Shown here piece by piece: positions 1 to 64,000 of a stretch of 64,000 bases of DNA. This DNA comes from Centroscyllium fabricii. Taxonomy: Eukaryota. Within the stretch, counting starts at the first letter, position 1; the number at the start of each line of letters is the position of its first letter. A model generated the notes under the pieces. That model had not been told where the DNA came from and did no database searches. It saw only the letters and a program-made list of their open reading frames with translations. The position numbers were made by a program, and so were the translations under genes. The stretch lies in NCBI GenBank assembly GCA_051313645.2, contig JBNRSN020000011.1, positions 109,492,001 through 109,556,000 on the forward strand, written 5' to 3'.

Positions 1-109
1 CCCCCCCACTCTGTTCTCTGTTGTATATGTACATTGAGGCCAGTTAACTGAATTTTTCAGATTTTTTGTCCCAAATTGGACATTGTGTTTTTCCCTCTGC
101 CGGGAGATC

Positions 110-485
110 ACATAGAAACATAGAAACTAGGAGCAGGAGTAGGCCATTCGGCCCTTCGAGCTGATCATCCAAACCCAGTACCCCGCCCCTGCCCTCACCC
201 CATATCCCTCGATCCCTATCGAGCCTGCACCGACACATATCCCACCCTATCCCCGTAACCCCACCTATTCAATCCCCCTAACACTAAGGGTCAATTTATC
301 CTGGCCAATCAACCTAACCCGCACATCTTTGGACTGTGGGAGGAAACCGGAGCACCCGGAGGAAACCCACGCAGACACGGGGAGAATGTGCAAACTCCAC
401 ACAGATAGTACCCGAGGCTGGATTTGAACCCGGGTCTCCAGAGCTGTGAGACAACAGAGCTAACCACTGTGCCACCGTGCCGCCC
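110..485 (-). mobile_element. Full-length tRNA-derived V-SINE (HE1-like) with CR1-type 3' tail
   Basis: Minus strand begins GGGCGGCACGGTGGCACAGTGGTTAG (A box), then GGTTCAAATCC (B box), V-domain GTGGGTTTCCTCCGGGTGCTCCGGTTTCCTCCCACAGTCCAAAGATGTGC, and ends in a TTTCTATG repeat like the local CR1 tails. Confidence 0.9.
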
Positions 486-1133
486 AAGGCTAGGGTGTGA
501 TGGAGAGTGAAAGTAGATTTTAGGTTAGAATCCTATTTCTTGTGTTTTTGTGTTGCACAGAGGCCCAGAACAGGGCAGTTAAAGCACTCAACAGCAATGT
601 TTCAGATCGGAGAGGCTGCATATACCTACTATAAGATGACACATTTTACAGTGTACTGTTAAATACTTTGATTTATTATACAATCACTCTGTACAATACA
701 AGCTATTGAGTTTGGAAACCTTTACCATAAGGAGTTTTCACTCAGTGTTTTGTTGAAACTCCAGGATTTTGTAAAATGGTCTACTGTTATACTTTATAAT
801 AACAAATAAATGTTTACTGCTGATTTCTAAAATGACCTCTCAATGTCTGAAATAGCTTATTTTATTTCTCCATTGCAGTGATACGCTTTAAGTTTGTGAA
901 TAATGTCACATTACTCTTGGGTACTTAGGAAGAGCTCTTTAATGCCAACAATTTAATAAACATGTCATAGTGTTGCTGATTTCCCTCAAATGCATCCGAT
1001 GGGACTGTGGACATGTTTGTACACAAGCTGGAGGTTGTTCTGGAGAAGTGACCTTTGAGGGGAGAGGGGGAGGACGTGAAAGGGGGGGGGGGGGTCGGTG
1101 TCTGGAATGGCAGAAGCATCGAACCACTAAATT

Positions 1134-1210
1134 TTCTCTCTCTCTCTCTCTGCTTCCCCCTCTCTCTCTCTGCTTTGCTCTTTCTCTCCTTCCCTCTCTC
1201 TTTCCTTCTC
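1134..1210. repeat. Imperfect (CT)n microsatellite
   Basis: Visible tctctc runs. Confidence 0.85.
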
Positions 1211-2214
1211 CCTGTCATGGCACGTTTTTGAATTCCCTCGGCACCGCCGAGCACTCTCAGCTAGTAATAAATAATTGAAGTATTCTCTCAAAATAAGCAC
1301 AGAATGGGAACTGAATTATATTATATATCTATGTAGATCTTAATTTTATGCCTGAATGCCCTAGATCAGTTATCTTCCACCTTCTAATCTTGCTTCACCT
1401 GAGGACTATACTTGGTCTTGATTCCCCTTGTGTAACACCATAGAAAATGCATTATTAGAAATTTAAATGCATGTTCCTATTTAATTTACACACACATCAA
1501 GTTGCTGATAATATTTTGCTCTAAGTACAGCCCTTTCTAAATAACCAGGCCTACAAATAGGATATAACAGTAAATAAGAAATACAAGTGAAAATTGGTCC
1601 GAGTTGCCTTGGCTTCAAAAGCTGGTCTGCCATGGCCTGTGGGCAGCAAGTGGTCCATTGGCTGCACTTCAGACACCCTTGCTCTGGTTGTGAAATAGGA
1701 ATACAAATGTTTTTGGAGTCATTTGAAATTTCCCTTTTTTCTAGCCTTAAAGCACTTATTTTTGAATAACAAACTAACAAAACAGACAACTTTTGCCATC
1801 ATCCAAATTAACGATTCAAATGAGTAAGATCCACTTCGAACTTGTGTAGAAGTTATACGACACCTATTACAAGCAACCTTTCTTCTTTGCTCGTCTTCTC
1901 TTCAGTTTCACAAGTCAAATCTGCAGCAGCTCACTTTTTTTTCCAAATGAGTTTATGCTGCTGAAAATCAAGAGTCAGCCGTGATCCAAGCAGCAGCACC
2001 CCAGACTATTAAAACAGGTGATAGTAAGAACAAAAATTGCCTTCTAACATCATTCTATTCTAAAATAGCAGAGAATTCATGGCACGATCTCACAATGATT
2101 GCCTCAACCACAAGCAGACAGGACCAAAATCAGCCATTTCAATCATGTTCATGGGAACATTTGTCAATGACCATCAAAAATAGAACTACAAAAATAACAT
2201 ATGCTCTGAAAATA

Positions 2215-2929
2215 CAGGTTGTGCACCGAAAATCCGTGACCCGAAACGCCGGCAGCTTCAGTCTGCCGGAACAAATTGCCCCGACTGCACTGCGCATGCG
2301 CAAGATGGCAGCCGCGAATGCGGCTTCAGCGAATGATCTGCGCATGCGCCGCCGAACGGCGAGCGCATGCGCAGATCATTCAAAACGGCTGCCGGGTGTT
2401 TTGAATGATCTGCGCATGCGTCGCTGGACGGCTAGCACATGCGCAGATCATCAAAACGGCCGCCGGACGAGCCGGGCCTTCCGTGGCGTCAGGGTGCGGC
2501 AGCTCGACTACCATCCCTGAAACCCTTAAACGAAGGGGAACGGAGGTGAAGATGCACAAATGCCCACAGTCAAAGGAACCGACAGTTAAGGGACAGAAGT
2601 GGGTGGTTGTGGGGTTGGTGGAGATTACCAAGATAGGGAGGGGTGAGCCCGAAGCGATTTAAACACGGAGGTTAGAATTTTAAGTGTGAGCATTGGTGAA
2701 CTTGGTGCCAATGCAGGTCAGCCATGGACAAACAAGGATGCAAACAGCAGAGTTCTGGATGAGATGATCTAATATTTTGAATGTTCGGCAGCCATTTCCA
2801 ATGTGCGCATGCGCGTGGCCATTTTGAATGGTGCGCGCATGCGCACTGACAGACTTCATTCTGCCGGTTTTTTCCCTTCCCCGGCACGGGCCTGGTCCCG
2901 CCCGTGCCGGATTTCCGGTGCGCAACCTG
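2215..2929 (+). mobile_element. Tc1/mariner-pogo-type MITE, copy 1 (GCGCATGCGC-rich, with L2-like internal insert)
   Basis: TA|CAGGTTGTGCACCGAAAATCCG...CGGATTTCCGGTGCGCAACCTG|TA: terminal inverted repeats with TA TSD. Confidence 0.88.
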
Positions 2930-3142
2930 TATTTTACTAGAAGGCAATGAGGTAAGAACAGTTCATCAATGTTAAGTGACTCATTTGATAAACACACTTC
3001 AACCTTGTGGAGTGTACAACTAAAGAAAGTCTTTCTAGCTGCCTTTAGCACACCAAGAAATGTGAAAATTAAAATGATTGGGATGGAAACTACAGGAAAC
3101 ATGAACCAGTGTCAATTCAGTTGAATCTTATGAAATCAAATA

Positions 3143-3674
3143 CAGGTTGCGCACCGGAAATCTGGCACAGGCGGGACCAGGCCCGTGCCGGGAAAGTGAA
3201 AAAACCGGCAGAATGAAGTTGGTCAGTGCGCATGCGCGCACCATGCAAAATGGCTGTGCGCATGCGCACAACATTGGAAATGGCCACCGAACGTCTTTGT
3301 GGAGTCTCAGCTGACGGCCAGCAGGCTGCTCCGGGAAACGCGCGCTTCACCTTGGCGGGTGCTCGGGACTCGCACATTCAAAACGCGGCGCGAGCCGCCG
3401 CGCCCTGACGCCACGGAAGGTCCGGCGGCCGTTTTGAATGATCTGCGCATGCGCTAGCCGTCCGGCGACACATGCGCAGATCATTCAAAACTCCCGGCAG
3501 CCGTTTTGAATGATCTGCGCATGTGCTCGCCATTCGGCGGCGCATGTGCAGATCATTCGCCGAAGCCGCGATCGCGGCTGCCATCTTGCGCATGCGCAGT
3601 GCAGTCGGGGCAATTTGTTCCGGCAGACTGAAGCTGCCGGCGTTTTGGGTCACGGATTTTCGGTGCACAACCTG
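3143..3674 (-). mobile_element. Same MITE family, copy 2, inverted relative to copy 1
   Basis: TA|CAGGTTGCGCACCGGAAATCTG...CGGATTTTCGGTGCACAACCTG|TA. Arms are near-identical reverse complements of copy 1. Confidence 0.88.
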
Positions 3675-3779
3675 TAGTTGCAAGCACCAATTATAATCAA
3701 CATTAGATTCAATACTATAATGACATTTATTGCTCACACAAAATGCAGCTGCATTGCTCTGATGAAATGTATTTTACAG

Positions 3780-5906
3780 GGGCAAGTGGAGCATGTGGGA
3801 AACAGTGGTCATAATATCAGTGTTAGAATGGTTATGGAAAAGGACAAGGAAGAATCAAGCATAAAAATACTTAACTAGAGAAGGGTCAACTTTAGTAAGT
3901 TGGAAAGGGATCTGGCCCAGGTGGATTAGAATTAAAAATGGTCGGCAAAAATAGTAATTGAGCAATGGGAGGCCTTCAAAGAGGAGATTGTTCAGGTACA
4001 GAATAGACATTCCCAGGAGGCAAAGAAAGGCATCCAAAGTTAGAGCTCCCTGGATTACTACATATAGAGATTAAAATGAGTCAGAAAAAGGAGGTTTATG
4101 AAAAATGTAAGTTGCATAATACTGTTGAGAACCAAGCTGAATACAGAAACTGCAAAGATAGTCTAAAAAAAGGGAATAAGAGGGGCAAAGAGTATGAGAA
4201 TAGATTAGCAGCTAACATAATGGGGAAACCAAAAGTCTTTTGTAAACATATAAATAGTAACCGAGTGGGGTCGACCAGGGACCAAGAAGGAGATATTTTT
4301 GTGGAGACAGAGGAGATGACAGATACTAAATGGTAATTTAGCATCAGTCTTCGCTATTGAAGAGGATGCTGCCAATGTAGCAGTAAAGGAGGGGGTAGTA
4401 GCGATACTGGGCTGCACAGGATGCATCCTAGGTTACTGAAGGAAGTAAGGGTGGAAACTGCAGACGCTCTGGCCACAATCTTCCAATCCTTAGATATGGG
4501 GTTGGTGCCAGAGCACTAGACGATTGCAAGCATTACACCCCTGCTTAAACAATGAGGGGGGAGATAAACCCAGCAACTACAGGCCAGTCAGTCCAATGTC
4601 AGTGGTGGGGAAAACTTGTCAAGACAATAATCCAGGACAAAATTAAGGGGCATTTGGAAAAGTATGGGCTGATAAATGAAAGTCAGAATGGATTTGTTAA
4701 AGGCAAATAATGTTTGACTAACTTGATTGAGTTCTTTGATGAAGTGACGGAGAGGTTTGATGAGGGTAATGTGGTTGATGTTGTGAATATGGACTTTCAA
4801 AAGGCATCTGACAAAGTAACACAGAATAGACTTGTTAGCAAAATTAAAGCCCTTGGGATTAAAGGGACAGTGCCGCATGAAATTGGCCAAGGGACAGAAA
4901 TCAGAGTAGTGGTGAATAGCTGTTTTCCCAGACTGGAGAGAAGCATACAGTGGTGTTCCCCAGGGGTTGATATTAAAACCACTGCTCTGACATATATTAA
5001 TGACCTGGACTTGGGTATGCAGGGCATAATCTCAAAGTTTGCAAGTGACACAAAACTCAAATGAGGAGGATAGCAACGGACTTCAGGAGGACATACATAG
5101 ACTGGTGAAATGGTCAGACATGTGGCAGATGAAATTTAACGCAGAGAAATGTAAAGTGATGCATTCTGGTAGGTAGAACAAGGAGAGGAAATATAAACTA
5201 AATGGTACAATTTTAAAGGGGGTGCATGTACACAAATCTTTGAAGATAGCAGTACAAGTTGAGAAGGCTGTTAAAAATCATATGGGATCCTTGGCTTTAT
5301 CAATAAAGGTACAGAGTACAAAAGCAAAAACGTGACGCTAAACTTTTATAAAACACTGGCTAGGCCTCAGCTGGAGTAGAGTGTTGAATTCTGAGCACCA
5401 CACTTCAGGAAGGATGTCAAAGCCTTGGAGAGACTGCAGAAGAGATTTACTAGAATGGTACCAGGGATGAGGGACTTCAGTTACGTGGAGAGACTGGAGA
5501 AGCTGGGGTTATTCTCCTTCGAGAAGAGAAGATTATTCGATGGAGGTGTTCAAAATCATGAACTTGAGAGTAAATAAGGAGAAACTGTTTCTAGTGGCAG
5601 GAGGGTCAGGAACCAGATGAGACAGATTTAAGGTGATTGGCAAAAGAACCAGAGGCGACATGAGGAAACATTTTTCTTTACACAGCACGTTGTTCTGATC
5701 TGGAATGCATAGGGTGGCGGAAGCAGATTTAATAGTAACTTTCAAAAGGGAACTGGATAAATACTTGAAGGATAAAAATTTACAGGGCTATGGGGAAAGA
5801 GCAGAAGAGTGGGGCTAATTCCATAGCTCTACCATAGAGCCAGCACAGGCATGATGAGGCAAATGGCTTCCTTCTGTGCTGTATCATTCGATGATTCTAT
5901 GATTCT
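3780..5906 (+). mobile_element. Degenerate CR1 LINE (ORF2 fragment with 3' tail)
   Basis: RT motifs LTNLIEFFDEVT, MDFQKASDKV, ISKFASDTKL with frameshifts. Tail ...tcgatgattctatgattc. Confidence 0.9.
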
Positions 5907-6294
5907 TTTGATGATCAAAATCTAAATTAGCTGAAAATGAAACAATTAAATGTCACATTAATGCAACATTTCATCAAATGTGCATTTTATACCGTTTGAC
6001 ACCTACGTTTCAACAATCGAAGTACAGTTCCATTGGCCCATAAACATTAAAAGAATATTAAAATGTTACTTTTTGGTTAGCCGAGCGTCTGACGCACAGC
6101 AAACTCATGACCGAGCAACATCATCAACAGCAACAATGGGCTGAACTGGCCTCCTTCTATAATGTATTTTCTAGAATTCTAAACTTCTCCAAACCAAATT
6201 ATTGAGAACTGCACACAAATAGTTTCTGTTCATTTAATACAGAATGCACACCCTATTCCCACTTATCAAAGGCCAGAGAACTTAGAAAAATATT

Positions 6295-7257
6295 GGGCCC
6301 TGTTTTCCTGTGCTCCAGAGGAGCTGCACACTCACGAAGGGGGTTCAGAAATGCCTCGTGGGTGTGCAGCACGGGTGATTCCCACGAAAGTCAATTTCCT
6401 GTGCTGATGGGCAAGGACCTTCAGCTTCCAACGCAGGAAGACCTTGCACTGACGATTTCCTGTAAGAACTGGTCAAAATGCGTGTGTAATTACGTGGGCA
6501 AGTCTCTCTGCAGCTGCCCATTTAGAAATCAGTCGTTGATGGTGCTGCAGTGCGTTCAGAACGGGAGAAACACGTTGAAAAGCTTTAAAAAGTAAGTTTT
6601 TTGTTGATTCCTTTGGTGATGTGTGTGTGTGGTGTTTCAACTTTTAAATTGAAGTGTTTTTTTTTTCTGAATTGAAAAAAAACAGGAGTGATTCTAAAGT
6701 TTATTTTAAAATAAAAAAAAAAAAGGGTTTTTAACTGTTTTTGCAGCCTTTTCTTTTTTAAACACTGGTTTTTGATTCCTATGTAAAAATTAACTAGCTG
6801 CTGTCTTCGGAGATAAGTTAAAACCTCATGGATCTGGAACTTTCACACAGCACTTCCGTTTTAAACAAAAGAAAAACTAAAAATCGTTGCTAATTCATCC
6901 AATACATCAGAAAATGATGAGGTAAAAAAATATTTAACAGTTAAAAAATTTTAAACAGAAAACGATCAAAACTAAGCAATCATACCTACAGATCTTTTCA
7001 GCTGCTGAGCCTTTGCTTTCTGCTAGATTCTGTGCGTTCTGTGGGGGCGTGGTCAGAAAAAGCGGACCTCAGTGGGCGTGGCTTGGTCACAGCCCACGCA
7101 CAAAGCTCAACGCAGCAGCAGCAGCCAGAACCCTACGCAGCCCACGAAGACGGCAAATCTAACAGGAAATCGACGGGAAAAAAAAAAACGTGCGCGTGCG
7201 CCGCGGGTGTGCAGGAGCGCGCACCCGCAGCAAACGGAGCACAGGAAAACAGGGCCC
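6295..7257. mobile_element. Non-autonomous DNA transposon, PIF/Harbinger-like
   Basis: Perfect 22-bp TIR GGGCCCTGTTTTCCTGTGCTCC / GGAGCACAGGAAAACAGGGCCC. 3-bp direct repeat ATT on both sides. GC-rich ends, AT-rich core, no ORF. Confidence 0.85.
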
Positions 7258-7762
7258 ATTGGCAATGCTAAGGGACCCCCGCAAGAATGTACATGGGGGA
7301 CTGCTGAAGTTTAACTGGCTAAACCAAGCCTTTTACCAGCTAGAACGTTGCGTGGGTATAACACCAGCTCCTCTGGATTCCATCAACCAACCAGGTTGGC
7401 TGATCAATCCTCAATAGCTCTCTGATGCACTGCAGACATGCCTGGTTTAGGTATTGAATTACAGTCTGCCAGAGAGGATCAATCTGGTTCCAAACTTGCA
7501 TGGGCATCATCCTGAAGCCAACTCAATCCCAAAACTAACACAGCTAATCTTCCTTTTCCCCCTCTCCGAAGGAGGATAATTACCAGATGACACTCCAAGA
7601 CCATCATCATGATGGCAGCCTACCCATCACTGTTAGACATTCAATACAAAGGCTCAATGAGTATACAGGAAACTCTCTTAACCGGCACCTAAATATACAG
7701 AAATCTCTCAACCAGCAAAATTCTGGAGTAGGTTCAGGTAGGTTTTACTATATATTAGTGGG

Positions 7763-7885
7763 TGTGTAACCAGGGTTCCTGGACCTGTTGCCATGTAACA
7801 GGGACTCCTGGATCTGTGGCCGTGTAACCAGGACTCCTGCACAGGTGCCGTGTAACCGGGACTCCTGCACCTGTGGCCGTGTACA
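7763..7885. repeat. Minisatellite, ~29-bp unit, about 4 copies
   Basis: Repeats of gtgtaacc(a/g)ggactcctg(g/c)acctgtggcc. Confidence 0.8.
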
Positions 7886-8596
7886 GGGCTCTCATACCTT
7901 GGTAAGTATACCTCTCTGTAATGTGGACTTTTTGATCAACCGGCACCATGCCGGCCCCGGATAAAAAAAAAAGTTTCCTGTACTCTTACATGGATTTTGG
8001 AGTAGGAGTATACAACCCAGATCAAATCCAAGAATCAGACACTTGGTTCTATTGCATCCAGGTTAAAAAAAAATAAAGACTGCATGAGGAACAAGGTCAA
8101 AAACTTTATGAAAACCTATAAAGAATCATACAGCACAGAAAGAGGCCCTTCAGCCCATCGCGTCCGGGCCGGCCATCAAGCCCTGCCTATTCTAATCCCA
8201 TTTTCTAGCATTTGGTCCGTAGCCTTGTATGCTATAGCATTTAAAGTGCTCATCTAAATCTAAATACAATGCAAGAAGTTTTCCCAATCTTATATAAAGG
8301 CCACACCGTGCCTCAGATAGCTTAGAAGAACAAATTCTAGCAAACTCCTTGCTGATTACACTGCATCCTCAAATACAGCTGACACATATGCTGTGACAAC
8401 CCAAAGAACTGACTTAAGAGCTACTATCAGTGAGATTCCTTGGTGATTTTCATTCTCACTAGCATCCTCTTCTTGTGAATAGAAACCACAATTGTCGTAT
8501 CAATGCCTCAAATCATTTTCCCTACCCTTAAAGGGACAACGAGTTGGCAGCTCTGCAAATTAATTTTGCAGAATGGGAACCAGCAGGAGCAAATCA

Positions 8597-11246
8597 AAGG
8601 CCCAACCAGTCCTCATCCACCACCACCCTCCTCCGCCTGGCTGAACTTGATCTCACATTGAACAACTTCTCCTTTGGCTGAACTTGTTCTCACATTGAAC
8701 AACTTCTCCTTTGACTCCACTCATTTCCTCTAAATCAAAGGTGTTGCTATGGGTACCCGCATGGGTCCTAGCTATGCCTGCCTTTTCGTGGGATATGTGG
8801 AATGCTCTTTGTTCCAGTCCTACTCGGGTCCCCTCCCTCACCTCTTTTTCCGGTATATTGATGGCTATCAATGCCGTCTCGTGCTCTCTCCCTGAACTGG
8901 AAAATTTCATTCACTTTGCTTCCAATTTCCACCCTTCATAGAGTCATAGAGTTTTACAGCACAGAAAGAGGCCCTTCGGCCCATCACGTCCATGCCGGCC
9001 ATCAAGCCCTGTCTATTCTAATCCCATTTTCCTGCATTTGGTCCGTGGCCTTGTATGCTATGGCACTTCAAGTGCTCATCCAAATGATTCTTGAATGTGG
9101 TGAGGGTTCCTGCCTCTACCACCCTTTCAGGCAGTGAGTTCCAGATTCCAACCACCCTCTGGGTGAAAAGGTTCTTCCTCAAATCGCCTCTAAACCTCCC
9201 GCCTCTTGCCTTGAAACTATGTCCCCTTGTTATTGACCCCTCTACCAAGGGAAAATGTTGCTTTCCATCTACCCTATCTATGCCCCTCATAATTTTGTAC
9301 ACCTCAATCAGATCCCCCCGCCAGCCTTCTCTGCTCCAAGGAAAACAACCCCAGCCTGCCCAGTCTTTATTCATAGCTGAAGCGTTCCAGCCCAGGTAAC
9401 ATCCTGGTGAATCTCCTCTGCACCCTCGCCAAAGCAATCACTTCCTTCCTACAGTGTGGCGACCAGAACTGCACACAGTACTCCAGCTGTGGCCTTACCA
9501 GCGCTTTGTACAGCTCCATCATAACCTCCCTGCTCTTATATTCTATGCCTCGGCTAATGAAGGCATGTATCCCATATGCCTTTTTAACCACCTTATCTAC
9601 CTGTCCTGCTGCCTTCACTCACCTTCACATGGTCCATCTCTGGCTCTTCCCTTCTTCGACTTCTCCGTCTCCATCTCTGGGGATAGGTTATTGACAAACA
9701 TTCATTGCAAGCCCACTGATTCCCACTAGACTTCCTCCCACCCCGCCTCCTGTACGGACTCTATTCCATTCTCCCAGCTTCTCCGTCTCTGCCGCAACTG
9801 CTCGGATAATGCCACCTTCCAGACCAGCGCTGGTAAGGCCACAGCTGGAGTACTGTGTGCAGTTCTGGTCGCCACACTGTAGGAAGGAAGTGATTGCTTT
9901 GGCGAGGGTGCAGAGGAGATTCACCAGGATGTTACCTGGGCTGGAGCGCTTCAGCTATGAATAAAGACTGGGCAGGCTGGGGTTGTTTTCCTTGGAGCAG
10001 AGAAGGCTGGGGGGGATCTGATTGAGGTTGGGAGACCAAATGCAGATTGGGTGAGCGCTTTGCGGAACACCTCCGTTCAGTCCGTAAGGGGGACACCGAG
10101 CTCCCGGTGGCCTGTCACTTTAATTCTCCACGTCGTCCTTTTTCCTCAACCGAGGATTCCCCTCTACTGTGGTTGACATGGCCCTCGACTGTGTCCGTTC
10201 TATCTCCTGCACTTCTGCCCTCACCCCTGCCCCTCCCTCACGGAACCACGATAGAGTTCCCCTTGTCCTCACCTATCACCCCATCAGCCTCCACATTCAA
10301 CGGATCATCCTCCGCCACCTCCGGCGTGATCCCACCACCAAATGCATCTTCCCCCATCTCCCCTTTCGGCATTCCGCAGGGACCGCTCCCTCGGCGACAT
10401 CCTAGTCCACTCCTCTACCACCCCCAGCACCCCTTTCCCCGGCACCTTCCCGTGCAAGCGCAGGAGATGCAACACATCGCCCCTTCCCACTATCCAGGGC
10501 CCCAAGCACTCGTTCCAGGTGAAGCAGCGATTTACGTGTACTTCCTGCAATCTAGTATACTGTATTCGCTGCTCACGATGTGGTCTCCTCTACATTGGGG
10601 AGACCAAATGCAGATTGGGAGACCAAATGCAGATTGGGTGACCGCTTTGCGGAACACCTCCGTTCAGTCCGTAAGGGGGACACCGAGCTCCCGGTGGCCT
10701 GTCACTTTAATTCTCCACTCCAATTCAGACCTCACCGTCTGCGGCCTCTTGCATTGTTCCACGGAAGCTCAGCGTAAGCTCGAGGAACAGCACCTCATCT
10801 TTCGCTTAGGCACTCGACAGCCCTCTGGACTAAACATAGAGTTCAACAATTTCAGATCATAACCTTGGCTCCTATCACATTTATATATACACATACACAC
10901 AAACTGTATATATTTTCTCGTTTTTTAAATCCACACTTTCGGCTGGACTATTTTTCTCTTCTCTCTGCCAGAGCCATTCACAGTTCATCCAGAGCCATCC
11001 TGTGTTTCTTGAATATCTCTTAAAGTCTCTCAATGTCTCTTAATCTTAATTTATCCTGTCGCTGATCTTCTCTTTTGTTCTTTCACCCCCTCCCCCTTTC
11101 CCCAGGCCCTACTTGCTTTAAAATCTATCCCCTCTCCTGTTTTTTCTAGTTCCGACGAAAGGTCTTCGAACTGAAACGTTAACTCGGTTTCTCTCTCTGC
11201 CGATGCTGCCTGGCCTGCTGAGTTTCTCCAGCATTTTCTGTTATTT
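8597..11246 (+). mobile_element. Penelope-like retroelement (RT end plus GIY-YIG endonuclease), degenerate, interrupted by CR1 and a templated insertion
   Basis: GVAMGTRMGPSYACLFVGYVE (RT) and FTCTSCNLVYCIRCSRCGLLYIGETK...GDRFAEHLRSV (GIY-YIG). Hammerhead-like motif near the 3' end. 12-bp TSD AGGAGCAAATCA at 8585-8596 and 11247-11258. Confidence 0.88.
8937..9615 (-). mobile_element. 5'-truncated CR1 LINE nested in the Penelope element
   Basis: LYKALVRPQLEYCVQFWSPH and FTQRVVGIWNSLP. Tail catagagtcatagag at the left end. Confidence 0.9.
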
Positions 11247-13192
11247 AGGAGCAAATCAGAGCTAGCTCAGCATAGAGTGAAACATTCCTGGCAGAGGAGC
11301 AGAAAACTGAAGACACATGAGTAGGCCAGGTACTAGAAGTTACTGAGGCAGCCCAGCAGAGAATAGTCTCTGCAAAAAGCGGTAGCAACTATGGAGGTCA
11401 CGGCAAGGTCCAGAAGCCAGCGGAGAAATGAACCTTGGCCCAGGAGAAGGTAGATTTCCGTAGAAGACCCACACAGCAGAAAAATAAAGCTGAGAAACCA
11501 GCAGTGCACTAAAGTAGTCAGAAGCTCAGCAGGTTGAGGATGGGTTGTAGGCTAGAAAAGGTTACTTTAAAACTTGAAGCAACCGAGCAGCAGAGCTGAA
11601 ACACGGCAGGCAAGTCTTGGTATAGTCCAGCAGAAAGTATGCTCCTGATGGCACAGGAATCCATGAGTCTAGGAAGTCAAATTTGAGCATAGTGCCAGCC
11701 AATGAAAACACAGAAGCAGCAGGTTTGGGGGATGGGCAATGCGATGTGCTCTATACAGTGAACTTTGAACTTGCAGCTTGAACGTGTAGTTTAGGCTAAA
11801 ATGTACACACTGTTAGGAACAGGAGATGTTAAACAGTGGAGGAAGAGAGAGTGGGTTGGGAGGGGGTGTGGGTAAAGATGGCCATGGAGAGAGTTGTAAA
11901 GGAGTGGTGCTCAGTTAAGGAGCTGCCAGCACTGGAGCCATCTTACATTTTCATTAAAAAATTCCTGTATCTATATTTAAAATGGTGGCTGCCTATGTAA
12001 ACTGGTTAGGCTGTAATTACACCGTTCTCCCAGTGGGAACACTGCGCGTGTAATTATGACAACTTTACATAGACAGTTTCCATGATAAATATGGACATAG
12101 GAATTTAGAATGGAAAACGCTGAGAGAAATTACACAGGGGCAATATTTTTATGATAAACTAGTCAAACTCGTATGGGTTTACACACATTAAGCTGAAGAA
12201 GAACGTCTCTTGCACATCTCGGTTGTTTTCATGTTGCTGTTTCTCTCTCCGTCACCACATCTGGTTAAGTCTCTCTTTCTCATCTCTTAAGTTTCTCCCC
12301 CTAACTCTTCTTGCTTTACTGTCTATTTTTCTCCTTTCAGGTAGAAAGTGGTGGGTGTTATGGCATATTGTGGCTGTAAAAGGAGCCATTCAGCTTCAAG
12401 CCCAAGCTTTTGGGAGACACTGGCTTCAAGTAGACACTTAAAATAAGGCTTTAAAAGACACCATAGATAACTAAACAGATAGATTTTATGATTGTGAAAT
12501 GCTTAATTTGTTGATTTTTTACTTATTCTGCACATTAGAAATTTCAGTTGCTGAGGGAAAAATTGGAAATGAAAAAAAATTCAGAAAACATTTTCAGAGA
12601 ATTGTGGGAACCCAGTGGCCAGACTGTAAAATCACTGACAATTTTACATAGGTGTTTTCCATTATAAATGTAGACATAGGACGTTAGAATGGAAAGGGTG
12701 GACAGAAAAGTGTGAAAAATGTGACAAAAGGTCAAGTGGTACAGACAAGAAGTTTTTGTAGATCTATGATTTTTTAATATATTGTAGGTAGATTACTGTG
12801 TAAATATTGATACATTTGCTGGAGATCTCGTAATCTGGGACCTAAAGTCCAATTTCTGATGCTTACTGTGATAATCCTCCAGCCAAACAGTAAGTGTTAA
12901 CCTATTGATCTGATCATGCAAATTTACAGAAGGAATGTGTCAAATGGTTGGCACAAGGTAAAACTACTACATCACTTACTGATACTGAAATTACTGATTT
13001 ATAATATTTGTTTTTTCCCGCTCCTGCACCTACCTTCATTTTTCCCAGTAATTTACATTACCAAATGATGTTTTTCTGCCCCATAGATTTGTAATACCTG
13101 TTGAAATGGTCGCAAGTATAGCCGTGCATAGTGAGGTTTGTTAACAGCACTGACCAAAGTCATTTGCCATGGTCCAGGCCTGGCTGACTGAT

Positions 13193-15900
13193 ACGAACAT
13201 AAGAATTAGGAGTAGGCCATACAGCCCCTTGAGTTTGCTCCACCATTCAATAAGATCCTGGTTGATTTTCAACCTCAACTCCACTTTCCCACCCAATCCC
13301 CATATCTTTTGATTCCTCTAAAGTCCAAAAATCTATCTATCTCAGCCTTGAATATACTCAATGATTCAGCATCCACAGCCCTTTGGGGTAAAGAATTCCA
13401 AAGATTCACAGCCCTCTGAATGAAGAAATTCCTCCTCATCTCAGTCCTAAATGGCCGACCCCTTATCCTGAGTCTATGGCCCCTAGTTCTAGACTTCCAG
13501 CCAGGGAAAACAACCTCTCAGCATCTCCCCTGTCAATCCCCTTCAGAATCTTGGATGTACCAATGAGATCACCTCTCATTCTTCTAAACTCCAGAGCGTA
13601 TAGGCCCAATCTACATAATCTCTCATCATAGGACAACCCTCTCATCCCAGGAATCAATCTAGTGAACCTTTGTTGCACCGCCTCCAAGGCAAATATATCC
13701 TTCCTTAGGTAAGGAGACCAAAACTGTGCACAATACTCCAGGTCTGGTCTCACCAAGGCCCTGTACAATTGTAGCAAGACTTCCTTACTCTTGGATTCTA
13801 GCATTTGCCCAACGACTGATGTCAGGCTAACTGGCCTGTAATTCCTGGTTTTCTCTCCCTCCTTTCTTGAATAGCATTGTTACATTTGCGACCTGCCAAT
13901 CCGCTGGGACCGTTCTGCAATCTAGCGAATTTTGGAAGATCACAATCAATGCATCCACTGTCTCTTCAGCCACCTCTTTTAGAACCCGAGGATGTAGGCT
14001 GTCGGGTCCAGGGGATTTATCGGCTTTTAATCCCATTAGTTTCTCTAGTACTTTTTCTCTGCTTATATTAATTAGGTTAAGTTCCTCACCCTCATTAGAC
14101 CCTTGGTCCTCACCATTTTTGGTATGCTTTTTGTGTCTTCTATTGTGAAGACAGATGCAAATATAACGTTTCTGCCATTTCGTTATTCTCCATAATAATT
14201 TCTCCCGTCTCAGTCTCTAAGGGATCAACGTTTACTTTTGCTACTCTTCCTTTTTACATACTTGTAGAAGCACTTACAATCTGTTTTTATATTTCTTGCT
14301 CGTTTTCTCTCATCCTATTTTTTTCCCCTCATCAACTTTTTAGTCATCCTTTGCTAGCTTCTGAAACTCTCCCAATTGTCAGGCTCACTACTATTCTTCG
14401 CAACATTATAAGCTGCTTCTTTCAATTTAATGCTACCCTTAACTTCTTTAGCCACAGATGCATCACTTTTCCTGTGGAGTTTTTGTTTCTTAATGGAATG
14501 TATTTTTGTTGAGAATTATGAAATAGTTCTTTAAATGCTAGCCACTGCTTATCTACTGTCATACCTTTTAAACTATTTTTCCAATCTACCTTATCCAACT
14601 TGCCCCTCATACTGATGTAATTGGCTTTATTTAAGACGACTCTCATTTTAGACTTGGGCAAATCACTCAAAATTAATGGGAAATTCTTTCATATTATGAT
14701 CACTCTGCCCCAGAGGACCCTTTACTAGGAGACTGCTAATTAACCAGTCCTGACGAAAGGTCATCGACCTGAAACATTAACTGTTTCTCTCTCCGATGCT
14801 GCCTGGCTTGCTAAGTTTTTCCAGTGTTTTCTGTTGTTATGCTAATTAACCCTGTCTCATTACATAATACAAGATCTCCAGACTACCTTTGCCAATTTGA
14901 TTTGTCCAGTCTAGAAGATTAAAGTCCCTCACGATTATTGCATTACCTCTGTTACATGCTCTTACTATTTCTTGATTAATATTCTGTCCAACGGTATAGC
15001 TACTGTTAGGGGGCCTATATACTACCCCATTAGTGTTTTCTCCCCCTTGTTATTACTTATCTCTACCCATACTGATTCTACTTCCTGATCTTCTGAACCG
15101 AGATCCTTTCTCTCTACTATCCTTATGTCATCCTTTATTATCAGAGCTACCCACCCCCTTTTCCACTCTGCCTGTCTTTTTGAAACATCAAGTACCATGG
15201 AAGATTTAGTTCCCAACCTTGGTCACCGTGCAACCATGACTCTGTAATGGCTATTAGATCAAACCCATTTATCTCTATTTGTGCCACTAGTCTATCTTGT
15301 TACAAAAGCTTCGTGCATTCAGATAAAGAGCCTCTAATTTCAATTTTTTTTACCATTATTCTCTGCTTTAACCTTATTCTCTGCTGCATTGCTACCGTTA
15401 AAACTGACCCTTCCTGTCACTCTGCGTATTTTTACCCAAAATCGCTACACTGCTCTATTGCCTTGACCTTTCTCTTTAGATTTCTAAAATTTCCCCTCAC
15501 TTGACCCCTCCCCCATTTTTTTAGTTTAAAATCCTATCTACAGCCTTAGTTATTCAATTCACCAGGACGCTACTAAGTGAAGCCCGTCCCGACAGACCAG
15601 TTCCCTCTCTCCCCAGTACTGAAACCCCTTCTTCTCACACCACTCCTTGAGCCACACATTTAACTCTCTGATCTGCTTGACCCTATGCCCATTTGCATGT
15701 GGCTCAGGTAGTAATCCAGAGATTATTACCCTCAAGGTTCTGCTTATTAATTTAGACCCTAGCTCCTCAAACTCCCTCAGCAGAACTTCATTCTTAATTA
15801 CACCTATGTCGTTGGTTCCTACATGGACCACGACAACTTGATCCTCCTCCCACTCCAATTTCTTCTCCAGCCGCGAGGAGATATTCTTAAACCTGGCACT
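13193..15900 (-). mobile_element. Internally deleted CR1 LINE including an ORF1 esterase fragment
   Basis: VVVVHVGTNDIG...IISGLLP (SGNH esterase, 15559-15858), endonuclease fragments, KSPGPDSLHPRVLKE, and 3' end LVRPDLEYCAQFWSP. RT core missing at the ~13800 junction. Confidence 0.88.
14746..14839 (+). mobile_element. 94-bp Penelope terminal fragment with hammerhead motif, inserted in CR1
   Basis: CTGACGA-A-AGGTC-atc-GACCT-GAAACATT. Similar to 11148-11246. 12-bp TSD TGCTAATTAACC at 14734-14745 and 14840-14851. Confidence 0.8.
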
Positions 15901-16039
15901 GTACAGTGGAGGAGCAGAAAGATTTAGGGGTACATGTACAGAAATTGAAAGCTATTGAAATTTTTTTTCAAAAGGCTAATGGAATATTAGCCTTTATCTC
16001 CAGGGGAATGGAATGAAAAGCGGTGGAAGTTATGCTACA

Positions 16040-16630
16040 ACAAGAACTTGCATGAAAGAGCCTTTAACATAGTAAAATGTCCCAAGGCCTTTCACAGAAG
16101 CATTAACAAAATTTGACACCGAGTCACATAAGTAGATATTAGGAAAGGTGTCCAAAAGCTGGATCAAAAGAGGAATAATAAGCATCTTAAAGGAGTCAAG
16201 AGAGGTCGAAGGATGGAAGAGAATTCCAGAGCTTAGGGCCTTGGGAGCTGAAGGCACACCCGCCCAATAATGGAGCAGTGAAAATTAGGGATGAGCAAGA
16301 GGCCAGAATTGGAAGAGGGCAAAGATCTCGGAGGGTTGTAGTGCTGGAGCAGGTTACAGAGATAAGGAGGGGCAAGGCCAAAGAGGGATTTGAAAGCAAG
16401 GATGAGAATTTCAAAAAGCGAGGCTTTGCCAATGTAGGTCAGTAAGCACAGGGTGATAGGTGAATGGGACTTAGCGCGAGTTAGGATACAGGCAGCAGAG
16501 CTTTTGGATGAGCTCAAGCCTATGGAGGGTGGAAAGTGTGAGGCCAGTCAGGAGAGCATTGGAAAGTAGATTCTAGAGGTAATAAAGGCATCGATTAGGG
16601 TTTCTGCATCAGATGAGCTGAGGCGAGCAT
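16040..16630 (-). mobile_element. L2 LINE 3' fragment
   Basis: FKSLFGLAPPYLCNLL and GGCAFSSQGPKLWNSLP, typical of the L2 ORF2 C-terminus. Confidence 0.8.
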
Positions 16631-17285
16631 AATCTTAAAAGGTAGACCGAGGCCTTTCAGGGATGATGTCACACAGAGTAGTGGAAATCTGGAATGCTCC
16701 CAAAAACCTGGGAGTCAATTGAACATGTCAAAACTGAAATTGATAAGATTTTTGTTAGGTAGGTTATTAAAGGATATGGAACCAAGGTGGGTAAATGGAA
16801 TGGAGATACAGATCAGCCATGATCTAACTGAATTATGTAAAAGGTTCCAGGGGCTGAATGAGCTACTCCACTGTTCCGATAGTCAGCACTCCTCGTGTTC
16901 TTAGGAAAATACAGACATACAGGCCTTTGGTGCACTGGCATACTATGTAAAATTTGATTCTAACTGAAATATTTACGAATAGATGAATACAGATGTAGTA
17001 ATAAACAGCACACTCTGAAACTTTACTAGCCTTTAGCTGAACACTAATATATCTTTTCCGATGCGGTGTATTTCCAGTGATGGGAAAATTCCTTGAAGCC
17101 AGATACTGTATATTTCAAAGTGCTTTATCTCAGATTTCAAGTATTTAAAAAAAATTCCTCTTAGCAGGTATGCTAAATTATTCAGGCAATTTATAAGTGG
17201 CACAATAAATTCTTAACCTAATATATTGGCTCATCCTGGAGGGTTAATGCACACTGCTAATTGCAAAATACTTTTAGACATATAG

Positions 17286-18728
17286 GGTGGATAAAGGGGA
17301 ACCAGTGGATGTGGTGTATTTGGACTTCCAAAAGGCATTTGACAAGGTGCCCCACAGAAGATTATTACTCAAGATAAAAAATCACGGGGTTGGGGGTAAT
17401 ATTCTGGCATGGGTGGAGGATTGGCTTTCGAACAGAAAACAGAGAGTTGAGATAAATGGTTCGTTCTCAGACTGGCAGTCAGTCACTAGTGGTGTTCCGC
17501 AAGGGTCGGTGCTGGGACCCCAACTCTTTACAATCTATATTAACGATTTGGAAGAAGGGACCAAGTGCAACATATCAAAGTTTGCGGATGACACAAAGAT
17601 GGGAGGGAGGGTGATGAATGAGGAGGACATTAAAAACCTGCAAAAGGACATAGATAGGCTAAGTGAGTGGGCAGAGATTTGGCAGATGGAGTATAATACT
17701 GGAAAATGTGAAGTTATGCACTTTGGCAGGAAAAATAATAGAGCGAGTTATTATCTAAATGGAAAGGAACTGGAAAGTACTTCAGTGCAAAGGGATCTGG
17801 GGGTCCTGGTGCAGGGGACACAAAGTTAATATGCAGGTGCAGCAGGTGGTAAGGAAGGCCAACGGAATGTTGGCTTTTATTGCTAAGGGGATTGAGTATA
17901 AAAGCAGGGAGGTCTTGTTGCAGTTGTACAGGGTATTGGTGAGACCACACCTGGAATACTGCGTGCAGTTCTGGTGTCCCTATTTAAGAAAGGACATACT
18001 TGCTCTCGAGGCAGTGCAGAGAAGATTCACTAGGTTAATTCCGGGGATGAGGGGGCTAACATATGACGAGAGGCTGAGTGGATTGGGCCTCTACTCATTG
18101 GAGTTCAGAAGAATGAGAGGCGATCTTATTGAAATATATAAGATTGTGAGAGGGCTTGATCGGGTGGATGCGGTGAGGATGTTCCCAATGGTGGGTGAGA
18201 CTAGGACTAGGGGGCATAATCTTAAAATAAGGGGCTCCCATTTCAAAACTGAGATGAGGGGGAACTTCTTTACTCAGAGGGTGGTGCGGCTGTGGAATTT
18301 GCTGCCCCAGAGAGCTGTAGAAGCTACTACGTTGAATAAATTTAAAACTGAGATAGACAGTTTCCTGGAATTAAAGGGAATTAGGGGTTATGGTGAACGG
18401 GCTGGTAAGTGGACGTGAGGCTAGGTTCAGATCGGCCATGTGATGTCCTGGACCAGTTTTCGATCGCCTAGATGGGTCGGAGAGGAATTTTCCTGATTTT
18501 TTTTCTTTCTCCAAAATTGGCTATTTTTAAAAAATTTTTATTATTATTTTTTTTAATCTGGTTTTTCACCTCTCCCAGGTGATCACATTGGTCTGGGCGG
18601 GGTGGAGAGTAAAAATAAAATTGAGGTTAGGATCAGATCAGCCATGATCTTATTGAATGGCGGAGCAGGCTCGAGGGGCCGATTGGCCTACTCCTGCTCC
18701 TATTTCTTATGTTCTTATGTTCTTATGT
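17286..18728 (+). mobile_element. Young 5'-truncated CR1 LINE (RT to 3' end, one frameshift near 17822)
   Basis: [32 protein letters not shown]. Two long overlapping ORFs, extended 3' UTR, (TTCTTATG)3 tail. Confidence 0.95.
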
Positions 18729-19146
18729 AATCTTACAGCAAAGCTGCAGACCTCCCTTCCATCTAGATTCAATGGGGCTGAATTTCTGCATGGGTTGTAT
18801 TGCTCGTCCACCATTCGGTTTGCTGGAAACGCTGGAAAAATATGACAGTGATACTGAAGCTTTTCCAGGGTTTCCGTGGCTCTTCCGCCGACATTGCGAC
18901 AGACAAGTGGGAGATCCCCGTGGAAATACACTTCTAAAGTTACTAAACTCAAGCCCTGCCTCTCAATTTTGGTGAGCTAGTCTGAATTTAATTTGCTATT
19001 ATTCCAGCTAAGCGATACATATCAGAGGGAATTTTTAAAAAAGCAGTGTGTTAATGCTCAGTTATTGTACTCCTACCAGTCAATTAGACAGCATCAAAAT
19101 AGTCAAACAAATCACTGCTGAGTACCATTGGCAAGGTTATCAGGTA

Positions 19147-19501
19147 CAGGTTAGGCACTGTTAATCCGGCACCCGAAAAACCGGCAGTTTCAGCCGTCCG
19201 GCAAAGATTTCCCCGACAGCCCTGCGCATGCGCAAAATGGCCGCCGTGTGTGGCTGCGCATGCCCGGGCCTCCCCGACTGGTCTGAGCATGCGCAATATG
19301 GCCGCCGCGCTTGGCTGCACATGCCCGGGCCTCACTGAACGATTGATGCTTCGGCGCGCGCATGCGCAGACCATTCAAAATTTTGCGGTGGCCATTTTGA
19401 ATGATCTGCGCATGCGCCGCCAAAGCTTCAATCATTCGGCATTTTCAAAAATTCGGCACGGTGCTGGCCCCAACCGTGCCAAATTAACGAAGCTCAACCT
19501 G
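19147..19501. mobile_element. GCGCATGCGC-rich MITE, copy 3 (more diverged)
   Basis: TA|CAGGTTAGGCACTGTTAAT...ATTAACGAAGCTCAACCTG|TA. Lies 66 bp into the intron after the exon at 19568-19671. Confidence 0.8.
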
Positions 19502-19567
19502 TACTGCATTAACAAAAGAATTTTTTTTTTTTTTTTTTTTTATATAAACGACTTCACAACAGCTTAC

Positions 19568-19671
19568 CTGGACTGACTTGTTGCTGGTCCATCTGATCCT
19601 GGTTGAGCTAGGTCAGGTGTGAGAACATAAAGGCTATTATTCTTAGGCAAGTGCAGAGACCTCAGAACAGT
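19568..19671 (-). CDS. FAF1: FAF1 internal coding exon (end of UBL1 plus linker; probably exon 6)
   Basis: tttttctccccatctgtAG|ACT GTT CTG...TCC AG|GTAAGC. 104 bp, TVLRSLHLPKNNSLYVLTPDLAQPGSDGPATSQS. Phase 0 start fits the previous exon. Confidence 0.95.
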
Positions 19672-20139
19672 CTACAGATGGGGAGAAAAATGACAGTGAG
19701 AAAATTAAATCTCAAGGATTTAGAATAGATTGCAAGATAATCAAAATAACCAAAAAATGTGACAAAAATTCTCTGTCATGCTTACAATCCTGGAGGTTAA
19801 ATCCTTAAAACACAATCTAAACATCACCCAAAATGTCTGGTCACTCTGGTTCTCAGGCAAACTTAATAGCAAGGACAAAAACCTCAAATGGTATGAATCG
19901 TCTCAGTAGAATACAGTATAAATCACGATGTTTTTGCTCGTGACACCTCAGTCTTTGTGGTTTGGTCCCAAATAAAGCCTTAGGGAGGATCGAAAGTAGC
20001 AGGTCTGACAAATGTTGGTCTCCTATTTTTGTTATCCCCCCACAGTACATTACCACTACCATGATTAGATCTCCTTTGACATACACAACTTTGCTGAAGG
20101 GATTTATCTCAGGCAAGTGAGGACACTGCAGTTAGGATC

Positions 20140-20600
20140 ATTGGTTGCAGGTCATTCAGTCACTCGAACCCGTTCCGCCATTCAATTAGATTATGGCTAA
20201 TCTGTATCTCAGCTCCATTTATCCACCATTGCTTCATATCCTGGATACCCATCACTAACAAAATATATTGACCACATCTTGTGAATTTCAATTGACCCAG
20301 CATCCAAAGCCTTTTGGGGAACAGAGTTCCAGATTTCCACTATTCCTTGTGTGAAAAAGTGCTTCCTCATTTCAATCCTATATGGCCTAGCTCTAATTTT
20401 AAGATTATGCCCCCTTGTTCTGGATATTCCCATCAGAGGAAATAGTTTCTCTGTATCTATCCTACCTAATCCCTCATTTTAAAGACTTGATCAGATCTCC
20501 CCTCAACCTGATGAATTCAAAGGAATACATGCCAAGTTTATTCAACCGGTCCTCATAATTTACCCTTTAAGCCCCAGTATCATTCTGATGAATCTGTGCT
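20140..20600 (-). mobile_element. CR1 3' fragment
   Basis: RTRGHNLKIR...FFTQGIVEIWNSVP. Confidence 0.8.
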
Positions 20601-20875
20601 CCTTTCTAACCCAATATGCAAAAAGCCCAACAAGGGAGGAAAACTTAGGGGAACATATGGGCAATAGTAACCATAATATAATACATTTTATGATAATAGA
20701 GGACATTTTATGATAATAGAGAAGGACATAAGTATGACAAAAACCAGGTTACTATATTGGAAAAAAGCTGATTGAGGGGTTGAGAATAGAACTTGGGAAG
20801 ATAAAATGGGCAACAATATTGGCAAACAACGATGTAGAACGACAATGGGAAACATTTAAAACGGTGATCAACAGT

Positions 20876-22195
20876 GGAAAAACAGTGACCGGATCGGACA
20901 AAGTCAACATGGATTTACAAAAGGTAAATCGTGCTTGACTAATCTACCGGAATTATTTGAGGATGTAACTGGTAAAATAGATAAGGGAGAACCAGTGGAT
21001 GTGGTGTACTTGGACTTTCAAAAGGCATTCGATAAGGTCCCGCATAAGAGATTAGCATGTAAAATTAAGGCACATGGGATTGGGGGCAAGGTATTGACTT
21101 GGATAGAGAACTGGTCGGCAGACAGAAAGCAAAGTGTTGGAATAAACGGCTCCTTTTCCGAGTGGCAGGCAGTGACTAATGGGGTACCGCAGGGATCGGT
21201 CCTTGGACCCCAGCTATTCACAATATATATTAATGATCTAGACGAGGGAACCAGATGTAATAGCTCCAAGTTTGCAGATGACACAAAGTTGGGTGGGCGT
21301 GTGTGCTGTAAGGAGGATGCCGAGAAACTCCAGTATGATTTGGACAGGTTGGGTGATTGGACAGAAGCATGGCAGACGCAATATAACGTGGATAAATGCG
21401 AGGTTACCCATTTTTGTGTCAAAAACAAGGCGGCAGATTATTATCTGAATGGCAATAGATTGGGAGATGGGGAAGTGCAACGAGACCTGGGTGTCCTTGT
21501 GCACCAGTCACTGAAGGTAAGCATGCAGGTGCAGCAGGCAGTCAAGAAGGCAAATGGTATGTTTGCCTTTGTAGCAAGAGGGTTTGAGTACAGGAACAAG
21601 GATGTCTTGCTGCAGTTGTACAGGGCCTTGGTGAGACCACATCTTGAATGTTGTGTGCAGTTTTGGTCGCCTTATCTAAGGAAGGATGTTCTTGCCATGG
21701 AAGGAGTGCAGCAAAGATTCACCAGGCTGATATCTGGAATGGCAGGAGTGACGTATGAGGAGAGATTGGGTTGACTGGGCTTGTACTCACTGGAGTTTAG
21801 AAGAATGAGAAGGGATCTCATTAAAACTTATTAAATTCTAACAGGACTGGACAGACTAGATGCAGGAAAGATGTTCCCGATGGTGGGGGGAGTCCAGAAC
21901 CAGGGGTCACAGTCTAAGGATAAGGGGTAAGCCATTTAAGACAGAGATGAGGAGGAATTTCTTCACCCAGAGAGTGGTGAACCTGTGGAATTCGCCAGAG
22001 GCAGTTGAGGCCAATTTATTAAACATATTCAAGGAGTTGGATATATTTCTTAAGGCTAAAGGGATCAAGGGATATGGGGAGAAAGCAGGGACAGGGTACT
22101 GAATTCGGATGATCAGCCATGATCGCATTGAATGCCGGAGCAGGTTCGAGGGGCCGAACGGCCAACTCCTGCTCCTATCTTCTATGCTTCTATGT
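20876..22195 (+). mobile_element. CR1 LINE (RT to tail) nested in an older CR1 (approx. 20600-20875, 22196-22915, 23790-24250)
   Basis: 279-aa RT ORF at 20935-21774, tail ttctatgcttctatg. The host CR1 resumes at 22196. Confidence 0.9.
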
Positions 22196-23279
22196 AACAG
22201 AGTGCAGGAAAAAGATATTCCACTAAAGGGAAAGAACAAACTAAACACTAATGAGACTCCATGGATAAATAAAGACATAGGCGAACAATTGAGGGTAAGG
22301 AAAGAGGCATACATTAAGTACATAGACAGCAGAGGAGTGCATGAGAGAGAAGAAGGGATTAGGAGAAGTCAAAAAAATGAGGAAGGCAAAGAAGAACTCT
22401 GAAATGAAAGTATCAAGGAACACTAAACAAAATAGTAAAATATTCTACAGGCACATAAAAAGGACGTTTGGGATGGGAATATGGCCATTAAAGGATAGAC
22501 AGGACAATACCACAGGTAACAATAGAGAAATGGCTGAAATATTAAATCATTATTTCGCATCAGTATTTACCAGGGCGATAGAACAGGTGGACATGACATT
22601 GGATGGTGAGATGAGTAATGAGATACGTGCATTTAAAAAATAAAAAGGGGGATATACTAAATAAACTAATCAAACTCAAGATAAAACCCTTGGTCTGGAC
22701 GGATTACATCCACACATTTTAATAAGAATCTAGGGGATAGCAGAGGCATCACTGCACATATTTAATAATCCATTAGAAAAAGGTGTAGTGCCAGAGGACT
22801 GGCGGAGAGCTAATGTAATTTAAGAGTGATAGTACATGTCCAGGGCATTACAGACCAGTCAGCTTAACATCAGTGGTAGGAAAAATAATGGAATCCCTAC
22901 TAAAGGAGAACATAAGTAGTAAGAGCAGGAGAAGGCCATGCGGCCTCTCGAGCCTGCTCCGCCATTCAATAAGATCATCGACCTCAACTCCTCTTTCCCG
23001 CCTGATCTCCATATCCCTGGATTCCCCAAGAGTCCAAAAATCTATCTATCTCAGCCTTGAAGATACTCAAAGACTCAGCATTCACTGTCCTCTGGGGCAC
23101 AGAATTCCAAAGGTTCACAACCCTCAGTGAAGAAATTCCTCCTCATTTACCATGGTCCAGGCCTGGCTGACTGATAAGAACATAAGAAATAGGAGCAGGA
23201 ATAGGCCATACAGCCCCTCGAGTTTGCTCCACCATTCATTAAGATCCTGGTTGATTTTCAACCTCAACTCCACTTACTC

Positions 23280-23771
23280 CAATGTAAGAGGTTAATTAAG
23301 TAAAATTAAAACATTTTTTCCACCACAGGTTTATCATTTTAAAATGCTTTAAAGAATCGGAAGTTTATTTTTAGCCCCATTAAAAACTTTAATTTTCTCA
23401 AAAATTTAAATTTCTTGTTTGAAATAGTTAATTCATGTCATTTAGTTATTTTAAAAATGTGATTAATAAAAATGTATTTGAAGTTTCACTTAAGTTTTGG
23501 GGCCGATCTCTATTCACAGATTTGACAGGTCTTCCTGTCAAACCTATGAATGGAGATTCCCTGCTCCGATTGGCTCCCCATGGCCCTTGTGATCCCAGGG
23601 GACGCTGCAAACTCGCTTCGCCGCTGGGATATGCGAGCACTGCACACCGGCAGCTGGAGGAGGCCCAGGATCGGAATCCCACGTGAGCCCACAGCACAAC
23701 GGCAGGCATGCTAGGTAAGTGCAGGTCGGGGGCTTGCACCCGCGGGAAGCCTCCGACTGAATTTCTGGCCT
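23280..23771. mobile_element. Right half of a Harbinger-like non-autonomous element
   Basis: AT-rich core, then a GC-rich arm ending GAATTTCTGGCCC|TAA. Same layout as 41525-42014. Left TIR not seen. Confidence 0.55.
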
Positions 23772-24254
23772 AATATTACATTTTGGTAAATAAAGGGTGC
23801 AGAGAAGATTTACAAGGATGATACCAGAAATGCGAGGGTATACATATCAGGAAAGTATGAACAGGATGGGTCTCTTTTCTCTTTGAAAAAAGGCTGAGGT
23901 GTGACCTAATAGAGGTCTTTAAAATTATGAAAGGTTTTGACAGAGTGGATACAGAGAGAATGTTTCCACTTGTGGGGAAGAGCATAACTAGAGACCATCA
24001 ATATAAGACAGTCACCAAGAAATCAAAAAGGGAATTCAGAAGAAACTTCTTTACCCAAAGAGTGGTGAGAATGTGGAACTTGCGACCACAGGGAGTGATT
24101 GAAGCGAATAGTACAGATGCATTTAAGGGGAGGCTGGACAAACATGAACGAGAAGGGAATAGACATTTAACGGAGAAAAGACAGGACGAGGCTCGAGTGG
24201 AGCAAAAGCACTGGCACGGACAGGTCGGGCCAAATGACCCGGTTTCTGTGTAAT

Positions 24255-26450
24255 CCAATGTGCTATACCCCCTCCAAGGCCAATGTATGCTTCCTGATTG
24301 TAGAATCCAAAATTGAACAGTACTCCAGAGAGGGTCTGACTAAGGATCTTGCTTTCTCCCCTTTGCATTGCAGATCTCTTTTCAGGGCCAACATTTTATT
24401 ACCCTTTTTGATTACTTTTTGTACCTATGCACTAGCTTTTAGTGATTAGTTTACCTGGATGCCCAAATCCCTTTGCTTTTCCACACTTCTTAGTTTCTCA
24501 ACATTTAGAAAATATTCCAATTTGTATTTCTTGGATCCAAAGTAGATGGCCTCATGGTTCCCCAGATAGACCTTCATCTGCCATAGATTTGGCCACTCAC
24601 TTAAAATCGGTCGATGTCCCTTTGTAACTACTACTGCTAACTGCACAACTTACTGTGCCTCAGAACTTAATTTCATCTGCAAACTTAAATATACAATGCT
24701 CTATGGCTTCATCCAAGTTACAGATGTGTATGGTGAAAAGCGGAGGCCCCAGTACATATCCCTGCAGAACACCATTTGTCACATTTTGCCAATCAAGGTA
24801 TGTTCCCTTTATCCCTAGAAAAGCAGTGGCAAACATTTAAGGAGTATTTCATAACTCTCAGCAAAGATAGATTCCAGTGAAAAAGAAAGACTAAGAGAAG
24901 GATGAACCATCCGTGGCTAACTAAGGAAGTTAAGGATGGTATCAAATTGAAAACAAAAGCATACAATGTTGCAAAGAATAGTGGAAGGAAAGATGAGAGT
25001 AAGCTAGCAAGAAATATAAAAACGGACAGTAAAAGCTTCTACAGGTATATAAAAAGGAAGAGTAGTTAAAGTAAACATTGGTGGTCCCCCAGAGGATGAG
25101 TCTAGGGAATTAATAATGGGAAAACAGGGAAATGGCAGAGACTTTGAACAAATATTTTGTATCGGTCTTCACAGTAGAAGACACTAAAAGCATCCCAATA
25201 ATGGATAATCAAAGGGCTACTGGGGTTGGGGGGAAACTTAAAACAATCACCATCACTAGAGAGAAAATACTAGGCAAACTAATGGGACTAAAGGTGGACA
25301 AGTCCTCCTGGACCCAATGGCCTGCATCCTAGAGTCTTAAGAGGTTGTAGAGATAGTGGATGCATTGGTTGTAATCTGCCAAAATTCCCTGGATTCTGCA
25401 GAGGTCCCAGCGGACTGGAAAACCACAAATGTAACTCCCCTATTTAAGGGAGGAGGGAGACAGAAAGCAGGTAACTATCGACCAGTTAGCCTAACATCTG
25501 TCATTGGGAAAATGCTGGAGTCCATCATTAACAAAGTGGTAGCAGGACATTTAGAAAATCATAATATAGTCAAGCAGAGTCAGCATAGTTTTATGAAAGG
25601 GAAATCATGTTTGACAAATTTTCTGGAATTCTTTGACGATGTAATGAGCAGGGTGGACAAAGGGGGAACCAGTAGATGTCGTGTATTTGGATTTCCAAAA
25701 GGCATTCGATAAGGTGCCACATAAAAGGTTACTGGTTACTACACAAGATAAGAGCTCACGGGGTTGGGGGTAACATATTAGCATGGATAGAGGATTGGTT
25801 AACTAACAGAAAATCGAGATAATGGGTCATTTTCAGGTTAGCAAACTGTAACTAGTGGGGTGCCGCAGGGATCAGTGCTGGGGCCTCAACTACTTACAAT
25901 CTATATTAATGATTTGGATGAAGGGACCGAATGTAATGTAGCCAAACTTGATGATACAAAGATAGGTGGGAAAACAAAGTGTGGAGGACGCAAAGAATCT
26001 CCAAAGGGATATAGATAGGCTAAGTGAGTGGGCAAAAATCTGGCAGATGGAGTTTAATGTGGGAAAATGCAAGGTTTTCCACTTTGGTAGGAAAAATAAA
26101 AAAGCAAATTATTTATATAGGGAGAGATTACAAAATGCTGAGGTACAGAGGGATCTGGGGGTCATTGTACATGAATCACAAAAAGTTAGCATGCAGGTAC
26201 AGCAAGTCATTAGGAAGGCAAATGGAATTTTGGCCTTTATTGCAAAGGAATGGAGTATAAAAGTAGGAAACTCCTGTTACAACTTTACAGGGCATTGGTG
26301 AGACCACACCTGGAGTACTGCGTATACTTGCATTGGAGGCTATTCAGATAAGCTTCATGAGGTTGATTCCAGAGACAAAGGGGCTGTCTTATGAAGGAAG
26401 GTTGAGCAGGCTGGGCCTATACTCATTGGAGTTTAGAAGAATGAGAGGGA
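24255..26450. mobile_element. Adjacent CR1 fragments (24255-24815 minus; 24820-26450 plus)
   Basis: NYRPVSLTSVIGKMLESII, KSCLTNFLEFF, WAKIWQMEFNVGKC on plus. Reverse-strand RT fragment at left. Confidence 0.85.
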
Positions 26451-26954
26451 TGAGAAGTGATGACATTTTGCGATAGGAGCTGACAGTGACATTGTCCAAG
26501 TCTTAACTCTTGCCGTTATTGTCATTATCAATCTATTTGGGCTAACTGGCTGCTTCTAGAAGATTTTTCACAAAGATGGGTTAGGGGTGAAAATATTGTT
26601 AAAACTCTGCAGTAGTGTGGCACAATATCCATTTCATTATCAGACTGCAAACCTTTCAGGCTACTACGGTAAATGTAAAATTCTGCTGGACGCAGCATCT
26701 TGATTTCTATTGAAATAATCCAATTGTTACAAGTATCTTTCAGACAATATTGATTATATGTACTTTCCATACTAAAAGTTATAAATCTAAGTCTTCCAAG
26801 TAATGGTAACTAGCTACTGTCTAGTAATACGTCACCAGGAATTTTTTCCCAACCACTCTTTCTTGCAAGGTATCGAAAAGGAATAAAACAAGTCCTTTAA
26901 CTGACCATCTGGAATTCAAATCCAACATGAGTTTAAATAGCAATAAAAACTTAC

Positions 26955-27046
26955 ACTGTCGCTTACATCAGTCGACTTCCAACCTTTTAACTGCATTTGA
27001 GATATAGGAATTTGTAGCTCATTTTCTAAAATTTGCTTGATAGCAC
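26955..27046 (-). CDS. FAF1: FAF1 internal coding exon (UBL1; probably exon 5)
   Basis: ttttaatcttacAG|GT GCT ATC...GAC AGT|GTAAGT. 92 bp, (G)AIKQILENELQIPISQMQLKGWKSTDVSDS. Completes the split Gly codon of the previous exon. Too short for the ORF track. Confidence 0.95.
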
Positions 27047-27229
27047 CTGTAAGATTAAAAAACCATATTAATTCCAGCAAATATTCTAAGTATCATGGTA
27101 ATGTTGCAACTACTTAAACAAAACTCTCCTCTCCAATAATACATGATGTATACATATTTGCTACTCAGTACCGTTATCAAACAAGACCCATAATTTCCAT
27201 TCAAAATACAGCTCACAAAATAACTGGTA

Positions 27230-28883
27230 TTTATACAAAGAGGTGGGTTTTTTGGAGGGTTTTAAAATAAAAAGGGGAAGTAAATACCAGAATGTGGAGC
27301 CTAGGCAGCTGAAGGTACAGCCGTGTACAGTAGGGTGACAGGAGGGGGAGATGCACAAGAGGTCGGAGCGAGAGGAATGAAAGGTTTGGGAGAGGGGAAG
27401 TCACACTGGAATAAGTTACAGGGATAGGGAGAAGAGAGGCCATTGATGGATTTAAACAAAAGGATGAACATTTTAAATGAGGCACTGGGGGAACTGGGAG
27501 CCAATGCAGATCAGCGAGCACAGGAGTGATGGGAAAACAGAACTTGGTACAGAATAGGATAGGAGTGGCAGAGCGTTGAATGAGCCAAAATTTACAGTAT
27601 GAGGACGGAATGCAGGCCAAGAAAGCATTACAAGAGTCGATTCTGTAGCTGGCCAAGTCATCGATGATGGTTCCTGCAGCAGACAGACTGAGAGAAGGGC
27701 CCAGGTGGGTGATATTACGGAGGTAGAAGGTTGTGGCCTTTGAAGACGACGATATAGGGTCAGAAACTCAGCTTTCACTCCAAGGTTTTGAACAGTCTGA
27801 TTCAGCCTGAAAGTGACTGGAGGGGGGATAGAACTGGGTCCAACACGACAAATTCATTCTTCCCAATGTTTGCTTGGAAGAAATTACAGCTCATTCAAGA
27901 CTGAATGTTGGACAAAGCATTCTGACAACACTGAGGCAGTTGCGGGGGGGGGGGGGGGGGTGGTAAAGAGTTGGGGTGTCATCAGCATATGTCTGGAAGC
28001 TGACCCCATATCTGCAAATGTGTTGCCAAGGGACAACATTCAGATGAGGAAGTGGAAGCGACCAAGGATGGTTCCATCGAGACGTCCTGAGGTAAAGGTA
28101 GGCAGCTGGGAAGGTAACCCATGGCAACAAATGCTCTTGCAACAATAGGATATCTAAGAATGGAACCAAGGGAGGTCTGTTCCACCAAGTCGAACAGACT
28201 GCAGGCTTTGAAGAATGCTGATGTGGCTAAACGTGTTAAAAACTGTAGAGTGGTCGATGTGGACAAAGAGATAATCCCCCATAGTCCCAGTCAGAGAATG
28301 TTGTTAGTCACGTTGGTTAGGGCCATTGTGGTGCTGTGGTAAGGGCAAAGACCCGATTAGCGGGTTCCAATCAGGGAGTTGGGGGAGGTACAAGTAGAGA
28401 TCTGAGAGGCGACAGACATTCAAGGACTTGAGAGACACGGGAGGTTGGAGATGGGGCTGCAGTTTGCATGGATAGAGGGATCGAACGTAGCTTTTTTTTT
28501 TTAAATGGGGTTGATAACTAGTTGCAGTTTTGAAAGAGGTGGACAATGGCCAAGGAGAAGGAACCATTTAGAATGTCAGCCAGCTAGGAAGGGAAGTTGG
28601 TCAGCAGTGTAGTGGGAGTGGAGTCGAAAGAACAGAAGGTGGGTCTCAAGGATGAAATGAGCTTTGAGGGGGCATGGTGAAAATGTAAAAATACTGGAGA
28701 GAGACAGGGGGGGGGGGGGGCGGGTCAGGGCAAGGTTAAGACGGAGCCTGGGGATGGTTTGGTTTTGTGGACAATGGAAAAGTGAAACAGCAGCGGCAAC
28801 CGAACATCTGTTCTTTTAAATCTTGGTGACAAAGTAGTCCATGAGTTCTTTGCACTCGTTGTTCGAGGTGATGATGCAAGGGG
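27230..28883 (-). mobile_element. Degenerate L2 LINE
   Basis: GVSFQTYADDT, RIDSCNAFLA, ITPVLADLHWLPV. Confidence 0.82.
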
Positions 28884-30328
28884 CAGGGTGCTACAAAACA
28901 TTTTTTTTTCACTTGCCCAGTTGGGCAAGTGGATTTCTGAAACACTTACCCGAACACAAATTTTACTTGCCCGAAATTATTAAAGAAATAAATAAAGATA
29001 TTACACTTTTATTAAAATGCTTCAATATAAAGCCAGAGATTGTGATTGTGCCTTTAGTTGCATTGGCCTGGTTTCTGCCCCTCTCTGCCAGGGTCTCTCT
29101 CTCTCTCTCTCTCTCTCTACTCTGCACATTCTTCCCTCATTTACCAAACTTTCTGTGAAGCCTCCGCAGGCCGCGGGCTCCCTCACTCTCTCTGCCTACA
29201 TTTCTCGAGCAGCCGCTCCAGTTTTTTCTCTCGCCCTCAGCGGGTCGACGGCACCGACCCACTCTTGCCGCGCGCCACCAGCCCGCTCCACCTAACCCGA
29301 CTGCTGCCCCGTCCCGATTGACACGCCGCCTCCTACAATCCCCGCCGCACCGCCCAGCCCCGCCGGCCATTTCGTACCCGTCTCCAGGGCGGGATCCACC
29401 CACCTGTGCCCGTGGCCTCGACCATTGAGCGGGCAAGCGGTTTTGTCGTGCCCTGGACTGTCCCTGGATTCGGTCTCTGGGTGTCAGTGTCTCTGAACCT
29501 CACAAAGGGATTGAACCCGGCGCTCGGACACTCCCAGCTGCCTGGAAGAGGAGGAACACCAGCGCCTCTCAAAGGGTCCCAACCCGAAACATCGACTCCA
29601 CACCTCTCTCCCCCCCGATGCTGCCTGGCCGGGCGAGCCCCCCGCCATGCTGCCGGGCTCGCCGAGTCGCCCCCCCTACACCGCGATGCAGCCGGGCGCG
29701 CCAAGTCACTACCCCCCGGATGCTGCCGGGCTCACCGAGTCGCTCCCCCCCTCGATGCAGCCGGGCCTGCCGAGTCGCTACCCCCCGGATGCTGCCGGGC
29801 CTGCTGAGTCGCCCCCCCCCCCCGCCCCGATGCTGCCGGGCCCGCGAGCCCCTCACCCCGATGATGCCGGGCCCACCGAGTCGCTACCCCCCGGATGCTG
29901 CCGGGCCCGCAGAGTCGCCCCCCCCCCGGATGCTGCCGGGCCTGCCGAGCCCCCCTGGGTCCCCTCTGCTGCAGACGCAGTGAAGTGAAAGACAGGTCGG
30001 ATCCAGTGAAACGCCGGCCTCACTTCACTGCTGGTTCGAACGAGCTATGATTGGCCGAGCACGGGCAGGGGGCGGGGCGCAGGGCGGAGCGTGAGAAAAT
30101 TGCCGGGCTGTGATTGGCCAAGTTCGGGCAGGGCAGATTTGGAAACCCATCGGCCGAGGCGTGCCCGGCTCCCCGCCAATCCGCACCTGCCTCCAAGGTG
30201 GCATCCACCTACCCGCTCCCATGGCCTCGATCACTTGCCCAGTCGGGCAAGTAAGATTTTGATTTACTTGCCCGGCGGCGCATTTTACTTGCCCCGGGCA
30301 ATCGGGTTTGTCGGTTTGTCGCGCCCTG
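28884..30328. mobile_element. Non-autonomous hAT-like DNA transposon with GC-rich minisatellite
   Basis: TIR CAGGGTGCTACAAA / TTTGTCGCGCCCTG. Flanking direct repeat (G)CAAGGGG of 7-8 bp. Repeated subterminal ACTTGCCC motifs at both ends. Confidence 0.82.
29612..29956. repeat. GC-rich minisatellite, ~30-bp unit GATGCTGCCGGGCCTGCCGAGTCGC-C(n)
   Basis: About 10 variable tandem units inside the hAT-like element. Confidence 0.88.
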
Positions 30329-32418
30329 CAAGGGGCCAGGAAAGAGAGATCGGTTTTATGAGGCTGTTGGTAATGGGGGGTGGGGGGGGGGGAAAGAGAA
30401 ACCTCAGGGGCTATTCATGCTCTGCACAATGATTCGATAGCAGGTGGTTTTGCCAGAGAGCCAACCAGTCCCACCATATTACTAAAAAGTTCTACATTAA
30501 TCAGAACTTTAATGCAGAACTTCTCTCCAAGCTCAAAGTTTAATACAGTCCTTCTAGACATTTGTTATTTGAATATAAATTGTTTTGCTTTTAATGTCTG
30601 TTTGAGTTTTAACAAATGAAAGAAACACAGATCATGCAAGAATTTAGAATACATTACAAACCAGAAGAGAAAAAAACCTGACCAAATTCAGTGGATAGAT
30701 TCATTTATCGCACATATAACTTGCTGTAAACATACTCTGAATACAATAGCCTCATTTTTACAGGAAAATCACCTTAGAAAAAGTTTAAGAGTACGTGCTT
30801 TAACAATTGACATTTCACACCATTTCAAGGATTTACTTTCGTTACTCATCAAAATGGTTTTCCTGTTGTTAGTCCTGTCAATGCTTCTTTAATGTTGGAA
30901 ATATAATTTGGGCGGAGATGGGACTTAAGCCCAGCAAGTCCAGGCACATCATCTGGGAGTTGTAAACACAGATGCATGCTGGCACATCCAATCTGATATA
31001 TTCTTACATCTTTTCAGCTGGCTGAGCGAAACCTCTGGGAATTCCCATGAACCCAAGCCACAGGCTTCTCAGACAGAAAAAGTCATACCAAATGTTATTG
31101 TATAGTAAAGTTTAATTTTATTGCTGCAAGTAAAGTTTAATTTTATTGCTGCAAGTTTTAAAATTTTATTTGCATTATCATGTTAAAACTTTATTTCTCG
31201 TACTAAGTGAAACTGCTAATGAATGATCAAGAATGGGTTTTCAGAAAATATATGAAAGTTTGTATTTATGAATGTACAAGAGGACATGTAAAGACCAGGT
31301 AGTCCATCAAGCCGGTCGTATATGATCATGGTGTAACTTCTGCACAATATTCTTGCCCCCTCCCCTCTTACGCAAGCAAACTCCTCAGGTGAAAAAGCCG
31401 TAGACCAATCTTGGAAATTCCTGTCAAACCTCCAAAGCTGACCAAACAAGTTCCAGGAAACCATGATGACTGGGAGACATTCCCAATACCCATGAACCTT
31501 CCATATGCAGTTATGTCTGCCACACTCAGAAACCTGGCCAACTCTCTGAACACTTGCAGCAGACAGTCACAACATGCGCTGCAACATGTCCCAGAAGTTA
31601 ATGATCCACTGCAAAAAGTACCTCCAAACAAGTTCTACGCTTACGTAACTTATACTTGTGTCCTCTACTCCTCCCTAACCTATCTAGCTCATACAGCCTA
31701 TTAATATGGACCATGTCTAATCCTTTCATTATTTTAACGACTGCAAGAAAATTTGATCGAAGTTCTTCCTTGTGTAAAAATTCCTGGCCTCACATTTCCC
31801 ATTCCATCTCGTTCAAACCTCAAACAAAAAGCAAGGGACCTAGTACTGAGCCCTGCGGAACCCACTGGAAACAGCCTTCCAGTCACAAAGTCGACCATTA
31901 CCCTTTGCTTCCTGCCACCAAACCACTTGCCACTTTCCCTTGGATCCCATGGGATTTTACTATTCTGACCAGACTGCCATGTGGGACCATGTCAAAAGCC
32001 TTGCTAAAATCCATGCAGACTACATCAAACGCATTACCCTCATCGACCCTCCTTGTTACCTCCTCCAAAAATTCAATCAAGTTAGTCAGACACGACTTTC
32101 TCAACAAATCCATGCTGACTGTCCTGGATTAATCTGCCTTTCTAAATGACGATTAATATTGTCCCTCAGAATTTTTTCCAATAATTTGCCCACCACCGAG
32201 GTTAGACTGACTGATCTGCAATTACTCAGTCTAACCCTTTCTCCCTCTTTAAACAATGGTACAACGTTAGCAATCATTCAGTCCTCCAGCACCACACCTC
32301 TAGCCAGAGAGGATTGAAAAATTATGGTCAGAGTCTCCGCTATTCCCTCTTTTGCTACTCTTAACAGCCTGGGATACATTTAATCTGAACCTGGCAATTT
32401 ATCTGTTTTGAATTATAC

Positions 32419-32701
32419 TGTGGGGAACAGTAGTTTCCCACTCTTTAAATATTAAGAAACGGAGGAAATCAGCGGAGCAAATTCAAACAAGTCTTTATTC
32501 AACTCTATCCACGCAGAACTAACTAGAAAACGTCGCAAAAATGCAAAGCATCGTGGGGCTCGAGTGACAGCCCGCCGGACCAGTCAAGGACAGTAACCGT
32601 TGATCAAACTTATCCAATGGGGAAACGGGGGCGGGACCACTCGGGAAATATGGATTCTGTGTCCGAGACCACCGGATTGTCTCTCGAGTGGCTACGCGAC
32701 A
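32419..32701 (-). repeat. Gypsy 3' LTR, preceded on the minus strand by PPT GAGGATTCTGGGGGGTGTG
   Basis: Direct repeat of 36553-36829. AATAAA present on the minus strand. Confidence 0.92.
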
Positions 32702-32718
32702 CACACCCCCCAGAATCC

Positions 32719-35700
32719 TCATACACATGGTACGTCAACCTCCGAGGAGGCATGATAAGGCGGCCGCAACGAGTGCGTTAGGCCGCCGGTGCAGGAGGGG
32801 ACACCGGGGAGTCGTGGACAGGACTGGGAGATAACTGCGCCACAGGAGCAAAAGGAGGCGAAACTGGGGGAGAAACTGCAACCGGAGCTGTACCCGGGGG
32901 CGTATATACTGTGGGACCCGCCGGGGGTACGCTCGGGGAAAAAGAAGCTCTCCTGGTGCGGGGCCAGGGAAGGCTGTTCCTGCAAGGTGGGGTCCAAGTG
33001 GGCCGGTTTAAGACAGTCGATAGACACGCGGTCCTGTCGGCCCCCAACCGCCAGGAGAAAAGACTTGTCACCAGCCTCCAGCACCCTGAAAGGGCCAGTG
33101 TATAGCGCCTGCAAGGGGGTTCTGTGGGCGTCACGACACACAAAGACAAATTGTGCCCGACGGAGCTCAGTAGGTATGTGGGACGACCGGGCACCATGCC
33201 GAGAAGTGGGTACAGGGAGGAAACGGTGCGCGGTGTCGTTGTGCCGGGCGAGTTGCTCACCGGCTGACCAAGGGTCGGTGGTGGAGGGAAGGAACTCTCC
33301 TGGAACACACAAAGGCTGTCCAAAAACGAGTTCGGCGGATGAAACGCCGAGGTCGTCCATGGGCGCAGATCGCAACCCCAGCAAAACCCAAGGAAGCCTG
33401 TCCAACCAATTGGCGTCAACCAAGCGAGCTCGGAGTGAAGCTTTAAGGGCGCGGTGGAAGCGTTCGCAAATGCCATTAGCCTGCGGGTGGTACACAGTTG
33501 TGCAGTGCACTTGCGTACCCAGGCCAGTGGCAACTGCGCTCCAGAGCAGAGAGGTAAACTGCGGGCCCCTGTCGGAAGTGATGTCAGATGGTACCCCAAA
33601 CCGGGCCACACAAAAAAAAATGAAGGCACGTGCCACGTCGGCCGTAGTGGTGGAAGAAACAGGTACGACCTCTGGCCACCTAGTGGTGCGGTCTACGACA
33701 GTAAGGAGATGGGTGAAACCCCGCGATGGGGGCAATGGGCCCACCAGGTCAACATGGACATGATCAAAGCGCTGCTCGGGCACCGGAAACTTTTGCAAGG
33801 GAGCTTTGGTATGCTGATGGACCTTGGCGCGCTGACAGTCCTTCTGTACATTTTTAGGCAGGCCCAGCCAAACGAATTTGGCGGACAAAAGCTTCTGAGA
33901 AGCCCGCATTCCCGTGTGTGAGAGGCCATGGACCAACTCGAAAATACGCCTGCGCCAGGAGGTAAGCACCAAGGGCCTAAGGTGGAGACGGACACGTCAC
34001 ACAGAAGGGTCGTGCCGGCGGCCAGAAAATGGACGTCTGCTAGAGTCAGGCTGGTGGACGCGGCACGAAGAGCCTGCAGCTCAGTGTCCACTCACTGGGC
34101 GCATGCCATTTCAGCGTAATCAACACCAATGTGGACTGCATAGAGGGAAGGACGGGACAGGCAGTCCGCAACGACATTATCTTTAACGGACACGTGGCGA
34201 ATATCCGTCGTAAACTCAGAAATGAAATTCAGGTGGCGCTGTTGGCGACCTGACCAAGGCTCTGAGACTTTGGACATGGCAAAAATGAGGGGTCTATGGT
34301 CCACGTAGGCCGTAAAAGGACGGCCTTCTAAAACGAAAATACCACACCGCGAGAAGAGCTAGCAGTTCTCAATCGAACGTGCTATACGAGAGCTCATTTT
34401 TCCGCAGTTGGCGGCTAAAAAAGGCGAGGGGCTATCAGGCACAGTCAACCCACTGCTGCTGAACGGCGCCAATGGCATGATCCGAGGCATCCGTCGTGAG
34501 CGACAGTGGAGCATCCGGAATGGGATAGGTAAAAAGGGTGGCTTCAGCCAAAGCCGATTTACCGAGGCGAAAAGCATCAACAATATCGGCCGAACACTGA
34601 AGACTATCCTTGCCCGTCATGCCCCTGGTAGCTTCGTACAGGGGGCGCATGATGGAGGCTGCCTTGGGAATGAATCGGTGATAAAAAAATTAACCATTCC
34701 CAGGAATTCCTGTAGTGACCTGACCGAGTTAGGCTGGGGAAAGTCCACGACCGCCTGCACCTTAGAGCACAAAGGGATAGCTCCCGCCGGGGAGATAGAA
34801 AATCAATTTCAGGGCGGCCAAATTGGCATTTAATTGGGTTAACAATTAGACCGTGATGGGCCAATCTCTGAGAGAGAGCGCGCAGGTGCATTACATGTTG
34901 AGATTCGTTAGCACTAGCAACCAAAATATCGTCAAGATATACAAACAAAAGTCCGAGTCCCGAAGGACAGAGTCTATCAACTGTTGGAAAACCTGCGCCG
35001 CGTTCTTTAACCCAAAGGGCATGCGCAGGAATTCAAGAAGTCCGAATGGTGTAATAACGGCTGTCTTTTGGATGTCAACCGGATGGACCGGGACCTGGTG
35101 ATACCCTCGGACGAGGTCGACTTTCAAAAAAATGGTAGTGCCCGCCAAATGGGCCGAAAAGTCTTGAATATGTGGCACCGGGTATCTGTCCGGCGTGGTG
35201 GTGTCGTTAAGGCGCCGGTTGTCACCACACGGCTGCCAGCCGCCTCCAGGCTTGGGGATGATGTGGAGTGGGGACGACCACGGGCTGTTGGACGGTCAAA
35301 TGATCACTAACTTCTCCATGGCCGAGAATTCCTGCTTGGCCACCGCCATCTTTGTAGGGTCGAGGCGTGTTTGGCCGACACATCGGAAAAGGTTGGCTGC
35401 ATGATGGCCGGGAACTCTGCCCGGAGGAGAGCAGGAGCTTATGAGGGGTTGGCCATCACTTCGCTGGCAGGGGAACGATGCGAAGGTAGATGCATCCATC
35501 AGACGTCTGCCCCGGACATCCACGAGCAGGCCGTGGGCACACAGGAAATCCGCGCCCAGCAATGGACGTGCTATATTGGCCGTGACAAAATCCCAGGCAA
35601 ATCGTTGGTCACCCAGTCGGATTTCCTCTCACCTCTTACCGAACGTGGCTATTGCTGCGCCATTCACTGCCACGAGGAGTGGGCCGCTGCGGCCGGAACA

Positions 35701-36538
35701 TCGATCGGAGCGCATGGCCGGTAAGATGCCGAGCTGGGCCCCTGTGTCGCAGAGGAATTGCTGCCCGGCCAGAGAGTCTGTAACATACAGCAGCTGACCT
35801 GCTGTGCCCTTGTCGTTAGCAGCGGCTGGTCCTTGGCGGCGATGCTGGCTCGGAGCATTGGGTTTGGGTTGGGCCACCTTGCCGTCGAAGGAACAAGGTG
35901 GTCGGCAGCGGTGGGCCTTCGGGCCGGAACGTGCATGATAATAGCAAAGCTCTGGCTGTGGTCGAGGCGTTGGTTGCGGCATAGGGGCTGGGGGCCTTGT
36001 AGTTGCGCATGTGGCGGGCGTACACAGGCAGACGCGGTCCGCGGCGGTGGCCAAATCGGCATAGTCCCCGCCTTTAATGTTCGCTAATGCGGATTGCACT
36101 GGCTGCGGAAGCAGGTTGATGAAGAGTGCCCGGAACAAAGGGCAGTCCTTGTGGTCGCCAAGCAGGGCGAGCATACGGTTCATCAAGCGTGTGGGCGTGG
36201 AATCACTGAGAACCGGGAGTTCGAGAAGTTGCCGGGCCCGCACGGCCTCCGGTAGGTCGTGGGCCTGAAACAGTCGCTTCTTGACGGCAACGTACCTGTC
36301 GGCGGGTCCCGGAGCAGGTTGACAATGTCGGCGGCAACGTGGCTTGGCAGGGCTGCAACGACGAGGAGATAGCGGTCCTTATCGTGAGTGATGCGTCTTA
36401 ATCGAACTGTGCCTCCGTTTGAATGAACCAAGCGGCTGCTTGGTGTTCCCAAAAGGCAGGGAGACTGGTAGTCGACGGCCGTTCGTGTTGGTCAGCCACG
36501 GCGGGCGTGTTCGGGTCAGCGTTCGCTGCGTCTGACAT
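32719..36538 (-). pseudogene. Gypsy gag-pol, disrupted
   Basis: Gag LPAFWEHQAAAWFIQTEAQF and CYYHARSGPKAHRCRPPC; protease FLCDTGA; RT TPFGLLEFLRMPFGLKNAAQVFQ and YLDDILVAS; RNase H TTDASDHAIGAV and DHRPL; integrase HVHVDLVGPLP...TSDRGPQF...GICERFHR. Confidence 0.92.
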
Positions 36539-36550
36539 TCGGGGTCACCA
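36539..36550 (-). other. Primer-binding site complementary to tRNA-Trp
   Basis: TGGTGACCCCGA 2 nt after the 5' LTR. The putative gag ATG follows at 36538. Confidence 0.85.
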
Positions 36551-36552
36551 AT

Positions 36553-36829
36553 TGTGGGGAACAGTAGTTTCCCACTCTTTAAATATTAAGAAACGGAGGA
36601 AAACAGCGGAGCAAATTCAAACAAGTCTTTATTCAACTCTATCCATGCAGAACTAACTAGAAAATGTCGTGAAAACACAAAGCATCATGGGGCTCTTGAG
36701 TGACAGCCCTCCGGATCAGTCAGGGACCGTAACCGCTGATCCAATCGGGAAATGGGGGCAGGACCAATCGGGAAATGTGGATTCTGTGTCCCAGAGAGAC
36801 CGGATTGTCTCTCGAGTGGCTACGCTACA
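36553..36829 (-). repeat. Gypsy 5' LTR
   Basis: Direct repeat of 32419-32701, followed on the minus strand by AT plus PBS. Confidence 0.92.
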
Positions 36830-37556
36830 ATACTAAACCCTGTAATATTTCCTCTCATCTATTATTTCACAGTCCTCCTCCTGAACTACAATGTCTGCAT
36901 CGTCCCTTTTTTTTGTGAAGGCAGGCGCAAAATATTCATTAAGAACCACACTCACGTCTTACGCCTCAATACACAGGTTACCTTTTTGGGCTCTATTAGA
37001 CCCTACTCTTTCTTTAGTTATTCGCTCTTTATGTATTTATAAAATATCTTTGGGTTCTCCTTGATTTTAACTTGTCAATATTTTTTGCTTTCCTAATATC
37101 CTTTTTAATTTCACCACTGCACTTTCTATACTCCTCCAGGTTTTCTGTAGTATTTAACTCTCAGTATGTAGCCTTATCCTACCCAATCTGACCCTTGACA
37201 TCCAGGGGGCTCTAGATTTGTGATTCCCTCCCTTTTTCTTTGTGGGAACATATTTGCTCTGAACCTTCACTATCTCCTCCTTGAACGCCTCCCACTGCTC
37301 TGACGTTGACCTACATTTAAGTAGCTGCTTCCAGTCCACTTTTGTTAAATCACACCTCAGCTTAGTAAAATTGGCATTTCCCCAATTGAGGAGAACTTTT
37401 ACTCCTGGGCTATCGATGTCCTTTTCCATAACTATGCTAAATCTAACTGAATGTTGTTCACTACCACCAAAATGCTTTCCCACTGAAATCCTTCCACCTG
37501 CCCAGCTTCATTCCCTAAAACTTAGCCCAGAACCGCCTTGTTGGGCTTGCTACATA

Positions 37557-38087
37557 CAGGTTGAGCACCGTTAATCCGTGTCCCTAATAGCCGGCAGCTT
37601 CAGTCTGCCGGCACAAATTGCCCCGACTGCACTGCGCATGCGCAAAATGGCAGCCCCCATCGTGGCTTCAGCGAATGATCTGCGCATGCGCCGAGCGCAT
37701 GCGCAGATCATTCAAAACAGCTGCGGGTGTTTTGAATGATCTGCGCATGCGTCACCGGACGGTTAGCGCATGCGCAGATAATTCAATACGGCCGCCCGTT
37801 ATTTTCTCGACAGCTGAGCCCCGTGACTGAGGCGGACAGTCACTAGGCAACAGCTGTCAGCCTGAGTCCGGCTCGGCGGCAGCAGCAACCCGAAAGGCGA
37901 TGGAGAGGGAACGCGGACCTGTGCTCGATCTGCGCATGCGCGCGCCAGCCAATCGCAATGCTGCGCGCATGCGCGCGGCCATTTTGAATGGCGCGCATGC
38001 GCAGTGTCCAAACTCGTCCTCCCGGTTTTTTCCATTTCCCGGCACGGGCCTGGTCCCGCCCGTGGCGGATTAACGGTGCTCAACCTG
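37557..38087 (+). mobile_element. GCGCATGCGC-rich MITE, copy 4
   Basis: TA|CAGGTTGAGCACCGTTAATCCG...CGGATTAACGGTGCTCAACCTG|TA. Perfect 22-bp TIR, inserted in CR1. Confidence 0.92.
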
Positions 38088-38193
38088 TACTAGCTAAAAA
38101 GATTCTCCTGAATGCATTAAGAATTCTGTGCCCTCTACACCTTTTACACTGATTATATCCCAGTTAATTAGAGTAATTGAAATTCCCTACTAT

Positions 38194-39640
38194 TGATAAA
38201 CTTTGACTAATTCTAGATTGCTTAACTATAGTTTGACATGGGTTAAAAGTTTGGTAGCAAAAAGGTAAAAAGTATAGCGACAGACTGTCTGTATATAGAG
38301 ATCTTCTCTCTTTTTCATAAACAAAGCTGCAGCTGCAGAGATAAGAAGGAGTCAACACTAAGATGTTGACATTTAATTGGGTTTGTACTGTCTCTATTTT
38401 TTTTCATTGGTTGTTTTCGTTTTTCAGAATTAGTCGCTGAGCATGTATGTTTAATCTTCTTGCAAGGTCTTTGCATTTATGTTTGTATAAATAATTGCAG
38501 TCTCAGAGCGAGAGTGCACTTCTGGGTTGCTATGCTTGTGTGTAAACACAAGGGGTCTCTGAGTGAAGTACCGGTACTGGATAATAAACTTTAATTATTT
38601 TACAGTCTCTCACTGTGTATTACTGAGAAAGTGACAGACTGACCGACGTGTTTAGTCTCCTAAAGTAAGAACCCAGACCCCCAGGCTAGGATGGGTCCTC
38701 CTCACAGAGTGAGTTAACAATTCTGGCGACGAGGATGGGATTTCTAGAGCACTTTGATCTGAATTAAAAGCGGTCTAGGCTGACGAATCGCTTTCGGACG
38801 ACTGAGCAACTAAGTGGCCACAGGTAAGATTTTTACCTTGTTGCTCTGTTTGTTATCACATCAGGGCTTGTGATTCTGGCCCTGTGCCGAAGGAATCATT
38901 TAGTAGTTTGGAAGATAACACTTTCTCAAAGTCAGACTGAAAGAGAAGATTAGAGTCCTTTGGGTTGAAAGTCCCATAAAAAGTGGTTACTAGTCAGGAA
39001 GGGTACGAGTCAGGAAGGGTATAGGTTAGAGTCATTTGGGTTGTAAGTCTCAGAGTGGTTCCGAGTCTGGAAGGGTAGATGTAAATTGAATAAAATCAAA
39101 CATGAGCTGAAAAGGAGAAATGGGGGCAGGATATAGTAAAGTGGCAGAACTGGGGGGGTCCAAAATATCAATTGGATGTGATAATGGAACAAAATAAATA
39201 CGAGGGGAAGATAATAACTAAATATTGTAAGAAATGGTCTAAGGGGAATACAGGCTGGCCACAGACAGGTACCTTCGATCAGGAGATAATATAGAAACAA
39301 GTCAAGCTCAGAAGTAAGGCGCCGAAAATAGATCAAAAAGTATGGTATATGTTGGCAAAATGGTCAAAAGAATCCGACGACCAAGTTCAGAAGTCTAAAT
39401 TTGCCTCATGGCAAAGCAATGGCCAAGCAAAAGGAATTATATTGCAAGATGAATTCGGTGAAGTCCATAGGTTTCTGGCACTAATTGTTTAAAACGACGC
39501 TTGGTAGTGGAGAAAAGCAGCTGGGCTTTATCAGCTCTCTCCAAGATGATGCAGATACACTCAGTTGCACCCCTTATGGGAAGAATGGCCAGGGTTGGAG
39601 AGAGTAAAGTTTGTACTAGGAACGAGGGCTACCTTCCAAT
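38194..39640 (+). mobile_element. 3'-truncated endogenous retrovirus (5' LTR ~38194-38719, PBS, leader, gag matrix fragment)
   Basis: TGATAA...TTAACA termini, AATAAA at 38583, PBS at 38724, donor-like CAG|GTAAG near 38821, ATG at 39120 giving MGAGYSK and, after one frameshift, KKWSKGNTGWPQTGTFDQE. Confidence 0.75.
38724..38741 (+). other. Primer-binding site complementary to tRNA-Ser(GCU)
   Basis: TGGCGACGAGGATGGGAT, the reverse complement of the recalled tRNA-Ser(GCU) 3' end ATCCCATCCTCGTCGCCA, 4 nt after the LTR-terminal CA. Confidence 0.85.
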
Positions 39641-39782
39641 TCACTGGAACCAAATGTAACACCGCTGTTCAAGAAAGGAGGAAGAGAAAACAGAACTACA
39701 GTCCAGTAGCCTGACATCAGTCATTGGGAAAATGCTGTAATCCATTGTTAAGGAAGTGGTAACAGGGCACTTAGAAAAACAT

Positions 39783-42014
39783 GAGCCGGATTTTCTGACC
39801 CCCACGGGTGTGTACAAGGTGCGTGCACACCCGTAGGGGCCTTGCAAGTGCCAGGTTTAAACATGCGAAACGCATGCGCTAAAACCCAGCACTTCCGGTA
39901 AGTAAATATTCAGAGGGGGGAGGTATTAGAAATTTTGGAGAAACTAAAGGTAGACAAATCTCCTGGGCCGGACGGGATTTATCCAAGGATTCTCTGGGAG
40001 GCGAGGAAAGAAATCGCAGAGCCACTGACCTCTATCTTTAGATCATCGCTATCCTCGGGGATAGTCCCTAAGGACTGGAGAGAGGCGAATGTGGCTCCCA
40101 TATTTAAAAAGGGGAGCAGGGACGCGCCAGGGAACTACAGACCAGTCAGTCTCACCTCAGTGGTCGGAAAGGTGATGGAAAAGGTCCTGAAGGACAGGAT
40201 CTACGACCATCTAGACAGGGGCGAATTAATCAGAAGCAGTCAGCACGGATTCGTTAAGGGCAAATCGTGCCTGACCAACCTGATAGAATTCTTTGAAGAG
40301 GTGACCAGGAGTGTGGATGAGGGAAAGGCGGTTGATGTCATATATATGGACTTCAGCAAGGCGTTCGACAAGGTCCCGCACGATCGACTTATGAGGAAAG
40401 TAAGGAGATGCGGGGTAAGCAACAAAGTGGTGGGATGGATTGAGAACTGGCTGGCTCAAAGGAAGCAGAGGGTAGTGGTAGATGGCCAATACTCGGGCTG
40501 GAGACCGGTCACCAGTGGGGTACCACAGGGGTCGGTGTTGGGGCCACTACTGTTTGTAATCTTCATCAATGACTTGGAGGAGGGGACTGAGGGGTGGGTC
40601 AGCAAGTTTGCGGACGACACAAAGATAGGGGGAGAAGTGGATGAGGAGGAAGGAGGTAGAAAGATTCAGAGGGATATAGACAGGATGCAGAGCTGGGCTG
40701 AAGAATGGCAGATGGAGTTCAACACGGGGAAATGCGAGGTGATGCACTTCGGCAGGGCAAATAGGAAGAGGGAATATAGGGTCAATGGCAGAATCCTGAG
40801 TGAAGCAGAGGAGCAAAGGGATCTGGGAGTATATGTACACAGATCACTGAAGGCTGCCACCCAGGTGGACAAAGCAGTGAAAAAGGCCTATGGGGTATTG
40901 GCCTTCATCAACAGGGGAATAGAGTTTAGGAACCGGGAGGTCATGCTACAGCTGTACAGGTCACTGGTGAGACCACACTTGGAGTACTGTGTGCAGTTCT
41001 GGGCACCGCACTACAGGAGAGATGTGGAGGCGCTGGAGAGGGTGCAGAGGAGATTCACCAGGATGCTGCCGGGAATGGGAGGAAGGTCATACGAGGAGAG
41101 GTTGAGGGAGCTGGGACTCTTCTCCCTGGAACGGAGAAGGAAGAGAGGGGACTTGATAGAGATGTTTAAAATGATGAAGGGGATCGATAGAGTAAACGTG
41201 CAAAGACTGTTTCCCCGGGCGGGAAGAACGTCAACAAGAGGACACGAGCACAAGATTCAAGGAGGAAGATTCAGAAGGGATGGCAGGGGCAGGTTCTTTA
41301 CACAGAGAGTGGTAGGGGAATGGAATAGGCTACCATCTGAAATAGTGGATGCGGACAGTCTGGGTGCTTTTAAAAGGATGATAGACAGGTACATGGAGGG
41401 GAAGGAACAGTAGGGGGGAAGGGAAAAATCAGAGATGGACTAAGGGCGGCACTACATTGAGGGCCCAAGGGCCTGTACAGTGCTGTATGTTCTATGTTCT
41501 ATGTTCTATGTTCTATGTTCTATATCAAGAATCCTCTCAACAGATCATCCGCCTGCCCGGGAAAAAGGTGCACTTTCTGCACAAGTTCCGCCCACTGAAA
41601 ACCTTTAAACATCTTTCGCCTGGTAAAAGCAAGCGTATGGCCTGCTTTTACCAGCATGAGTGTTTTAAAAAATGTTTTTTTTAATTCCCACGCATTTATA
41701 ATTTTAAAATATTTACAGTAAATGTATTTTTAGCCCTGTAAGAGGTTTTTTTTCAAAAACTTAAATTGGCTTAAAACATTTTAAAATGTAGTGTTAACTA
41801 ATTTTAAATACGCGATTTTTCAAAAAAATTATGTTTAACTGTTTAAGTGATCCCCATTCATACTTTTGAGATCTATGCTTGCGAATCGCATGCGCCCCTG
41901 GGATACCTGGGCCCCTGTGCATTTCATACAGCAGAGGTCCAGGATCGGAAGTCTCGGGACCTACGGAGCCAGCAGGTAAGTTCGTAGATTTTTTCCGATC
42001 AGAAAATCCGACCC
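39783..42014. mobile_element. Harbinger-like non-autonomous element, split by a young CR1 and itself inserted in an older CR1
   Basis: Imperfect TIR GAGCCGGATTTTCTGA / TCAGAAAATCCGACCC. Host CR1 reads through (cacttagaaaaacat|aatatgattcggcag). TSD not clear. Confidence 0.7.
39900..41523 (+). mobile_element. Very young 5'-truncated CR1 LINE with uninterrupted 492-aa ORF2 fragment (39935-41413)
   Basis: [46 protein letters not shown] with no stops. Clean (TTCTATG)4 tail. Confidence 0.95.
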
Positions 42015-43160
42015 AATATGATTCGGCAGAGTCAACGTGGTTTTATGAAAGGAAAATCATGTTTGACAAATTTATTACAGTTTTTTGACAATGTAACAAG
42101 CCGGGTAGGTAAAGGGGATGTCGTATATATGGATTTTCAAAAGGCATTCGATAATGTGCAGCAACCTTTCATGTGGCACAAGATAAGGGTTCATGGGGTT
42201 GGGGGTAATATATTAGCATGGATAGAGCGGATTGGTTAATGGACAGAAAACAGGAATAAACAGGTCATTTTCAGGTTGGCAAGCTGGGTGCCACAAGGAT
42301 CAGTGCTGGTGCCTCAGCTGTTTACAATCTATATTAATGACTTGGATGAAGGGACCAAGAGTAATGTATCCAAGTTTGCTGACTATACAAATCTAGGCGG
42401 GAAAGTAAGCTGTGAGGAGAACACAATGAGCCTGCAAAGGGGTAGAGACACGAAGTGCATGGGCAAGAAGGTAGCAGATAGAGTCTAATGTGGGGAAATG
42501 TGAGATTATTCTCTTTGATGGGAAGAATAGAAAAAGAATATTTTTTAAATGATGAGAAACTATTAAATGTTGGTGTAGAGGGATTTGCGTGTCCTCGTAC
42601 ACGAAGCACAAAGTTAACATGCAGGTACAGCAAGCAATTATGAAGGCAAATGGTATGTTAGCATTTATTACAAGGGGGTTGCAGTAGAAACATAGAAAAT
42701 AGGAGGAGTAGGCCATTTGGCCCCTCGAGCCTGCTCTGCCATTCGATGAGATCATGGCTGATCATCCAAACTCAGTACCCTGTCCCGGTCTTCTCCCCAT
42801 ATCCCTTGATCCCTTTAGCCTTAAGAAATACATCCAACGCCTTTTTGAATATATTTAATGAATTGGCCTCAAATACATTCTGTGGCAGAGAATTCCACAG
42901 GTTCACCACTCTCTGGGTGAAGAAATTACTCCTCATCTCTGTCCTAAATGGCTTACCCCTTATCCTTTGACTATGAAGAGTAAGGAAGTCTTGGTACAAT
43001 TATATAGGGCCTTGCAAGTAGTCTGTACAGTTTCGGTCTCCTTATGCAAGGAAGGATATACTTGCCTTAAAGGCAGTGCAACGAAGATTCACCAGATTGA
43101 TTCCTGGGATGAGGATTGTCCCATGACGAGAGTTGGAGTAGAATGGGCCTATACTCTCTG
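42015..43160 (+). mobile_element. Old CR1 fragment with a minus-strand CR1 3' end nested at ~42686-42966
   Basis: GFMKGKSCLTNLLQFF and VPQGSVLVPQLF. The inner piece has FFTQRVVNLWNSLP on minus. Confidence 0.82.
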
Positions 43161-43985
43161 GCAATGGCACAGTCAAGGGGGTGACTCTGATTATGGGGAG
43201 AAGAGCTTATCCGGAGATTGAAGTTTAGGGAGGACAGTGAAATCAGTGAAGGTAGGGTGTGGAGATAGAGATTGAAATCCATGAGGGTGAGGAGTCACTG
43301 AGTGCAGAGGCTGAGGAAGGAAAGAAGGGAGGCACGCTGAAGGGAAAACCTGGGCTGGGGCTTTGAGATAATCAGGATTTTAAGAGAGGAAAAAAGGGTG
43401 GAACAAGGCTAGCTGCTTGAAGGTAGCAAAGCTGCCAGAGGAGTAGGAGGAAGAGATCAAGGTTTGATTTTTCGATAAGGTCCACACTGCCAATGCAATG
43501 GTTTGGGCGGGGCAAGTGGTAGAATGTGCAGCTAGATAGGGTGGCTTCAGTAAGGTTCAACGTATTCTCACCCGTGAGCCACATTTTAGTCAGAGCCACG
43601 ATGTCAATGCAATTATCCACAATAAGGTTGTAGATGGCAAGGGCCTTGTTCTCAAGTAAAGAACACAATTTTTTAAATTATTTAATTGTACATGGGATGT
43701 GGGCATCGCTGGCAAGGCCAGCATTTATTGCCCAGCCCTAATTGCTCTCGAGAAGGTAGTGGTGAGCCGCCTTCATTAAACGCTGCAGTCTGTGTGGTGA
43801 AGACACTCCCACACAGTGCTATTAGGTAAGGAGTTCCAGGATTTTGACCCAGTGACGATGAAAGAACAGCAAGATATTTGCAAGTCAGGATGGTGTGTGA
43901 CTTGGAGGAGAATTTAAATATGGTGGTGTTCCCATGCGCCTGCTGCCCTTGTTCGTCTAGGTGGTAGAGGTCACGGGTTTGGGAA
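43160..43985 (-). mobile_element. L2 endonuclease fragment (~43160-43665) followed by a LINE 3'-end fragment (~43680-43985)
   Basis: SLLENKALAIYNLIVDNCIDIVALTKMWL (APE start). The second piece resembles 61420-61695 in the opposite orientation. Confidence 0.6.
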
Positions 43986-45945
43986 TAGGAGCAGGCCACT
44001 TGGCCCTTTGCGCCTGCTCCACCATTTAAGATCATGGCTGGTCTTCTACCTCAACTCCACCTTGCCGCAATATCCCCATATCCCTCGACTCCCTTAATAT
44101 TCAAAAATGTATCGATCTCTGGCTTGAATATACAGAACAACTGAGCATTCCCAGCTCTCTGGGGTAGAGAATTCCACAGATTCACAACCCTTTGAGTGAA
44201 TATATTTCTCCTCATCTCACTCCAAAATGGCCAACCCCTTATTCCGAGACCGTGACCCTAGTTCTAGACTCCGCACGCAGGGGAAGCATCCTCCCCAGCA
44301 TCAACCTAGTCAAGCCCTTTAAGGATTTTATTTGTTTCAATGAGATCACCTTTCATTCTTCGAAACTCCAGCGAATATAGGCCGAGTCTACTCAATCGCC
44401 CCTCATAGGACAATTCCCCTCATCCCAGGAATCAGTCTAGTGAACCTTCGTTGCACTCCCTCTATGGCAAGTATATCCTTCCTTGGGTAAGGAGACCAAA
44501 ACTGTACATACTACTCCTGGTGTGATCTCAGCAAGGCCCTATATAATAGTAAGACTTCTTTACTATTATACTTTAATCCCTTTGTAATAAAGGCTAATGT
44601 ACCACTTGCTTCCCTAATCGCTTGCTGTACTTGCATGTTAGCTTTGTGATTCACGTACAAGGACACCCAGATTCCTCTGAATACCAACATCTCCCAGTCT
44701 CCAACCATTTAAAAAATATTGTTTTTCTATTCTTCCTACTGAAGTGGAGAACTTCACACTTCTCCACATTATATTCCATCTCCCACATGCTTGCCCACTC
44801 ACTTAACCTGTGTATATCGCTATGCAGCCTCTTCGCGTCCTCCTCACAGCTTATCTTCCTACCTAACTATATAGTCAGCAAACTTTGATACATTGCACTC
44901 GGTCCCCTCATCTAAGTCACTGATATAGATTGTAAATAGCGGAGGGCCAAGCACTGATCCTTGCGGTACCGCAGTAGTTACAACCTGCCAAACCAAAATG
45001 ACCCGTTAAAATCTACTCGTTTTCTGTCCATTTATCAATCCATGCTAATATATTACCCCCAATCCCATGAGTCCTAATTTGATGCAAATGTCCTCCTATG
45101 TGGCACCTTATCAAGTGCTTTTTGAAAATCCAAATACACTACATCCACTGGTTGCCCCTTATCTACCCGGCTAGTTACAATCTCAAAAAACTAAGATTTG
45201 TCAAACACAATTTCCCTTCCATAAATCTGTGTTGACCCTGCCCAATCATATTATGATTTACCAAGTGCCCTGTTACCATGACCATATTAACAGATTCTAG
45301 CATCCTACTACTGCAGTCAGGCTAACTGGTCTATAGTTCCTGGTTTTCTCTCTCCACTCCCCTTTCTTGAATAGCTGGGTTAAGTTTCCCATCTTCCAAT
45401 CCATGGGGACCGTTCTTCAATCTAGGGAATTCTGAAAGATCAAAACCAATGCATCCACTATCTCTGTAGCTACCTCTTAAAACACCAGAATGTAGGCCAT
45501 CAGGTCCAGGGGTTTTGTCGACTTTAAGTCCCATTAATTTCTCCAGTACTATTTTCTTTACTGATACGAACTTCTTTAAGTTCTTCATTCTCACTAGACC
45601 CTTGGTTACCCACTATTTCCAGAATGTTATTCATGTCTTCTACGTGAAGATAGATACCAGTGATTTGTTTAATGTCTCTGCCATTTCCGTATTCCCATTA
45701 TAATTTATTTTGTCTCTGCCTCCAAGGGACCCATGTTTACTTTCACTAATCTCTTCCTTTTTACATATCTATAGAAGATTTTATAATCTATTTTTACGTT
45801 TCTTGCTAGTTTACTGTCCTGTTTTCTTTTCTATCAATTTCTTGTTCATCTTTTGCTGAATTCATAATCCTCCTCGTCCTCAGGCTTGCTATTCTTTTTG
45901 ACAACATTATAAGCCTCTTCCTTTAATCAAATACTATCTTTAATT
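43985..45945 (-). mobile_element. Degenerate CR1 LINE
   Basis: GLKVDKTPGPDGLH, RT and 3' fragments, tail near 43985. Confidence 0.85.
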
Positions 45946-48060
45946 GTTATTCCGGAGGGAAATGTGGAGGGGGCCGGTCTTTGTTGATCCACTGGCAGAA
46001 TCCAAGGAGGCAGTAGTGGATTAAGTGAGCAGGACGGGAAGAAGGTTGGGGAGAGAAGAGGACAGAAATAAAAAACATGGAAATTGGAATTTATAATAGG
46101 AAAAGTTGCCTCAAAATTGTGACACTAGGAAGTAAGGTTTTGCAGACAGGACACATGCGCAGACATAGGATTTTTAATGTGATAGATAATATTTATATTT
46201 ATTCATATCTCCCATGGCTTTGCCATGTTAATGCACTGTTTTTCATGTCTTCATGTGTGAAAATGCAAAATGAGAAATACTGTTTTTAATACATTGAGTG
46301 ATTCTTCCATGGTGTTGCTTATAATGATTTACAGGATATGTTCTCGAAGAACATGAGCATAATACCATGTAACTGTGGAAAAGCTCGTTATTTTGGACAC
46401 ACTTCAGGTATTCTGAAAATTAGACTCAGACAATGGACTCTTGCATCCTAGTATTCATAGAAGATAGGAGCAGGAGTAGGCCATTCAGCCCTATTAACCA
46501 GGTGCTTCCAATTAATGCTGGTACCAGCTTTAATTTGGCTTATGTAAAACAGAAGGCAGATCACCCTATCAAGCTAGAAATAGCTTCGAGACATCGGACA
46601 CAAGAATAGATATTGGTCTTAATGCAATTTAAGTGCAGAATAACAGAAACAATTATAACATTTAATTGAAACCTCTGTTATTTGTCAAACTAATTCAAAA
46701 AAAGGAACTGTATCTTCTAACACGTGCCTATCCATTGAAGGGCCAGCTAATGTGAAGATATTGTGGCAGAATTAAATAACTATGATTTAAATTGTTGATC
46801 ATTGAAGTACTGTGTTGTCATAGATATTGTTAATTGGTAATTAATGTATATCTGTGTCCGACTCGAGTTAATTGCACTTCACTCCAGGTTATACCCCAGT
46901 CTTCAGAATTCAGTTAGCTGCAAAAATCTGTAAGCTGCTGTCAGAGATGTGGCACTCTTCCGTAAGCTGCACGAAAACAGCATCTTGTCGTCTGGCGCCC
47001 CACCCCCCAATTCAAATATATTGAACAGCATGAAATTCCTGTACTTTCATGGTAGATACGGATACACGTGAAGAAAAAGTTAGGGCTTGTCCATTCCAAT
47101 ACCCTTCCAACAGCGTGGCAAGTCTTAATTACTGTCAAACAAACTCTTTGGCACTGAAGTGTGGAGTCTCATTCCTTCAGATTATAATTATTGTTGGGAG
47201 ATTTTTTACAAAATGTTTTCTTTGTCTCTTTTATCCCTCTCTCAATCTAATCTTTCTGTCGCTATTTATTTTGCTTTATGTACCTGATTTGACATTGAAT
47301 TCACTATTCTAATTGACACTTCCTGGACCAAACTATGCCGTTTATTAACGATTCTTTAATATGATTGGCTAAGGAGATACACAGTTGCTTGTCCTGTTCA
47401 CACAGGCCCCAGATGCTGTGCAGAGGGTGCCACGCTGTTTGGATGTTTGGCTAACAGCATTGTGCCATGTAAAAGTCTATAGAACGTCTACAGGCAAAGG
47501 CAAGTCTAATGAACAGCTGACGCAATTTGTTCGCCCCTCATCAATATCTGGCCCATTATCAGATCAAATATGACATAAAATAAGGACAGAATATATGACT
47601 TTAAAATGTGGAGTAAATTATATTTGTGTGCCTGGGCCGAATTATCTGACGACCCCCAACCCCACTTCACCTCAAGACTACACGTAATTGTGACTCGCCC
47701 TGTGCAACACCACAGGAGACTGACAATAGCTTAAAGATTTTGAAACCTTCTTGTTCTGGGCATTATCCACAAACTGACTTTTCACTTTCCTCTTGCCCCT
47801 GCAATACTCTCTTCAATTATCTTAGTGACTTTCACATCAATCAAGGCCTCACTACATTTTAATTCACTATCTTTTAAACTGAAATGTGGTGAAAATTAAC
47901 ATGCTTTATCTTCACTCCCAGGTTACTAACAACTTCAGGTAATTACTAAATTTAATATCTTTCCCAGAACTCTTTTATTTAAAACCAAATAGAAAAACAC
48001 CATTATTTACAAAAGAAAAGAAAACCCTACATTACCGCGCTTGAGCCGCGGCAAACTCCC

Positions 48061-48232
48061 AAGCCCCAATGCCCACAAGGTAGGGGTCAAAGTTTCAAGC
48101 CCTCCTGCCTACGAGGCAGGGGTCAAAGTCTCAAGTCCTTATGCCCACAAGGCAGGGGTAAAAGTCACAAGCCCTCATGCCCACAAGGCAGGGGTCACGA
48201 CCACAAGTCCTCATGGCCGCAGGCAGGGGTCC
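48061..48232. repeat. Minisatellite, 36-bp unit, about 5 copies
   Basis: aagccctcatgcccacaaggcaggggtcaaagtctc-like units. Confidence 0.85.
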
Positions 48233-48864
48233 AAATTTGCAAGCTTTCTGGTACCCTGCTTCCCATGAGATGTCAATCATTTATTCCCTCTATGAAATTG
48301 CTAGTGCTTTTGTCCCTCCTTTTGGCCTTAATTATCCACTTCACCTTTGGGATATTGAAATACTCCATGGTCAATGACTAAAATTACCTGCAGCTGCCCT
48401 CACTTGCCCGAATAGTAAAATTATCTGCTTGCTCACGACTCGCTGACAACTGCCAATCATTACACTTATTTTTTAAACCTTTATTCATTTCTACCCAATT
48501 TTCCTCAGGTATGTGCCCTTGTTATTTCCACCCTTCTGACTGGAACCCATACCAGTGATACCAGCCCTCTGCTTAGGTCAACTGGTCTATTAAAATGTAC
48601 TTTTACAGTCGTAACCAACTAGAGACACAAAGTTCTTTCACCATCAGCAACACTTATTGTAAGCCAGCAAGCCGACAGTAACCAGACGGCATCGTCAGTC
48701 CATGAAAATGTGGGCCTGAATATTTAGGTTATGGTTGCCAGCTTTATTAAAGTAAACGGGGGAAACTAGTCACATTTGGATTCTAGGTATCCCTTGGTAT
48801 TAAAAGCAGACTCCAGCAACACTGCAGGTACAGCTCCCCATTGTAGACTGCAGAATGCGAATTA

Positions 48865-51475
48865 AACATAGAAACATAGAAGATAGGAGCAGGAGTAGGC
48901 CATTTGGCCCCTCGAGCTTGCTCTGCCATTCAATGAGATTATGGCTGATCATCCAAATTCAGTATCCTGTTCCTGCCTTCTCTCCATATCCCTTGATCCC
49001 TTTAGCCTTAAGAAATATATCTAACTCCTTGAATATATTTAATGCATTGGCCTCTACTGCCTTCTGTGGTAAAGAATTCCACAGGTTCACCACTCTCTGG
49101 GTGAAGAAATTCCTCCTCATCTCTGTTCTAAATGGCTTACCCCTTATCTTTAGACTGCGATCCCTGGTTCTGGACTCCCGGCCATCGGGAACATCCTTCC
49201 AACATCTTGTCTGTCTAGTCCTGTTGGAATTTTATAAGTTTCAATGAGATGCCCTCTCATTCTACTAAACTCAAGCGAGTATAAGCCCGATCAACCCAAT
49301 CTCTCCTCATATGTCATTCCTGCCATCCCAGGTATCAGCCTGGTGAATCTTCGCTGCACTCCCTGCATGGCAAAAACATCCTTCCTCAGATAAGGCAACC
49401 AAAACTGCACACAATACTCAGGTGCGATCTCAACAAGGCCCTATACAACTGCAGCAAGACATCCTTGCTCCTGTACTCTAATCCTTTCGCTATGAAGGCC
49501 AACATACCATTTGCCTTCTTAACCGCCTGCTGCACCTGCATGCTTGCCTTCAGCAACTGGTGCACAAGGACACCCAGGTCTCGTTGCACGTCCCCTTCTC
49601 CCGATCAATTGCCGTTCAGATAATAATCCGCTTTCCTGTTTTTGCCACCAAAGTGGATAACCTCCCATTTATCCACATTATACTGCATCTGCCATGCTTC
49701 TGCCCAATCACCCAACCTGTCCAAATCATACTGGAGTTTCTCGGCATCCTCCTCACAGCACACACGCCCACCCAGCTTTGTGTCGACTGCAAACTTGGAG
49801 AAATTACATCGAGTTCCCTCGTCTACGTTATTAATATATATTGTGAATAGCTGGGGTCCTAGCACCGATTCCTGCGGTACCCCACTAGTCACTGCCTGCC
49901 ACTCGGAAAAAGACACGTTTATTCCAACTCTGCTTCCTGTCTGCCAACCAGTTCTCTATCCAAGTCAGTAACTTACCCCCAATCCCATGTGCTTTAACTT
50001 TACACACTAATCTCTTACGCGGGACCTTATCCAAAGCCTTCTGAAAGTCCAAATACACCACATCCACTGGTTCTCCCTTATCTATTCTACCAGTTACATC
50101 CTCAAAAAATTCCAGTCGATTGGTCAAGCACTATTTACCTTTTGTAAATACATGTTGACTTTGTCCAATCCCGTCACTGTTTTCCAAGTGTTCTGCTGTT
50201 GTATCTTTTATAATGAACTCTAGCATTTGCCCCACTACCGATGACAGGCTTACCAGTCTATAATTCCCCGTTTTCTCTCTACCACCCTTTTTTGAATAGT
50301 GGGGTTTCGTTAGCTACCCTCCAATCCATGGGAACTGTTCGAGCCTATAGAATTTTGGAAGATGACCAGCAATGCATCTACTATTTCTAGGGCCACTTCC
50401 TTAAGTACCCTAGGATGTAGATCATCAGGCCCTGGGAATTTATCGGCATTCAATCCCGTCAATTTCCCGAACACCATTTCCCTACAAAGACTGATTTAAT
50501 TCAGTTCCTCCCTCTCATTAGACCCTATGTTCCCAGACATCTCTGGGAGGTTATTTGTGTCCTCATTTGTGAAGACAGAACCAAAGTATGTATGTAATTG
50601 GTCTGCCAATTGTTTGTTCCCCATTATACCATTATAAATTCCCCGGATTCTGACTGCAAAGGACCTACGCTTGACTTCACCAATCTTTTTCTCCTCGCAT
50701 ATCTATAGAAACTTTTACAGTCAGTTTTTATGTTCCCTGCAAGCTTACTTTCATATACTATTTCCCCCCTCTTAATTAATCCCTTTGTCCTCCTTCGCTG
50801 AATCCTAAACTGCTCCCGATTCTCAGGTTTTCTGCTTTTTCTGGCCAATTTATATGTCCTCTCCTGGATCGTATGCTATCCCTAATTTTCCTAGTTAGCC
50901 ACGATTGAGTCACTTGTTTTGTTTTATTTTTATGCCAAATAGGGATGAACAAATTCTGTAGTTCATCCATGCAATCTTTAAATGTTTGCCATTGCCTATC
51001 CACTGTCAATCCTTTGAGTAACGTTCCCCAAGCCACCCTAGCCAACTCATGCCTCATACCATCGTAGTTTCCTTTATTTAAATTCAGGACCCTAGTCTCT
51101 GAGTCAATTACTTCACTCTCCATCTTAAAGAAGAATTCCAACATATCATGATCACTCCTCCCCAAGGGACCTCGCACAACAAGATTGCTAATTATTCCTT
51201 TCTCATTACATAATACCCAGTCTAAGATGGCCTGATCTCCAGTTGGTTCCTCGACATATTGATCCAGGAAACAATCCCGTATACACTCTAGGAATTTCTC
51301 CTCCACAGTATTGTTACTAATTTGGTTAGCCCAATCTATATGTAGATTAAAGTCACCCATGAGAACTGCTGTGCCCTTATTGCACCAGTCTCTAATTTCC
51401 CGTTTAATGCCAACCTCAGCATTACTGTTTCGGGAGTCTGTATACAAGTCCCACAAACGTTTTCTGCCCCTTGGT
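48865..51475 (-). mobile_element. CR1 LINE (endonuclease C-terminus through RT to tail), same subfamily as 20876-22195
   Basis: LMGDFNL...ILDWVL...GRSDHDM (APE), YLDFQKALDKVP, tail aacatagaaacatagaa at the left end. Confidence 0.92.
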
Positions 51476-52544
51476 AACACGTGGTGACACATGGAGGCTG
51501 CCCCCCCTCAAAAGAATCAAAAATCTTGAAATATAAAAATCACTTTGGTGACTTTATTCTCTCGGTTCCATCTCCCGCTTACTTCCATTTTCTGTAATGA
51601 CTACTGTTGCTAGCCTCATACTTAGTCATTCTTTGAGTCCCCAGACAGCATAGATAGCTCAAAGTTTTAAATTAAAAAAAGCATTTAAGCTATATATTGC
51701 ACAAATTTACCAGGATGATGCCAAAGATGGGAAATTATAGATAGGGAGGAGAAACTTGCAAAGGAAGACTATTTCCACTGGAGCAGAGAGAGTTAAAATT
51801 ATGATGGAATTTGATAAATTAATAGGGAAAGGCTATTTCTTCTCATTAGGGAGACAGTTACACCGAGTCATTACTGAAGAACAGTGTGAAGAGAAATGTT
51901 ATGAGAAGTTTATGCTGCAGCATAGAATGCTTTGCTACAGGTAATAGTTGATGCAGAGATCGTTGTATCTTTTGAAAGGAAAAAAGTGGACAAATATTTG
52001 AAGCACAGGATGGTGCAGAGCTATGGAGAGAAAGTAAATCAGCAGGACTAGCTCTGCAACATTTGGCCTCCTTCTGTGCCATATATGTCTACGTTCCATG
52101 AAATTTAATCTGCAATGTAAACAGATTCAGAATGCTATCCATACCACAAATTAATGGGTCTTTCTTTCTAAAATCCTAGAATCCACTGTTTCTTTTCTAT
52201 TTCTATGCCATTTTTCCTCTATCCACCAACCCAAAATCAAATGCTCACTGCACAAATCCCCAAATACTTACTTTCCCCATTACTTATTTCACCCCCTCAA
52301 CTACTCACCAACCCCCCACAACCTCTCACCCTCCCTATTCAGTGCAATGTCACAGCTATCAAATACACTCTCAAAGAATATTTTCCATAGCCATCACATT
52401 AATTGCTCCCACACTCATCTCAATTCCTTACAAATCAAATAATTTTCTTTCACAGTTAACATTATCTCAGCTACTGTATCCTATGTCACAACAAAATTAC
52501 TTAAAAGACAACATCCCCAGAAAACAAAAAGGGGGCAAGCACTT

Positions 52545-55050
52545 TGCTGTGAGTGTACTATAGACCCCCAAATCAGGGGGAGATCGAGGAACAGATATGT
52601 AGGCAAATCTCAGAGAAGTGTGGAAATAATAGGGTAATAATAGCAGGGGATTTCAACTTCTCCAATATTAACTGGGATAGTCAGAGTGTGAAAGGCTCAG
52701 AGGGTGCAGAATTCTTAAAGTGCATCCAGAAGAGATTTTTGAGCCAGCATGTAGAAAGTCCGACAAGAGAGGAGGCGAATGTGGCCGGGCATGTGGTAGA
52801 AGTGTCAGTGACAGTTTTGGTGACAGTGACCATAATTCGGTGAGATTTAAGGTAGTCATGGAAAAGGACAAAGATGGTCCAGAAATAAAGGTTCTAAATT
52901 GGGGGGGGGGGGGGGGGGCGATTTTAATATGATACAGCAGGATCTGCCAAAGTGGACTGGGATCAGCTACTTGTCGGAAAATCCACATCAGTGCAGTGGG
53001 AGTCTTTCAGAAAGGAGAGTACAACCAACATGTTCCTGTAAAGGTCAAGGGTGGGGCCAACAAGCCCAGGGAACCCTGGATGTCAAGGGATATACAAGAA
53101 TGGATTAGGGGGGAAAAGGGAGGCTTTTGGCAGATACAAAGGACTAAAAACAGTGGAAGCCCTAGAGTATAGAAAATGCAGAGGGGTACTTAAAAAAGAC
53201 ATTAGGAGAGTGAAGAGGGGGCATATAAAAACACTGGCAGGGGAAATCCCAAAGTGTTTTATAAGCATATTAAGGGCAAAAAGATAACCAGGGAAAGAGT
53301 AGGGCCCATTAGGGACCAAAGTGGCAATCTGTGTGTAGAGCCGGAAGATGAAGGTGATGTTTTAAATGAATATTTTGCATCTGTGTTCACTATGGAGAAG
53401 GACGATGTAGACATAGAAATCAGGCAGGGGGATTGTGAAATACCTGAACAAATTAGTATGGAGAGGGGGGAGGTACTAGCAGTTTTAGTGGGCTTAAAAA
53501 GTGGATAAAGCCCCAGGCCCTAACTGGATGTATCCCAGGCTGTTGTGTGGGGCAAGGGAGGAGATTGCAGGGGCTCTGACACAAATTTTCAGAACCTCTC
53601 TTGACCACAGGGGAGGTGCCAGAGGACTGGAGAACAGCTAATGTAGTACCATTGTTCACTAAGAGTAGCAGGGATAAATCAGGGAATTACAGGCCAGTGA
53701 GCCGAACATCAGTGGTAGGGAAATTATTGGAAAAAATTCTGAGGGACAGAATTAGTCTCCACTTGGAGAGGCAGGGATTAATCAGGGATAGTCAGCATGG
53801 CTTTGTCAGGGGGTGATCATGTCTGACCAATTTGATTGAATTTTGCAAGGGGATGATTAGGTGTGTGGATGAGAGTAGTGCAGTTGATGTGGTATACATG
53901 GATTTCAGTAAGGCTTTTGACAAGGTCCCACATGGGAGACTGGTCAAGAAGGTAAAAGCCCATGGGATCCAGGGCAATTTGGCACATTGGATCCAAAATT
54001 GGTTTAGTGGCAGGAGGCAGAGGGTGATAGTCGAAGGTTGTTTTTGTGACTGGAAGCCAGTGTCCAGTGGTGTACCGCAGGGATCGGTGCAGTGTCCTTT
54101 GCTGTTTGTAGTGTACATTAATGATTTCGATATGCATGTAGGAGGTATGATCAGTAAGTTCGCAGAGAACACGAAAATTGGTGGAGTGGTAAATAGTGAG
54201 GAAGGAAGCCTTAGGCTACAGGTCGATATAGATAGGTTGAACAGTGGCAAATGGAATTTAACCCTGAAAAATGTGAGGGGATGCATTTTGTGAGGACAAA
54301 AAAGGCAAAGGAATACACAATGAATGGTAGGATCCTAGGAAGGACAGAGGATCGGAGGGACCTTGGTGTGCATGTACATAGATCCCTGAAGGCAGCAGAA
54401 CAGGTAGATAAGGTGGTTAAAAAGGCATATGGGATACTTATATTCTATGCTTTGGCTAATAAAGGCAAGAACAGGGAGGTCATGATGAAGCAGTACAAAA
54501 TGTTGGTTAGGCCACAGCTGGAATACTGTGTGCAGTTCTGGTCACCACACTATAGGAGGGATGTGATTGCATTGGAGAGGGTGCAGAGGAGATTCACCAG
54601 GATGTTACCTGGGCTGCAGCACTTCAGCTATGAAGAGAGACTGGACAGGCTGGGGTTGTTTTCCCTAGAGCAGAGAAGGCGGAGGGGGGACCTGATTGAG
54701 GTGTACAAAAATATGAGGGGCACAGATATAAAGGAACTTTTCCCCTTAGTAGAGGGGTCAATAACCAGGAGGCATAGCTTCAAATAAGGGGCAGTAAGTT
54801 TAGAGGGGATTGGAGGGAAAACATTTTCACCCAGAGGGTGGTTGGAATCTGGAACACACTGCCTGAAAGGGTGGTAGAGGCAGGAACCCTCAACATTCAA
54901 GAAGCATTTAGGTGAGCACTTGAAACGCCATAGCATACAAGGCTATGGACCAAGTGCTGGAAAATGGGATTAGAATAGATAGGGCTTGATGGACGGCACG
55001 AACACGATGGGCCAAAGGGCCTCTTTCTATGCTGTATAACTATGACTCTG
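52545..55050 (+). mobile_element. Degenerate CR1 LINE
   Basis: YYRPPNQ, IIAGDFNF, GDSDHNSV, YMDFSKAFDKVPH, LVRPQLEYCVQFWSP. Tail ctatgactctgact. Confidence 0.92.
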
Positions 55051-57129
55051 ACTATCCTCACTAGTAGTGCCACAGGGGACACTAATATATCTATATTAAA
55101 ATAAAATAAAAAAGTTAACATCTGCATACAGTTCCTGTCAACCTTTTCTATAATAAATTAGATCCCACCATCGGAATCTACTAGTAAAAGTCTTGCGTCT
55201 GCATGCACTTGGTGTCAATTTTTTTCATTATAAAATCCTATGTTCACACTTATATCAACTACCTATGAAAATTTGTCACACTCTAATTACACCCCTTACC
55301 ATGGAAGGTGCTAAAGTGCTACCACTGGCAGAGGGAAGTAATCACAGTACAGTGTTGCAATGTTACATAGACAGTTTCCATTATAAATATGGATATAGAA
55401 ATTTACAATGAAAATATAAAAATAAGGACAGAATGTCTGACTTTAAAATAGGGACTGAATTGGATCTGCATGCCCTGTATTGCACACATTTTCCACAACT
55501 GTCACAATTACTCCTGTAACACGATGACTGGCTCAAAGCAGCAAATCTAAACTGTTGCAGTGGAGATTTTCAAGTGAGGAAGTAATTAGAATACTAATGA
55601 TTGGAAATAAAAAATAAACAAAGCTGCCACTGGTGTGTAAGCGGTACTGTCCATCATGTTTGAAGTGAGTTTCTGCCCATTTTCCTCTCATATATTGCCT
55701 CTGGATTTTAAAAAAAACACAATAAACTTCACCTGAATAAAGTGTCTGAAATGTGTCCTCTAACCTTCAAAATTATTTTTTAAAAATCCAAACAGGTACC
55801 GTTCGAGATAAAAAAGAAACATTTTTCTAGTTGGGCTGATAAAATGCTGATAACTCATTTTCTAAAATTATCAGGTTACAAGATCTGCTTTTAACAGGGT
55901 TATAGCTCTGAACAAAAATATAAAGTCTTAAATCTGGGCTTTTAAGAGAGGCAGAGGCCATGCAGTAAAATATTAATGTAGGTAGTCAAAGACACAAAAG
56001 ATAAATTAATAATTAAGTTTTAATTTATTGTGAAGTATATGATTTTTTAATTCAAGTTACAAACTTTGTTTAGAACATACAAATTTCAGTTTTAGAGACA
56101 AAATGGCAGTCACATTTTTTTTCAAGAAGCATTTTGAATGTGTCATATGGTTCACTGATTGGCAGGTTCTCCTGACTGATATTTATGGATTAGTTATTTT
56201 CATAGATTAGTTATTTTCATAACTCCATCGTAGTTTTATCTCTGTTCACTTGCCTTTGATTCGTACCCTCCTCACTGGTCAAGTTCTGGTTAATTGCCAT
56301 TTTACTTTTAGGCAATTAATAAAGTATGACAGGGAAAGTAGGATAGGGAAAGTACAAGGGGGAAAGTGTTAGACTTTTCATACATTATTAGATGTACTGC
56401 ACATGGGAAGGGAAAGTGGTAGCTCAGACTAGTTAATTACCTTCTCAGTACAGAAGAGAACCACTGCCAGGTGGCAAAACAGAAAGAGGGATTAATGTTA
56501 ATTCCAGCATGGTGGCAGAAAATTAAATAAGGATAAATACAGCTTGTGTAAAAACTAATCTCTGTGCAAAGTTTGGAAAAGTCACTGCATTGGCATTGTT
56601 TTTTTACCCAAATTTAACTAATTTCCCTTTTGATTTAGGGACGCTCCTAGAATCTGCTCAGTTTAAAGGAATACCCATAATTTCTCTGAAAGCGCAAAGG
56701 TTCTCTTCACAATAGTATTACAGGGGAGCAAGCAGCACTTAAAATCTTCCATAGGTGTGTCAAACAAGGCTGATGTCTTCAGCAAGTATAACCCAGCACT
56801 ACAAACTGCTACAGATCTGGTCCTCTCTGAACATGTGCTTAGATCCTCCTAGTATAGTTCTGAAAAGCCCAACATTGCCGTAGACCAAGAAGATACTAAA
56901 CTGTGCCAAGATAGAAGCATTAAGTTTTGCTCAGTGCAAAGCTTTCAAGTATTGCTAGGTGTACAATGGTGATCTTTGAGATAAACTCAGTCTTTTTAAA
57001 ACGCAGTACCGGGGAGAACAGAAGGTATAGGGCGGGGGGGGGGGGGGGGAAAGAGAGATACTTATAATATTCCCCAGTCAGTTTCAGCACACTGTGATGT
57101 TTCAAGAATCATGCATTTTAAAATCTTAC

Positions 57130-57335
57130 CAACTGTGTTAGTGTCTTCAACTACCACTTCCACGTTTCTGTCACGGTATTCCACTCTGAAGTTTAGCATT
57201 CTTGGTTGCCTTTCTACAATCGGCCTAGTTGGTAATATTGGGCAGAAAGCCGAAGAAGTGGAAGAGGAGGAAGAAGAGGGTTGGCTGGTAGGACCGTACA
57301 CTGGATCCTGTAACGTTTCACCACTAACAAACTCA
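57130..57335 (-). CDS. FAF1: FAS-associated factor 1 internal coding exon (linker and start of first ubiquitin-like domain; probably equivalent to human exon 4)
   Basis: Minus strand ttttcatctgtttgcAG|T GAG TTT...ACA GTT G|GTAAG. 206 bp, translates (S)EFVSGETLQDPVYGPTSQPSSSSSSTSSAFCPILPTRPIVERQPRMLNFRVEYRDRNVEVVVEDTNTV(G), matching recalled FAF1 RQIVERQPRMLDFRVEYRDRNVDVVLEDTCTVG. Confidence 0.95.
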
Positions 57336-58884
57336 CTGCAAACAGATGAAAAGAAATTTCAAACATAAACAAAAATGTTAAAACAAAATATTTTAAAATT
57401 TGTGCAGACCAACAGCTATGAGAAACTATTCTGAACCACAGAACTATCATTGGTTAATTTCACATATGGATAGCTGCTATGTAACAGGTTGTCTCCATCT
57501 TGTGCATTATAAATGTTGCCATCCCAATACATATGTTCCACATATAAATTGTTTCTGGGCAGCCAGGTGCAAAGCTGGTCATGGTTACCAACACACTACA
57601 AAATGGTAAAGCAGGATGTTGTGCTGCAATTTTTCAACTGCAAGTTTCCAACCCTGGCTCGCTGTGATTTTTTTAAAAATTATAAACCACAAACCATCAC
57701 AGGACCCACGCAAGAACAAAAATGTCATAAAATACTGTGAAACGAATAAAATCTTTTGCAATAAATGTAGAACCATTGAGACATGATAAACATTTTCAAG
57801 GACACAGGAACTTCAGCATTTTCACAATAAATTTTAAATCATGAGTCCACCTCCATTTCCTCTACCATATAATTTATTTTCATTGTAAGCACTTATCTGT
57901 GGGTCACGGATCTATGAATGGTGGAAAAATATTACAATGAAAATATTTAACTCTATTATACTTTGGTTTCTCCAGTTCACTTTAAAACAAAAGCTTGTTA
58001 CCAGTATCTAAAATGTTTGTCATCGGGTACATTGTATAGGAATGAGTCAATGAATACTACGTTGAACTCTTTCCCCTTTAAAGTACTAGAGTCAGAGTCA
58101 TAACAGCACAGGAGGCCCTTCGGCCCATCGAGTCCGTGCCTGCTCTCTGTCGAGCGATCCAGTCAGTCCCATTTCCCCGCTCTATCGTCGTAACCCTGCA
58201 AGTTTATTTCCCTCAAGTCCCTTCCAGTCTCCCCTTGAAAACATGGAGCGTCGCCACGTCCACCACTTCCGTCGGCAGCGAGTTCCAGGTCCTCATCACT
58301 CGCTGCGTAAAAAGGTTTTTCCTCGCGTCCCCGTCTCTCTTATCCAAAACCTTAAATCTGTGTCTCCTTGTCCTTGTACCATCAACTAGTGGGAACAGCC
58401 TTTCCCCGTCTAGCCTGTCCAAACCCATCATAATCTTGTACACTTCTATCAAATCACCCCGCAACCTCTTTTGCTCTAATGAAAACAAATCCAGCTTCTT
58501 CAACCTGTCCTTGTAGCTAAAATCCCTCAACCACGGAACCATTCTGGTAAACCGCCTCTGCACCCTCACATCCTTCCTAAAGTGTGGTGACCAGAACTGG
58601 ACGCAATACTCTAGTTGTGTCCTAACCAGCGCTTTATAAAGATTCAGCATAACTTCTCTATTTTTGTACTCTACTTTTGTACTCAATACCTCTATTTATG
58701 AAATCCAAGATCCCATATGCTTTGTTAACCACTCTCTCAGTATGTCCTGCCACCTTCAGGGACCTATGCACATTAACTCCCAGGTCCCCCTGTCCCTAAT
58801 GTGGAGGTGCCGGTGTTGGACTGGGGTGGACAAATGCAAGAAGTCACACAACACCAGATTATAGTCCAACGGTTTTATTTTAAA

Positions 58885-58922
58885 TCACAAGCTTTCGGAG
58901 CTTCTGCTCCTTCCTCAGGTGA
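58885..58922 (-). ncRNA. Minimal type I hammerhead ribozyme motif in a 154-bp Penelope-like insertion (58798-58951)
   Basis: UCAC-CUGAGGA-A-GGAGC-agaa-GCUCC-GAA-AGCU-U-GUGA: helix I, core, helix II and palindromic helix III. 11-bp TSD CCCCTGTCCCT at 58787-58797 and 58952-58962. Confidence 0.75.
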
Positions 58923-59340
58923 AAAAGAGACTGACTTAAAGAATGCACATGCCCCTGTCCCTGCACACTCTTTAAAACTGTGCCATTAAGGCTATATTGT
59001 CTCTCCCTGTTCCTTCTGCCAAAATGCATCACCTCACACTTCTCTATTAAATTTCAACTGCCACTTGTCTGCCCATACTGCAAGGCTTTCTATGTCCTGT
59101 TGCACTCGATTGGTAACATCCTCACTGTTCGCCACACCCAAGTTTGGAGTCATCAGCAAATTTAGAAATTCTACTCTATTCCAATATCCAGGTTACATAC
59201 ATATATTCCCAGCACTGACTATGGGGAACGCCACCGTCGACCATCCTCCAGTCTGAAAAACAGCCATTTACCACAACTTGCTGTTTTCGGTCCTTAAGCC
59301 AATTCCTTATCCAAGCTGTCACTGACCCAACTATTCCTTG

Positions 59341-59834
59341 GGTTTCCTCCGGTTTCCTCCCACAGTCCAAAGATGTGCGGGTTAGGTTGATTGGCCATAA
59401 TAAATTGACCCTTAGTGTTAGGGGGATTAAATATGTGGGGTTACGGGGATAGGGTGGGATATAGAAACATGGCAGGAGTAGGCCATTCGGCCCTTCGAGC
59501 CTGCTCTGCCATTCAATGAGATCATGGCTGATCATCCAAACCCAGTAACCCGTACCTGCCTTGTCCCCATATCCCTCGATCCCGCACCGACACACACCCC
59601 ACCCTATCCCCGTAACCCCATATATTCAATCCCCCTAACACTAAGGGTCAATTTATCATGGCCAATCAACCTAACCCGCACATCTTTGTGTCGGTGCAGG
59701 CTCGATAGAGCTATGGGGAGAGGGCAGGGGCGGGGTACTGGGTTTGGATGATCAGCCATGATCTCATTGAATGGCGGAGCAGGCTCGAAGGGCCAAATGG
59801 CCTACTCCTGCTCCTATCTTCTATGTTTCTATGT
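59341..59834 (+). mobile_element. 5'-truncated HE1-like SINE containing an antisense copy of the same SINE (~59460-59686)
   Basis: V-domain and tail on plus are split by the reverse-complement tail/V-domain. Outer TSD TTCCTTG at 59334-59340 and 59835-59841. Confidence 0.85.
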
Positions 59835-59876
59835 TTCCTTGAGCCTCAATTTTGTTAACCAGCCTTCTATGTGGTA

Positions 59877-60135
59877 TAACAACAGAAAATGCTGGAAAAA
59901 CTCAGCAGGCCAGGCAATATCCGTGGGGAGAGAAATAGAGTCAACGTTTCGGGTCGAAACCCTTCAACAGAACTGAGAGAGAAAGCAGGAAGTGAAACAA
60001 AAGGCAGTTTGGGGGCTGGGAAATGGGGGAGGGGATGAGAGAAGAGACAATAAGAGATATTCAAGGTGAGACAAAATAGTAATAAACAAACAATGGCTCC
60101 ATATGAAGTGCGAAATGCGATGGCAGAGTGAATGA
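59877..60135 (-). mobile_element. Penelope terminal fragment with degenerate hammerhead motif (59939-59974)
   Basis: Minus strand AGTT-CTGTTGA-AGGGT-ttcg-ACCC-GAAACGTT-GACT. Similar to 11148-11246. Confidence 0.72.
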
Positions 60136-60897
60136 CAGCTTTGTCAAACGCCTTTCTAAAATCGATGTCAACAACACCCATTGCATCCCCTTCATCATTC
60201 CTCCCTGTTACTTCATCAAAAAATTCATTTAGATTAGTCGTACACAATCTGCCATTTACAAATCATTGTTGGCTCTCTTTAATTAGCTTAAACCACTCCA
60301 CGTGCCCATTAATTGTTTGCTTGATTATTGTTTCTAAAACTTACCCACCACTGATGTTAAACTGACCGGCCTGTAGTTACCAGGATTGTCCTTACACCCT
60401 TTGAACAATGGTGTCACATTTACCACTTTCCAATCCACAGGCATCTCCCCAGCATCTAGGGAAGTTTGGAAAATTATGGCAAGCCCTTCCACTTTCTCCT
60501 CCCCCAATTCCCTTCGCAACCTGGGATGCAAGCCATCTGGACCAGGCGACTAATCCACTCCAAGCATACCCAGCCTGTCTAGTACATTCTGTCTTATCAA
60601 TTTTCACCCCTCCCATTGCTTCTACCTTCTCTGCTTCTACTGATGTTTTGTCAGCATCCACCTCCTTAGTGAACACCGATACAAAGTACTCGGAGCATTC
60701 TAGCCTTGCCCTGTGCCTCCAAGCATAGATCAACTTCTTTGTCCCGAATAGGCCCCACCCCGCCTCTTATTACCTGCTTACTGTTTACATACCGGTAGAT
60801 GATTTTTGGGTTCTCTTTTATGATAACTGCCATTCTACTCTCATATTCTCTCATGTTTGTAGCCATGGCTGACAGAACAACTGCTACTGATAATCCA

Positions 60898-61415
60898 AGA
60901 CTGCATAGTGTAGTGATTTAGACATGGGCTTTTCACCTCTGGAACCAAAGTTCAACTGATGGGATGAAAGTCATCTTTTGTGTGCTGGATGTATGGGTCC
61001 CATGTGAATATTATTTTGCCAGTCTCACTCAGAGAAGCCACAAGATGGTTGCTGTGGGAAATTAGAAATATCGCATTGGTGCAATACGAGGTGAACTTGA
61101 GGTTGGGGCAGAGGTATATTGTTGAAGAAAATTACAAAATTTCTATTCTACATTTAGTCATACTATAAGCATAGTACATTAAACCAAAGCCCTGATTAAT
61201 AGCTTAGATGAACATAAAAGATCGCATGCACTAGCCACAGAAGAGCTGGGAATTCTGTGTCCATGAAAACATTTATCCCTCAACCAACACCACTAAAAGC
61301 AGATTATCAAGTCATTCATTCTTTCATCTGTTGTTGAATGATCTTACTGTGTGTAAATTAGCTGCCACATTTTCCTACATAACATTGGCTGTATTTCAAA
61401 AATACTTCACTGACT
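60898..61415 (+). mobile_element. Ancient tRNA-derived SINE, head resembling LF-SINE, with L2-type tail
   Basis: GCTTTTCACCTCTGG...TTCAA...GAAAGTCAT...CCATGTGAA...GTCTCACTC resembles the LF-SINE consensus as recalled. Highly diverged. Confidence 0.45.
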
Positions 61416-61879
61416 CCCAAACCCATGACCACCACCACCTACAAAGACAAGGGCAGCAAGTGCATGCTGACATCATCAGCTCCAATTTCCTTTCCAAGTC
61501 ACATACCACCCTTGTATGCATATCCCCGTTTCTTCGTCATCGCTGGGTAAAAATCCTGAAATTCCCGACCTAACAGCACTGTCGAAGCACCTTCACCACA
61601 TGGACTGCATCAGTTCTGGAAGGCAGCCCGCCATCACCTTTTGATTGGCAACAAATGCAGGCCTTGCCAGTGACGCCCACATACCAAAAATTCATTAAAA
61701 CTATAAAATTACTTTGAGACTGAAGAACATGTTAGAGGATTATGTTATTTTTCCTTGTACAGTGAGCACGTTAGCTCGTTGAATACCTTTAGTACTTCAC
61801 TGTAATGCTGTATAAAGTTGAAAACAAATTTGATTTGAAAAATGTATTTAAAACAGCTACTTTACATATAACTAACACC

Positions 61880-62592
61880 GAGGAAGAATGCACCATTAGA
61901 AAACCTGCAGACTGGGCAGCGAATGGCAAATGGCAACAGATAAATGTGAGATGCAGCACTTTGGTAGAAAAAAAATAGAAACATGACCGGCACCTTGGAA
62001 AATAAAACACTGAATGGGGTGGAAGAGTAAATGGATCTAGGGATACAGGTGGACAAAGTAAAAACAGCATTGCAGGTCAGCTAAGCAATTAAAAATGCTA
62101 ACCAAACACAGATTTAATTCTAGGGCTTTAGAATTCAAAAGTAGAGAAGTTATGTTATGGGCCAAGGTTCCGAGCTGCACAGTAATGGGAAAGGTCCTGC
62201 GCAGGCTGCTCACGGGCTTCATCGTTGTAAATACCACGCATTCGTGGAAATTTAAAAGGGACTGCACACTACAAGAAACTGGCCATGCAGAACAAAGCGC
62301 AGCTTACAGGGAACGTTGTATAGGACCCTGATCAGGCTACACAGCTCTAGTCTCCATATAAAAAAGACATAGAAGCATTGGAAAAAGTGCAAATAAGATT
62401 TACCAGAATTGAGAGATTACAGATATTGGAAAAGATTGAACAGGTTGGGCCGGGGGGTTTCTATCGAAAAGAGCAGACTTGGAGCTCGCCTGACAGAAGT
62501 CTTTAAAATTATGAATGCGTTGGACAGGGTAGTTGTCGAGAGAATGTTTCCACTTGTGGAAGAATCTACAACGAGGGTCATAAATTCAAGCT
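61880..62592 (+). mobile_element. Very old CR1 3' fragment
   Basis: LTEVFKIMNALDRVVVERMFPLVEES. Confidence 0.7.
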
Positions 62593-62719
62593 AGTGCAAG
62601 AATATTGGGCATAGAAGTGAAATGGACATCTCTTGCTTGGCCATATTAACCATCCTCCATTCAATGTGAGAACATTTAAACCGACAGATGCTGACACAAG
62701 TCAGACATTAATCACAGAT

Positions 62720-63715
62720 ACAAGAAAAAAGATACTGCAGATGTTGGAAATCTGAAATAAAAACAGAAATTGCTGGCAATACTCAGGTCAGGCAGCATCT
62801 ATGGTGAGAGAAACAGAGTTAACATTTTAGGCCGATGACCTTTCGTCAGAACTGGAATAGATTATAGATATAACAGGTTTTAAGTAAGTAGAAGCAGGAA
62901 AAATGGAGAGAGGAGGAAGAACAAAAAGGGATGGTCTGTGATGGGGTGGAAGGCAGGTGACAAAAGGGACGATGGTGCAAGGGGAAAGTAAATGGGAATG
63001 GGACAAGTAAACAAGCAACAGTCTAGAGGAGGTGTAAATGGGAATATCAGAATCATCAGCAACACCTGCCGTCCGAGAAAAATGGGGGGAAAGGTTATGA
63101 TCTGAAATTGTTGAACTCAAGGTTGAATCCGGAAGACTGTAAAGTGCCATCAAAAGATGAGGTGCTGTTCCTTGAGCTTACATTGAGCTTCATTGGAGTA
63201 TACCGTACAGTATATAGCGAGGTGCTGTGGGAAAGGGAGTAGGTGTTGGGGGTGATCAAGGACACCCACTCCCCTTCCCACGGCACCTTCCGTGCAAGCA
63301 CGGAAAATGCATCGTCTGCCCTTTTACCTCCTCCCTTCCCACTGTCCAGAGCCCCAAACACTCCTTCCAGCGATTTACTTATACTTCTTTCAATTTAGTA
63401 TACTGTATTCACTGCTCACGATGCAGTCTCCTCTACACTGCAGAGACCAAACGCAGATCCCGTGACGGCTTTGCAGAACACCTCGTTCAGACCGCATGAG
63501 TGACCGAGCTCCCGGTTGCCGGTCACTTTAATTCTCCAAACCAGTCCCACTCTGATCTCTTTGTCCTCGGCTGCCTACACCAATCCAATGAAACTCAACC
63601 TAAGCTTGAAGAACAGCATGCCATCTCAATTATGTGCTCAACAGCCTTCTGAACTCAACACTGAGTTCAACAATTTCAGATCAGAACCTCTGCCCCCATT
63701 TTTCTAGATGGCAGC
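62720..63715. mobile_element. Penelope-like element with inverted arms (62720-63225 minus; 63240-63715 plus)
   Basis: Plus arm FTYTSFNLVYCIHCSRCSLLYTAETKRR (GIY-YIG). Both arms encode EFNNFRS. The minus arm has a degenerate hammerhead at 62817-62853. Confidence 0.82.
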
Positions 63716-63724
63716 TGATATATA

Positions 63725-64000
63725 AATAAAAGTTGTTCCAACACCTTTAACGTAGTAAAACATCCCAAGCCGCGTCACAGGAGTATTAAAAGACAAAAAA
63801 TGTGACACCAAGCCACACAAGGAGAAATCAGAGCAGGCGACCAAAAGCTTGGTCAGATGTAGGTTTTAAGAAGTGTCTTAAAGGAGGAAAGAGAGGCAGA
63901 GGTTTAGGCAGGGAATTCCAGAGCTTAGGGCCGAGGTAGCAGATGGTACGGCCACCAATGGGTGAGTGGTTATAATCAGGGATGCTCAAGAGGGCAGAAT
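63725..64000 (-). mobile_element. L2 LINE 3' end, runs off the window
   Basis: Similar to 16060-16320 (gaattccagagcttagggcc...). Confidence 0.75.

What the first reader, a model, noticed from the sequence alone, without database searches (positions are those of the whole stretch)
2215..38087. MITE family built from NRF1/YY1-like motif arrays with swappable central cargo (four copies)
Seen: four elements (2215-2929, 3143-3674, 19147-19501, 37557-38087) with TA TSDs and CAGGTT-type TIRs. Each has multiple GCGCATGCGC palindromes, several adjacent to AAnATGGC/GCCATnTT, and many intact CpGs in an AT-rich intron. Copies 1, 2 and 4 share both arms but have unrelated centres (~2500-2780, ~3290-3400, ~37800-37925). 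Known: TGCGCATGCGCA is the NRF1 site, AAnATGGC is the YY1 core, and Pack-type DNA elements capture host sequence. Inference: a non-autonomous, capture-prone family that spreads housekeeping-promoter-like modules. The arrays may keep it unmethylated or act as transposase sites. I cannot tell whether it is already in a repeat library.
Basis: partly seen in the sequence, partly recalled or inferred. Interest (0 to 1): 0.72.

Follow-up and report, generated by a model that had tools for sequence, protein, structure and literature searches.

The report
Mini-transposons mass-copying host gene starts
These four short elements belong to a family of tens of thousands of jumping-DNA copies that has picked up the promoter and first exon of ordinary host genes and copied those pieces to many new places, where they appear to decay as likely methylated passengers rather than work as new promoters.

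Summary
The four elements are real: TA duplications, CAGGTT-type TIRs, and all 19 GCGCATGCGC sites of the window. They belong to a pogo/Tigger-like MITE family with 91,321 exact end matches in a 7.2-Gb genome. Centres are not swapped copy by copy: each window copy is one of at least 40 full-length near-identical copies. Host origin is shown for one sister subfamily, which carries the head-to-head promoter and first exons of NPRL2 and a cytochrome b561 gene; I found the arm-free donor locus and 117 matches to the intact exon frame. Copy 2 carries a deleted CENPW-like first exon (donor not found), copy 1 keeps the start of that piece plus other DNA, copy 3 has no cargo, and copy 4's source is unknown. 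Cargoes are nested, so capture was serial. CpG transitions run 4.6-9.8 times non-CpG ones, like a Tigger control (5.2-6.7), so protection from methylation is not supported. No matching transposase was found. This is a multicopy Pack-TIR system far larger than the four cases reported from 100 animal genomes. The scan noted this family before on other DNA of this genome.

The parts
2213..2931 (+). Copy 1, 715-bp MITE (2215-2929) with TA duplications
   Evidence: 40 of 40 scored genome places are full length at 96-100% identity, self included
2468..2506 (+). Copy 1: remnant of the upstream part of the CENPW-like cargo
   Evidence: 39 bp at 87% to L111 cargo and 30 bp at 93% to copy 2 centre
2509..2781 (+). 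Copy 1: second cargo; about 2601-2724 is a fragment of an old dispersed repeat
   Evidence: About 73% to arm-free dispersed copies in L149, L042 and window about 27,330-27,540; fixed in the subfamily; exact donor not sought
3141..3676 (-). Copy 2, 532-bp MITE (3143-3674) with TA duplications
   Evidence: 40 of 40 scored places are full length or nearly so at 96-100%, self included
3293..3420 (-). Copy 2 centre: internally deleted derivative of a CENPW-like upstream region and first coding exon; start codon lost
   Evidence: 110 bp at 89% to L111 cargo, alignment; L111 peptide matches Pfam CENP-W E 0.002, below the curated cut-off, and PDB CENP-W E 4e-4
19145..19503 (+). Copy 3, 355-bp cargo-free MITE (19147-19501), older subfamily
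   Evidence: No non-arm run, but it was itself part of the arm library; no hit to flanking host DNA; 39 other scored places at 91-94%
37555..38089 (+). Copy 4, 531-bp MITE (37557-38087), very young subfamily, perfect 22-bp TIR
   Evidence: 40 of 40 scored places full length at 99-100%, self included; single strand folds at z -14.2 against shuffles
37806..37924 (+). Copy 4 centre: deletion derivative of a longer CpG-rich cargo (L074 and L279 types); host source unknown
   Evidence: 115 bp at 98% to L074 and 128 bp at 79% to L279; donor not found

Best explanation
The four elements are copies of a very abundant non-coding, TA-flanked MITE family with pogo/Tigger-like ends whose subfamilies carry fixed pieces of host DNA, including gene promoters and first exons, that were likely picked up by template switching during repair and then spread by a transposase supplied in trans. 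Shown: ends, copy numbers, fixed multicopy centres, one donor locus, nested cargoes and CpG decay. Inferred: a break or stalled fork inside the strongly self-complementary element is repaired by copying a few hundred bases from another locus, often a CpG-island gene start, joined by a few bases of microhomology; the chimera keeps both ends, transposes and founds a subfamily; later captures, SINE insertions and deletions overwrite part of the old cargo. The GCGCATGCGC arrays are internally duplicated and inverted subterminal modules. Once inserted, copies are methylated in the germ line and decay neutrally.
For: 91,321 exact matches to TA plus 22-nt TIR, reversed control 0. 65 of 71 sampled elements have TA at both ends. 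Left and right ends align with the 5' and 3' ends of this genome's Tigger-type transposon over about 70 nt; that family encodes HTH_Tnp_Tc5 and DDE_1. Full-length subfamilies for copies 1-4. Donor L265:1191-1566 has no arms or TIR; copies match it from 1191 (33 of 48 hits) to 1565 (35 of 48) and then run into arm sequence. The same two breakpoints appear as loose ends in public contigs. Its plus-strand exon matches human NPRL2, E 4e-10 (peptide of copy L251; same Pfam hit for donor and copy). Its minus-strand exon is followed in the genome by an in-frame next exon about 9.6 kb away and a cytochrome b561 exon, Pfam E 1.2e-29. Shared cargo segments link c4-L074-L279-L312-L309-L172 and c2-L111-c1-L123. 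CpG/non-CpG transition ratio 4.6-9.8 in five sets, Tigger control 5.2 and 6.7. Non-CpG changes are even over codon positions in 16 intact NPRL2-exon copies (6/336, 9/352, 7/304) and in the b561 exon of 45 copies.
Against: No transposase with the same TIR was found in 100 fetched pogo loci (30 + 20 from DDE_1, 30 + 20 from HTH_Tnp_Tc5, some of the last overlapping), so the mobilising enzyme is inferred. A donor was found for only one of the three cargoes for which a donor-specific search was run; none is shown for the three window centres. Further NPRL2 exons were not located within 50 kb downstream of the donor (region has gaps and the search was by short motifs). CpGs inside the motif decay at 0.38-0.96 of the rate of other CpGs of the same element, so some constraint on the motif is not excluded. 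With all 45 copies the NPRL2 exon showed more third-position changes (63/845 against 30/931 and 28/942); this vanished when only intact-frame copies were used. 30 of 71 sampled elements carry none of seven test cargoes, and several have minisatellite centres.
Confidence: 0.82

Rival explanations
1. The NRF1/YY1-like arrays are functional: they recruit host factors, keep copies open or unmethylated, and the family spreads working housekeeping-type promoters.
For: Motif density is far above chance. Motif CpGs decay somewhat more slowly than other CpGs in all five informative sets. Real promoter DNA is carried. Young copies keep 104 of 105 motifs intact.
Against: Whole-element CpG decay equals the Tigger control; motif CpGs still mutate about 3-7 times faster than non-CpG C/G; older subfamilies keep only 57 of 120 and 38 of 84 motifs. 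In mouse ES cells DNA methylation restricts NRF1 binding (PMC7605266, passages). The copy 1 and copy 2 sets were picked by likeness to the query, which lowers apparent decay.
Confidence: 0.1
2. The centres are remnants of a longer autonomous parent or later insertions of other mobile elements, not captured host DNA.
For: Some centres are later insertions: SINE-like pieces in L078, L079, L080 and L137 and LTR-like pieces in L063; minisatellite centres need no capture. Copy 4's centre has no known source.
Against: None of the 80 sampled loci or the window gave a tblastn hit to the Tigger transposase. NPRL2, b561 and CENP-W matches are to cellular genes, and the donor is arm-free.
Confidence: 0.06
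3. Capture happens copy by copy after insertion (transposition-independent gap filling), as for most animal Pack-TIRs.
For: This is the usual route in animals (PMC8277862, section 7 and passages). 40 of 48 clusters in my sample are singletons.
Against: Three singletons that were searched (L099, L122, L100) each returned 40 of 40 scored places; in the 90 loci fetched the cargo was joined to arm sequence on both sides in 89 and on one side in 1. Copies lie on many contigs far from the donor.
Confidence: 0.02

Closest known systems
Multicopy Pack-TIRs of animals, e.g. frog Pack-hAT-N8_XT with the CAPSL 5' UTR and Drosophila Ssk-FB4 (Tan et al. 2021, PMC8277862; seen: passages, section 7 whole, one supplement search)
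   Same: TIR element with both ends and TSD carrying a piece of a host gene, often GC-rich 5' DNA; copies far from the donor; several rounds of transposition.
   Different: That survey found 370 Pack-TIRs in 100 genomes, only four multicopy, the frog example in three copies, and none in elephant shark. Here one cargo has 117 intact-frame matches plus deleted versions, others are extrapolated to thousands, and cargoes are nested by serial capture.
Rice Pack-MULEs (PMC5861414; seen: start of abstract and passages)
   Same: About 3,000 elements that acquired gene sequence, with preference for GC-rich DNA, some multicopy, raising local GC where they land.
   Different: Plant Mutator superfamily with 8-11 bp TSD; here TA TSD, short TIR, pogo-like ends, vertebrate host, and far more copies per cargo.
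pogo superfamily, Tigger-type elements and their MITEs (Gao et al. 2020, PMC7386202; seen: passages)
   Same: TA TSD, TIR under 40 bp, asymmetric subterminal ends that align with this genome's 2.38-kb Tigger-type family.
   Different: TIR bases after CAGG differ from all three pogo families whose ends I saw; no coding capacity; internal palindromic motif arrays and host cargo.

Membership tests
MITE (non-autonomous TIR element) | Short, with TIRs and TSD | tested here: met
   299-1,680 bp in 71 sampled elements, 65 of 71 with TA at both ends
MITE (non-autonomous TIR element) | High copy number in uniform subfamilies, no transposase | tested here: met
   91,321 end matches; no tblastn hit to the Tigger transposase in sampled elements
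pogo superfamily derivative | TA TSD and TIR of 40 bp or less | tested here: met
pogo superfamily derivative | End sequence homologous to a pogo transposon | tested here: met
   Left and right ends align with Tigger-type 5' and 3' ends, mean column identity 64% over 85 columns; judged by eye, no shuffle control
pogo superfamily derivative | A DDxD pogo transposase gene flanked by the same TIR | tested here: inconclusive
   Three pogo families with other TIRs were seen; only the best 150 of 1,715 and 150 of 1,017 candidates were listed and 100 loci fetched
Pack-TIR | Internal non-transposon sequence with an identifiable parental locus | tested here: met
   Met for the NPRL2/b561 subfamily; donor differs from the copies' majority sequence at 22 of 364 columns
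Pack-TIR | Parental locus for the centres of the window's own copies | tested here: inconclusive
   Copy 2 centre is CENPW-like by protein match, but one donor pattern found nothing; copy 4 donor not found; copy 1 second cargo donor not sought
Multicopy Pack-TIR | Transposition after capture: many distant copies, each with its own flanks | tested here: met
Unmethylated, CpG-island-like active promoter | CpGs spared from methylation-driven decay | tested here: not met
   CpG/non-CpG transition ratio 4.6-9.8, and 6.1 in the captured promoter itself; donor keeps 28 of 33 CpGs, copies 23.4 on average
Unmethylated, CpG-island-like active promoter | NRF1/YY1 occupancy, open chromatin, transcription start | not testable with these tools
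   Needs ChIP, ATAC, CAGE or reporters; motif names are recalled, no matrix scan was run
Known library entry (Dfam/Repbase) | Match to a curated consensus | not testable with these tools
   No repeat library is offered

The most novel reading that the evidence does not exclude
The NRF1/YY1-like arrays steer capture: while a new copy is still unmethylated, host factors bind its arms and bring it close to housekeeping promoters in the germ line, so repair copies gene starts rather than random DNA. The family would then be a promoter-homing capture machine that has seeded tens of thousands of latent promoter and first-exon modules, some of which may be used by host genes.
Probability: 0.15. Interest if true: 0.82.

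Novelty: new variant of a known kind. Interest (0 to 1): 0.6.

Why it matters
In animals, gene capture by cut-and-paste transposons is reported as rare and almost always single-copy. Here one vertebrate MITE family has done it repeatedly and multiplied the products hundreds to likely thousands of times, leaving a nested record of successive captures with donors that can be located to the base. That makes the capture mechanism (template switching, breakpoint homology, bias for CpG-island gene starts) testable on large numbers. It also matters in practice: thousands of decaying copies of first exons and promoters will confuse gene annotation, read mapping and methylation studies in this lineage.

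Tried and rejected
Autonomous partner: top DDE_1 hits are one 2.38-kb Tigger-type family about 95% alike with a related but different TIR; a second family with GC-rich internal repeats (29 of 30 HTH loci) and a third inserted in zinc-finger-like repeats also have other ends. MITE ends inside those loci are insertions. Searching with centres alone returns only element copies. An apparent ATG plus splice donor in L099 was rejected: the subfamily majority has a CpG there. The protein database search with the b561 first exon found nothing at E 0.01, nor did Pfam or PDB name it; its identity rests on the downstream exons. The ESM Atlas was not available for it. One CENPW donor pattern gave 0 hits. 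Two arm-excluding patterns for the copy 4 lineage gave 13 and 5 hits; of these I read the flanks of 9 (L306-309, L312-314, L317, L320), all element variants or copies cut by LTR insertions, and did not read the other 9 beyond TIR positions or the listing. Donors of these two centres remain open. 14 of 15 and 2 of 2 further cargo ORFs had no Pfam hit below E 0.01 (PDB). No RNA holder was listed for L172. Laying contigs on copy 4 showed no clean empty-site joint among the rows displayed. One 2,353-nt contig of a run guessed to be RNA begins with the NPRL2 exon and stops matching at the exon end; this fits a spliced mRNA but the run type is a guess, so it is not counted. Literature: six searches aimed at this family or its kind (listings and abstract starts) found no description of it; subscription journals and repeat libraries were not searched.
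Full report
Observation. The four elements are present at the stated coordinates, each between TA dinucleotides, with TIRs matching at 20 of 22, 19 of 22, 19 of 26 and 22 of 22 positions. They hold all 19 GCGCATGCGC sites of the window; resampling gives at most 2 per element in 500 trials. They are GC- and CpG-rich against flanks of GC 0.40. The arms are built of duplicated and inverted modules, including a 72-nt unit, and copy 4 folds far better than shuffles (z -14.2). I could not confirm that the region is an intron: the 30 of 60 long ORFs scanned gave only retroelement-type domains or nothing. The repeat landscape looks like that of a shark or ray; this is recalled, and earlier scan notes say the same.

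Family size. A pattern of TA plus the 22-nt TIR has 91,321 exact matches in the 7.2-Gb genome, reversed control 0. The first 100 listed hits belong to 89 elements, which extrapolates to roughly 80,000 elements with at least one exact end. I fetched the first 80 of those 89 sites; 70 had a partner TIR within 2.85 kb, and one locus held a second element, giving 71 elements of 299-1,680 bp. With the four window copies they form 48 clusters at 85% identity and 90% coverage; the largest, 13, is the copy 4 type. This sample comes from 24 Mb of one contig and favours elements with an intact end.

Centres are subfamily traits. Searching the genome with each window copy returns 40 of 40 scored places at full or nearly full length: 96-100% for copies 1 and 2, 99-100% for copy 4 and 91-94% for copy 3 apart from self. 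Three centres seen once in the sample were also high-copy: 40 of 40 places each, and arms adjoin the cargo on both sides in 89 of 90 loci fetched. So cargo is not exchanged copy by copy; each capture founded a subfamily.

Host origin, shown. The L122 subfamily's centre encodes on one strand a peptide matching the N-terminus of human NPRL2 (E 4e-10) and on the other strand a second first exon. A pattern for the intact NPRL2 frame has 117 matches; the 8 loci fetched all carry at least the right arm. Requiring a non-arm base downstream left 9 hits, 8 running into arm sequence and one not. That locus, L265, has no TIR or motif; copies match it from 1191 to 1565 and then switch to arms. The last four bases at the right junction fit both donor and arm. 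In the genome the second exon is followed in frame by a next exon about 9.6 kb away and by an exon matching eukaryotic cytochrome b561 at E 1.2e-29. The name CYB561D2 and its head-to-head position with NPRL2 in human are recalled; one search shows only co-mention in listings. Further NPRL2 exons were not found within 50 kb by short motifs. The same breakpoints appear as loose ends in public contigs from three studies and two organism codes.

The window's own centres. An earlier scan note suggested CENPW, and I tested it. The L111 cargo peptide matches CENP-W in Pfam (E 0.002, under the cut-off) and PDB (E 4e-4). Copy 2's centre is a version of it with an internal deletion and a lost start codon; copy 1 keeps only its first 30-39 bp and continues with other DNA that includes an old dispersed repeat about 73% like arm-free copies. 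The CENPW donor was not found. Copy 4's centre is a shortened form of a CpG-rich cargo seen longer in L074 and L279; its source is unknown. Copy 3 has arms only. In the sample, 9 of 71 elements carry CENPW-lineage DNA (3 of them only the upstream remnant), 27 of 71 the copy 4 lineage cargo, 1 of 71 the NPRL2 cargo, and 30 of 71 none of seven test cargoes. Scaled up, the first two would be about 10,000 and 30,000 copies; these are extrapolations.

Serial capture. Shared segments link L172, L309, L312, L279, L074 and copy 4, and link copy 2, L111, copy 1 and L123. L309-type elements hold a new piece of about 690 bp inside the older L172 cargo, flanked by a short direct duplication. The order of events is my reading of nesting, not a tree. 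Not all cargo is promoter DNA: L306 carries an AT-rich exon-like ORF ending at a splice donor, and several subfamilies have minisatellite centres or later SINE and LTR insertions.

Methylation and function. Against subfamily majority sequences, CpG transitions exceed non-CpG C/G transitions 9.8-, 8.8-, 4.6-, 7.7- and 5.2-fold in five sets; the 15 closest copy 4 relatives are too young to score (1 of 1,680). The Tigger control gives 5.2 and 6.7, and the captured promoter itself 6.1; the donor keeps 28 of 33 CpGs, copies 23.4 on average. Germ-line methylation is inferred from this, not measured. Motif CpGs decay at 0.38-0.96 of the rate of other CpGs, which leaves room for weak constraint. Methylation restricts NRF1 binding in mouse ES cells (PMC7605266, passages). 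Changes in captured exons are even across codon positions in intact-frame copies; the larger mixed set showed a third-position excess for NPRL2 that I put down to alignment around a shared deletion. Elements with the same TIR but no motif also multiplied (L081 cluster), so the arrays are not needed for transposition.

Mobilising enzyme. The ends align with the 5' and 3' ends of the genome's Tigger-type family in the same left-right order, and TA TSD with short TIR fits pogo (PMC7386202, passages). None of three pogo families whose ends I saw has the same TIR, so the partner is unknown.

Comparison and verdict. This works like, and for the NPRL2/b561 subfamily meets the definition of, a multicopy Pack-TIR. 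Tan et al. found only four multicopy cases among 370 Pack-TIRs in 100 animal genomes and none in elephant shark (PMC8277862). Rice Pack-MULEs show the same GC-rich bias (PMC5861414, passages). Six literature searches found no description of this family; repeat libraries could not be checked. Earlier notes of this scan describe the same family elsewhere in this genome; the NPRL2/b561 donor was reached before I opened them, and 'cyb561d2' occurs in none. Verdict: a real, new large-scale variant of a known kind; the capture reading holds, the protected-promoter reading does not.

Noticed in passing
L320:1540-1800 and L323 (= L303): Two separate LTR-retroelement insertions sit at almost the same base inside the L279-type element; several other copies (L061, L063, L089, L092, L116, L306) are also cut by LTR-like insertions. 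A target preference was not tested.
   Followed up: no
L233, L234, L235 (about 1045-4060): Three loci hold a pogo ORF of 505-619 aa lying inside 84-bp-period repeats that look like a C2H2 zinc-finger exon (recalled); probably one insertion multiplied with a gene cluster.
   Followed up: partly
L236 (ORF of 510 aa), L374, L376: Pogo-type ORFs unlike the transposon families and without their own TIRs where checked (L236); candidates for domesticated TIGD-like genes.
   Followed up: no
L306:843-1079: Captured AT-rich exon-like ORF of 79 aa ending at a splice donor; no Pfam hit under E 0.01 and no PDB hit.
   Followed up: partly
L309:1156-1332, L307, L314, L317: A cargo of about 690 bp with an ATG-started ORF of unknown gene, inserted into older cargo with a short direct duplication.
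   Followed up: partly
L062, L064, L087, L102, L104, L118, L125: Subfamilies whose centres are GC-rich minisatellite arrays; a second pogo family (L329-L358) has similar-looking GC-rich repeats upstream of its ORF.
   Followed up: no
L150:2040-2350 and L157:1330-2232: The MITE left arm is fused to nearly the same point of the Tigger transposase gene in two loci, with loss of the right arm; L157 ends in an A-run.
   Followed up: partly
L236:3170-3577, L240:910-1250, L133: An older sister group with a variant TIR but the same arms, so the family is larger than the pattern count.
   Followed up: no
window 32,722-36,378 (-): Integrase and reverse-transcriptase domains of an LTR retroelement; elsewhere the window is rich in CR1-like LINE fragments.
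   Followed up: no
window 2929-3143: Copies 1 and 2 lie 213 bp apart in inverted orientation and form a 1.46-kb inverted pair that could move or recombine as one unit.
   Followed up: no
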